A stretch of 64,000 bases of DNA from positions 992,001-1,056,000 of the forward strand of contig JBLDXI010000034.1 in assembly GCA_047495785.1 (NCBI GenBank), in the 5' to 3' direction. The position numbers were made by a program, and so were the translations under genes. Below the pieces are notes generated by a model, which did not search any database, was not told the origin of the DNA, and was given only the letters and a program-made list of their open reading frames with translations. Each line of letters starts with the position of its first letter. The stretch's first letter is position 1. The stretch comes from Lepidodermella squamata. Lineage: Eukaryota > Animalia > Gastrotricha. Below, one piece after another: positions 1-64,000 of this stretch.

Positions 1-3000
1 AAGCGAATACCGGGTATAAATTATTTCAAAATAATGCTCAGGTAATCACAGATTTATTTATCAGCTCGGCGCAAGTTCATCAGATCTATCAAATTGCATG
101 AAGTCGGTGAGTTGTTTCATCTAATAGAGTTCGGTACTCGACTTTACTGTATTATATCCATACAGACTGCCAGATTGTGCTACCGATTCACGACAAATGT
201 GGCAACATGTCGACCGGGCAGTCCTGGCTGTGCGAAAACAGACGAGATCATGGTTAGTCGGAATGGATTTCGTAGATTTTCAGATTTTTAAATTTTGTTA
301 CCAGAGTTCTGAAAAAATTTGAAAAAGACAACTTGTGATTTGCCGCAAAATTTTCGGAACGCTTCCCAGTGGCATTAAATTTGAGCCTTATTTCTCATCA
401 TCCTCAGAGATATTTTTAAATAAAAAAAACATGAGTTTAAAATTTTCATTTTAAATCGTTCATATCTAACCTAAGTGCAATGATATGATTGGTGTAGCTT
501 TAACGATAAGCCTTCATTTCTAGATCGGCCCGTCTTACAACGGATTCTACCCACTGAAAACCAACATGAACAATTGTAACACGGATTTGAACGAATTTCC
601 GGTAATGCGATACGACCTTTTTGCGAACTACCAAAGACTTATCAAATGAATAGAAAAAGAAATTTGACTCTTGTGTCGATTCGGCTCAGCAATTCTTCAC
701 CTGCATTCCGAGCAGTTTTTCTTGTCCCAGCCCAACGGTCATTTTTTCCTTGGTTAATTGGGCTCCTTAAAACGGCTCTTGTTTCTTTACTTATAGGTAA
801 AAGCAAAAACAGGCTTCACAGGCTTGGACGCGTGTCTTCAAAATTTCGGCGGTAATATTGTCCTATTTGATACTTGATTTGGCGTTTATTTTTGTTTCAT
901 TTTTTCTGGTCAAAAATTCTTTTTTTGTCGTGTGGCCCAAATGATGTAGAATCCTCGAGCTTGAAGAGGAGGGAAATTTTGATATTTCGCTGAAATAATG
1001 ACTCCCACGGTCATGGGGTATTAGAATAGAAAATGGACCAGGAAAGTCGATTGGAAAATTCAACAAAATTGACTAATTTAGATAGAGTTTCTACGATGGT
1101 ACCCCATACCGCAATTTCTGCATCTCTCTTAAATAATTGAGCAACAAACTTTCTTTTAGGCTCAGCTGCTGATTCCGTGAAGCCTCATATTCGCTGTTTC
1201 AATGCCTCAACTAACGCGTTCACTGGATGCCGGCTGAGCAGCACGAAATGCCTGTCAGGGGAAACCGCGGAATTTTCAACTGGCGTCTACAGGAACAAAG
1301 CTACTTGCTTATCATGGGTGAGTATTTGAGTTGGAGTATCTTCCAATTTGCGACATTTTACTGCACTCGAAAACAATGGATGAGTGACAAAAAATTAACC
1401 AAAACTTTTTTGGTTGTTAGGTTTTTGAAAATCATCAGGCGACCTTCGCGACCTCCAGCTGACTCGGCGACCCCTTCGTGGGACCCGATCCCAGTTTGAG
1501 TAGTCCTTGTTAGACAATTCGGAAATGTATCGGCCTCAAATCGAAATAGAGGGCGGGAATCGTTATTCTAAGCTTATTTCGGTATTTAAAGATAAGTATA
1601 TCAGTTTTAAGGTATTCATTTTGCCCGATTACCCGGAGAAATTTCGCGATTTACCGAATTTACTTTTGCATTCTGTACTTCTCCAAATTTGCTTATTTTC
1701 TATGTCGTACATTTCTCATCATTTCTGTAACCTTTTAAAGCCGTTAAGCGTATCTAGTCGAAATTTCAGGTTAGTATTGATTAACAAGATTTAATATGTA
1801 GTGTTTCAAACCTATTGTTTGTGCTATCTGTATAGTTTATGTTTGATTGGGATACTCTGTGAAACTAAGGTTTTCAATCGGTGTGCTTTTTCTAGAATGC
1901 TGCTCAGTGCGAAACGCGAACTGGCAAGAAGTGTTACAACATCTGCCCAGAAGGCTCCACCCAAGTAACTAGCCCGAATACTTGAATTTGACAGTATCGT
2001 CTTTACTGGGAAAATTAGGTGAAAATGTTCTCAAACTCCACATTGTTTGCTAATAACTACGCAAGCTGTTTGGTTGACGCGAGGAAGTACTTCTTTTCGC
2101 CGATTCCGATTATGGATTTTTATCACCAAAGACACGCATGTAAAAATGCGGGCGGGCGCCTGGCAACATTCCCTACGCCAGATAACATGGCTGTTGTCGT
2201 ACAGATGGCGGGTTTAAATGATACATTCGTTGGCATTGTGGCTGATTTCAAATGGGACGATGGCAGTCTTGTTGATATGGATTCGCCATTCTGGGAGCCT
2301 TGGTCGCCAGCAGTTGCGGGTCAATGTAAGTCTCTTGAATTATTTAACCCTCACAGCGTTCAGGCATCGAAAACGCAATAGCTGTTGTGTGGGAAATATT
2401 CCCGATTTTGTCTATTGGTTGTATTGTGATCCTGCTGTTCCCTGCGGTTGTAGAAGGAGCCCATACTTCTTTACTGGTCCTATTAATTTTCGCTTAGGTA
2501 TGCGCGTGTCGCGACAAGGTATAGCGGATGAAGTGTGCTTTTATTCTAACTACGGTCTGTGCGGGAATGTAAGTAGCAGAAAATGTGAGTTGATGCTTGT
2601 GACGCGATTGTTGGTTTTCAGACGACAGAAAACTTGGTACGCACGGCAGCAAAGGGTACGCGAGACGAGGTAGCGAACGCCTGCAGAGGCATGGGAAAAT
2701 CGCTGGCGATTATCAAGGATCAGGCGATGTTCGGCGCCGCTAAAGCGCTCGCCACATCCCAAGACTGGCCGTTCATCGGCGGGAAACGAGCGGACCCAAC
2801 AACATACTCCTGGATCACGGGCGAGCCGGCTAATGCTACCTTTCTCGGCATTCCACAGTCGTCAAATAACAGGATGCACTGTGAGTGAGAAGCGACGGAT
2901 CTTTGATTACTACAATCTCCACGTTTTCTTTTCCAGGTATGTTCGCGAATAAGAACGGACTCAAGTTTGACAGTTGCGCTACATATGCACCCGCCATATG

Positions 3001-3013
3001 CGAACGGCTTTAA
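1..3013 (+). CDS. Multi-exon Cys-rich-repeat / double C-type lectin protein, paralog A (5' end lies outside the window)
   Basis: GT-AG exons read by eye include 166-252 (TARLCYRFTTNVATCRPGSPGC), ~654-737, ~797-851, 1160-1317, 1896-1964, 2019-~2326 (HACKNAGGRLATF..FVGI..FKWDDGS), ~2498-2568, ~2622-2880 (ACRGMGKSLAIIKD..YSWITGEP) and 2937-3013 (AICERL*). They match the paralog at 19.6-22.5 kb exon for exon. Confidence 0.8.
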
Positions 3014-4563
3014 GCACCCCGGTCCTCCTCGGTTATCCTTCTAATGAGAACAAACTGTCATCTTTGATGTCGCTAAATGACGACTTTCAAACCGGAAATT
3101 CGTTGTGTTTCTTGAAGCTTAACTTATTCGTCTCAAATTGAACGTATGGCTCATTTAATTTAACTAGACTCTACAGGCGCCAAGCGGACGCTCTGGGCGT
3201 TATTGCTAGAATAATTGGATATTAGAAATAAAAATGTTTATTTTTGAGCACAAAATATTGCATTAGCCACAGCAGCAGCAAACCTTTGAAACTGATTAGA
3301 ACGTTGACGGTAGTTCAACGGGTACAATAGGGTACAATAGGAAGGACCTGCTGTGATCTTTATACATCCCACGAGCTACGATAAGGGTCCAAGATTCGGA
3401 GCAAACTTTGCTCATCCTCAAGCAGCATGTAAGAATGAAAATTGCTTTATGCGCTGCCGTATTCAAATCGAAATTTCGCTATATTTTGGGCCCAATTCTG
3501 CCATGCTTGCGTCGAAATTGAGACAATTCTCGCATGTATAACGGGTTGAATTCGTGAATGGCGAAGTTAATTATAAGTTATAAGTCAGACCCATGATATT
3601 TGACTCGATTATAGCCGAATTTTTTATTCATACATATTTCGTGCTGAGATAACAAGTTAGAGTTTCAACGTTAAATTCAACGTTAAGGGTTAGCTTAACT
3701 CGAACTTTAACTTAAGCGCAGTTTAGCAGTTATGTGTAATGTTTCGATCAAGCCCACACCATTTTTGCTTAAACGTGGCGCGTAAAAATTGTTATCAATT
3801 GGTTCACTCTGGATACGGCTTCGAAACTGATGCATTCTTTATTTGCGATTCGATGCCATGCAACTAGCCTGGTGCCGCGTGCTATGTTTGGTGTCAGTTG
3901 GATCCTGGAAGAACAATTTGACCGTTAACAAGGGAAAATTGGGATTTGGCGAATTTTCTATATTTTCCAGCAAATCGCAAGTGTTTACTTGGATAAGGAC
4001 GATTCTGAAATTCCAAGATTTTAAATTTCCAAATTTCGGACGTGTAGAATGCTCCCATCCTCCTTAAAAGACGGGAATCCTTAGACTGTAAAATCGCTTA
4101 AAAGTAGCATCGATTCAGATTGATGTGGAGACACTAAAGCTTGATTCCGCCAACATTTTCGAATACATGTCTAGCGAAATTCCTCACGTCAGATTACCCT
4201 TAAAAATGTAGACTGCGCATAACGAATGAAGTATACTTTAAATGCCCAATTTCTCAGCAACCGTGATGACTGTCGACCTCGTTTTGATATCGTTAAACTC
4301 CTCGTTCATTGATCTTGTAAACGACAACAAAATCTCACGATGTCAACAATTTCGAACGAAGTTTCACTTCTTAACGGTCATTTACCCTTTATACCGGTTT
4401 GCTCTCCATTGGGAGCTTAGTGTGCCTCAGCCATCGGCGCACTACTGAAATTAAATTTGGGTTTGTTTGGAGTTTCGGAGCCATTCGCCCAAATTTTAAT
4501 GTAAGCTGCAGAATGAAAGATGCTCAAAAACAGTGTTGCAGGGAGATCGAAATGAGGCTCGTT

Positions 4564-4731
4564 CAGTGTGAGCAGGGGGTCCCGGGTCACCGTACGCCCT
4601 AGCTCGAGAGATCCAGTCAAGAAAACACACAAAAATCCACAGGGAAACCCTTTGATCAGATCAATTCGTGACCGAAAATCGAAAAAACCCGAAAGTACAC
4701 CCTCAGCTTGAGGTTCCTACTTCGCAGTGTG
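4564..4731. mobile_element. hAT-type MITE family copy (reverse orientation)
   Basis: Ends ..ctcagcttgaggttcctacttcgca and contains ccacaggg, the reverse complement of the family block ccctgtgg. No TSD is visible. Confidence 0.6.
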
Positions 4732-5164
4732 CGTAGTCCCCGCAAGCCTGTCACGCACTCCTTACTCTATAATTTCTTTTATTTTTTTTTCTGTGTAAGC
4801 GGCGTATTTTTCACAACATTTACTAAATGAAACCCAACCCAGCCTGCACATAATAAAAATCAGAGAAAACATAGCAAACGTGAATTTCCACAAGTACATT
4901 ACCGCAGAAAAACATCGAAAACTGACCGGAATTCAATCGCCAGTATATCAGTTACTCCCGACTACGGCTACCCCGAAAAAATATAAATATTTCCACGATC
5001 GCCACTCACGCACGCGCTATTGATATACGTGGTTACATCTCAGAAAAATAGCTAGGTATAAAAAAAGTAGATCGATTTGTTTACACAAGTTTTTGTAATA
5101 CCGATTTATGCTCATTGGGAGAATTGATTTCTTTATTTTTTCCTTCGATTTTTCAACCGAAAAA

Positions 5165-6223
5165 ATGGGACATTATTCTCGGCTGGCAATGTCACTGAAG
5201 GCCTTCAACTGCCTAGCAAGTTTCGCCTTCCTATACGCCGTCGCCGTGGCTGTATTCGGCTTCTACCACGTATCAATTTGCATGAACAAATGCAGCCACA
5301 AATTTCGCCTCGACTCGGAGGTCGTCGAACACGGCCCGCGGCCAAGTGTTGGCACGAAGAAAACAATCGCCGACGAGGACGACATCGAACGTTACAAATT
5401 ATGCGTCGCCTCTTGCTACACTGACGTCTCCGACCTTCGCCTGCCGCTTTTCGTCGCAATCCTACACATTTGCATAACCCTAGGCCTTACTAGGAAAGAC
5501 CGTTTCCTCAACAAAATTGATTGCTTTGCCGTGTTTCTAATTTTATTACTTGACCTGGCCTGTCTAGGCCTGGTGACCTACTTATTGCTGCGCGTTAAAT
5601 TGCATGGCGATGAGAGTCGGCTTAATTTCGACGAAAATAAACACGTCTTCCTTAATGGCAAGCCCTATATTAAATTTGGCCTAATTTTAACCGCCGCAAT
5701 AATTACCGCATTCATTGCTATTGTCACGTCAATCACTCGAATTATTATCGCAATGAGAAATCCGTTTATCAAAGAATCTAAACCCCCGTTATACGAGGGT
5801 GAATTTATTTATAGATTTAATTTATTAAAAAAACCTTACCTGGCGTTATTATTGAAATCACTAAACTGCGGCCTTGCCCTCGGGAATTTAATTTATTGCC
5901 TATTTTTGTGGTTTGAAGAATTCGCTGAGGGCGATCACCATTTAATGTATGACTTTCCGTTCCTAACCTGGCATTTAGTCATGTGCTTCAGCCTAATTTT
6001 ACCGACTCATCGTTATAAGGACGCGTGTGAGGTTCGTTTGACCCTGGTTATTTATCTCTTCGAAATTTTCGTCCTAATTGGCTTGATTGCTATGTCGCTA
6101 TTCAACGTTGCTGGGTCTGATCATATGAGAAATGCGATTTCAATCTCAAGTCTTGTTATTTGGCTCATTGATTTCGCTAGCCATTCTTTCCCAGGATGTT
6201 GTTGCACCAGGTCAAAGCGCTAA
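5165..6223 (+). CDS. Intronless multi-pass membrane protein (about 8 TM, internally duplicated 4-TM module), unknown family
   Basis: 371-aa ORF, with the likely start at AAAAATG 5165. About eight hydrophobic segments, and the two halves are similar (SLKAFNC vs LLKSLNC). Confidence 0.75.
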   Translation: MGHYSRLAMSLKAFNCLASFAFLYAVAVAVFGFYHVSICMNKCSHKFRLDSEVVEHGPRPSVGTKKTIADEDDIERYKLCVASCYTDVSDLRLPLFVAILHICITLGLTRKDRFLNKIDCFAVFLILLLDLACLGLVTYLLLRVKLHGDESRLNFDENKHVFLNGKPYIKFGLILTAAIITAFIAIVTSITRIIIAMRNPFIKESKPPLYEGEFIYRFNLLKKPYLALLLKSLNCGLALGNLIYCLFLWFEEFAEGDHHLMYDFPFLTWHLVMCFSLILPTHRYKDACEVRLTLVIYLFEIFVLIGLIAMSLFNVAGSDHMRNAISISSLVIWLIDFASHSFPGCCCTRSKR

Positions 6224-6520
6224 AAAATGAAATCTTCAAAGAAAATTTCTGGAAATATTTGTCGGTTTTTAATTAGAAGAATATTTCCCATCGAATGAGT
6301 ATATGGTCGACTATGGAAAATATATTAACATTTTTTGTGCGCAAACTAATTATTAAGGTGGATTGAGTGCGCGCACTAGAAAATTATTAGCGCGCATTTT
6401 ATTGCTTATCATTGATTGTTTTATTTTTAATATCGACTTTAATAAAAATACAGCAGTGTGATGAAAGATAAAATTGAAAACACATGTGAATATTTTTTTC
6501 TCAATTTTTCTCCTTGATGT

Positions 6521-8660
6521 TCAATACATCTCCTTCGCTTCTTCAACGCTTGTTTTCGACGAGTATGAATTGTCTTGAGAATTTGTTCGAGATTGCTCTT
6601 TCGCAGCAGCCGTGTCCTCATTTAGGTACAGACTGCCGATTAGAAATAAACCACCGGCTATTACGACGATGAAAGGTGATACGAAGAGACTATTTTGCAT
6701 CGATAGAAAATCAGCGTGCAAATTTATTGAGCCCGGCTTGTCGTGAGCAGTCATGTGAATCCGTAACAGATCTGATACCTGAAAATTAATGAGAAAAATT
6801 CAATAAAATAGAACTTTTAATAAATTTTCGATTTGTTGATTTTTTTGAAATTTACTGAAAATTTTGAAAATTTTAAATGATTTTTTGAAAATTAAAATGA
6901 CCCATGAATTTATTTTGAAAAATCGGAAAAAAATCGGAAAAAAATAGGAAAATAGTTTAAAATTGAGGAATATTTTTTTTTGCATTTTTTCTTACCATTC
7001 CGGTGATGTAAGGACTCAGCGCGTCGCCAAGTAGATGCGAAACTGCGGACATGAAGGCTGAAGCTGTGGCTCGCCGTGTTGGAATGATGACGTTCATCGT
7101 AATTTCTGATATCAGCACCCAACAACAGCACATTGATGCGATGCCGAAAAATATTAGCAGCCAAGCAATAAAAATTCCATTCATCTAAAATTGGAAAAAA
7201 TGCATAAAATTCATTAAACAAATGATATCCAAAATTCAATTTTTCCTGTATCTTTTTAAATAAAAAGAAATAAAATTAATTTATTAATTGCCCTTAAAAT
7301 AATTAAAATTTCAGGTGCGTAATTTTTCTACTAATTAATCATTTTTTATATAATTTATGTCGATTTTTACCTGAATCGCTACAAGGGCGAAGAAGAGTAA
7401 AGGAGCGGCTAAGAGCATGCTGAGTCCGCAAATTATTCCATCAGCGGAGGGTCCAACGATCGGCTTCAGGATATTATTACTAGCCAGAGCTCCACCCACA
7501 ACACCAGTCATGCCACTCAGAATGGTTATAAGGCCGAAGATGAAACCGATCTCGCTATCGCTAAAAAAATTGAAAAAATATGGATTAAATTCAAAATTAT
7601 TTCATTTAATTTTCCTTATCATGTTCAATCCTAATTATTAGTTTCAGATTTTAAGGAATTATTTTCAATTTTTAAGCTGGAATACGAAATTAATACAATT
7701 ATTAAAAAAAAATCGCAGAAAAATTCAGAAAAATTATGGTAAGAAAATTCGTTAAAATCACAGTGTATCTTACTCTTTATCCGGCGCTGTTAGGCTGAAC
7801 ATGCGGCCCATCAAGTAGGGTGTCCAATAGCACAGCGCCCCCGTCGCATAGGCGACACCCACAAAGGCAAGCGTAGTCAGCATAAACGACCGGCAAGCCA
7901 TAATGCTCGAGACATCGGTAAAAAACGACGTTTTCGCCTCGTACTCAACCGCATGCTCGGCCTCACCGCGCTTCGGCTCGCGCACAAAAATGAGGAAAAA
8001 TACTAGACAAATGGCAACCGGAACCGGGGTCAACCGGAACACCCATCGCCAGTCGTTCAACTCAACAGCTGTAATCGAGGCGAGAATATAACCCAGCCCG
8101 CAACCGATTGGAATCGCGAATTGGAAAAATGTGAACACTAACGTTCTAGTTTTGCCTACGAACATATCGGCGATAATTGCTGGGCCGATATTCGAATAAG
8201 CCGCCTCGCCGATGCTTAACATACCCCTAGTTAGTACGAATAACGTAAATTCGCCATTTGGGACGAAACTAGTCGCTAGGCCGCTGAGGTTGGAAAATAG
8301 CAGACTGGCGACTAGAATAATTCTCCGGTCGAATCGGTCGCCTAAATAGCCGAAAATAGGCGAGGCGACAACGTAGATGAGCTCGAAAATTGTTTGTATC
8401 AACCCGAGTTGCATGTCATTGAGGCTGAAATCGGTTTTCAGCCGCGCGACAACAGGCGGTAATGTGTAGCGGTTGACGTAGTTCAACGCGTTGATGAGAC
8501 AAATTATGAACACGGCGATTGCGAGGCGGCATTTCGAGGCGAGAGGCGTTGTAGTCGCAGGGTGCGTAATTAAGGTGGACGGGCGCGTTGGCGGTGACCC
8601 AATTAGCGGCTCTCCGGCTTTATCAGGACTTTCAGCACTAGCGCCATCTGTAATAGCCAT
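6521..8660 (-). CDS. spns: Spinster-family MFS transporter, 4 exons (8660-7774, 7560-7371, 7184-6996, 6778-6521)
   Basis: Motifs INALNYVNRYT, FGYLGDRFDR, GEAAYSNIGPAIIADMF, AIPIGCGLGY, EPKRG and SHLLGDALSPY..G.VSD are typical of SPNS/Spinster. The exons join in frame at GT-AG sites. Confidence 0.9.
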
Positions 8661-10606
8661 GATAATGTCTAGATCGAGATTGAAATTGAAATAATATAAC
8701 AAATTAGCGAAAAAAACCGCAAAGATAGTGTGAAAATTTTCGGCGAGTGTGGAGGTGAGTGGGAACAATAGAATAGAGTGGGTTTAATTGATAACAAAAA
8801 AATGTGAGCCGGGAAAAAAAGGTGTAACGCATTAGCCATTGTGTTATGGCGTAATACTAAAAATAAAAAAATTGACATTTAGCAGTGGGAAAATTACCGG
8901 AAATACAACCTTTGATGAATAGAAGTTCTTCTTATGTAAACTGGTTTATAGAAGAAATATGTTTGAAAAATATTATTTTTATCGCATGAACATCTGTTGA
9001 GATGAAGGTCCAATGAACGCGTGCATTCTAAAATTTTATTACGCTCTGAATAGCTCAAAAATATGTGCAGAAAAATACGAAAAATAATTCAAGAATTCTG
9101 TACAAAAATAGCGGAACATCCTCATATTTATTGAAATAATTATCTAATTTTCTTCTAATTATCCATAGGAAATTCAGAGATTTTCGCTATCTTATCTAAT
9201 CTTATTTTAGTCAGATCCTTCGGCAATAAAACAATTTTGAATGCAGTCCTAATTATTTCGTCAAAGCAGGCGTGACCTGGCAAATAACTTCAAGGAGTTG
9301 GAAAAATTCTGAAATATTCCTATTCAAGAGCTGAAAACATGCAAATATGTCGCTCCTTTAGAGGAAAAACTGGTTAAATGAGCAAGGCAAGCAAAAAACT
9401 GAGGATGTAGGACGGAGAGGAAATCAATTTTTGGTATAGGATAGCGAACATTTTGCTATAGGAAATTTACCAGATATGCGCTGGAAATCCTAGTAAAACA
9501 GTTTTCCAGCCCTGTCTGGTAGATTTAATTGGATGTTTTGGTAAATAAAAGATTAATTAAAATTATAATTGGATTTATTACATCGAAACATCAAATTCCG
9601 CTAGTTTAGCATACAAGATTTCAGGTGATTTTGGAATCTATACCTATTTCTTGTTTTACCATAAAAAATGGATGTTTATTGCGGAACCAAAATTAACCGG
9701 AAGCAGAACCAAATTTTGAAAAAAATTATTTTGCCCAAAACAGCATTTTCTAAATTTTCTGAAATTTCTCGATTAATTTGAAAACTTCAAAATAAATTAC
9801 GCTGAAATTCGCGTTGATTTTCTGTACAAGGCCTTGTCCTTATTTTCAGAGCGCGACTCAAGCCGTGATCTAGAAAAATTCATCGAAATCGCAACTTTTT
9901 ATTATTTTGAGTTTGGCCTCAACTTTTTAAAATTTAGTTCCGCTAAAAGATATTCTGTAAAAAAATTTGTCGGATTTTTGCTATACGTCTGACAATTTTC
10001 GGGTAAAAATGACTATTATCTAAAATCCGATTTCGTTACCGGAACCCAACTCTAAATTCGCTTGCAAATTGTTTATATTTATTGGGTATTTTAAATAGGT
10101 ATGAATAAATGTATGATTAAATTAAAAGAAATTACTGTTAATTTTATATTTAAATTTAAACACTTTGAATAGCTGGTGTTTAGAGCATAGTTTGAAATTA
10201 AGTTCCGCTATATAACGATGCTCTATTAAAAAATCCTAAATCGATGGCAACAATTTGAAACCAAAACGGACGTCATTAAAGATTTTGCGTCTAAATAAAC
10301 CACATTTTAGAAAATTTCAAGGACAACACGAAAAATGAGGCTGAATTAGTTCCGGATGATGAAAAATTGGCATTTACCGCCTAATCTTGACGAATATGCA
10401 AACTCAAGTCGTGATGATGTGAAGAGTCCTATAGTCGGCGCGTAAGTTGTTTGATCAGGGCGGCGCTAAATAAACTCAGCAGCAGCAGCAAAGACCGGAG
10501 CTAAAAGACCGGAAACAACGTGTAAACACGCAAGGTAAACAGCACGACGATATAGATTATAAGCCGATTAACATCTCTATTATTTTTATTATAATCATCA
10601 TTATCA

Positions 10607-13600
10607 TCATGACTTGTTGTGAATAGCTGCGTGGAAGCTCCATTGAGCAATGCCCTGTTTGCCCAGCCATATGGTGATGATCAGCGGGACAAGGCACAAG
10701 GTACCAGTGAAGAAAAATGTGTAACCATGTAACAGCCCGACGATAGGGTTACTATGGTCAGATTGCTCGGGTGTATTCTGGACTAGGGCGGCGTAGACGG
10801 CATTGAAGCCAACACTTGCGCCGAGGATGCACGCGTTTTCGACTACGGCAACGGCGGAGAATAGCCGGCCTTGGTCTTCGCCTTTCGTCAGTTTTGACAT
10901 GCCAGAGCGCAGGCCGACGAATGCCATAGGGCCGAACATGTTGATGGCGGTGTAGGCCCAGGGCGCGTATTTCGGGTAGAAGTCGCCCAGGCCGATGGCG
11001 GCCATGCCGAGGATGCGGCTCAGGATGCCGATGATTGATATTGCGGCGTCGGAGAATGGAAATAGGCCGCAGCAACAAGTCATCCTGTGTGTGTGTGTGT
11101 GAGAAAATTGAGAATTTAGTATTAAAATCAGCCAAAAATCAGCCTTTGCTCATAAAATTATGAAATTTAAACCACCGATAGAGTAGATGGGTTTTGATTT
11201 TCCTGTAAATTTTCAGAATTTTCCTGTTTTAATGCAATTTTTTTCTATAATAAAAAAAACTAAATTCACAATAATTTATTTACACCATTTTCCGCCTGTT
11301 TTACAACTTTTTTCAATTTTTTATTCTTTTTTTTTAGGAGAGGAGGAGAGTGAAAGTAAGAAAATGCCCATGCAAACTTAATTCAGAATTATTTTATTCC
11401 TAATTCCTACCACAATATTAAGGGTCCCAAACCGACATCCAGCCGACTAGGAACTTTTTTTCAAAAATTGATCCGTTCTCCAATCACCCGATATATTGTA
11501 AAACTAAAGAGGATAAGGCTGGATTTTTTTCTAGAATAGAATACCAGACCAAAATACCAACATAAATCACCCTAATTGGGGTGGGGCTTTAACTTGTGAA
11601 TTCCTCTTAGGGCACTGGGAGGTGGCAATTTATCTGAATTCATGCTTAAAAATCACTATGAATCCACAAATCTGATTTTTTGAATATTTTTCCAGGTGGA
11701 ATCCAGAATTCAGCTCTCAGCGTGACCGAACTCGTACACAAATTTGTGAAGCTCTGCACCAAACTCGATTTTCTTAGAAATGTTGTTGAACTTACGATGA
11801 ATTATGCAAATTTTATCGTTTTATTCATATTCATGCCGTAGGTCAGGATATTTTTGAAAAATCAATTTTAAGCTTTCATAAATATTTCAATTAAAATGTC
11901 TCTAAATTTAAATAAAAATTTAATTCTCACATGCGCCTTAACTATATTTAGCTCCAAGTTTGGGCCAAAACTCAGCCAAAAATAAAAAGTGTAACTCGGA
12001 CAGACCAAGAAGTTTTAATAGTTTTAAAAATATGAATATTCATAAGGTGCTAACTAATATTCTGAAGCTCTCAAAGTTGATAATAATGTCAGAAAAATTC
12101 CGCAACATTGTTTTTGATATTTTGTAACCTTATTCTAAGTGCTCAACTTTTTCTGCAATTTTTGGCACTTAACTAAGAATGTCCTAGTTTCATGACATCT
12201 CATGAATATATTCATATCATCAAAACTATCCCCCGTTTCTTGGAGCTATTTTTGGAGCTCGTGAAAACGGCGTCATTTTGGTCTGTTTTGCTGGAGATAA
12301 ACAGCCTCATTTCGCGCGTGCTAAAAATGCTAAAAATCTCAACCAGCGTCGCCTCAATTTCACCGTGCGGATCTTTTGATCTTCGCCGTATTTTCAAAAT
12401 AAATAAAATAAAAATTTCAATATTTCAGAAAAAATTGAGAAATCGGATTTCTAATACCCCTGCTGATTTTATAATCTACGCCTGATTTTTTGGCAAATCA
12501 AAGGCTGAAGGCGGTTAGGAATTCAACTCAAAAACAAAATTGAAATTTTAAAGGCTGAACATCAGCCATTAAACAACAAAATTCCAACATCACGGATGTC
12601 TGAAATCGACTGAAATCGACTATCAGATCTTCATTGGAAAAATTATCAAAATAATTTTTACCTCAAAAACCGGACAATGATCAGCAGCGAAACACCATTC
12701 AACGCGAAGTAGATCGTTTGGAAGATCGCATATTCAAAATTCGTAATCGAAATAGGCTGATGGGCCAGGAAAGCGTACGTCACAGCCTGCAGCGAGAAAA
12801 TGCCGATGAAAGCTGCACAAAACGTGTACGTGAACAGCATGACCAATCGATAGCGGGACGAGTCCGTTTTAACGTTGAAAATCGCCCGAACAGACTCTAC
12901 GATAATGGTCTGCGGGGCGCAGAGGAAACGGCACCAAGAACCCCTTGCATCCTGCCGAACCCTGAGAGCTACGTCTTCGATTTTCCGTAATTCAGGCACA
13001 AAAGCGAAGGCAGCGACAATCGCGTACAGGTTGATGGCGATTTGAATTGAGAAGGCGAGAAGGTAATTCCCGCTGCTGAAGAAAAACGCATTGAACAGAG
13101 CCCCGAAGGCCTGGCCTAGGACGACCATTCCCTGAACCACCCCGAGCCGGACAGTTCGGTTCTTCTCGTTGGTCACGCTTGAGATGTACGAAGATCCAGC
13201 CATGATTTCAGTCGCTGTGTACCCAGCCAGGCCAGTTATCGTCGAAACCGCGCCGAGGTACACCGGGTTGAGATTCTCGTTCAGCCAAGGTATGTAGTAG
13301 TAGAGCAGGTACAGGCCTGTGCTCAACACGCCGCCGATATGGGGCAGGATCAACGGGAATCTATGCGAGAATCGGTCGCACCACATGCCCATGACAATGG
13401 TTGACAGCATAGCGCATGGCCAAGTGCAGAGGGATGAAACTGTGCTGAATGTTGCATAGTCCACCTGTACAGCGTTCTCCTGATCAGCGTACTCGGCTTG
13501 CTTATCGATTTGTGCGCATAGTGCTGCGTCTTTGAACTTGAACAGGCATATACGTTCGTAGAGAAATTCCTGCTGAGCCGGGCCGAATAGCCCCAATGCG

Positions 13601-13809
13601 ATGAAGTAGAGGAGAAGTGGAATTTCGACGCTGATTAACGGCGCGGTTGGGGTGGGGCGGCTTTCAGGCGATTTCTGCTGCTGCGGCTCGACCATGGTCG
13701 ATCGGCGGGAGATGTGGCCGGTTTCGATGTCATCCGGAGCTACTACGATGTAGGCCTCCTCGTCGCTTTCAACTTGAATGACCTCAGTTTGATTTTCTTG
13801 AGCAGACAT
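10607..13809 (-). CDS. SLC46-family (PCFT-like) MFS transporter, copy 1; 2 exons (13809-12662, 11084-10607)
   Basis: Motifs QQEFLYERIC, E..VQ, GMWCDRFSHR, SYISSVT..NRTVRL and RSGMSKL..EDQGRLF. A phase-2 intron at 11085-12661 joins the two ORFs in frame. Confidence 0.88.
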
Positions 13810-15295
13810 TTTTAGAAGAGATAAAGGCTTAGTAATGCAGACGCCGTATGAAAGACTAATCTCTCTAACTTGCTATGTTATCAGTAGTGTTGTGTTTTAT
13901 CGTTTTAAAAAGAAAAGAGCTTAGGTTTCTGTTCAAGTTGACCAAACACGCATCAACTACATTAACTACAAGTGACTGCCCTGATTTGGAAATAAGGGAA
14001 TACTCTATGGCAAACCATGGAGAAATATAATTTCCCCCGATCTGGAACCCTGAGCGAGTTCGGCGCAGCCAAACGGGGTTCCAGAGAGCTTTGGTTTCCT
14101 AACATTCAAGTATGTCTCTAGACTATGTTCTCATGGACTATGTGGCGTCGTAAACCTAATCTAAGAAATAAGTAGAATAGGACACAGATTCTACTCTTTT
14201 CGCATGATCGCGCGTGTAGCACATGACGCTTTTAGTCCGTTCGAAAAAGAGTCGAACCAACTTCTTCCAGGCCGGACTTGAAAGCACACCCCAGAGAGCC
14301 CTGGCGAAAACACTAACTACTAACTTACCCATTTGCGGCTAGATATTATTAGAAAAGGAAATAAAGCTTTGAGACTCAAATTTCCAGGTGGAATCGATGT
14401 CGCGAAGTCATGCCTGTAGAAGGAAAGTTTGGTTGTTAAGAAGTAATTTGAAAGGTTTACTTAATGCGAGTGAATCTCTTGCATCTTCCCATACCCATTA
14501 GAGACAATCCTAATCGGACTGCGGAGAGTTATGTGGCCTTCAACTCCGAAACAGGATTCCCGATACCTAAAATCATCGACGGCAACATGTATCCAACTGT
14601 TCAAGTACTCCTAAAATGCCCGCAACTGATTCATCTCACAATAAAGCACCAGACGTTGGAGCAAAGATCTATCTAAGATTCGAAGTCGATCGGCTCAGTT
14701 CAGCGAGAGCTCATGCAAATTGTCATAACATTGACTTCCCTCCCTCTAGTTTAGCTAGACAATATTCTCGCTACTGAATGGCGAAACACAGCGGAGAACT
14801 ACTGAGAAAAGTTGAACAAGGGACGTTGCATGCTGTTTTACGTGGGAATACATCTAACTACTTGGTGACTACGACGCTTCTGTTGAGGGAGATCGCACCC
14901 CCACCTACGACTCTTAGGCATGCCAAAGCCATAGAGAACGTTGTGATCACTTCGTTCTCTATGGCCAAAGCATGTTAGGATGTTATAACGAGGCCTTGCC
15001 AAATGACCTTACACTGCATGCTGTTGCCATGTCATATTAGGCCTGTGTGACCATATTCAAAGGAAAAAGGAGATCTACACATCTTTATTCATCGCAGTTG
15101 TTCATATAATATTTTTATATTAATTATAATGCTAAGGAACTTTTTTAATGCAGATGAAAAAATGGCTTTTAATTACATTTGGTTAAGTCTCGTAGTCAAA
15201 ACAAAGTAACTACTACACAAGGAAGCTTTCACCGTTGTTTACAATCAAATTTTCCTTGTGCTTCATATTACGATTACCTAAAACCGCTTGAAAAT

Positions 15296-15682
15296 ATGCA
15301 TTGCCTTGTAGCAGTAGTTCTATGTGCCCTCGTAACTTTTATTTCAGCCTTGAAATCGGGCGACGAAATTGTGGTGCTCAGCAATGCGATTCGGCTCTAC
15401 CTTAACAAAGAGTACGCCGAGGCCTACGCTGAAGGCATGCGGGCCAAGGCCATTATTGATGAGCTGAAAGCGAAAAGCCTGCCGGTTTATCAACCCGAAG
15501 AAGATGTCATATACTCTATGGCCCAATCAGCTGCTGGAGTGGGCGAGTTCACAATGGCTGCTAAATTGCTACGCGAGCTTTTGCAATCGAACTTGGCACC
15601 GACGAGTAACGAGCTTTACGAGAGGCTGGCTAAAGATTACGAATACAAGGCGCAGCAGGCTAAAATAATCAGAGAACTTTGA
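15296..15682 (+). CDS. Small secreted helical (TPR-like) protein, about 128 aa
   Basis: Signal-peptide-like MHCLVAVVLCALVTFISA followed by helical sequence including YSMAQSAAGVGEFTMAAKLLRELL. Confidence 0.6.
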   Translation: MHCLVAVVLCALVTFISALKSGDEIVVLSNAIRLYLNKEYAEAYAEGMRAKAIIDELKAKSLPVYQPEEDVIYSMAQSAAGVGEFTMAAKLLRELLQSNLAPTSNELYERLAKDYEYKAQQAKIIREL

Positions 15683-15850
15683 ACAGCACAGCAATTTTTA
15701 TATTACGCTAAAACACAATTTTAATTTATGCAAAACTTGATGCACGTAATAATATTCACACAAATCATTGCATTAAATATTCGATTACCATACCAAGTAC
15801 TTCAGAACAATTCCATATTCACAAATTCCCAGGCTTAATTACTAACTAAC

Positions 15851-16038
15851 TGCTGTTATGACGGTCTGCCGCAGACCGTCATAATAGCAAATACCCAAAA
15901 CAGCAAACGCGACAAAACAGCAACTTTTTCATCTTGCGACATAACAGCAGAAACACTATGCATCTATTTCACGTAGTAAGTTTTCGCTGTTTTGTCGCAT
16001 TCGCTGTTTCGCGAAGTTGCTGTTTTGTCGCTGTACCT
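15851..16038. repeat. Palindrome (19-bp arms, 1-nt loop) plus inverted CGACAAAACAGC repeats; probable MITE remnant
   Basis: tgctgttatgacggtctgc-c-gcagaccgtcataatagca at 15851-15889 (1 mismatch), then cgacaaaacagc and gctgttttgtcg repeats up to ~16035. Confidence 0.6.
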
Positions 16039-16356
16039 GAAAATCCGTACACTAACAGTTGAGTAAAATAAGTTGATTTACAAATCTACCTCCAGATTCC
16101 TATAAAATGACGTTGTTTTACTAACTAGGGGTTTTTTCAACAAATAATGTTGATACCTAATTTTCGAATGGATTTTTTTTGCTGGCCTCAACAGGTTTCG
16201 TTGTCAGTCGCGCCGGAGTGTTGCAGTTACATCGCCAGTGAAGTATTAGTTTATTGAAAAATCAAAGTTCCGTCCAGCAGACAGGCGTTTTGAAAACATA
16301 GCAAATCGATAGGCCATCTCACCCTACGTTCATAGTTCAGTTTTTCATTTCTTTAA

Positions 16357-16676
16357 AAAGGGTGTGACTTTTTTCATCCGACCAATGTCTCATTTCATCC
16401 GACAACCAAAAATGTGACTAAAATCATCCGACATGAAGATATCGATTTTCTCAATTTTCCCGAGTTCGATTTTTCTGGAGGGGCATACCCCTTTTATGCA
16501 CCCTATTTTCGCCCCTGAACCGGCAGAATTTTATGGTGAAAGATTCATGACGATCCGAGTTGTCACTTTTTTACTATAATTTTTGAAAATATGAACACGT
16601 AAGCCGGCAGGTTTTAGTCACATTTTAGGTTGTCGGATGAAATAAGACATTGGTCGGATGAAAAAAGTTTTCCCCT
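16357..16676. mobile_element. MITE with ~65-bp terminal inverted repeats flanked by TTAA (Kolobok-like)
   Basis: The left arm acttttttcatccgaccaatgtctcatttcatccgacaaccaaaaatgtgactaaaa is mirrored at ~16612-16668. TTAA occurs at 16353-16356 and 16677-16680. Confidence 0.8.
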
Positions 16677-17505
16677 TTAAAAAGTGATAATTCTCTTGAA
16701 ATTGTGCAAATTATGGCATAGCTAGCTGTCATTATTGCTGTTGTAAGGATTGGTCAGAGAGCGAAGTAGGACAGCCGAACTGGGATGGTTGGGTTACCCT
16801 GACGGTTACCTGGCAGACGAATCCTATGAATTCATCCTGATAAATCGATATTCAAAAACTAGGGTGATTGAAATTTTAAGTGAAATCAGAACCTGATGCG
16901 AACTATGCACCCAAAAGCCTAGTTTGGCATACTGTTGTCGATTTTCCGACTATGCATTCTCTTCATTTGCCCGAAAATTCAAGAATTGGACTTTTTTGCT
17001 TGGCTGAAAAAACTCGGCCGTGAAAGGGTTAAGCATTCAATTGTAATTACCACATCCATTACCATTCGAATGGCGCAGTTTAAAAGCAGCTAATGTAATT
17101 CTTGTACGCAGCCAGTTCTCATGGGTGGACTTTCTCAGCTGCCTTAGCTTTAAAGAAGACTATCATCCCCCAGCTCGGCCAGACCGGAAAAGACATAATG
17201 AAAATGTATTCCACTGTCTTGTCAACTTTGAGAGGTTTTGGAGCGTGTTTTACTGGAAAATCTTCAACATTCCTTCAACTCTCCTTCAACAAGTTTTGGC
17301 AAATACAGCAAAAATGTGTACAGGCCTGTACTGACAGCTCCAGGATCCAAGATCGCACCCTGTCTACTACGCCGGACTTTAAGAGCATAAGCTTACTCCT
17401 TTCGAGGCCTAGCAAAACACTTGCTTCACCCGTAATTTATTCTCACTATAACCCGATTCTTGACATCTGGCATCATCTGCTCTTGTCCCATGCAATCTCT
17501 ATGCT

Positions 17506-18099
17506 TCAAAGCTTGAAGATGCCAAAGTCGCTCGGGGCCGGCATTTTGCTCTCTTCGCACTTCCAGTTGAGGTTGCACATCTGGCTGACCCCTGAAAAGG
17601 CGAACGCTTTGCATTTCTCCTTGTCGAGGAGGCAAGCCGTGGCGCAGTCAGCAAACGTTTGCATGCCTGGTCCGCGAATTTGTACGTAGACGGCTGCGCA
17701 GGCGTATGGCACGCTTTTGAACTTGGTCAGGTCTGAAATGGTTGGAATTTTTATTATTTGTTTTCGCGAATCCTCCGGCAATTTTCACTTACTGAGATCT
17801 TTGCGGAACATTTGGAAGTCAGCGGCCACAGGGACAGTCGATACATTACAGGTTGGGTGGTGGAGGCAAAAGTTCAGTTTAGCGTTGTAAGCGAAGCCTT
17901 GGCATTTGTCGCCGGCGAACGTGCAGCCAATTTCACAGGCGCGTTGATTCACCACATTGGTCTTGGTGCCGAATGAGTAACAGCCGTATTTCAGTTGCTG
18001 GTAGTCCGGAGTTGGCTTTGGTGCAGTTGGAACTGTTGTCGAAGCCAAGTTTACAATAGCAGTGGCTAGCACAGTGGCGATGATTAGCTTGCCGAACAT
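17506..18099 (-). CDS. Secreted protein with two PAN/apple-like domains; 2 exons (18099-17793, 17732-17506)
   Basis: Signal peptide MFGKLIIATVLATAIVNLA, then two copies of C-x3-C-x6-C-x2-F-x-(Y/F)-x6-C-x-L. A 60-nt phase-1 GT-AG intron joins the exons in frame. Confidence 0.85.
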
Positions 18100-18867
18100 G
18101 TTTTCAAGTGAATGAGAAGAAATTAAAATACAATTAGACAGAAAATGAGTAGAATGATATGGAAGCGAAAACTTGAACACCAGCTCGAGTTATTAGTCCA
18201 GCTGCAGTGGAGCTCGGCTTCGCCACGTGAAGCTGGTCCTCCTCTCACCTACGGCGCGAATTGAGTGCAAATAATGTCATTTTGCACTCCGTTCTCTTAA
18301 GTTTTCCAACCTTGCGTACAATAAAACATTAGTAACGATAGCAATTTATTCAAATTGTGAAATTGATTCGATTTTCCAATATAAGAACTTTCCCGCATAA
18401 AATCGATTTACACTAAATAAATCTGTGGCTTCCAGCTAGGGTTTTATTACCCATCCAAAATAGTTGCACAGCCCTTCTCTGAATCTTTTTGCCATCCAAC
18501 AATGAGTTAGAACATTTTGGCATAAGAAAACAAGGTAGACGAGCAGGCTTCCAAAGTGACTCAAAGCCAGCATATATGGGTGAAGCGATTGCACCAATCG
18601 CCGAAAAATAAGGAAATAGGTTAGCCACATTGAAACTTTCAGATAAAGATCCTGCGGTAGTCGACCAAGGCAATGCTCAACCTTATATTTGTACAATACG
18701 AATTTTTATTTCTGATTATTTCAATTTAAGATCGATCTGGATACTCGCACAATCACTGAGAAAATTCCACTGATACAGTCTAAATGTTGAGATTGCAAAC
18801 AATAGCTGGCTCATTTATGCTGCAATTTTGTGGTCCATCTGATTGTGTGGCTTTGTATCGTAGAAAA

Positions 18868-19062
18868 ATGGCTGATATGATTAGCAGCCTGCCTTGTGAA
18901 ATCAGGTCGAACATATATTTCTTCTCCTTCCTAACCGACTCATTTTCATCAATTGTTCATTGGTTTGCAAACGGTATTTTCTGAAAATTTCCCATTTCCA
19001 TTATTTTAATTCCATTTATTCTTCTGTTCTAATGTTAATCATTTTTAGCTGTCTTTCAGTGA
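18868..19062 (+). pseudogene. Isolated F-box exon 1 and intron remnant of the F-box-ankyrin family
   Basis: MADMISSLPCEIRSNI...LLLPNRLIFINCSLVCKR|GT with a 2-nt TA insertion that shifts the frame. Homology ends shortly after the exon-2 acceptor. Confidence 0.75.
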
Positions 19063-19610
19063 CTTGGCACGCCATTGTGGTGACAGTTACAATGACAGCC
19101 TTTGACTACGGACGAACTGATACTCAGGTGAAATATAAGGGTTTTTCAGTTTTCTACAAAAAAGCTGATGGTTATGATAAAATCGTAATTTGTTGTAGTC
19201 AACTTTTTGTTAGAAGTATGGAGACTCGCAATTCTGGAAATATGACCCCGCTTGTCTTGGAACTGGCACCACTTACGATTTCGAAATTTTCAAAAATTGT
19301 ATCGATCACGGGGCTGAACATACGGTATTTGTCAATTAATTGCTTCTGATTCAATTATGATTCAATTCAATTCTGATTCAATGATTCAATTCACTACATA
19401 CTCGTGGAACTTTAAATCACGGACAGTGTATCTTTTATTTCGAGCAGGAACATTTAGTATGATGCAAGACTTATATTAGCGTGGGATCACAACATATCAA
19501 TTACGGCCGAATCTTCTAAATATCGTTAATGAATCTTGTTAATGTTAGTTAATTAATGTTCTAGACTTGTTAATGTCAATGTTGTTGCATCGTGGTTTCA
19601 TGAAGCGTCT

Positions 19611-22510
19611 TCACTGAGGCAATCGCTCACACAGGCCGGGGTATGAGAGGATGCACCAAGATCGTTGAAGGGAACCACCAGAAAGAACAACACCTATGAA
19701 GCAAGAGAAAAATATATAGAGCAGTGATTTGTGACTTTTGCATTGCTAACAGGTTGACGTTTCGATTGCATCGCCGGTTATACTGAACAGTGATCGGTTG
19801 AATGGCTCGCCCGATATCCATCTGTAGTCATTCAAGTTCCGCCACTTCGCCCCAACGTATGCATAACTGACTTTGGCAAACGCGGCCGCCGCTGTCGCCT
19901 GGTCCTTGATAGAAAGCAGTGTCAATCCTTGGCTAGCGCAATAATTCGCCTTTTCGTCGCGTGTGCCAAAAGAAAAGGAAGCTATCATGTTGGCCGATGA
20001 CTAAAACATTATTATTAAAATCGGCCAGAGACAAAGCATGCCAAACTTACAGTGCCACAAAGACCCGGATTCTGACCACTGCAAGCCGAATCCGCCAGGG
20101 TTCCAACTTGGTTATATGTATACGCGCCTGTAATACAGCATTTTGTCTGTAATGCGCACCTTTTTAAGTAAAATTAGAATGGTCCCATTTGTTGTGGTTT
20201 TCGTGTTCAAATAGATAAAACATCCCGAAAGAAATGTAAATAAATTTACCCATGGCATCAACGGATTGAGTGTAACTGGGTTTGTGATCAACCCGATAAC
20301 CCGATATAAAGGGCAAAATAACTAACACGGGCCAGAGTTTGTCAGGTGGAACGTCAGGTTGATGACGGGGGTACCATCCTCCCATGTAAAATCCGGAAGC
20401 AGTCCAACGTAGATCTTAGCGGCGGCATTAGCAACCAGCGTTGCTTCTGCTAGATCGGCGGGCGATGAAAACGTTGCTATACGGCCGCCTTCGCTCTTGC
20501 ACTGATCACGCTGGTGAACATACCATCCGGATTGTCGATTGGATATGAAATAACGCGGTTTAAAGTCATTCATGCACGATGCGTAGTTCTCAGCAAACTT
20601 CTTCGAGCCGGAAAACGTTTTCACCTGAAGTTAAATTACATCTGAGAAAGGGAATATCAGCCGGAATTTGACGCTCACCCAAGTTGAACCGCCCGGGCAA
20701 ATGTTGTAGCATCTCTTGCCGTCCGGCGTATCGCATTGAGAAGCATACTTAAAAAAGAAAAACCATTATCAATAATTGAACTTATTCATCAGTCCCTGTA
20801 AAGGTTTTGATACTGTGAGGTTCGACAATTTTGATAAATAAATGAAAATACAACAATCAGTTCGCTCACCCATGATAGACAGTTAGCTTTGTTTCTGTAG
20901 ACGCCAGTTGAATACTCGTCGGTTTCATTGGCGATGCAACGCGAGGTGCTCAATCGGCAGGCGGTGAATTCTCGAGTGACAGCGTTGAAGCAGCGGATGT
21001 GCGGCTTCACTGAATCAGCGGCATCGCCTAAGTGTATAAACAGACGAAGTACACACGAAAAAATGTGTCCGAATTCCTGATTATTAAAAGGTGTTCTATC
21101 ATCCGAAATCTTTGAAACTTTTCATAGAAACGGTTTCGTCATAAAGATAGGTGAAAAAATAATGCAATCCGAATTGAACTCACTGCTAGCGCTCTTCAGG
21201 CAGGCATCCAAACTCGAAAATCCTGTCATATTTTTGCTCTGTATAAGTTTAAAATGAAATGAAAAATTAAAATAGAAACAGTTTGATACTCACCCCGCTA
21301 GGGCAAGAAAATTCGCTGGGCACGCAAGTGAAAAACTGCTGATCAACACACGAGTCGAATTTACGATTCTGTAAATGAAACATTATTGATATTCAGGAAT
21401 AAATTATAATAAAAAAAGAAGAATCATCAACCGCGAACGAGTTGAAGTCGTTGACGCAAGCCGCCAGATTTGTTTTGAACGGGAATGCACCGTTGTAGGA
21501 TCCGCCGACCTTGAATATATTGAAACAGAAATAGAAACATTTAGAAAATTGAAATGGATTATATCAGTGCTAGTTTTATGGCGAAAATTCCGTTGTTTAA
21601 ATCCAAGCACCATTTACCGTATTTTACGAATTTTTAGGCAGGAGCCAAATAGAGGGCAGAACCGGTGTGAAGGGCGAGGCGTAATGGTCATTTGAAATAG
21701 GGCAGAACCGTATTAATAGGCAGGGCCTTGTATGAAGTGGCTTACATGAGCGCCTGATTGTTCATCAGTAAGTGCAATAATTGTCCTTTATCCACCTTAA
21801 TCCACTTGAGCAACACTTCAAGAGTGTAGATCCGATCTGTTTTCGATGGGCTGAGCCTATTTTCAGATTGGAAATGCCCAAAAAAGCGTCAGCTAAATCT
21901 CGCTAAAAACATATCACTCCCCCCCCCTCTTCCCAAAAAAAAACAATCCTGGCAACGCCACTGGAAGAAACTGGAAATATTAATTGAAAACACACAAATT
22001 TTCTCAGGGTTGAGGGCTTAAGTCGGTTCGAAAACATTGAGCATCGACTAATTTACCCGTCCCGAGATAATCGACGTACCTAATTTATGAGAAATTAATT
22101 AAAGCCCCGTTTGCAATCCCTAAAGATGTAAACGAGCGACATCTCGATGATTCAGGAACTAACCATGACTTCAGTTGTTTTGCCACACCCAGGGCTTCCT
22201 GGCCGACATGTTGCTGCATAGGTATCGAATTTGTAGCACAGCCTAGCAGTCTATTTGGGTAATACATATAAAAGCCGAATAGCTTAATTATAAAATCTCA
22301 CCGCTTTCAAACAACTGCTTGCATCAGGAAGGCTGCTTCCGACCTTTCAAAGGAACAAAGAAATCAAATAGGCTATCAATTTATTCCGAACTAACTTGAT
22401 ACTCGCGGAATTGCTGGCAGCCGCTCGGCAGTTCGCGGCAATCGGTGAATTTGTCGTCGAATTGGGAGAAGCAGCGAGCCCACTCGCCGCAAAACACCGA
22501 TTCCATAGCG
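19611..22510 (-). CDS. Multi-exon Cys-rich-repeat / double C-type lectin protein, paralog B (first exon not located)
   Basis: Exons encode RCFSQFDDKFTDCRELPSGC, TARLCYKFDTYAATCRPGSPGC, KPHIRCFNAVTREFTACRLS, DQCKSEGGRIATF..FTWEDGT, YCASQGLTLLSIKD..YRWISGEP and GLCERLPQ*. The order is colinear with the gene at 1-3013. Confidence 0.8.
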
Positions 22511-23860
22511 GCTAAGCACATAATAGTTATTGTTACTGTTTTCCGCATTTCGGTTTAAAGCAGAAGATATAGGTAAATCACTTGAAAATTAAAAATTGAA
22601 AATGTGAATGATTTGAAAGAAAAACACTGATAAGAAAAAACACCAGCATCACACGTGCGTCCGTTACGTCACGGACTGTTTTTCTCCCTGGTATTTTTTA
22701 AAACGCAATTTGAAGCTGAACAACAAACCCCGTACAGCTCGTGCCATTTTAGGTTGTTTTCATGCCCTAAAAACCAGACATTTATTTACATTTTGACAAG
22801 ACTTCATTCGACCTATTTTTTACCGATATGAAAGTGCCTTGGCCATGCCCAGTGTGCGACATTGCAGATCATCACCCAGCTCAGCCAGCAGCCAGGCCAA
22901 ACGACAAAATGCGAATTGATGCCACTGTTTCGTTAATTTCGAGAGGTTTTGGAACGTGTTTTAGTGGAAATTCTTCAAAATGTTCTCGCTTCGCTCGGCT
23001 TTTAGCTGAAATGATTAGCCGATTTGGCAAAAACAACAAAACAAGTTGTGCCCATCTCCGGCAGCCCGGGATCCAAGATCGCACTCTGGCCATGCCGATT
23101 ATTTTGAAGAGCATTGCAATTCTATTCCGTGTTAATTTCATGCCGGTTATTCCTTAATCGTGATTTATTATGATTTATCATCACCAGACGGAAGTAAAAT
23201 TTTCTTTTCACGAACCATTCTTTTCATCGAATTGCTTGACCCACGCTCGACAGTTTTTCAATCAGATTTGTGGCAAATTTTATAGCAAAAGCTGTCAACC
23301 GCGAGTTTTTTTAAGCATCAAAGTTATTCCCTAATTTCAAGGGAAAAAATCTCACTGATGCAAGCTGAATCTGGACACGCCGTTGCAACTTTTGAGGCTA
23401 GCTGACAGACTTATCAATGTTTTCGAATTCATACTAAGCGCTACTCAGCGCAAACAAGGAGAAAACGATTTTAATGGTTTTTACCAAGTGTTTATTTTTC
23501 TCCATTTTTTCAAACGAAAAATACCGCCACCTTCACAAAGTCCCCCATCTGGACTCTGGAGGGTCTTCGCGAAGTACTTAATAGACTGAGAAGACCCTAA
23601 GGTTCTCGCACAATTTTTTTTTCTTACGCATTTTTTCTTACGAAAACCTTACGCGCACAGCGAATCGCATACACCCACCAGGTCACAAACTGATTTCTTT
23701 TTTCGGCGTATGTAATTTTTATTGCTCCGTCAAGTCGTCGAAAAAAGCGATGGCTTTATTGAGACGAACTCTTGACGCTCTTCCAAATTATAGTTATAAT
23801 TACATATAAATTATTATTACTTTGAAATGTTTCAAAGAAAAGCCTCCTTTAGACCGGATG

Positions 23861-25453
23861 TTAGCAGATTTTTGACTGCGAATCGTTTCGTTTGAATTCC
23901 TTGAATTCAACTGGCGACTCGCGATCGGCAGCTCTTTTTCCGAAGCTCCACTCTCTGATATCCAGCACTCCAAGGCCGATAGCTGCTGCCAACGGAATAA
24001 CGCAAATCAAAGCATTCAAAAAGAAAACATAACCTCGAAACAAATTAGACTCGACATCCGTACCATCGCTTAGAGTTGCCCGGTAGATCGAGTTGAAAAA
24101 GACACTGCTAGCTAACATTGACAAGCTCTCGATGACGCCCATAACGGAAAATACCCGGCCATGGTCAGATTTCGGCGTTAACTTCGACACGCCAGATTGG
24201 AAGGCTATATTCGGGAATGAATCGAACATATTGACAACAGCGAACAGCCAAGGCACATATTTTGGGTAGAAAGAGCCGAAGCCCATAACGATCATGGCCG
24301 AAATTCGGCTAATGAAGCCGACAACAACAAGACTAGCGTCGGAAATCGATACAAATCTCTTGAAAATCGGGACAAGGCACAACAATGAAAATCCGAAAAT
24401 TGCGAAGTATACTGCGACGAAAATCGACATTTCGAAATCATCCATCGAAATTGGGTTATGGGTGAAATACGAGTAAATGACGCCGTGCAGTGGGTAATAA
24501 CCGGCACAAATCAATGATACCATATACGCAGCCATCATTGCCAATCGGTATTTATCCGCATCTGTTTGTATGAAGCAAGCCGTTTTAAACGAATCGAAGA
24601 TCGCATTGCAGGGGGAACACAGAAAACGGAACCAAGACCCGTTAGCTTCATGTTGGACCCTATTCCTTATCTCGGCAATAGTTCTCAGCTCTGGGACGAA
24701 GAAGACGGTGCAGAAGATCGCTAGAGAGTGGACACCAACTTGAACAGCGAAAGCTAACTCATATTGGCCATTTTGGAAAACTGTTGCGTTAAGAATTGCC
24801 CCGACCAGCAAGCCAAGGTATGAAGAGGCCGAGACGAAACTCAATCGAACAGTCCTAGTTTCCTCAGTTGTGATACTGCTGATATAGGAATAAGCGGCAG
24901 TCATTTGTGTTGCCCAAGCTCCGACCATACCCGGTAGAAACCCGACGAAACCAAGGTAGACAGGATTCACAGTTGAGTAGCCTTTTGTAAGGCCGTAGCA
25001 TAGAAAGGAAAGGGACCCTAGCAAACTGCCGAGATGACCAAGCGCCATAGGCCATCTATGCGAGAAACGATCACACCAAATGCCGAAAATCATCGCTACC
25101 ACTATAGATACAGGCCAAATCGATAGTGACAAAATGACGTTGAAAACTGCAAAGCTGGTTTGAACATCATTTTCCTCGTGAATTGATTGCGACAGTTTCA
25201 CAATATGAGTGCATAGATTCTCGTCATTGTACTTGTGAAGGCAGATTTGGCGATAGACGAATTGCTGACCGGCTGTTTCAGAGATTCCAATAGCGAAGAA
25301 GTAAAGGAAAATTGGAATTTCGACACTGATGAACGGCAACTTCTTAACAATTGGCTGTTGGTCATGTTTCCTGCTGATCTCGTCATCTAAATCGATAGTA
25401 GTAAGGCGCTCAGGCTCTTCGTCTGAATTAAACAAATGGTTGACTTTGGCCAT
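23861..25453 (-). CDS. SLC46-family MFS transporter, copy 2 (intronless, 530 aa)
   Basis: Full-length ORF with about 12 TM segments and the same motifs as copy 1 (GIWCDRFSHRWP, SYISSIT..TRTVRL, SGVSKLT..DHGRVF). Confidence 0.9.
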   Translation of the reverse strand: MAKVNHLFNSDEEPERLTTIDLDDEISRKHDQQPIVKKLPFISVEIPIFLYFFAIGISETAGQQFVYRQICLHKYNDENLCTHIVKLSQSIHEENDVQTSFAVFNVILSLSIWPVSIVVAMIFGIWCDRFSHRWPMALGHLGSLLGSLSFLCYGLTKGYSTVNPVYLGFVGFLPGMVGAWATQMTAAYSYISSITTEETRTVRLSFVSASSYLGLLVGAILNATVFQNGQYELAFAVQVGVHSLAIFCTVFFVPELRTIAEIRNRVQHEANGSWFRFLCSPCNAIFDSFKTACFIQTDADKYRLAMMAAYMVSLICAGYYPLHGVIYSYFTHNPISMDDFEMSIFVAVYFAIFGFSLLCLVPIFKRFVSISDASLVVVGFISRISAMIVMGFGSFYPKYVPWLFAVVNMFDSFPNIAFQSGVSKLTPKSDHGRVFSVMGVIESLSMLASSVFFNSIYRATLSDGTDVESNLFRGYVFFLNALICVIPLAAAIGLGVLDIREWSFGKRAADRESPVEFKEFKRNDSQSKIC

Positions 25454-25521
25454 TTTTCATATATTATAGGAATTATTTCTCAACTTCATAAGAATCATGT
25501 GAGATGGAAAGGCTTTGTGGG

Positions 25522-25678
25522 TTCAGCTGCGAACATTTTTCATGCTTTATTCTCAAAGTTATTCATCTATATTGCACTTTGTTTTGTATTAGTCCTATAG
25601 CATGAAAACTCCACTCGTTCTCGTCCAAACCAACAGAGACTAATAGCGATACCAGGCAAAGCCCAGGATTGAAGAACT
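25522..25678 (-). pseudogene. Degenerate 3'-end fragment of an SLC46 copy
   Basis: Aligns by eye with 27671-27848 (shared catgctttatt, ttgtattagtcct, aactccactc, ggcaaagcccag.attgaagaa) and contains indels. Confidence 0.7.
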
Positions 25679-25743
25679 TTGGCATTTAAACAGACAGCTC
25701 GAAGACTTTCTGTAGTATTCTTCATTTCCGCAACTTTGAGCAA

Positions 25744-26922
25744 ATGAAGAAAGTAATTTGGGCCATCTTCGCTGTTTTTGCCCTTATCAAATATGCCTTG
25801 GCTGAACCAGCAAGCAACGACAGCATGTGGGATTTCGATCCGACTGCAACTATACTGAGCCACTGTAGAATCGGCTCGAATGTTAACACACCGGTTGAAC
25901 TCGAGAGAAAAGTTATTCCTATTACGATAGAGCTACAAGCAAAGCGTCTTATCGATATCGACGACGTCGCTGAGACATTTTCCGTTTCCGGGGCACTTCT
26001 TGTTAAATACAACTCGAAGTGCATTGCCGATTTGTACAAGAATGTATCGCGGAAAGGAAGCGACGTAGCTTGGCCGGTGGATATAACTCAACTGGCGAAG
26101 GAGGACCACTCGAAATACTGGTTCCCAGATTTGCTACACGAAAATGCAGTCGAAAGCCCTGGGATGATCGACGGATTTCATCGGTATATCCGTATATCGC
26201 TCACCTCGGGCTCGGTTTCGTTCGTTCTGTCAGGAAAATTTACGTCCTACTGCGACTTGGACGTTACCTATTTTCCTTACGACATGCAAACGTGCAAGAT
26301 AGATTTTTATCTGGCTCAATCCAACTTGTATTCTACAATCTCCAATGCATCCTTCGTTGATGACCAGGCTGCATTTATGAAGAAGAATTCAGGCTGGTAT
26401 CACGATAACTCAAAACGTCCGCCCTTGTTTAAAACAGTCAAAGCAAGTAATAACTCAGCGACGTTCAGTATCGCTAGTTTCAGCTTCGAATTCAGGCGAA
26501 AACCGGACTATTTCTTAACAACCCTATTCGCGCCGAGTTTAATTCTCAGTTCGCTGGTTCTGGCGTCGTTTTTCATCCCAGCCGATGCTTCGGATCGCCC
26601 GGCTCTAGCCTGCACTGTTATGCTGGCTATTTTCGTTCTTCAAGACAGCATCCAGGCGAATTTGCCCAAAACTCCCCACCCGACGGTTGCTGGAATTTAC
26701 AGCTTGTCACAAGTATGCGTCGCAACCTTTTGCGTGATATACGAAGCGATCATGTGCGGATTCCTCAACATGTTCCCAGAAATCAGCGGGGCAAAAATCA
26801 AGATTTTCGGTAGAAAAATGGCTCGTTACCTGATTTTTGATGTCTTTATGTTTCTAGTAGCATGCCTCCTGTATTTATCTTCAACTGTTGTCGCTTATGC
26901 TAAAATAACCTCGGCCTCATGA
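25744..26922 (+). CDS. Pentameric (Cys-loop) ligand-gated ion channel subunit, intronless, with a very short M3-M4 loop
   Basis: Signal peptide, WFPDL (loop A), Cys-loop CDLDVTYFPYDMQTC (C-x13-C), pre-M1 FRRKPDYF and four TM helices. Confidence 0.92.
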   Translation: MKKVIWAIFAVFALIKYALAEPASNDSMWDFDPTATILSHCRIGSNVNTPVELERKVIPITIELQAKRLIDIDDVAETFSVSGALLVKYNSKCIADLYKNVSRKGSDVAWPVDITQLAKEDHSKYWFPDLLHENAVESPGMIDGFHRYIRISLTSGSVSFVLSGKFTSYCDLDVTYFPYDMQTCKIDFYLAQSNLYSTISNASFVDDQAAFMKKNSGWYHDNSKRPPLFKTVKASNNSATFSIASFSFEFRRKPDYFLTTLFAPSLILSSLVLASFFIPADASDRPALACTVMLAIFVLQDSIQANLPKTPHPTVAGIYSLSQVCVATFCVIYEAIMCGFLNMFPEISGAKIKIFGRKMARYLIFDVFMFLVACLLYLSSTVVAYAKITSAS

Positions 26923-27291
26923 AATAATTATTCTTTTCAGGACCGAATGCGTGTGTGATGATCTGCCGGTGATGAACCCGAAGCTGTAACATCTATTTTT
27001 GTGTCCAGCCCACTCTTCTATGAATATTGCCTGCAGCCAAGCCTTTCTTGGTATTATTTTCACAGTGGAAGTGTAAACATTTGATGGAATGTTAGGTTTA
27101 AAGTCATTATGCTGAAAATATGCTAGAGAATAAAAGTAAAGCACACAGTTCAGAGCCTGCTCAAAGCCCGATCAAAACCACGCCATAAATACAACAAAAA
27201 TACGAGACTGGACACGCAACGTCCAGGGATACTCTGAACCCGAGAGTAAATCCGAAACCTGCGACCGGCGACCCCTAGTTTAAGAAGCCAC

Positions 27292-27605
27292 TAGCGAATG
27301 AAGTAGGATCCTCGAGGCAGGGCGCGAAGTACGGGGGGAAATGAGGGGTGTCGCACCCCCAGTTTGGCTGGTCAATGTGGAAAAAACCATAAAAAGCCAC
27401 AAGGCGACCCTTTGGTCATACAATTGGGGCCCGAACATGACCCCTAGTTCCAGGATCCTACTTCGCGCACTGCCTCGATGTGGGGAGGGAGGCACCTTTG
27501 AGCAATTCGAGCTCTGAATTTTTTCGAATTTCTGCGTGCTTTCTCGAGGTGGGGTGTAGGGTTCCTCTGCTCCCCCTCCGTCTCCCACCCGCACTTCGCA
27601 AACTG
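27292..27605. mobile_element. Nested hAT-type MITEs; inner copy 27318-27472 in the opposite orientation
   Basis: The inner element cagggcgcgaagta...tacttcgcgcactg is flanked by cctcgagg / cctcgatg (8-bp TSD, 1 mismatch). The outer element starts ..gaagtaggat and ends cacttcgcaaactg. Confidence 0.8.
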
Positions 27606-27688
27606 CCCTATGCTAAACAAAAATGCTCAACTCATCTAGTAGTAAAAGAGATGGTGAGGCAGTATGTCGATTCAGCTGCGAAAAATGT

Positions 27689-29217
27689 TCATGCTTTATT
27701 TTCAATGTTTTTCATTTCTAATGCATTTGGTTTTGTATTAGTTTGTATTGTATTAGTCCTAGCATGGAAACTCCACTCACGAATATTCCGCCTGCCCAAA
27801 CCAATTGAGACCAACAACGGTACAAGGCAAAGCCCAGCATTGAAGAAGAAGACGTAGCCTCGGTAGAAGCCGGCCAGATCATCAGACGCCCCAGTTGAAT
27901 TATCGACCAGAGATCGATAGACCGCATTGAACCCCACACTCCCACTTAGCAGAGCGATATTCTCGAAAACCCCGATTACTGAGAAAATTCTGCCTAAATC
28001 AGCCTTTGGAGTTAGCTTAGACATTCCAGACCTGAAGCCAAGTGCTGCGAATGCGTTGAACATATTAATGATAGGGAACACCCAAGGTACGGAGTCAGGG
28101 TAGTAACTTCCAAACCCAATGAAAATCATAGCCGAAATTCGACTGACATACCGATCACCACCAGCCCAGCGTCAGATACCGGCAACAATTTCGGGACTAA
28201 GTTCGACCGGAATAGTCGAAGTAGCACTATCATTGCTAAGCCAAGAGTTGCAAAGTAAGTTGTTATGTAGATTGAGTACTGAAAGTCGTTCAGAGCGATA
28301 GGCCGATGGGTGAAAAATGCGTAGATAACACCCTGCATTGGATAGACCCCGTTGAAACAAGCTACTAACATGAACGTGACCAGCATTATTAATCGATATC
28401 GCTCGTCTTGAGTTGCGATACTGAAAGCTGTCTTGAAAGACTGGAAAATCGCTGTATGGGGAGAGCAGAGGTATTTGAGCAACGATCCTTTGGCTTGGGA
28501 CCGAACTTCCTTAAACGTTTTCAGCTCTGGTACGAAAACGAAGATCGTGACGATTGCATAGGCGTTGATTCCGATTTGAGCACAGAAGGCTAGCATGTAT
28601 TTCCCTTCGCTAAAGACGAAAGCGCTGAGAAGGGCTCCGATAAATTGACCGACTACGATGGAACCTTGGACCAAACTCAATCGAACAGTCCGGTTTTGCT
28701 CGGTAGTGATGCTGCTGATGTAGGAAGATGGCGCCATGATTGCCGCGGCCGAAGCCCCGCCCAATCCCGGTAAAAACCCGGATAACCCCAGGTAGATCGG
28801 GTTGATTTTGCGATAACCATCCACAGCCCCGTAAATTAGGTAGAAAATCGTGCCTAAAATGCTTCCGAGATGAGTTAGAACCAACGGCCATCTGTGCGAG
28901 AATCGATCGCACCAAATTCCAAGAATAATTGCGACAACCATAGCTAAAGGCCAAGTTGATAGGGAATAGACCATACTGAAAGTCGCATAATCGACCTGAA
29001 CTTCATTTTCTTGCTCGATAAGCTGCGGCGATGAGCTGATTTGTGCGCAAATTGCTGGGTCATTGAATTTGTATAGGCAAATTTGGTTGTAGACAAATTG
29101 CTGCTCGGCAGGTACCAAAATTCCGATAGCGACAAAGTAGAGAAGCAAAGGTATTTCGATGCTCAAAAATCCTGGTTTTGGCTTTGAATCTCCGGCCATT
29201 GAACTAAAAACAACCAT
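27689..29217 (-). pseudogene. SLC46-family MFS transporter, copy 3, with a 1-nt frameshift near 28147 (pseudogene or assembly error)
   Basis: Two overlapping ORFs (29217-28126 and 28129-27689). Restoring one base in GGT ATG -TC AGT CGA ATT gives G-M-x-S-R-I-S-A-M, matching copy 2 (GFISRISAM). Confidence 0.75.
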
Positions 29218-29296
29218 CGCCTAGTAAAATCTGACTTTATCAAACATTGGACAGTTGTTATCTTATCACGAAAGTCTACCGTCTCATTTTTTATTC

Positions 29297-30625
29297 TCAT
29301 TTTTGCAAAGCCTGATTACCGCTTTCAAAGTCGAAAAATACGAAAGCTGTAGCAAGCAAGGCAGTTCCAACAAGATCACCGATTGAGGTAAGATAAGGAA
29401 TAGCGCAGTTATCTGGATCGTAGCCACGTGACCAAAGATAGCGAACCAATTTATGGCATAAGAACAGCAAAAACGTAGTTTGAAGCAGGGCTACACTCAA
29501 ATACGCTGTCTCGAATTGAAGAGGCAGAGAGGCGTTTTCAATCGCGAAATAATCGATGAGTGTAGCGAAAATTAGATGGCCAGGGAGGACAATCAGCAGC
29601 AAGATTCGAGTCGTTACACTTTCTTCGTCATTTGAGAAGAAAATTTCGCGCAGTGAAACTGAGTTAACCTTCGACCCAGGCTCCATGCAGTGGAATTGGG
29701 TTGATAACCGACTCGCTAGCACTGCGACTAAGTTACCCCCAGCGCCGTTAATCACCGGTTGAAAGGCTGCGATTTCGTCGAATTTCCCAACTGTCGCTCT
29801 CAGGACTAGACCTCCCATACTCGAAATTGTTAAGGCACTCAAAACTGGCACGGCCCCTTCGTATAGTGCCGCTTTAGTATACTCACATCGACTGGTTATG
29901 ATGAAGCAAATCGGCGGGACAATTATGACCACTAGCAAAACTATCAAGCCATTGAGCCAGTAGTAACCATTCTCAACAGGAACATAGGCATAGGAAGAGA
30001 CGAAGATTAGGATTATTAAGGTGGCTAAATCGACTAAAGAAGCCGCGATTGGGGTGGCAACGTTATCAGGGTTGATATTGAACTTCCTGCAGAACAGAAT
30101 GACCGAAATTGTTAGAGAGCCTAGAATCAAGCTAGCGAGACCAGCTGTAATAGTTGAGGTAGCACATAGGAACAAAGTGTGCTCCACTTCAAATAGTCCG
30201 TCATTTATGTAATTTGCGGTTATAGCGAAGCCAGATGCGATTAGGCCGACTATGATTGCTTGGAATTGAATTAGGGCTAGGTTGCTTTCTATCAGTAGAT
30301 TTCGCAACTTCCGATCGTCCAATGAGCCTTTGTTAGCCTGGGTTGATAGCCGAGAGGCTAAGGTCATCTCTAGATTGCCTTTAAGGCCCATCAAAGCCGG
30401 GACTAGGATGAACGTCTCTGGTACGCGTTTGAAGATGTACCAGTCTTGAGCGTAGTCTAGGACGATACCGGCGCTAACCATTCCGAAACCAGCGATGAGG
30501 AATGGGAAGAAGAGCTGCGAGACCTTGTGAAGGTAGCTCTCTTCGACAGTCCTGACAGAGAGACTACGGGATCTAAGCACATCTTCAGAATGATCTTCGA
30601 ACCGTTCAGCTACAACTCTTCTCAT
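29297..30625 (-). CDS. SLC41A: SLC41 / MgtE-like divalent cation (Mg2+) transporter, intronless
   Basis: Motifs PFLIAGFG, VPALMGLKGNLEMTLASRLSTQAN, NPDNVATPIAASL.DL, QPVING.GGNLVAV.ASRLST and DPDN.AIPYLTS.GDL. Confidence 0.95.
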   Translation of the reverse strand: MRRVVAERFEDHSEDVLRSRSLSVRTVEESYLHKVSQLFFPFLIAGFGMVSAGIVLDYAQDWYIFKRVPETFILVPALMGLKGNLEMTLASRLSTQANKGSLDDRKLRNLLIESNLALIQFQAIIVGLIASGFAITANYINDGLFEVEHTLFLCATSTITAGLASLILGSLTISVILFCRKFNINPDNVATPIAASLVDLATLIILIFVSSYAYVPVENGYYWLNGLIVLLVVIIVPPICFIITSRCEYTKAALYEGAVPVLSALTISSMGGLVLRATVGKFDEIAAFQPVINGAGGNLVAVLASRLSTQFHCMEPGSKVNSVSLREIFFSNDEESVTTRILLLIVLPGHLIFATLIDYFAIENASLPLQFETAYLSVALLQTTFLLFLCHKLVRYLWSRGYDPDNCAIPYLTSIGDLVGTALLATAFVFFDFESGNQALQK

Positions 30626-30942
30626 TTTAAGGTAGAATCTTGTCTAAGTGTCTGTTGCAATCAAATTTACAACCACCTTCCAGACTTGATAAGATAACGC
30701 GACTACGGCATTGATATGGCGCAGACTCTGTTAACAGGTCAAAACAGATTTTATGTACAAAAAAAATAAAAAAAAATCGATAACCGGGGTAAAAAATTGT
30801 GTTTTTCAGAAATGTGTCACTCTGACCTCCACACGTGACGCATTAATCTGAAATTCGAGCATAATTGGACACCTAGAAAGTTCCTGTTGAAAATGCATTC
30901 GAGAGTGTCATATCAACATCAGAACAATAATTCAACCGGCAA

Positions 30943-33312
30943 ATGCACCACCTTTTTGTGCTAGCTTTTGCGGTTAGCGCTATCGATGCATTGAAGCCTT
31001 ATATCATATCCCAACTTATTGTTGCACCTTCGGCTATTCAAGTATGCCCAGGAGCTTTCCAACTCGCTATAGACCTAGTCAATAATCGAAGCGATATTCT
31101 TCCAGACTATCACTTGCAATCAGATTTAAGAGATGAGGAAGCTTTCTACATCGGCTACGCTCCTACTCGGGAACTGATAAAATTCCATCAAAAGTTCGAA
31201 AATGGCCAAGCCGGTGATGTTACGAGATCCCCCTTAATGTTAGGGCCTTTGATCTCTGTAGGATGCCAACCTGTCGGGAGGTTGCTTCATCACTTCGAAA
31301 CTGTAGCGATTTCGCCGCTTTGCAGCTCTCCTACCTTAGCAATCCACTCGATTAACCCAAACTTATACCTGGCCCAATCAACTGGAAGAATCGCTGCAAT
31401 GTCCCTAGTTCATTTCCTTAAACAAATCGGCAATTGGTCTCGCATTGGAATCGTAACAAACGCTGGAAGTCCTAATGACTATCTAACAGCTGCTTTCATC
31501 CAACAATTTGCAATTCTGAGTAACATCTCAGTGCCATACTTTGATATTGCGCTTGATATTCAAGACGAAATGATTCATCGACTGAAATCAGCCGATCTCC
31601 GAATCATCATACCATACATGACCTTCGATTATCTGCTTTTCAAATTTTTGTGCCGAGCTTACCGGCTTGGGATGACTGGCCCGAAATATTTGTTTATCCT
31701 AACTCATTTTCTCGCCGCGAATCCTTATAGTATCACGGTGAACCCTCAGGAGGACACTTGTACAAATGAAATTCTGGCAGCTCAGTTCAAAATCAGCATT
31801 TTCGCCGGACAATCTCTAGCGGTTATGGATAAGAGTCGGAAATCTGAACTCAGATATAATTCCTTTGATATTGACCGGTTAATCCTGCCGTATCTTGTTA
31901 ATAAGACTTACGATATCACGAGTTCGGACTATATGATAGCTTACATGTGCTTCGACACTGCTTTACAAGGAATTTACGCCCTGGAGAAGACTGATGCGAG
32001 ACTTAGGAAGGACTTCAATTTGACCCTACGCAACATTTCGACCCATCCTCACCTCGTTATGAGGGTTATGAATGAGTCGTTACGTAACATCAACATTTCA
32101 GGCCTTCATAACCAGATGAAGTATGACGAAAGGGGTGTGATAGACAGCGATAACTTCCTATACTCTAGATGGACTTCTGACGGCTACAAGAACTTGTATT
32201 ACTCGGATCGAGTGTTTCCTAGTCTCTTCTTCAGATACGGCAGTTTCAGAATTTCAGCTTTTGAAGGGAAGAATTTCGATTGGGAACCTTGGTCCAACAA
32301 TGGGAAACCTCCGAGAGATCGAGGGAAATACGTCCGCTTATTCGCAGACGTTCCAAGGGGTGTCTTTGTACTTGTGACATCGTTTTCTTCAATTTCAACG
32401 GTGGCCCAAGTGTTATTCGCAGCCCTGATCATGAGGAAGCAAAGAGGCTTTCCTGCTTGGCTTAAAATAGCAGGAATTATCGCGTGCTGGGCGCTTAATG
32501 CCGCGTCTATACTTTTCGCCCTGCCGTCAAGCTCCATTTCCCCATTTGCAATTGGAACCCTAAGGATTGTATTTCTCGTCCTCCCGTTGTCGGCACTAAA
32601 CGCGTTAATATCCTTCCCATCAATCACTCTATCATTTGAAGCAAAATCTCTTGCGAGGTTAGAAATGAAGTTGAGATTGGACACAGCACGAAGCCGGTTG
32701 AAATTGACCGAAAATCGATCAACGTCCAAACCTGTTCTGAAACGGAAGAAAAGTGCCTCGAAGGTGCGATTCAACCCCTTCCGCTCAAGCGACGGCGAGT
32801 TGATGCAAGTCGAGCTGGAATCAAGTTGTGCAACACTGATTTCCGCAGTCACTTTCATTGCACTGAACTCGGGCGTAGTTTTCGCTTGGATTTTCGGCGA
32901 TAATTTCAATTGCGTTGCAGAGGATATCTATAAAGGGAAGTTCTACGACAGAGCTTCTGATACGTTCTTCGATAAATTTGTCATGACATGCGACTCCGAG
33001 AGCAGCCAATACTTCATCGGGGCAATAATTGCTGTTCAAATCGGTCTGATGTTGTACGCGCTTTTCCAGGGGATTCAGCTGAAATTGACGTTAAAAGATT
33101 CGAAATTTTCGTGTCGCGATATATTTTATATACTGTTGAATAACGTGAACGCGTTAACGCTTGTGATTGGGACGGTTATCATTGCATTTTCGGTAAATGA
33201 TCAAACTGGAAGGCAGGTGGTGATTTCGTTTTGTTGTCTCATCTTCTCGGCATCTTCGAGCGTAATCTGGACATTGTCAGGAGTAAAAGTGGCTTCAACT
33301 CCAGATCTTTGA
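30943..33312 (+). CDS. Class C GPCR (GABA-B-receptor-like), Venus-flytrap domain plus 7TM, intronless
   Basis: Signal peptide, LAIDLVNNRSDILPDYHL, WSRIGIV, LKSADLRIII, LCRAYRLGMTGPKY and PPRD just before TM1 with no Cys-rich domain, then seven hydrophobic segments. Confidence 0.88.
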   Translation: MHHLFVLAFAVSAIDALKPYIISQLIVAPSAIQVCPGAFQLAIDLVNNRSDILPDYHLQSDLRDEEAFYIGYAPTRELIKFHQKFENGQAGDVTRSPLMLGPLISVGCQPVGRLLHHFETVAISPLCSSPTLAIHSINPNLYLAQSTGRIAAMSLVHFLKQIGNWSRIGIVTNAGSPNDYLTAAFIQQFAILSNISVPYFDIALDIQDEMIHRLKSADLRIIIPYMTFDYLLFKFLCRAYRLGMTGPKYLFILTHFLAANPYSITVNPQEDTCTNEILAAQFKISIFAGQSLAVMDKSRKSELRYNSFDIDRLILPYLVNKTYDITSSDYMIAYMCFDTALQGIYALEKTDARLRKDFNLTLRNISTHPHLVMRVMNESLRNINISGLHNQMKYDERGVIDSDNFLYSRWTSDGYKNLYYSDRVFPSLFFRYGSFRISAFEGKNFDWEPWSNNGKPPRDRGKYVRLFADVPRGVFVLVTSFSSISTVAQVLFAALIMRKQRGFPAWLKIAGIIACWALNAASILFALPSSSISPFAIGTLRIVFLVLPLSALNALISFPSITLSFEAKSLARLEMKLRLDTARSRLKLTENRSTSKPVLKRKKSASKVRFNPFRSSDGELMQVELESSCATLISAVTFIALNSGVVFAWIFGDNFNCVAEDIYKGKFYDRASDTFFDKFVMTCDSESSQYFIGAIIAVQIGLMLYALFQGIQLKLTLKDSKFSCRDIFYILLNNVNALTLVIGTVIIAFSVNDQTGRQVVISFCCLIFSASSSVIWTLSGVKVASTPDL

Positions 33313-33957
33313 TGGCTCTTATAGTTCTAACTTTGTCTTGGGCTTTGAAAAATAAAATAAAAATTGTTGAGCTAAGCTGTAAGCTTCGAATCTTTTGTGA
33401 CGTTTGTCATGGTTTTTTGTATGAGCTAGTTTTAAGACAAGATCATGCCTTGGTAATTCTTTGTAATTTCCTTGATAAAAATTTGGAGATACCAGATAGC
33501 GCTTCAAATAGAATATTTTTTAGCATTGCTCAGCGTAATTTACAGCTGGCAATTTTAATGTGCCCCTGAAAAAAATCATTCATCCAATGAATAAAATTAT
33601 ATATTTCTTTTTCAAGTTCGCACCAAGCATGAACATGTAGATCTTATAACCAGCTCAAGGGTGTGAATTCTAGGGGAAACATCGGCTACCAGATGATGCT
33701 GTTTTCACTTTGAGCTTGTTCACTGCTTATTGGCTGCTGTTCATTCTCATCTGTTCGTTATGCCTTTCTGAATAATTCTCCAGAAACTAACTTCACAAAA
33801 TACTAAACATTTATTGAACTCGAAGCTTGTTATTTTGAGCAGAAACCCTTTTGGCATTTCAACTTATCGTTAGCTTATCGTTTCAGATTATAATTTCTGG
33901 TGATAACGTGCTTTTTATCACTATTTAAAGTTTTGTTGTTAAGCTAAAAATGACGGA

Positions 33958-36768
33958 ATGATTACCAGCTTGCCATATGAAATCTTGTCGAAAATTTTTA
34001 TTCTCCTTCCTGACCGAGTAATTTTTATTACCTGCTCCGTAGTATGTAAACGGTATTCTTTTTCCATTTCTAAATGTAACCTTTCCTGTCGAGTTTCACT
34101 TGTTTTTAAGCTGGCTTGCTGTGATCAGATCTAACGCGTTTTGGCAAGAATGGTTAGCCCGAGAGTTGAAAATAAGCAACACCTCGACTATTGCTCCATC
34201 GCGCGAAGAGGTAACGAGTCTCCTGAGGTGCGAAGTTCAGTCATACTATGGATCGTACGGCTTTGAAACACTCGACGCCTTGTTGGCTGTTGAAAACAGT
34301 CGACAAAGAGTATCAACGGCCGTCCCGCCTTTTCTCACAGCCGAGGAACAGTCAGCGCCTGGTGTCTACAAGCAAGGCTGGTATTCGTTAAAGCTTAGCC
34401 ATTTCTTCCCAGAAATCGCAAAAGTACTTGGCTTTTTCTTGATAAATCTTTCTAAAGTTTTAATGCTGTCACTCACAGGCGCAATTGCTTGGCTTGAAAC
34501 TTGGTATAAGCTGTTCACATTACTTGAAGGACGAATTTCATCTTTCATTGAATGACGACAACTTTTCTGTCTTCCTTGGCAAACGGGCCGATAAAATGTG
34601 GAGAATTATCGATCCGCATCCTGGTGGCCGTATTTACTCGAGAGATGCCGAGTTCAGGCTGATTTTAACTACTCCGAACCATGCCGTCAAACTCCAAAAA
34701 CAGAAGGTTAACATGTTCTTTATCGTGTCGTTTTCGGGAAAAATTACCGTCGTTTTAGGCGAGTTGGGCAATCCCAGTCGAAAAAAAGTAGACCATGGCT
34801 CGGTCTAAATTCGACACTGGGGTAGATCGTAAGGGTTCGACCCTACGTAGATCGAATGGTAAAATTAGGACCTACACAGGATCGATGCCCGTAGATCCAG
34901 TTTAATAGATCGACAATAGGTCGGAAAAACAACAATTTTGGACGGATATTTTGCCTTTTGGATCTACGTACGATCTACTGAGCTCTCGGTCTACTGATTT
35001 TCGTCTGGGATGAAAAAAAACTACCCCCTGATTTTATAACATATTCAAACGTTTCCAAAGGTCCTGATTCCAAAAATCATCTTATTTTGCCCCAGGTTTC
35101 GGGTCTTGCTCTACCTTCGCCGATTATTTTCCAACGCGATCAAAAACATTTTTCGATGTTTTTACTTTATTTTACTTTATTCTCAGTGTTACTAAGTATC
35201 CTGCAGAATTCTGCATCATCACTTTTAAACCCAGCTTAAGTGCAACTATAAATAAAACAGCTATGTGTATCTGTACCATAGCACTTAGAGTTCTCAAATA
35301 TTGTGTGTCGTACAGGGCAAACAGTTAGTTTCTGTCTCAATTTGTTTTCAATAGAACATGCATTCTCTCTCTCTCAATCTCTCTCCTAATTTATTGATTA
35401 TTAATTTAAAAAAATTGTCAGATTTTTTTGTTAATTCTTAATTTTGGAGTTCGTAGACGCATGAAAATTCTTCTTGCTTAAAAACTTTCAAATTACGTGA
35501 AAACAATTTCAAAAACATTCAAGAGAGGCTTTCCAATGATGCCATAAGACATAAGATAGTTTGGCAGATTGGCTGGCATATTGGCTTCTCGAAATTTGAT
35601 TGCCTTTCAGTTAGATGAATTTTATTTTTCATTGCTTTCAGATATCTGACACTGCGTCGGCAATTCAATTGGTATTCTATCAAAATAGAGAAGAATTAAC
35701 AGCTCTTCTCGAAACCGGAACTGCATCAGCTAACGGATATCGCCTATTCCCACAAGCGCATGGTAAAATTTTCAGGAGGATATTTCATTTCTCTTTGGCT
35801 AGCTACAAACTAATTCTTTAGAGCGTCCCTTGATAGCTGCAGCTGGACTTGGCGACAGTGAAATTCTGCTTCAACTGCTTCGTCACGGGGCCAATGTGAA
35901 TTTAGAAGATACATCTGGGAATTCTCCGTTAGCTTCCTCAATCGAAGCTGGCCTATTGAACAACGCAAAGCTCTTGATTGAAAATGGTGCTTCGATAAAC
36001 AAAAGCGGAGCTCGAAAGCCTGCACTTCATATGGCCGTCGTCAAAGGTAATATCGAAGCTATTGACCTACTCATACACTACGGCGCCGACATCGATATCA
36101 GAAATGAAAACGGCGAAAATTCTGTCCACGTTTTCGCCCGCCTTTTCCTTGATTTAAACTTCAGCTCAGCATATTTCGAAAACCGAAAGATTGTGCTGGA
36201 AGATGCGGATCCTGTTGCGGCTGCCTCCAATACAGCTGGCTTCGACACCCTTAAAGCGTTGAAAGAGCGAAATTTCGACTTCAACGCTGAGTCAAACAAC
36301 GGTTTTACGCCTCTGATGACCGCCTGTGAAAAATGCGACACGAAAATTGCTGGCTGGCTCATCGAATTGGGCGCTGATGTGAATCATGTCTCTACGTCTT
36401 CAATGACGCCGCTTCTAGCTGTGATCTGCTCGAAATCGTTCGTCGAAATCACTGAGCGGCCACTATTAATCAAATTATTGTTGGAAAAAGGCGCTGGTCA
36501 AACCCTGGAGACACGCAATTCTGACAATTTGACCCCGCTCATGGCAACAGTTTGTCTGAGAACTGGCGGCACCTACGATTTCGAGATCTTCAAAATTCTT
36601 ACCGAGGCCGGAGCTGAAGTAAACGTGACTTTGGCCAATGGAGATTCGCTATTCTGCCATCTATTAACGCATCAGATGTTGAAGGAAGCTTCACTGATAG
36701 CCGATCGAATTTCCGATCCGAATGAGGTTCAATCTTCGACCGGAATGACCGGAAATTGGTTTTGGTAA
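33958..36768 (+). CDS. F-box-ankyrin gene copy 1, C-terminally truncated; exons 33958-34052, 34111-34423, 34479-34706, 35642-35762, 35822-36768
   Basis: Exon 1 reads MITSLPYEILSKIFILLPDRVIFITCSVVCKR|W (F-box). Ankyrin repeats include GNSPL, KPALHMA and GFTPLMTA. Homology to the paralogs stops after TGMT, about 100 aa early. Confidence 0.8.
34773..35009. mobile_element. MITE in intron 3 of copy 1, with CCCAG..CTGGG termini and a 2-bp AT TSD (CMC/EnSpm-like)
   Basis: cccagtcgaaaaaaagtagacc pairs with ggtctactgattttcgtctggg, with several internal (G)TAGATC repeats in both orientations. It is absent from the copy 2 intron. Confidence 0.75.
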
Positions 36769-37904
36769 TGAAAAAAAAATTGAGTACAATATATAGCAAT
36801 AAATTTATTTAATAGTATCAATCTTCTCCGGAAGTGTGCTGGCTACTGAAATTCTGAAAGCAGACTCCGATTCCTCGTGAAAAACTACTTCGACATGAAA
36901 GGAGGCACATTTTCCGATTTCTTCTAAGTTTTTATTGGTACAGCCCAGTTAATTAATATTCTATTTCCGGAAATGAAATTAGATTCCGCGATTTCTTCAC
37001 TAATGGCTATTCTGTTTTGATTAAAATTTGGGCTCTAGGGTAACCTTTTTCGCTGAACAAGATGATGCGAACCATTGGATAAGCGCAAATCGATAATCGA
37101 TAATCGAAAATAAATCAATTTCCTGTTCATGCATTGCAATTTTCAAATAGCAAATCGATTTTTTCTTTACAAAAGCATCCTCCTAATTGAACTAAATGCT
37201 TAGACAAAAGGATGCAATAGAAGAAAAAAATAGGAATGAACGTGAGCAGATTCTCCTCTACACTGTCTTGTCAGAACATCTATCATAGCCGATTAATCGA
37301 TGCCAGCAGGAAGATTCGACCTAATCGTGATTTAATCGCGATTGGTCAAAATCGGAGAGCATCACACCCGCTGAAGTGCGTCAATCACGCGCCAGACACA
37401 CTTACCCAGATGGACGCCGTTCATAGGGGTAGAAGTGGCTTCAGGGGTAAAAGTCAGAGGTAAAAGTGGCTTCAACTCCAGAACTTTGATGGTTCATTTT
37501 TTCTCAATGGATGGTTCTTCTAGTTCTAGCCTTGTCTAAGAAATAAAATGAACAATTTAAGAGCTTACTCCTAAGCTTTGAATCTTTTGCCATTGGTTTT
37601 CTGTATGAACTATTGAGCTAGAATGTAGTTTTGAGTATAGTTTGAATATAGTTTGAATATAGTTTTGAGATGGAGATCTTTGGTAATTTTCTAGATAAAA
37701 ATATGGTGATTCCAGATAGCGCTTCGAATGGTAAACACTGGGCAAATGTTGTCAGAGCAATTTAAAGCAGTAAATACGGCACGTGCGCCTCAAAAACCAT
37801 TCATTCAATGAATGAAAAATTTCAATTATAAAATCGTATTTTTCCAAGTTCCCTTCAAGCATGAAACTGTAGATCTTAAAGCCTAGCTCTATGATAAGTG
37901 CAAT

Positions 37905-40900
37905 CTTTCTTTACCAGATGGCGCTGTGTTCACTTTAGGCTCGTTCACTGCTAATGGCTGCTGTTACACCGTCATCTGTTTGTTTTCCCAAGAATTTTGC
38001 AGAAACTGCTTGAAAATTTATCAAAAATACACTGACAGCTAAAGCCTGATCTAGGTGTAAAAATCGAAATTAAGCTTGTATATTAGACTAGAACCCCTAT
38101 TGGCGACTTCAACCCTCTTTAATAACTAGCTTATCGTTTCAGATTATAATTTCTAGTGATAACTTGCTTTTTCTGACTATTTTTGATAACACAGCCGTGC
38201 TTTTGCTGCTAAGCTAAAAATGAAGGATATGATTAGCAGCCTGCCTTATGAAATCAAGTCGAAAATATTTCTACTCCTTCCAAGCAGAGTCATTTTCATC
38301 ACCTGTTCCCAAGTATGCAAACGGTAATTTTTTAAATTTCTCATTTTTGCCCTCCCCATCGAAGACTTGTTTTTTCAGCTGGCTTGCTGTGATCAGATCT
38401 AACGCGTTTTGGCAAGAATGGTTAGCCCGAGAGTTGAAAATAAGCAATACATCGACTATTGCTGCATCGCGCGAAGAGATAGCAAGGCTCCTGAGTTTTG
38501 AAGTTCAATCATATCATGGATCTTATGGTTTCGAAACACTCGACGCCATGTTAGCTGCAGAGAATAGCCGGCAACGAGTACCGCCAGCTGTCCCGCCTTT
38601 TCTAACAGCCGACGAACATTCAGCGCCTGGTGTCTACAAGCAAGGCTGGTATTCGATAAAGCTTAGCCATTTCTTCCCAGAAATCACTAAAGTAGGCTTC
38701 TTTCTAGTTGGAAATCTCAGTTTTAGTGCTGTCATTCACAGGCGCAATTGCTTGGCTTGAAACTTGGAATATGCGGTTCAAGATATTCGAGGGGCGAATT
38801 TCATCTTTCATTGAATGACGACAACGTTTCAGTTTTTCTTGGCGAACGAGCCGATAAAATGTGGACGGTTATCGATTTGCATCCTGGTGGCCGTATTTAC
38901 TCGAGAGATGCGGAGTTCAGGCTCATTTTCACTACTCCAAACCATGCTTTCCAACTCCAAAAACTGAAGGTTAAATGTTAAATGTTCTTCATCGTGTCGT
39001 TTTTGAATTTTTTTTTACAAATGTTCTGCAAGCTGTAAGAAAATTCTTCCTAGCTCAAAACTTTGCAATAACGTAAAAAACAAGTTCAAAAACCTTCCAA
39101 GAGAGGATTTCAAATTTTGCCAAAAAAATAGGTTGTAATATTGGCAGGCTTCTTTAAATTTGATTGCCTTTCAACTTCACGAATTTTTTCATCGCTTTCA
39201 GATATCTGACACTGCGTCGGCAATTCAATTGGTCTTCGATCAAAATAGAGAAGAATTAACAGCTCTTCTTGAAAACGGAACTGTTGCAGTTAATGGTTTT
39301 CGCCAATTCCTACATGCGCATGGTAAGGGAGGATATTTCATTTCTCTATGGCTAGCTATAAAATAATTCTTTAGAGCGTCCCTTGATAGCTGCAGCTGGA
39401 CTTGGCGACAGTGAAATCCTGCTTCAACTGCTTCGTCACGGGGCCAATGTGAATTTAGAAGATACATCTGGAAATTCCCCTTTAGCTTCCTCAATCGAAG
39501 CCGGCCTTTTGAACAACGCAAAGCTATTGATTGAAAATGGTGCTTCGATAAACAAAAGCGGAGCTCGAAAGCCTGCACTTCATATGGCCGTCGTCAAAGG
39601 TAATATCGAAGCTATTGACCTACTCATACAATACGGCGCCGACATCGACATCAGAAATGAGAAGGGCGAAACTTCTGTTCACGCTTTCGCCCGCCAATTT
39701 CGGGAAATCTACTTCAGCTCAGCATATTTCGAGGGTCGAAAGCTTATGCTGGAAGACGAGGATCCTGTTACGGCTGCCTTCAATACAGCTGGCTTCGCCA
39801 CCCTTGAAGCGTTGAAAGAGCGAAATTTCGACTTCAATAACGCTGAGTCAAACAACGGTTTTACGCCTCTGATGACCGCCTGTGAAAAATGCGACACGAA
39901 AATTGCTGGCTGGCTCATCGAATTGGGCGCTGATGTGAATCATGTCTCTACGTCTTCAATGACGCCGCTTCTAGCTGTGATCTGCTCGAAATCGTTCGTC
40001 GAAATCACTGAGCGGCCACTATTAATCAAATTATTGTTGGAAAAAGGCGCTGGTCAAACCCTGGAGACACGCAATTCTGACAATTTGACCCCGTTAATGG
40101 CAACAGTTTGTCTGAGAACTGGCGGCACCTACGATTTCGAGATCTTCAGAATTCTTACCGAGGCCGGAGCTGAAGTAAACGTGACTTTGGCCAATGGAGA
40201 TTCGCTATTCTGCCGTCTATTAACGCATCAGATGTTGAAAGAAGCTTCTTTGATTGTCGATCGAATTTCCGATCCGAATGAGGTTCAATCTTCGACCGGA
40301 ATGACTCTACTGATGTTAGCTGCACAATTTTTTTATCGAGGCCCTGTTGAGGCGAGGGGCAACGATCGATGAACAGAACGCAATTGATGGTAAAACTGCT
40401 CTGCTGTATGCGTTAGAAGCTGCGAATAAGCCGAATATGACGACGATTTTGAAAAGCACTCGAAACTCAGTCGCAGTTTTGCTCAGGCACGGAGCTGATC
40501 GTTCGCTGCGGGACAAAAATGGACGTAGCGCTGCTGACTACGTTTCCGAGTGCCAGATAAGCTTGTTGAAAATTAACTGCAGTTGTAGCCAATGTTTGAT
40601 TCGCAAATTACTGAACCGTTAAGCCTTGAGACAACTTTATTAGATTTTCTATGGAAGCCAATAAACGCTACAAGTGAACGTGATCGATTCTTCATTTTTG
40701 AACTGAACGCACATCGGACAAAGTTGACAGCAACTAATCATTTATGTCCATGTGATCTTCTAACAGGAAACAGCTTGAATCGAGGTCACAGAACCTGAAA
40801 CCGGACAGCCAATGTAAATTAGTTTGTCCAAGCACGGGAAAACTGTTCTATATCTCCTGTCATTTGAGCTCGGAATATCCAGAAATAATGGCGAGCCAGA

Positions 40901-40953
40901 CCGCTGAAGTGCGTAAATCACGAGCCAGACACGCTTAGTTCATAAGCGTGACC
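37905..40953 (+). repeat. ~3-kb segmental duplication unit; second copy at ~47465-50865
   Basis: Near-identical upstream region, F-box-ankyrin gene and 3' flank (copies 2 and 4). Confidence 0.88.
38220..40622 (+). pseudogene. F-box-ankyrin gene copy 2, frameshifted near 40330; exons 38220-38323, 38379-38691, 38742-38969, 39202-39322, 39375-end
   Basis: Exon 1 reads MKDMISSLPYEIKSKIFLLLPSRVIFITCSQVCKR|W. Relative to copy 4, 17 nt are missing between two T-runs, which splits the ORF (39383-40372 and 40347-40622). Confidence 0.8.
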
Positions 40954-41124
40954 TCGAGTTAATTAGTGTCAATAATCAAACAAGTTAAATGCATCACAGG
41001 CTGACTAAATCGTTAACCATACTCCCATTAGGAAACAGTAACGATAAACTACTCAGGTATAGATTGAGCTTATGAGAAAACGATTAGACTTCTCCTTTCC
41101 AATATATCCGAATCTCATCGCGGC

Positions 41125-41466
41125 ATGAATCCCATATCATTAATTGTTATAAGTCTTTGCCTATTCGAGCACGTTGAGACTTCAAAACTTCCAGCAATGA
41201 GTGAAAGTGAGTTGAACTAGTGGTGGTGGAGATTTCTCTATGATTTCGTATACTCAATAACAGTAACTCGGGCTATGTTGGCGAAAGACGACATTACAAT
41301 GCAGCAGCTCTATCGGAAGCTACGGCAGGGCCGTGACGATTGCAACATTGAGACTTGCATGCGAGTCTTCAATTCGTTGCCGATTTGCCATTCGCGGGGT
41401 TCTTTCTACGTTTGGGCGAGATTGCTGGCGAAGCAAATGGCAGCGGATGTGTCGAAATGCTCCTGA
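41125..41466 (+). CDS. Small secreted 4-Cys peptide, type A copy 1 (exons 41125-41206, 41264-41466; 94 aa)
   Basis: MNPISLIVISLCLFEHVETSKLPAMSE|ITRAMLAKDD...CNIETCMRVFNSLPICHSRGSFYVWARLLAKQMAADVSKCS*. The phase-1 GTGAGT..CAG intron position is shared with the divergent paralog at 59542. Confidence 0.8.
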
Positions 41467-41872
41467 GGCGCCCCGGTGAGTTCGTACTTATACCGAGCGA
41501 GTGCAACTTCACGCTTCACGGTCGCTAACGATTAAATTAAAATTGTTCACTTCAAGCTTGACGTAGCGGAAAATCTAAGTGCACTCTGTTGATAAAAGAA
41601 TAAATTAAAATGTGGGACTCACATGATCAGGCCTCAGATTGACAAGGGAACTGCGACAAAGGGCGTCCGAAACGAAATGCTTGAATGTTCTCATGTCGTG
41701 CTTTTCACGGTTCGTCACGCAGGTCAGAGACCCTGTTCTCGAGCTAAAAATCCTGTGTGCTTGAACTCAAACATCTTCTTTTAATTTCATCAAAAATAAC
41801 CGTATTGACTATCAAATATCAACGAAATACTTCGTAATCGTAAATTTATGGCATAGGTACATACAAATCGAA

Positions 41873-42010
41873 CAGTGAGCGAAGTAGGATCCTCGGGCTA
41901 AGGGCTATGAAGTTTCCGACCAAATGGTCACCCTGTGGCTATTCAGGTTTCATTGCTTTGGCCTCTCGAGTTAAGGAATATGGTACTCCGATCGGTACTT
42001 CGTAAAATTG
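41873..42010. mobile_element. hAT-type MITE family copy
   Basis: cagtgagcgaagtaggatcc ... ggtacttcgtaaaattg. The equivalent copy in the duplicated segment is at ~54675-54820. Confidence 0.65.
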
Positions 42011-42989
42011 GATCGATTCGATTTTGCTCGGAGGGAATGGGCCGCACCTTTTTTGCGGCGGAAACTGGAGACGTAATAGTGTGCCTAATGCCAAATGCCA
42101 AGAACCAACCATTAACTTTCCTCCCTTATTTGTTTTTTTAATATCCAAATTTTGATTTTCATCAGGGTTTTCAAATAAAGAAAGCGTGTGACGGCAGTAT
42201 ATTATCACAAAATTACAGCCGGCCTGCAGATTAACTTTTTAATCCGGTCAATATGAGTGTTGCACTGTCTGAAATGGAATCGGAAGTTGGAATTTTCTCT
42301 AGAGTTCACTATATTTATAAGCGTGGCCTTGAAAATTGAGACTTCCGGTTATACATATGGTATAAACACACGAAGCGCCTTCACGCTTAATTTATGTTTG
42401 ACAACTCGCTGCGCCGCGGAAAATCTGCGCAGAATCCCGTAACTTTAGTGTTTTCTTTCCGCAACGCCACATTTAGTCTTCGGTAGTTGATGTCATTGCG
42501 CCGAGGTAACGTCTTTTCGGGCAACGGCTGCGTGCAGCAGTGTGACTTGGCTGTACTTACCCAAAATTAGGATAGTTTTGGGTTTGCCGTTTGCCATCAA
42601 GGTAAGACTGGACTGAAAATATGCTCGCATGACCTCACTTTACACGTGCTCCGAGAATCGTCTGATCTGTAATTAACCAGCGTCTTGTTAGGTCCGCGGA
42701 GATGCAACTACAACATAACAGCATAATGAAGAACAAAAATAGGAAAAAAGATTAAAAATTAAACGAAAAACAACTATAACTGCCACATTCCTTGTTAGCA
42801 GTCAAGAAATTGCTAGTTTCGAAAATTTGGTGATCAGACCTTCTGAGGACGATCAGGACGTTTTCTTACAACTCTGATTTGTCAATTTTTCTCAAGCAAA
42901 AAGACAAATGATTTGCATCCTCAAAATTTCATAATTTCGAACAAAGAATAAGTGGAGCAGAAGCACTGAATTTTTGAATAAATTATTAG

Positions 42990-45168
42990 CTAAGTACAAC
43001 AGCAGTTAAATACCGACCATCGACAACGCAAACCATAGTCGCTAGCGTTCAGCCCATTTTTGTCTCGCAGCGAACGATTAGCTCCGTGCACCAGTAGAAC
43101 TGAGATGATTTTTCGGTAATCCCTCTCACACATTCTTCGGGTCATAGTTGTGTCCTGCAGCGAGCCGTCAGGTCCACGTTCGAGCGTATTATACATTCGA
43201 TGGATTTGATTGTTGTTCATAATTGTAGCTTCTAATGCATACATCAGTGCAGTTTTGCCGTTAATAGCATTCTGCGCATTGATTTTAGCGCCTCGTCTAA
43301 GAAGAGACTTGATCAAATGCACTTCGCCTACCGCATACCTTGCAGCTAACATCAGCAGTGTCATTCCGGTCGAAGCTTGAACCTCATTTGGATCGGAAAT
43401 TCGATCAACAATCAAAGAAGCCTCCTTGAACAATAGACGCGTCAGTAGTAGGCAAAACAACGAATGGCCTCTGGTAAATGTCACATTTACCTCAGCTCCG
43501 TGCTCGATTAAGATTTTGAAGATTTCGAAATCGTAAAAGCTGCCAATTCCCATATATGCTGTGGCCATGAGTGGAGTGAACTTGTCAGGCGTCTCTAGAG
43601 TTTGACGGGCTCCCTTTCCCAACAATAATTTTACTAAGAGATACCGTTCACAGATTTTGTCTGGCAATTTTGAGCAAATTGTGGCTAGCAGCGGTGTGTT
43701 TGAAAACGCCGAGACATGATTCACATCAGCTCCAAATTCAAGCAACAAGCTAGCAATTTCCAGGTCACTTCGTTCGCAGGCAATCATCAAAGGTGTAAAA
43801 CCGTGGTTAGACATAGCGTTAAAATCAACATTTCGCTCTTTAAGTGCTTTGAGGACGGCAGAGCCAACTTTTTTGAAGAAAGCTGAAAAACCCTCACGAG
43901 ATTGTGAGTAGATTGATTCGACATAATGTGTATGAAAATGGCTTGCAAAAACGTGGACAGAATTTTCGCCGTTCTCATTTCTGATATTGATGTCGGCGCC
44001 ATACTGTATAAGTAGGTCAATGGCTTTAAGGTTACCTTTGGAAACAGCCATATGAAGAGCAGGGTTACATTCGTTGTTAATCCGGGCGCCGTTATCCAGC
44101 AACAGCCTTGCGTTATTTAAAATGCCGGCTTCGATAGCCGATGTTAATGGTGACTTTCCAGCAACGTTTTTTAGGTTCGGATTGGCGCCATGACGAAGCA
44201 GTTGAAGCAATATTTCACTGATGTCGTCAAGTCCAGCTGTGGAAATTAAAGGTCGCGCTTGGAGGTATCCGTTGACCGCTACTGTTCCCTTCTCAAGTAA
44301 AGCAGTTAGTTGTTCAAAATTTTGATCCAGGGCCAGTTGTATGGCTAACTTGGTGTCTGATATCTGAAACCAATAGATCGTAGATCGTAGAAGTGTTAGT
44401 AGACTACAACGAGACCCAGGGTGAATGGATAACTATTCTCCCCTACTTCTTCCATTTTTCCATTTTAAGGATAAATTAGAAGATTCAGCGAAAATCGGCC
44501 AGTATCGGCCAGTATTTTGTAATGTAGCAATCAGTCTCACCTTCAGTTTTTGGAGTTCGACGGCTTGGTTCGGAGTAGTGAAAACCAGCTTGAACTCGTT
44601 ATCTTCCGAATAAAGACATTCAACCTGATCCAGATCAATAACCGTCCACAATTCATCTGTCCCGGCGCCCAGAGACACGGGTGCGTTGCTGTTACTTTTT
44701 CGCACGTAATAAGTATTTTCTGAAAACCCTAAACCGCAAATTGCGAGTTTCAAGCCAAGAAATTTTGCCTGTGAACGACATTATGTACATATATTGAGAA
44801 TCCGCTAACAACATGATTTACGCACTTTTGCGATTTCTGGTGAGAAAAAAATAGAAGATAATCGAAGTTTAACATCCAAGCTGAGCAAACTGATGATGTC
44901 GTCGCGCGATACACCAACTGTTAACTGCGAAATATTTCTGGTCTTGAATTCACGGGCTAACCAGTCTTGCCAAAACGCGTCGGATCTTATCACTGAATGC
45001 CAGCTAAAGAACGAATAAAACCTTTATTTGAAGAATTCCCACAATGGAAGTGAACAGAAAATACCGTTTGCATACTAATGAACAAGTGATGAAAATGACT
45101 CTGTTAGGAAGGAGAAGAAATATTTTCGATTTTACTTCATAGGGCAGGCGGCTGATCACATCAACCAT
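42990..45168 (-). CDS. F-box-ankyrin gene copy 3 (apparently intact, 4 exons)
   Basis: Exon 1 (45168-45065) reads MVDVISRLPYEVKSKIFLLLPNRVIFITCSLVCKR. It is followed by a short in-frame exon 2, exon 3 (AKFLGLKL..LQKLK) and a last exon from ISDTKLA through the ankyrin ORF, ending FNCCCT*. Confidence 0.82.
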
Positions 45169-45622
45169 TTCACCACGCTACAAAACCAAACACTAGGATG
45201 AAAAATAGCGGCAAAATACGCCAGAGTGCTTGAGTTCAATCAGAAAATTCCAACTTGATTTTCTCAGCAGCTGTAAACACTGACATTCAACGTACAAAAA
45301 GCCTTTATGAGCATGTTATAACAAAAATTCGAACATATTGATACGCAAATGAGCATCTTTGTACGCCATTTTTCAATAAATATGAGACACGCCGTATCTG
45401 AAAAGAGACGTTATAGTTTCAGTTGCGGCACAAAAATGGGGTGACTACGCCCTAATAAATGTTCTAGCACAATCGAACTTATTCCTAAATTCCTAAATAA
45501 GGACCCTTTTAAGCCTCATATTATATAAACTATTGCATATAACGAATGAATCGGCGAAATATCAATATGGCCAGATTTTTTACATGCAAGGTGAATCATG
45601 TATTGTTGGCTTGTGAACATAT

Positions 45623-45799
45623 CGTTAGCGGCGCGCCAAAACAACCACTTTACTATTTATAGATTTTATATGGATAGTACGATCGAGAGTAGAAAAAAAT
45701 CAGTGCTCAAATGGCCTATCGTACTTTATCATTACGTTCGGCGACTTCAAGTACGATCGAATGAATCATCTAAGTGGTTGTTTTGGCGCGCCGCTAACG
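45623..45799. mobile_element. MITE with perfect 28-bp inverted repeats, inserted at ATAT
   Basis: cgttagcggcgcgccaaaacaaccactt pairs with aagtggttgttttggcgcgccgctaacg. An empty paralogous site lies at ~58747 (gaacataagggg). Confidence 0.85.
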
Positions 45800-46850
45800 A
45801 TATGGGGGCCGCCTGCAGAAAACGTGATACTGGTTCGTGCCAGCATGAGCGCTTGGCCATATCAATACCATATGTAACCTGTAATGATTTCATTTATAAG
45901 TTGGCCATTTGACCGACATCCTTATTCGGTGATATAAAACGGTGATATAAAACGTGATTATAAAACGTGCCGGAAATAGATGACTTTAAAGGCGAACATT
46001 TTGCTGCATATCAGCGCTTATTTTTTCAATCTTGGCTTCAGTAAAAAGCCAGAGTTCGGAAAATATATTGTCTCGTTGCTGATCTCACAATTACCTGAAA
46101 TGAAATGGCGATGACATGATATCAAATGCGAATAAGGCATACAGTTTTATGGGCAATTCCGTGCAGCCTATTTCAACATTTTGAAGTAGCAACATTTCGA
46201 AATCAATAAATGCCTTGTTAAATAGTGTTAAAGTGAAGACGATTTTTCATTGAGCTTGTTTCGCGAGGTATTTTAAACTGGAATACAGCTGAACCTCGAA
46301 CATCAACGAAAAACCTGCGGTGTTTCAAAAAATGCAGAAGGGAAATCTAGGTAGGACAACTTCCGTCCGTCTCCTAAATTTTGACATTCTCGTCTGGCGG
46401 AAGTCTGATGACGGGGGATCGAGGTTCCACTGTAGCCCGATATCATAATAGCGTGCCACTTTTCACGACTATTCAGACAGGAAGTCATCGATTGATGACT
46501 AGAAAGCTAATAATTGGCTTCGCCCGACAAATGATAAATGAATAGTGAGTAGCACGTGTGTTCCGGTTCTTTAACACATAATTCAGCTATAAATAGCATG
46601 AATAACGGTGAAGAGGGAAACAAGGTTTACAGGCGTGAGACGAAGTATACTTAAACAGTGCTCACCTCAACAGTGAAGCACGTATGCCACTGTCCCATTC
46701 CGAAATAGTGGATTAAATGTCTATTTTCCAAGGCCAGGAAGTAGTTCGAAGGCTTCAAACTAAACCTTCACAATTGTTCCACCTTCTTACTGTTGGATAC
46801 TTCATTTAATATTTTCAATAATTGTTTTCAGAACCTTATGAACCTTTGAT

Positions 46851-47161
46851 ATGAGGGCCGTATCTTGGGCAACCTTTTCCCTCATTTGCCTCCTCAACGA
46901 CATCGCGGCCTCAAAGTTGCCGCCAATGGGTGAAAGTATGTCATGATATTTTTCTCCGTGAATCGGTATTTATAATGCTTTGCATGTTACGTCACCGTGC
47001 AACTTGCTGCGAAACTTCGCCAGAGCCGCGAAGAGTGCGCGATGAAGTTATGTTTGCAGGTGTTCAGCTCGTCGGCAATATGCTTATTCCAAGGCGCTTT
47101 CTACGTCTGGGCGAGAATGCTAGCGAAACAACTGGCGACAGACTGGTCGAAATGTAAATAA
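46851..47161 (+). pseudogene. Secreted 4-Cys peptide type B copy 1, splice acceptor deleted
   Basis: Near-identical to 59542-59896 but lacks about 44 nt spanning the TAG acceptor and the ITRAMLSKDETSA codons. Confidence 0.75.
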
Positions 47162-47297
47162 TAACCTGACAAATTTGAGCTTGAGGTTCGCTTCATTTCA
47201 TTGCACTTGCGATCGTTTGATCAACTGTTTATTCCACTGTTCATTACGGTAAGGTATGGTAAGGGCTATGGTAAGGGCAAGCTTTCATTACCAGATG

Positions 47298-47464
47298 CAG
47301 TGTGCGAAGTAGGATCCGGGAGCTGAGGTGTTTTCTACTTGTTTTCTAGGACCCAGCCTAAGAATCCAAAGAGTCCCCCCTGTGGTTTTTTTCAGCCTTC
47401 CTCTGATTGGAGTCCCGGAGCTGGGGTGTTGCGACACCCCAGCACCCCTGTACTTCGCACCCTG
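47298..47464. mobile_element. hAT-type MITE with a perfect 8-bp TSD (ACCAGATG)
   Basis: cagtgtgcgaagta...tacttcgcaccctg, with the TSD at 47290-47297 and 47465-47472. The paralogous site at 37913-37920 has a single accagatg. Confidence 0.92.
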
Positions 47465-47771
47465 ACCAGATGGCGCTGTGGTCACTTTAAGTTCGTCACT
47501 GTTAATGACTGCTGTTACACCGTCATTTGTTTGCCTTACTCAAGAATTTTGCAGAAACTGCTTTAAAATTTACCAAAAATGTACTGATAGCTAAAGCTTG
47601 CTCTAGGTATAAAAATCGAGATTAAGCTTGTATCTTAGACTAGAACCACTATTGGCGACTTCAACCCTCTTTAATAACTAGCTTATCGTTTCAGATTATA
47701 ATTTCTAGTGATAACTTGCTTTTTCTGACTATTTTTGATAACACAGCCGTGCTTTTGCTGCTAAGCTAAAA

Positions 47772-50535
47772 ATGAAGGATATGATTAGCAGCCTGCCTTA
47801 TGAAATCAAGTCGAAAATATTTCTACTCCTTCCAAGCAGAGTCATTTTCATCACCTGTTCCCAAGTATGCAAACGGTAATTTTTTAAATTTCTCATTTTT
47901 GCCCTCCCCATCGAAGACTTGTTTTTTCAGCTGGCTTGCCGTGATTAGATCTGACGCGCTTTGGCAAGAATGGTTAGCCCGAGAGTTGAAAATAAGCAAT
48001 ACCTCGACTATTGCTGCATCGCGCGAAGAGAAAGCAAGACTCCTGAGTTTTGAAGTTCAATCATATCATGGATCATATGGTTTCGAAACACTCGACGCCA
48101 TGTTAGCTGCAGAGAATAGCCGACAACGAGTACCGCCAGCTGTCCCGCCTTTTCTCACAGCCGAGGAACAGTCGGCGCCTGGTGTCTACAAGCAAGGCTG
48201 GTACTCGAAAAAGCTTAGCCATTTCTTCCCAGAAATCACTAAAGTAGGCTTCTTTCTAGTTGGAAATCTCAGTTTTAGTGCTGTCATTCGTAGGCGCAAT
48301 TGCTTGGCTTGAAACTTGGAATATGCGGTTCAAGATATTCTAGGGGCGAATTTCACCTGTCATTGAATGACGATAACGTTTCAGTATTTCTTGGCGAACG
48401 GGCCGATAAAATGTGGGCGGTTATCGATCTGCACCCTGCTGGCCGTCTTTACTCGAGAGATGCCGAGTTCAGACTAATTTTCACTACTCCAAACCAAGCT
48501 TTCCAACTCCAAAAACTGAAGGTTAACATTTTCTTTATCGTGTGGTTTTCGGGAAAAGTTTTCACAAATTTTCTGCAAGCTGCAAGTAAAGTTCGAAGTT
48601 CAAAAACCTATGAAGTGAGGATTTCAAATTTTGCCAAAAGATAGCTTGCAATATTGGCAGGCATATTGGCTTCTTCAAATTTTATTTTCTTCAAGTACCC
48701 GGGTTTTTTAGCACATCCGCCTAAGTTTCCTCCGCGCTGTAATTAAATTTCTGCAAGATCATGGTAATACATTGGACAGAGCAGTAAAAACTGAATATTC
48801 TTATTTAAAATTCGTATAGAAAAGATTATTATTTGAACGATGGGACTTGCAAAATTGTGCGCACACAAGTCGTGCGCACACATGGCTTTTTAGTATTGAA
48901 AAACCGCGCGCGTCACAAAAGATAGCTTTCGAATTTACCGGCAGTTTTGATATCAAAATGAAATTCATAAAATTTGGAATCGATTGAATATGGGGTTCTC
49001 GCTCGAAAAATCTAAAACAAAATTTTAGCGCGTGACCAACCAATCAGAGTGCGAGCGTGGAGTAAACTTAGGCGGGCCTGATAATGTGCATTTTTTTCAT
49101 CGCTTTCAGATATCTGACACTGCGTCGGCGATTCAATTGGTCTTTGATGAAAATAGAGAAGAATTAACAGCTCTTCTTGAAACCGGAACTGTGGCAGTCA
49201 ACGGATTTCGCCAATTCCTACATGCGCATGGTAAAATTTCAGGAGGATATTTCATTTCTCTTTGGCTAGCTATAAACTAATTCTTCAGAGCGTCCCTTGA
49301 TAGCTGCAGCTGGACTTGGCGACAGTGAAATCCTGCTTCGATTGCTTCGGCATGGAGCCAGTGTGAATTTAGAAGATACATCTGGAAATTCCCCGTTAGC
49401 TTCCTCAATCGAAGCTGGCCTTTTGAACAACGCAAAGCTCTTGATTGAAAATGGTGCTTCCATAAACAATAGCGGAGCTCGAAAGCCTGCACTTCATATG
49501 GCCGTCGTCAAAGGTAATATCGAAGCTATTGACCTACTCATACACTACGGCGCCGACATCGATATCAGAAATGAAAACGGCGAAAATTCTGTCCACGTTT
49601 TCGCCCGCAATTTTCGGGAAATCTACTTCAGCTCAGCATATTTCGAGGGCCGAAAGCTGATGGTGGAAGATGAGGATCCTGTTACGGCTGGCTTCGACAC
49701 CCTTAAAGCGTTGAAAGAGCAAAATTTCGACTTTAATGCTGAGTCAAACAATGGCTTTACGCCTCTGATGACTGCTTGTGAAAAATGCGTCACGAAAATT
49801 GCAGGGTGGTTGATTGAATTGGGCGCCGATGTGAATTATGTCTCTACGTCTTCAATGACGCCGCTTCTAGCTGTGATCTGCTCGAAATCGTTCGTCGAAA
49901 TCACTGAGCGGCCACTATTAATCAAATTATTGTTGGAAAACGGCGCTGGTAAAACTCTGGAAGCTCGCAATTCTGACAATTTGACCCCGTTAATGGCAAC
50001 AGTTTATCTGAGAACTGGCGGCACCTACGATTTCGAAATCTTCAAAATTCTTATCGAACACGGAGCTGAAGTAAACGTGACTTTGCCTAATGGAGATTCG
50101 CTATTCTGCCATCTATTAACGCATCAGATGTTGAAGGAAGCTTCACTGATAGTCGATCGAATTTCCGATCCGAATGAGGTTCAATCTTCGACTGGGATGA
50201 ATCTTCTGATGTTGGCTGCAATGTTTTCAGTTGCGGATGGGTTTTTCATCGAGGCTCTCTTGAGGCGAGGGCCGACGATCGATGAACGGAATGCGGCTGA
50301 TGGTAAAACTGCTCTGCTGTATGCGGTAGAAGCTGCGAATAAACCGAATATGACCACCATTTTGAGAAACACTCGAAACGCAGTCGCGGTTTTGCTCAGG
50401 CACGGAGCTGATCGTTCGCTGCAGGACAAAAATGGACGTAGCGCTGCTGACTACGTTTCCGAGTGCCAGATGAGCTTGTTGAAAATTAACTGCAGTTGTA
50501 GTCAATGTTTGATTCGCAAATTACTGAACCGTTAA
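47772..50535 (+). CDS. F-box-ankyrin gene copy 4 (apparently intact, 5 exons)
   Basis: Same exon structure as copy 2 with an uninterrupted ankyrin ORF at 49297-50535, ending CSCSQCLIRKLLNR*. Confidence 0.85.
48709..49089. mobile_element. Inverted-repeat insertion in intron 3 of copy 4
   Basis: ccgcctaagtttcctccgcgct (~48717) pairs with agcgtggagtaaacttaggcgg (~49054-49075). The segment is absent from the copy 2 intron. Confidence 0.65.
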
Positions 50536-50942
50536 GCCTTGAGACAACTTTTTCAGATTTTCTATGTAAGCCAATAAACGCTACAAGTGAACGTGATCGA
50601 TTCTTCATTTTTAAACTGAACGCACATCGGACAAAGTTGACAGCAACTAATCATTTATGTCCATGTGATCTTCTAAGAGGAAACAGCTTGAATGGAGGTC
50701 ACAGAACCTGAAACCGGACAGCCAATGTAAATTAGTTTGTCCAAGCACGGGAAAACTGTTCTATATCTCCTGTCATTTGAGCTCGGAATATCCAGAAATA
50801 ATGGCGAGCCAGACCGCTGAAGTGCGTAAATCACGAGCCAGACACGCTTTGTTCATAGGCGTGACTTGCAGCTGGTCTTGACGCAGAACGCAGAAGCGAT
50901 CGATACTTCACGTTCGGAGCTTTATTAAATTTCACAGAAAAT

Positions 50943-53144
50943 CTAGACTTGACAGTTCAATAATTTGCGAATCAAACTACAGCTACAGCTGCATTCAATT
51001 TTCAATAAGCTTTCCTGGCATTCCGAAACGTAGCCGGCAGCGCTTTGTCTATTTTTGTCCTGCAGCGAACGATCAGCTCCATGCCTGAGCAAAACTGCGA
51101 CGGCGTTTCGAGTGCTCCTCAGAATTGTGGCCATATTCGGCTTGTTCGCAGCCTCTACCGCATACATCAGCGCAGTTTTGCCATCAACTGCGTTCTGCTC
51201 ATCGATCTTCGCCCCTCGCCGCAACAGGGCCTCGATGAAAAACCCATCCGCAACCGAAAACTTTGCATCTAACATCAGTAGAGTCATTCCGGTCGAAGAT
51301 TGAACCTCATTCGGATCGGAAATTCGATCGACAATCAAAGACGCTTCTTTCAACATCTGATACGTTAATAGATGGCAGAATAGCGAATCTCCATCGTCGA
51401 ATGTCACATTCAATTCAGCTCCGTGTTCTATTAGGATTTTGAACATTTCGAAATCGTTCAAGCTGCCCAGACAAACTGTTGCCATCAACGGGGTGGAATT
51501 GTCAGAATCGCGAGTCTCCAGAGTTTTACCAGCTCCTTTTTCCAACAATAATTTGATTAATAGTGGCCGCTCAGTGATTTCGACAAACGATTTCGAACAA
51601 ATTGTTGCTAGAAGCGGTGTCATTGAAGACGTCGAAACATGATTCACATCAGCGCCCAATTCAATGAACCAACCAGCAATTTTCGTGTCACATTTGTCAC
51701 ACGCGGTCATCAGAGGCGTAAAACCGTTGTTCGACTCAGCATTAAAGTCGAAATTTCGCTCTTTCAACGCATTAAAGGTGGCGAAGCTAGCTGTATTGAA
51801 GGCAGCTGTAACAGGATCCTCGTCTTCCAGCATAAGCTTTCGACCCTCGAAATAGGCTGAGCTGAAGTAGATTTCCCGAAATTGGCGGGCGAAAGCGTGA
51901 ACAGAATTTTCGCCGTTATCATTTCTGATATCGATGTCGGCGCCGTAGTGTATGAGTAGGTCAATAGCTTCGATATTACCTTTGACGACGGCCATATGAA
52001 GTGCAGGCTTTCGAGCTCCGCTTTTGTTTATCGAAGCACCATTTTCAATCAAGAACTTTGCGGTGTTCAAAAGGCCGGCTTCGATTGCTGAAGTTAAAGG
52101 GGAATTTCCAGCGTTGTCTTCCAAATTCACATTAGCGCCATGACGAAGCAGTCGAAGTAACAATTCATTGTTACCAAGACCAGCTGCAACTATTAAAGGC
52201 CGCAATCGGCAAAATCCGTTAATTGCCACTGTCCCGGTTTTAAGAAGAGCAGTTAATTGTTCGCTATTTTGTTGGAAGACCAATTTAATGGCAGATTCAG
52301 TGTCGGATAACTGAAAGCAATGAAAAGTAAAATTCATGTAATTGAAGGGCGTCTCATCGAAGCCGAAAATGTTTACCCTCAGATTTTGGAGTTCGACGGC
52401 ATGGTTCGGAGTAGTGAAAATCAGCCTGAACTTGGCATCTCTTGAGTAAATACGGCCTCGTGGATGCAGATTGATAACCTTCCAAACTTTATCGGCCTGC
52501 TCGCCAAGAAACACGGAGACGTTGTCGTCATTCTCTGACAGGAAAAATTTGCCCTCGGAATCTCTTGAACCGCATATCATAAGTTTCAAGCCTAGCAATT
52601 GCGCCTAGGAGAGAAAGCATTGAAACTAAGACTTTTAGGAAGAAAAACGCCTACTTTTGAGATTTCTGGGTAGAAAGCACTAAAGTTTAACGAATACCAG
52701 CCTTGCTTGTAGACACAAGGCGCTGCCCGTTCCTCGGCTGTTAGAAAAGGATGGACAGCTGGTGGGCTTGGTCGCTGAAAACGCTGATAACGCTGATATT
52801 GCAAAGGGTAAGCTATCACGTAGAAAGGTTGGCGTCGTTTAAGCTGTAATTTTCATGAATTTCACACTTCAGAAGGCTGGTGATCTCTTCACGAGATGCA
52901 TCAATATTCGATGTGTTGCTTATTTTCAACTCTCGGGCTAACCATTCTTGCCAAAATGCGTCAGATCTGATTACCGCAAGCCAGCTGAAAACAACAATCA
53001 AATATCGATTTGGAGGGACATTAAGAAATTTAAAAAATACCGTTTGCATACTTGGGAACTGGTAATAAAAATGACTCGGTTAGGAAGGAGTAGGAATATT
53101 TTGGACTTTATTTCATAGGGCAGGCTGCTAATCATATCCGCCAT
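50943..53144 (-). pseudogene. F-box-ankyrin gene copy 5, frameshift and stop in exon 2 (~52816); downstream 551-aa frame intact
   Basis: Exon 1 reads MADMISSLPYEIKSKIFLLLPNRVIFITSSQVCKR. Exon 2 reaches TGA after NLST, while the homologous PPAVHPFLTAEE continues in another frame. Confidence 0.72.
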
Positions 53145-53808
53145 TTTAGCTTACTGACAAAAACAAATCCACGGTATCAAAACTAGTAAGAAACAACAAG
53201 TTATCACCAGAAATTATAACGTCTAACGATGAGCTAGTTACATTAGAGGGGTGAAGTTGCTGAAAGGGTTTTTACTCGAAGTAAAAGCTTCTCATACTTG
53301 AAATAATCTTTTTATTTCAACAAATTCAGTAGTATGTGAATTAGTTCCTTGAGAATTCTTGAGGAAAGCATAACAAACAGAAGAGTGTATGGAACAGCAG
53401 CCACAAGCGGTGAGCAAGCTTAAATCTATGTCCATGTGATCTACTAACAGGAAAATAGCTTGAATCGAGGTTACGAAATCTATAACCGGACAGCCAATCT
53501 AAATTAGTTTGTCCAAGCACGGGAAAACTGTTCTATATCTCCTGTCATTCAAGCGCAGAATATCCAGAAATAAAGGCGAGCCAGACCGCTGAAGTGCGTC
53601 AATCACGCACCAGACAACTTAGTTCATAAGCGTGACCTCGAGTTAATTAGTGTCAATAATCAAACAAGTTAAATGCATCACAGGCTGACTAAATCGTTAA
53701 CCATACTCCCATTAAGAAACAGTAACGATAAACTACTCAGGTATGGATTGAGCTTATGAGAAAACGATTAGACTTCTCCTTTCCAATATATCCGAATCTC
53801 ATCGCGGC

Positions 53809-54150
53809 ATGAATCCCATATCATTAATTGTTATAAGTCTTTGCCTATTCGAGCACGTTGAGACTTCAAAACTTCCAGCAATGAGTGAAAGTGAGTTGAA
53901 CTAGTGGTGGTGGAGATTTCTCTATGATTTCGTATACTCAATAACAGTAACTCGGGCTATGTTGGCGAAAGACGACATTACAATGCAGCAGCTCTATCGG
54001 AAACTACGTCAGGGCCGTGACGATTGCACAATTGAGACTTGCATGCGAGTCTTCAATTCGTTGCCGATTTGCCACTCGCGGGGTTCTTTCTACGTTTGGG
54101 CGAGATTGCTTGCGAAGCAAATGGCAACGGATTTGTCGAAATGCTCCTGA
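53809..54150 (+). CDS. Small secreted 4-Cys peptide, type A copy 2
   Basis: Near-identical to 41125-41466, with the same intron. Confidence 0.8.
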
Positions 54151-55839
54151 GGCGCCGCGATGAGTTCGTACTTATACCGAGTGAGTGCAACTTCACGCTT
54201 CACGGTCGTTAACGATTAAATTAAAATTGTTCACTTCACGCTTGACGTAGCGGAAAATCTAAGTGCACTCTGTTGATAAAAGAATAAATTATAACTCGGG
54301 ACTCGTATGATAAATCAGGCCTCTGATTGACAAGAGACCAACGACCAAGGGCGTCCGAACATATTAGCCCTCTTCACGGTTCGCCACACAGATCTGAAAT
54401 CCTGCTGTTGAATGTTCTCGAGCTAATATACCATGAGTACGTACTCAATGCTTCCTATCATCTATTGATAACTGCATCAAAATACCTGTAATGACCCTCA
54501 CATAGTCTCTAAATCGAAATATTTCGGCCAGAGAGCGAAGCGGTTGGGATAAGGAAAATCGACATAAGGGTTCCTCCTTTGGCCTTTGACTGAGTTCACC
54601 TTTCGGACCGATTGAACTGGTAGGGATGATCCTCTCTACGGAATCGAAAATTTAGGGTTCACAATCGAATCTTGCTGTGTGCGAAGTTGGATCCTCGAGC
54701 TAAGGGGTACTCTTCGGTATTTACGGCCGAAAAGTTTCCGACAAAATGGCCACCATGTGGTTTTTGAGTTTGGACCTTTCGAGCTGGAATGCCAGTACCC
54801 CGTCGGTACTTTGTAAACTTGGATCGAGCATCTAGTCGGGTAACGGGTAATATGGGCCCATCTTGGGCAAGGGGAAAGACGTAGAGTATCAGTGTACCTA
54901 CTGCGCCAAGAACCAATCATGAGAGCCATTAACTTCTTTCCTTTATCTGTTTTTTTCAATATCCTGATTTTTATTTTTATCAGGGTAATTTTTTAATAAA
55001 GACAGCGTGTGACGGCAGTATATTACTACAGAATTTCAGCCTGCAGCTTGACTTTTCAATCCAGTCAATGTGAGTGTTTTCCACTGTCTGAAATCGAATT
55101 GGACGTCGGAGTCTTCCCTGGCGTTCACTATATATAAGCGTGGCCTTGAAAATCGAGACTTCTCGTTACACATATGGTAAACACATGAATCTTGATTCAT
55201 ATGGAAACGAAACGCCTTCACGCTTAATTTAAGCATTGACAACTCGCTGCGCCACGGAAAATATTTCTAGAATCACGCAGCTCTAGTCTTTTGTTTCTGC
55301 AACGTAGCTTTTTGTCGACGTGAGCTAATGTTGTCGTTGTGCCGAGGTACTGTCTTGTCTGGCAATAGTTGCAGCTCTGTTACTTGGCTGTCACTTACCC
55401 AAAATACGGATTGTTTTGTGTCTGCTATCATGGTATGACCGTACTGAAATCTGCTCGCTTGACCTCACTTAACACGTGCTCCGAGAAAATCTTGGAAAAT
55501 CGTCTGGTCTGTAATTAACCAGAGTCTTTGCACAAGCACTTACAACATAACAGCATAATGAAGAACAAATTAGGAAAACAGATTAAAAATTGAACGAAAA
55601 ACAACTATCATTGTCACATATTCCTTTAAAATTGTTAGCTCTTAAGAAGTTACGAGTTTCGAATTTTTGGTGATTAGACCTTCTGAGGACGCGCAGCTTC
55701 AATTTCAATGTCCTCTCTCTGGCAAACTCTGATTAGTCAATTTTCCAAAGCAAAGAGACACATGTTTTGCATCGTTTAAAATTTAATGATTTCGAACATA
55801 AAGAATAAATGGAGCAGAAGCACTGAATTTCCGAATAAA

Positions 55840-58360
55840 TTAGTGGCTACAACAGCAGTTGAATACCCACCATCGACAACGCAAACCATAATCGCTAGCT
55901 TTCAGCCCATTTTTGTCTCGCAGCGAACGATTAGCCCCATGCGCCAGTAGAACTGAGATGATTTTGCGATAATCTTTCTCACACATCCTTCGGGTCATTG
56001 ATGTGTCCTTCGGCGAACCGTCAGGTCGAATTTCGAGCGAATTGTACTCTCGATGAATTTGATTGTTGTTCAAAATGTTAGCTTCCAACGCATACATCAG
56101 CGCAGTTTTGCCGTCGATTGTATTCTGCGCATTGACCTTAGCGCCTCGTCTAATAAGAGACTCGATCAAATGCACTTCGCCTACCGCTAACTTCGCAGCC
56201 AACATCAGTAGAGTCATTCCAGTCGAAGATTGAACCTCATTCGGGTCTGAAATTCGATCGACTATCAAAGAAGCCTCCCTAAACAATAGGCTTGTTAGTA
56301 GATGGCAAAGCAACGAATGGCCATTGTCGAATGTCACATTCAATTCAGCTCCGTGTTCTATTAGGATTTTGAACATTTCGAAAACGTTCAAGCTGCCAAT
56401 TCCCAGACAAACAGCTGCCATCAATGGAATCATATTTTCAGAATTGCGCGTCTCCAGAGTTTCATCAGCTCCTTTTTCCAACAATAATTTTACTAAGAGA
56501 TACCTGTCACTGTTTTCGACTAGCGATGTTGAGCAAATTGTGATTAGCAGCGGCGTCATTGAAGACGTCGAGACATAATTCAAGTCAGCTCCAAATTCAA
56601 TCAACAAGCTAGCTGTTTCCAGATCACATTGTTCGCAGGCAATCATCAAAGGTGTAAAACCGAGGTCTGACTCAGCATTTAAGTCAAAATTTCGCTCCTT
56701 CAGTGCGTTGAGGGTGCCATAGCCAGCTTTAAAGAAAGCTCTAAAAGCATCATTATTCGCCTTCATGAAATTTTCAGGTTGCGAGTTGTATAGCAGGAAG
56801 AAATACGCATGAAAATTGCGTGCAAAAACGTGGACAGAATTTTCGCCATTCTCATCTCTGATGTCGATGTCGGCGCCGTATTGAATGAGTAGGTCAATGG
56901 CTTCAAGGTTACCTTTGGAAACAGCCATGTGAAGAGCAGGTTTAGAAGCGTTGTTAATCCTGGCGCCGTTATCCAGCAAAAGCCTCACGTTATCTAAATG
57001 GCCGGCTTTGATAGCCGATTTCAATGGTGAATTTCTATAGATGTCTTCTAGGTTCGGATTAGCGCCATGGCGAAGCAGTTGAAGCAATATTTCACTGTCG
57101 CCAAGTCCAGCTGCGATAATTAAAGGTCGCGATAGGGGAAATCCGTTGACTACTATTGTTCCTTTTTCAAGTAAAGAAGTTAATTGTTCAATATTTCGAT
57201 CCAAGAACAGGTTGTCTACTAAGTCGGTGTCTGATATCTGAAACGAACCGGAATTGATTGTAGTTTGTGACGTATAATAGGACACCGAACTAAGAGGTTT
57301 TCGGACACGAAAAACTGAAGTCAGACTTATAAGGCAAAGTTTATAGTTTCAAATTTAGTGAGTTGAATCATGTCATTATTTTCCGCCCCAATATTTCTTG
57401 TGCTATTTATGTTGACTTTTGATCAAATCACGCAAATCACGCAAATTTTGAGCAATTGCTGCAGTTTAATCATCCGCATTCATCTTCAATGATGCATCTC
57501 ATCGAAAACACTAATTTTTGCCATGATTAAAACTTGAACTAATTAATTTTTAATTTTTTAATTTTAATTATTTAACAAATTCGAATGGAGCCCCGTCATT
57601 TTAATTGTGTAGGTTGCAAAATTTTCAGAATATTCATGAGCAGAAAAGCGAACATGTCTTTTTGTCAGCCGACGGGCTCCGAGTGCGGCGTGCGGCGTCC
57701 TATGTACTTTACTTATTTACATAACTTTATTCTCCCCTACTTCTTTCACTTCTCCATAAAGCTTCAATAAAGTTTCAATAAAGCTCAAGATTGGAAAAAA
57801 TAGAAGATTCGGCGAAAACTTTAAGCGTCGATTTTGAATGAAGCAATCAATCTCACCTTCAGTTTTTGGAGTTTTTCAGCTTTGTTCGGAGTAGTGAAAA
57901 TCAGCCTGAACTCGTTATCCGAGTAAACATAGTCAATTTGATCCAGATCAAACACCGTCCACAATTCATCTGTCCCGTTGCCAAGACGCACATTTGCGCT
58001 GCTGTTACTTAGTTTCGCGAAAATATCTTGTAAATATGCTGAACTGCATATTCCGAGTTTCAAGCCAAGAAACTTTGCCTGTGACCACATCGTGTCTATA
58101 TCTATACTGGCAAGCCGCCTACAGCATGATTCATGCACTTCTGTATTGTGCCAAAACGCGTCGGATCGTCGGATCTTATCACCGATAGCCAGCTTTAAAA
58201 AACGAGTAAAATTCGAATACATAGAAGAATTACCCTAATGCTGGTAGTGAATTTACCGTTTGCACACCAATGAACAGGTAATAAAAATGACTCGGCTAGG
58301 AAGGAGGAGAAATATTTTCGAATTGATTTCATAGGGCAGGCTGCTGATAACATCAGCCAT
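55840..58360 (-). pseudogene. F-box-ankyrin gene copy 6; exon 2 shortened and frameshifted by an 8-bp duplication; ankyrin exon intact
   Basis: Exon 1 reads MADVISSLPYEINSKIFLLLPSRVIFITCSLVCKR. The tandem gtcggatc-gtcggatc lies at 58160-58175. The ankyrin ORF 57285-55840 ends FNCCCSH*. Confidence 0.72.
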
Positions 58361-58492
58361 TTTCTACGCTACGAAACTGAAAGGTTCAATCTGAAATATT
58401 CCAACCTATTTTATACAAAAGAGAGTAAAAAGAACAGCATTTGGCAATAATATTATAAATTAAGCCATATAATCAATGATTCGGCGAGATAT

Positions 58493-58680
58493 CGTTAGCG
58501 GCGTTGAAATACTCGGATTTAGACTTGTTTACATCCGTTTCAATGTCACGGGTGACAAGTAAAAAGCGGTTTTTTTCAACGTGAATGAAGAGGCAAAATC
58601 AAAACACTTTTTACTTGTCGCCTATCACCTTGAAATGGAAGTAAACAGGCCTAAATCCGAGTTATTCAACGTCGCTATCG
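58493..58680. mobile_element. Fold-back MITE (~80-bp arms) inserted at ATAT, with the same CGTTAGCGGCG terminus as the 45623 element
   Basis: The left arm cgttagcggcgttgaaatactcggatttagacttgtttac... is mirrored at the right end. An empty paralogous site tcggcgaaatatcaat lies at ~45552-45567. Confidence 0.85.
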
Positions 58681-59541
58681 ATATCAATTTGATCGGATAG
58701 GTACATGCAAGGTGAATCACGTAGTGTTCGATGTTCGATTGTGAACATAAGGGGCCGCCCGATTAAAACGTGATACTGTTGCGCACCAGCATGGGCGCTT
58801 GGCCGTATCAATCACGCATTATTATTTCTTTTATCAATTGCCTATCTGACCAGCCTACACATTCGGAAAATGTAACACGCAATGGTCGCCGGAATTTAAA
58901 TCACGTAAACAAGATTTAGCGCTGTCCAACAATGCTAACAATATTTCATTTCAGCTTGATTCACAACATTTTAGTACAGTAGAAAACGGCAGAACCTCGA
59001 TTGCCCAGCGGTGCCAAAACATTCTGATTGGGCATCTGAATTGGACGGGAAATCTGATGGGTAGTACAACTTGCTTCTGCGAGTCGCTGCTTAATTTTCA
59101 CATTCCGGTCTGGCGAGAGTCTGCTGACGAGGGATCGAGGTTTCACGGTAGCTCGACATCATTTCGTGACACTTGTCACGACTATATTTTGACAGGAAGT
59201 CATCGATTGATGACTAGACAGCTAATTGGCTTCGCCCGCCAAATGGGCAAAGAATAGTAAGTAGCACGTGTGTTCCGGCTCTTTAACACGTAATTCAGCT
59301 ATAAATAACATGAATAACAGTGAAAAGTGGGGAACTAGGTTTACAATTGTGAAATGAAGTATACCTATGGATCATCCCTCATTGATGCAGAAACTATGCC
59401 GCTGTCCCCTGCCAAAAGTCTATAAAATGTCTATTTTCTAAGGCTATGCAGTTCAAAGGCTCCAAACTAAACCTTAACTATAGTTCGATACTTCATTTGA
59501 AATTTTCAATAATTGTTTTCAGAACCTTACGAATCTTTCAT

Positions 59542-59896
59542 ATGAGGGCACTATCTTGGGTAGCTCTATCCCTCATTTGCCTCCTCAATGACATCGCGGC
59601 CGCGAAGTTACCGCCAATGGTTGAAAGTTGGTCATCATATTTTTCGGCATGAATTTGTATTTTTTATGCTTTCAATGTTACTTCACCGTATAGTAACTCG
59701 AGCCATGCTTTCGAAAGACGAAACTTCTGCTCGGCAACTCGCTGCGACACTTCGCCAGAGCCACGAAGAGTGCGCGATGAAGTTATGTATGCAAGTGTTC
59801 AGCTCGTCGACAATATGCCTATCTCAGGGCGCGTTTTACGTCTGGGCGAGAATGCTGGCGAAACAACTGGCGAAAGACAGGTCGAAATGTATATAA
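59542..59896 (+). CDS. Small secreted 4-Cys peptide, type B copy 2 (exons 59542-59626, 59694-59896)
   Basis: MRALSWVALSLICLLNDIAAAKLPPMVE|ITRAMLSKDE...CAMKLCMQVFSSSTICLSQGAFYVWARMLAKQLAKDRSKCI*. Confidence 0.82.
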
Positions 59897-61324
59897 CCGG
59901 AAAACTTTGAGCTTGAGCCTCACTTCACTTCATTATTACACCTGTGATCATTTGATCAACGTCGATATTTAACCCAGATCAATAAAACTTTTCTATTTTT
60001 CCTTCAACCAGAATTAAGTAACCAGAAACTGGTTTCCTCGTGGGTTTTCTCTCTTCAGAAGGGCTGAGTTTTTCTTGGGACGTTCTCGATTGTTCTGAAG
60101 CCATTAGATCGAAGAGTGATGAACCATGGCAACTATGAGCGTGAATGACGTGTGAACGTTTAATAAGTCAGCCGCTTTGTTTGAGAGCATATTTTATTGT
60201 TTATTGAAACGCACTTTCCGCACTTATTCGCATTTATTGCATAATGGCATAATTCAAGCCATACGGAATGGCATACGGAACTGTCGAAGTGAAACTAATT
60301 CAATCATCTATTTCCAGCTCATAATTGATAGAATGGATGTGCAATTGTTCTATTAATTAGTGCATTCATTTAGATGGTGAATTAATTTTTTTCCAAATAA
60401 GCTCGCAGAAGCCGTAATAGGTTTTGGTGGACCAGGCTAAAAATAGAGCAGAATTGTGCAGGACCACTTCCTAGGCTCGGTATCTCGGCTCCCATTTAGG
60501 AACGAAGAACAAACATATTTAAAAGTGGAACACAACTTCAAAATAAGTACCTATTAGATAGTATTATTAACCTCAAATTCGGCTCTGTTTAAGGTTCCAA
60601 GGTTTAAGTGCTCGAAGAACCGCGAACAACAATTTTACATTCTTAACTGATTGACTGTTCCAAATCTGTTAGGCGTTCTCCGTTTGATCTGAAACTATTT
60701 TCCCAACTCGGAGATCATTGTGTTGCCATTTTAAATACCTAACATTGATTCTGAGTCCTTTTTGTTTTCCCGAGAAAAGTAAGCCATGGATTTATTCGAC
60801 AGTATTAGAAACTTTTCCAGCAAACTGTCTTTTGAACGAATTGAGGATATTCGACAGTTTGTGAACTAGGTGTCTCCTCCATAAAAAGGAGACAATCTAA
60901 TTTCGCAATGCTTCAAAATCCCAGACTATCAGACAATTTCTTTCGCCGATTGAAATAGAATCTTCCGATCCTTTGCCATTCAATTAAGTGACCTTTTTAT
61001 TTGTAAATGAAAATTGTTTCAAGTCTGACAGGCTTTTCGACAATCAGGGCCGAAAATAGTAATTTAAACCGACGTGATCAGCCCATCTTCAAAGCCAATC
61101 ATTCTTAACGTGATCGACTCGTTTTACACGTGTGTCTTTCGATTCATACCGATTGCGCGGAGTAATTCCAGCATGACATGCAAATAACAGCTAACAGCTA
61201 AAATTAGAAATTAGTCACTTAGTTCACCAGATTGTAATGTAATGGTCCCGATCCCATGCACACTTCCATTAATGATACACCGTGGTTTCAATATTTAGAG
61301 AATACATTTTTTGAAAAATAAAAT

Positions 61325-61463
61325 GGATGTGGCTATGTGAACACAGGAAAAGTGTATCGCCCAATGGCTATGCGTACACAATGTGCTTGACACACAGCCA
61401 AATTTAAGCGCGCGCTGTGTTCAAGTAGCCAATCACGCACACACAATGTGTATAGCCATGTCC
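61325..61463. mobile_element. Small MITE with a 9-bp TSD (AAATAAAAT), Mutator-like
   Basis: ggatgtggctat ... atagccatgtcc with aaataaaat on both sides. The flanks are AT-rich, so a chance match is not excluded. Confidence 0.6.
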
Positions 61464-61600
61464 AAATAAAATTAAAAGGAAGTTCAACAACACAATCCAT
61501 TCAATCGTAAATAAAAATAAGAGAGAGTAAAACTGCCGATTACAACAGCAAAACTGCAGGTTCAAATCCAAGTTGTATGAACATGGCGTGCAACCAGGCT

Positions 61601-64000
61601 TTAGGCGACAACGTTGAAAGATCCGATGACAAAATCAAAGTCTAAATCCTTGTGGCGGAGAAGAAAAATATGAACAAACAAGAATATCAGAATGCCAAAT
61701 AAGAAAACGTAGAAATCGATAACACGAATCAATCCGATTCTGCCATTAAGGAATTTTCTCTGTCGTCTGATTGAGACATTTGGATCATAGTAAGATGCAG
61801 CAATCCACAACATCACCAGGCTGTAAATAGTCGCGGCGATGCAAAACCAAGTCAGACCCTGAACTAGCTTGCTGAGAAGAGTGTCATACGGCTTTTTCGG
61901 AACTTCGTTCAAAATCGCACTCTGCATGACGGTCATGGTTAGAAGAACAGTAACAGAAAATGCAGCTCGATCTGGTAAATCTGGCGGCATCATCAATAAG
62001 AACAAATTTAAGGAGGCGAGGGTCGATGATGGGATCGCGAAATTTTTCACGTAATACCACGGAATCCTGCGTAGCACCGCCGTAAATTTGAATGTTGAAA
62101 CGTAAAAGCCCTTGTAGAAAACCTGACCTGTCGAATTATTGGTCGAGAACAAGGTCCAACTGTCCCCGGACTGTGAATGCTTGAAATCGAATAGAAGGGA
62201 TGCGCTGTCAACACGCACAACGTTGACGTCTCGCTCAAGGGAGAATTCGAAACTGCAGTTTTGGGTGTCGAATGGAAACAAATGAAGGGATAGCTCGCAG
62301 CTTGCCTCGAATAAGCCCTCTTTTTGCCAGTAAAATTCGAATGTTCGGTTAATTGTTGGCACCTTTGATGACATCATTATCAAATAATCGTCATTGATGA
62401 TCATGTTTCGCATTTGGAGGTGTGAGTTGGCTGCTGATAGAAAGCGGATCTTCGGTAGCCACAAATTACTGAGATTGTCGATGTAAATGGTTTCGAAGTT
62501 TCTACCGGTTGGTAGAGCGGGCGAAGAGAACCAGGGGCATGTATTCACTCGCCAATATAGAACCATCAGAGCTTTCACGGTTATGATTTCGTTAACTGTG
62601 TCTATTTCATTCAACCCCGATACTTGAAAGCCAATCTTCACCTTGAGGGGAGCATCGTAATTTGTTGAATTTTCGAAATTGCGTGGTGCGTAGACGGAAG
62701 AATTGAAATGCCCACATCTTCTCTGAATCGCTGTCATGTTATCGATGTAGTCGAATTGCGGGGTTTCGAAAATAGGTACCATTCTCTCTGCAATTGAGTT
62801 GCCGCTTGAGTAGGTTGTATTCTCGGATACCAGTCGGCCACATGCGTTGCTCAAGTTGAACACTTCTTGCTTGTTTAAAGCAATGTTGTAGAAATAGAAA
62901 CAAGCAAATTGCACGTCTCCCATCGGAGCCAGCAACTGACTTCCGTTTTCAAAGCCAATGCCTACGTCCATCGAAAGTTTGTCAATCCATTCGCCATCGA
63001 TTTGCGTCTCCCTGAAGAATAAGCAGTGATCTGAAACATAATTGTTAATTGTTACAGTAATTTCATAGATCACTACGTTCTCTATGAGTAATTTCTATGT
63101 GAAATGTTGTGCTTTGTGCGCCAGTAGGATCCCTGAACTAAGGGGCATTTCCTACCTAAAATTAATCAAAGGTTCCCCCTTTGGTTCATTTTGGGGTTTC
63201 CACCTTGTCCTTGGGAGTACGACATCTTCCATTACCCCGGTACTTCGTGTACTGATTTGCGCCTTTCGCTTCTGTGGTAATAATTACCGTAAATTCCCAA
63301 ATACAAGCCCAGAGTGCACTACAATGAACATCAAAGTGCCAAAAAGAAGTGCCGCCTGGGCTTGCATTTGGGAATTTACGGTAAATTAAATGAACTCACT
63401 TGGTGATCGAAGTTCCAATTCGTAGTTGACCGCAAGTGCGTAGAGCGAGCAGTTTGTCGCAAGGACGTTAGAAGTGATTGCAAAAAACGTCCAGGTTTCG
63501 AGGTGTTCATATAACACCCCAAACGATTTGCCTGCCCCATAGGCAAAATCTGTCATTGATAATCCGGTATCTGCTATGGGGGCGAAAACGACAGTCGGAA
63601 GAGAGCTGTTCGAACCACAGAACACAGTGAGTAAACCAAAAATAGTAACAATGCCATGTCCTTTCCCGCATGTCGATGACTTCATGTAGAATGCGAGCGT
63701 GAACCCGGAGCGCGGTCGTGGCAGGCCGTCGTAAGCAACCAAGCCACCAATTCGATTAATGATATATGTAGTCATATTTAACGCAATGCTACCCTGCGCA
63801 TATGGTCCTTCAAATTTCATCAGCTTCGTGTTGTAAGAGCTGGGTTGGCGAGGCACGATGATGTCACCAGCCCCGTTCCAGCCGAGTAGATTCGAATCGA
63901 ATGAAAGCGACCAAAATCCGATGAGATTCTCGCGACGTAGGATCTCCGTCATGTCTATTCCGTCGAATTTGCCCATCAATGCCCATCTAACTGCGTTCCG
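61601..64000 (-). CDS. Cys-loop ligand-gated ion channel with an N-terminal LamG/pentraxin-like domain; intron 63031-63399; 5' end probably outside the window
   Basis: Cys-loop CELSLHLFPFDTQNC, LWLPKI, LRRIPWYY and four TM helices. The upstream ORF 63979-63386 joins in phase 1 (CCA A|GTGAGT ... TTTCAG|AT CAC). Confidence 0.85.
63112..63254. mobile_element. hAT-type MITE family copy inside the channel intron
   Basis: ..gtgcgccagtaggatcc ... ggtacttcgtgtactg. Confidence 0.7.

What the first reader, a model, noticed from the sequence alone, without database searches (positions are those of the whole stretch)
33958..58360. Cluster of six spliced F-box + ankyrin-repeat genes (candidate lineage-specific SCF E3 adaptor family)
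Seen: each ankyrin ORF is the last exon of a gene whose ~100-nt first exon, absent from the ORF track in its true frame, encodes LPYEIxSKIFLLLPxRVIFITCSxVCKR|W. A variable linker exon and a 76-aa exon of unknown fold follow. Copies 3 and 4 look intact and four are damaged. Established: this matches the F-box (Skp1-binding) consensus. F-box plus ankyrin is best known from Legionella AnkB (N-terminal F-box) and from poxvirus and Orientia Ank proteins (C-terminal F-box/PRANC), whereas animal ankyrin E3 adaptors are typically SOCS-box ASB proteins. Inference: a fast-evolving host family of ubiquitin-ligase substrate receptors, possibly immune or conflict-related.
Basis: partly seen in the sequence, partly recalled or inferred. 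Interest (0 to 1): 0.85.

Follow-up and report, generated by a model that had tools for sequence, protein, structure and literature searches.

The report
Spliced F-box plus ankyrin gene cluster
An unidentified short-intron animal carries a small, turning-over cluster of spliced genes that join an F-box (the handle of SCF ubiquitin ligases) to a long ankyrin-repeat arm. The design is rare in animals, and nothing here shows an immune role.

Summary
Six paralogous genes lie at 33958-58360. Each has a ~104-nt first exon that, spliced to exon 2, gives a complete F-box (Pfam F-box-like 41.5 bits, cut-off 24.3). A variable linker exon follows, then a 74-76-aa exon with no detectable relatives, then about eleven ankyrin repeats.

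All four introns of copy 4 are bridged by GT..AG joints in contigs of a run that behaves like RNA. Copy-1-like and copy-2-like transcripts appear there too.

- **Intact:** copies 3 (627 aa) and 4 (670 aa).
- **Cut short at the C-terminus:** copies 1 and 2.
- **Broken in exon 2:** copies 5 and 6.

The family proper has eight loci plus one relic, all on one contig. A larger array (at least 20 loci) on another contig shares the same F-box intron position and phase and also ends in ankyrin repeats.

The most likely function is SCF substrate receptor, which is inferred and not shown. No relatives were found in protein, metagenome or viral searches. dN/dS is below 1 across each whole region compared, so the "fast-evolving, immune" reading is not supported.

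Earlier scan notes list TRIM-ankyrin and RNF216-ankyrin arrays elsewhere in this genome.

The parts
33958..36768 (+). Copy 1 (subfamily A), five exons: 33958-34052, 34111-34423, 34479-34706, 35642-35762, 35822-36768. The frame is open for 567 aa, but the ankyrin arm ends early, so about the last 100 aa (repeats 10-12 and the Cys-rich tail) are missing.
   Evidence: All introns are GT-AG. An X1 contig carries the copy-1 end of exon 4 joined to exon 5 (table 5c, compared).
38220..40622 (+). Copy 2 (subfamily A), five exons: 38220-38323, 38379-38691, 38742-38969, 39202-39322, 39375-40622. A frameshift near 40325 in the last exon gives a stop at 40370-40372. The remaining tail is readable in another frame as far as 40622.
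   Evidence: A copy-2-like transcript contig with the 15-nt insert typical of copies 2 and 5 is present in X1 (tables 4 and 8).
42990..45168 (-). Copy 3 (subfamily B), four exons: 45168-45065, 45003-44826, 44768-44541, 44363-42990. Intact at 627 aa, with a short linker exon and no intron 4. It ends in NCCCT.
   Evidence: The spliced F-box scores 41.1 and 38.7 bits. Expression is unresolved: X1 holds only 0.15 of the sampled words of its last exon.
47772..50535 (+). Copy 4 (subfamily A), five exons: 47772-47875, 47931-48243, 48294-48521, 49110-49230, 49289-50535. Intact at 670 aa. Order of modules: F-box, linker, exon-3 module, about eleven ankyrin repeats, Cys-rich tail.
   Evidence: All four introns are bridged by GT..AG joints in X1 contigs (table 5).
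50943..53144 (-). Copy 5 (subfamily A), exons 53144-53041, 52984-52655, 52604-52377, 52310-50943. Exon 2 is broken: its middle is replaced or diverged, it has 16-17 net extra bases, and it holds TGA and TAG stops. Intron 3 is only 66 nt and in frame, so exons 3-5 read as one 551-aa ORF. There is no intron 4.
   Evidence: Almost no X1 cover (table 2).
55840..58360 (-). Copy 6 (subfamily B), exons 58360-58257, 58192-58139, 58078-57857, 57237-55840. Exon 2 is shrunk to about 15 codons and carries an 8-nt tandem duplication that shifts the frame. The ankyrin ORF is still open (465 codons) and ends in NCCCSH.
18868..19327 (+). Relic of a further copy, 15 kb upstream of the cluster: a frameshifted F-box exon followed directly by a scrap of the ankyrin arm.
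   Evidence: tblastn with the copy-4 protein; translation; F-box exon match at C34:1010909.
49231..49288 (+). Intron 4 of copy 4 (58 nt), present only in copies 1, 2 and 4. It is part of a ~73-nt insertion absent from copies 3, 5 and 6. About 50 nt of it match dispersed sequences on three other contigs at 87% identity.
   Evidence: Alignment A3; own-genome DNA search; alignment with the three other loci; splice joint 49229>49288 in X1.

Best explanation
The stretch holds a birth-and-death cluster of paralogous, spliced host genes of an unidentified short-intron animal.

Each gene encodes, in order:
- an N-terminal F-box split by a phase-2 intron
- a variable linker
- a 74-76-aa beta-rich module with no detectable relatives
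- about eleven ankyrin repeats
- a Cys-rich C-terminus

The most likely function is substrate receptor of an SCF (Skp1-Cul1-Rbx1) ubiquitin ligase. The F-box would dock on Skp1 and the ankyrin solenoid would hold the protein to be ubiquitinated. The Cys-rich end possibly serves as a lipid anchor.

**Shown:** the gene models, the domain content, splicing of copy 4, transcripts of copies 1, 2 and 4, purifying selection, and a canonical Skp1 gene in the same genome.

**Inferred:** Skp1 binding, ligase function, substrates and any lipidation.

The family proper has eight loci plus one relic on one contig. Two are intact, two are C-terminally truncated but still carry the F-box and nine repeats, and four have lost either their N-terminal exons or most of the arm. 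It belongs to a wider genome-specific F-box-ankyrin superfamily that shares the F-box intron.
For: - **Motifs and ORFs:** six motifs, each with an ankyrin ORF.
- **Domains:** Pfam ankyrin E 1e-37 to 1e-51. The spliced F-box clears both Pfam cut-offs over profile positions 1-42.
- **Intact frames:** 670 aa and 627 aa with GT-AG introns.
- **Splicing:** GT..AG joints at all four copy-4 introns, with introns uncovered in X1.
- **Selection:** dN/dS is about 0.1 (F-box exon) and 0.16-0.47 (ankyrin arm).
- **Family size:** the ankyrin arm has eight close copies (62-100% identity), all on contig C34. The next-best matches are 26-38% identical.
- **C7 array:** F-box exons there have the same split position and phase and introns of 49-60 nt, followed by Pfam-confirmed ankyrin ORFs.
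- **Skp1:** an intronless 162-aa Skp1 with both Pfam domains is present.
Against: - No binding evidence. Docking of the own Skp1 with the 34-aa exon-1 peptide gave no answer.
- No single contig links exon 1 to the last exon, because each joint sits on a separate short contig.
- X1 is RNA only by its behaviour, not by its record.
- Expression of intact copy 3 is unresolved.
- Most copies are damaged, so the family may be decaying.
- Some F-box proteins act outside SCF complexes (general knowledge).
Confidence: 0.7

Rival explanations
1. The genes came by horizontal transfer from an intracellular bacterium or a giant virus (Legionella AnkB-like, or the N-terminal F-box plus ankyrin genes of amoebal giant viruses) and were then domesticated.
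For: N-terminal F-box followed by ankyrin repeats is the arrangement described for AnkB and for giant-virus genes (PMC4353913; PMC7830128). Many of the best ankyrin hits are bacterial or metagenomic.
Against: - There are four spliceosomal introns, one of them inside the F-box.
- The same F-box intron position and phase occurs in at least ten genes on another contig.
- G+C content is the same as in the surrounding DNA.
- Ankyrin hits reach only 22-47% identity (most 25-30%) with no specific donor.
- No relative was found in viral contigs.
- There is no CaaX end.
Confidence: 0.05
2. The family is a diversifying recognition system, immune or conflict-related. The ankyrin arms would be selected to change and track pathogen or selfish-element targets.
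For: - Tandem and inverted duplication with rapid gain and loss: two of eight loci are intact.
- The exon-3 module and one loop between repeats are the most variable parts.
- Per earlier scan notes, the genome holds many other E3-ankyrin arrays (not tested here).
Against: - Over whole regions no dN/dS exceeds 1. Among 40-codon windows the only ones at or above 1 (up to about 2) are three windows in the copy 3 - copy 6 comparison, which involves broken copy 6.
- Very low dS in parts of the arm between copies 4, 5 and 1 suggests gene conversion that homogenises the arm.
- The neighbours are not immune genes.
- There are no expression data under challenge.
Confidence: 0.15
3. The F-box is a fossil and the proteins act as plain ankyrin scaffolds, or the whole cluster is non-functional and decaying.
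For: Copies 5 and 6, and copy 7 outside the window, keep open ankyrin ORFs of about 450 codons while their N-terminal exons are broken. Six of eight loci are damaged.
Against: - The F-box exon is the most constrained part, with dN/dS about 0.1 at dS 0.5-2.4.
- It keeps the LP, the hydrophobic core and the CKRW of the consensus in every copy.
- Two copies are fully intact and at least three are transcribed and spliced.
Confidence: 0.1

Closest known systems
Cellular F-box proteins of the FBXO ('other domain') class, substrate receptors of SCF ligases
   Same: N-terminal F-box that clears both Pfam cut-offs, a linker, then a C-terminal protein-binding repeat domain. Skp1 is present in the genome.
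   Different: The binding domain is ankyrin repeats. [quoted passage not shown] There is also a 74-76-aa module with no relatives and a Cys-rich end.
ASB proteins (ankyrin repeats plus SOCS box, Cul5 receptors)
   Same: An ankyrin solenoid serves as the substrate arm of a cullin-RING ligase receptor, and the family is multi-copy.
   Different: The handle here is an N-terminal F-box (Cul1 route), not a C-terminal SOCS box. No SOCS-box match was found in any of the four ankyrin ORFs scanned at E up to 1.
Legionella AnkB and the N-terminal F-box plus ankyrin genes of amoebal giant viruses
   Same: Same order of domains: F-box first, ankyrin repeats after it (PMC4353913, PMC7830128).
   Different: These are intron-bearing host genes with about eleven repeats and no CaaX box. 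No sequence relative was found in viral contigs. That AnkB is short, with few repeats and a CaaX end, is from my own knowledge.
Poxvirus, Orientia and parasitoid-wasp ANK/PRANC proteins
   Same: Ankyrin repeats combined with an F-box-like Skp1 handle, in multi-copy families.
   Different: The order is reversed, since PRANC is C-terminal. The PRANC model scores only 13.8 bits against a cut-off of 25.8.
F-box-ankyrin array on contig C7 of the same genome (about 835-957 kb) and two loci on C66
   Same: The F-box is split at the same codon and phase by a 49-60-nt intron and followed by Trp. The C-terminal ORFs are ankyrin repeats by Pfam.
   Different: The middle region differs and has no exon-3 module. 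The ankyrin arm is shorter (about 250-300 aa) and there is an extra basic N-terminal extension. The arm is not among the close matches of the C34 arm.

Membership tests
F-box protein (SCF substrate receptor) | F-box domain above the curated Pfam cut-off | tested here: met
   Spliced exon 1-2 of copies 4 and 3: PF12937 scores 41.5 and 41.1 bits (cut-off 24.3), PF00646 scores 32.8 and 38.7 bits (cut-off 20.5), over profile positions 1-42. Exon 1 alone scores 24.1 bits.
F-box protein (SCF substrate receptor) | F-box near the N-terminus, followed by a separate protein-binding domain | tested here: met
   The F-box covers residues 5-47 of 670. Ankyrin repeats run from about residue 216 to the end.
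F-box protein (SCF substrate receptor) | Binds Skp1 and assembles with Cul1-Rbx1 | tested here: inconclusive
   A Skp1 gene is present. Docking of Skp1 with the 34-aa exon-1 peptide scored 0.29 against a mark of 0.34, which counts as no answer.
PRANC / poxvirus-type ankyrin F-box proteins | C-terminal PRANC domain behind N-terminal ankyrin repeats | tested here: not met
   PF09372 scores 13.8 bits, E 0.075, against a cut-off of 25.8, and the match lies on the N-terminal exon. The domain order is reversed.
ASB (ankyrin plus SOCS box) | C-terminal SOCS box | tested here: not met
   No SOCS-box family is listed for any of the four complete C-terminal ankyrin ORFs at E up to 1.
Legionella AnkB-type effector | Bacterial, intron-less gene with a C-terminal CaaX farnesylation box | tested here: not met
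   The genes have three or four spliceosomal introns, with RNA joints for copy 4. The C-termini read NCCCT, NCCCSH or ...CLIRKLLNR, and none is a CaaX box.

The most novel reading that the evidence does not exclude
This animal lineage may have built a whole class of ubiquitin-ligase receptors on ankyrin arms. That class would include about 30 or more F-box-ankyrin genes in two arrays, beside the TRIM-ankyrin and RNF216-ankyrin arrays that earlier scan notes report. In this reading the C34 family, with its exon-3 module and Cys-rich (possibly lipid-anchored) end, is a membrane-tethered SCF receptor set that recognises changing targets such as pathogens or selfish elements.
Probability: 0.12. 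Interest if true: 0.7.

Novelty: new variant of a known kind. Interest (0 to 1): 0.42.

Why it matters
Characterised cellular F-box proteins use WD40, LRR or miscellaneous domains as their substrate arm. Ankyrin arms are known on the Cul5/SOCS-box route (ASB proteins) and in pathogen mimics (AnkB, PRANC).

A transcribed, selectively maintained host family that puts an ankyrin arm on a canonical N-terminal F-box shows that the combination also arises in animals. It also offers a host-side comparison for the bacterial and viral mimics.

Together with the other E3-ankyrin arrays noted in this genome, it suggests a lineage-wide preference for ankyrin repeats as the recognition module of ubiquitin ligases. 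The cluster also gives a dated example of gene birth and death, gene conversion and a probable intron gain from an inserted repeat.

Tried and rejected
- **Docking:** own Skp1 (L063:1492-1977:-) with the exon-1 peptide scored 0.29 and 0.28, under the 0.34 mark, so there is no verdict. This is not evidence either way.
- **AlphaFold2 on the 553-aa copy-5 stretch (window 50946-52604), single sequence:** mean pLDDT 39.7, unusable.
- **AlphaFold2 on the exon-3 module with its 7-row alignment:** pLDDT 56.4, six strands and a C-terminal helix. Fold searches gave nothing: best Foldseek E 1.2, best VIA Z 4.5, generic beta-sandwiches. My guess that it is PH-like remains unsupported.
- **ESM Atlas look-alikes of exon 3:** best score 0.82, low recognition, Rep-protein clusters; taken as chance.
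- **Exhaustive profile search with exon 3:** one hit, a 1513-aa repeat artefact matching a 16-residue stretch ten times; rejected.
- **Word-based searches:** only generic ankyrin proteins with the 551-aa ORF; nothing with residues 1-132.
- **Other collections:** no relatives in metagenome contigs or viral contigs.
- **Organism:** not identified. A neighbouring SLC41 gene is about 50% identical to arthropod, mollusc, hemichordate and cnidarian proteins alike.
- **Horizontal origin:** considered and rejected (see rivals).
- **Positive selection:** looked for in pairwise and 40-codon sliding-window dN/dS, with no convincing signal.
Full report
**Observation**

The L of LPYE lies at + 33970, + 38241 and + 47793, and at - 45147, - 53123 and - 58339. 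Each motif lies upstream of a long ankyrin ORF on the same strand. Pfam gives ankyrin families at E 1e-37 to 1e-51 for these ORFs.

The window is eukaryotic, with about 42% G+C and no compositional break at the cluster. It is G000:C34:992001-1056000 of a 121-Mb assembly.

**Gene models**

In copy 4 the first exon (47772-47875) ends two bases into an Arg codon at a GT. Exon 2 (47931-48243) starts behind an AG with the third base of that codon, then Trp. Exon 3 is 48294-48521, exon 4 is 49110-49230 and exon 5 is 49289-50535. Joined, they give an open 670-aa frame.

The same boundaries hold in the other copies:
- **Copy 3** is an open 627-aa frame with GT-AG introns.
- **Copy 1** is open for 567 aa, but its ankyrin arm stops about 100 residues early, after repeat 9.
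- **Copy 2** has a frameshift near 40325 at almost the same point.
- **Copy 5** has a diverged, 16-17-base-longer middle of exon 2 with TGA and TAG stops.
- **Copy 6** has exon 2 reduced to about 15 codons and an 8-nt tandem duplication that shifts the frame.

Two of the damaged ones keep the F-box and most of the arm.

Only copies 1, 2 and 4 have intron 4. In copies 3, 5 and 6 exons 4 and 5 are one exon. In copy 5 intron 3 is a 66-nt in-frame stretch, which explains its 551-aa ORF.

**RNA evidence**

Two public runs hold this DNA. X2 covers every bin and behaves as DNA. X1 (2015, marked "RNA?") covers exons only.

X1 has contigs with GT..AG joints at exactly the four predicted introns of copy 4: 47874>47930, 48243>48294, 48519>49108 and 49229>49288. 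One X1 contig carries the copy-1 version of the end of exon 4 joined to exon 5 (table 5c). Another, 702 nt long, carries the 15-nt insert typical of copy 2 (tables 4 and 8). Copy 5 is almost uncovered.

No single contig spans exon 1 to exon 5. Expression of copy 3 is unresolved, because X1 holds only 0.15 of the sampled words of its last exon.

**Domains**

- **F-box.** Exon 1 alone scores 24.1 bits for F-box-like, just under the cut-off, over profile positions 1-29. The spliced exon 1-2 peptide of copies 4 and 3 scores 41.5 and 41.1 bits for PF12937 and 32.8 and 38.7 bits for PF00646, over positions 1-42. The gain on splicing independently supports the splice model.
- **No PRANC or SOCS box.** PRANC scores 13.8 bits, well under its cut-off, and no SOCS box is found.
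- **Exon 4** reads as a first, capping ankyrin repeat. By eye the arm has about eleven repeats, with a variable insert after repeat 4.
- **C-termini** are Cys-rich: NCCCT, NCCCSH, or CSCSQC followed by nine more residues. None is a CaaX box.
- **Exon-3 module (74-76 aa)** has 21 invariant columns among seven copies but no relatives. There was nothing real among 1.84 billion representatives, nothing in a targeted word search and only weak look-alikes in the ESM Atlas. Its model (pLDDT 56, six strands and a helix) matches no fold convincingly.

**Size and kin of the family**

The exon-2, exon-3 and ankyrin queries find the six copies and two more on the same contig, 25 and 41 kb past the window's end:
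- **Copy 7** has broken exons 1-3 but an open ankyrin ORF.
- **Copy 8** has good exons 1-3 and an arm cut off after three repeats.
- **A relic** lies at 18868-19327.

The ankyrin arm has no other close copy in the genome; the next matches are 26-38% identical. Two subfamilies exist: A (copies 1, 2, 4, 5) and B (copies 3, 6, 7, 8). Self-comparison shows duplicated blocks of 5-9 kb that include flanking DNA.

The F-box exon has weaker matches in about 25 further places, mostly on contig C7 between 835 and 957 kb. In ten sampled genes there, the F-box is split at the same codon and phase by a 49-60-nt intron and followed by Trp. The downstream ORFs are ankyrin repeats by Pfam, and the middle region is different. 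The genome has at least 100 F-box-like matches in all.

**Selection**

Pairwise Nei-Gojobori values:

| Region | dN/dS |
|---|---|
| F-box exon | 0.05-0.23 |
| Ankyrin arm | 0.16-0.47 |
| Exon 3 | 0.09-0.89 |

No whole-region value exceeds 1. Among 40-codon windows, only three in the copy 3 - copy 6 comparison reach or exceed 1 (up to about 2), and that comparison involves broken copy 6. In columns 81-140 of the arm alignment, dS falls to 0-0.08 between copies 4 and 5 and between copies 4 and 1, against 0.07-0.9 in the other windows of those comparisons. This points to gene conversion.

The pattern is birth and death under purifying selection, not demonstrated diversifying selection.

**Mechanism**

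A canonical, intronless Skp1 (162 aa) is present, with a second spliced copy.

The best-supported reading is that these proteins are SCF substrate receptors. The F-box docks on Skp1 and the ankyrin solenoid selects the substrate. This step is inferred from established knowledge of F-box proteins. The docking test with the exon-1 peptide gave no answer.

**Origin**

Several results argue against a recent bacterial or viral source:
- spliceosomal introns
- an F-box intron shared with the C7 array
- G+C content matching the surrounding DNA
- no viral relatives
- only generic ankyrin hits

The organism itself could not be placed. A neighbouring SLC41 gene is about 50% identical to proteins of many animal phyla.

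**Comparison with what is known**

[quoted passage not shown] It adds that N-terminal F-box plus C-terminal ankyrin is predicted in some eukaryotes and giant viruses (PMC4353913). So the design is rare and uncharacterised in animals, but not a new kind of system.

Earlier scan notes, which I did not test, report TRIM-ankyrin, RNF216-ankyrin, SOCS-box and FBXO28 arrays in the same genome. These fit a lineage-wide use of ankyrin arms on ubiquitin ligases.

**Verdict**

The domain reading is right. The "fast-evolving, immune" reading is unsupported. I rate it a new variant of a known kind, of moderate interest.

Noticed in passing
window 49218-49290 (also 35750-35823 and 39310-39376): Intron 4 of copies 1, 2 and 4 sits inside a ~73-nt insertion that copies 3, 5 and 6 lack. 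Of it, 58 nt are spliced out (RNA joint 49229>49288) and 15 nt stay as five extra codons. About 50 nt of the insert match sequences on contigs C4, C24 and C3 at 87% identity. This looks like an intron gained from an inserted dispersed repeat.
   Followed up: partly
G000:C7:835000-957000 and C66:59000-67000 (loci L054-L061): A second, larger array of F-box-ankyrin genes (at least 20 F-box exons, spaced about 2-3 kb). It has the same F-box intron position and phase, a different middle region and a shorter ankyrin arm.
   Followed up: partly
window 48772-49145 (intron 3 of copy 4): In the DNA run X2 the summed contig depth jumps from about 100 to 434 and then 4031, with many loose ends at 48979-49027. 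This points to a high-copy repeat inside the 588-nt intron.
   Followed up: no
window 40740-41671 / 53424-54359; 41910-42990 / 54732-55840; 46337-47225 / 59044-59960: Flanking DNA is duplicated together with the F-box-ankyrin genes, at 94%, 78% and 76% identity. I did not examine it.
   Followed up: no
tail alignment columns 81-140 (about window 49430-49610 in copy 4 and the matching parts of copies 5 and 1): Synonymous divergence falls to 0-0.08 between copies 4 and 5 and between copies 4 and 1, against 0.07-0.9 in the other windows of those comparisons. This suggests gene conversion within ankyrin repeats 3-4.
   Followed up: partly
C-termini at window 42993-43010 (-), 55843-55863 (-), 50485-50532 (+): The proteins end in Cys clusters: NCCCT, NCCCSH, or CSCSQC followed by nine more residues. 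This may be an S-acylation site, and it is not a CaaX box.
   Followed up: no
window 30943-33312 (+) and 29297-30625 (-): The immediate upstream neighbours are an intronless 789-aa ORF with an ANF-receptor ligand-binding domain, resembling a class-C receptor, and an SLC41/MgtE transporter gene about 50% identical to those of many animal phyla.
   Followed up: partly
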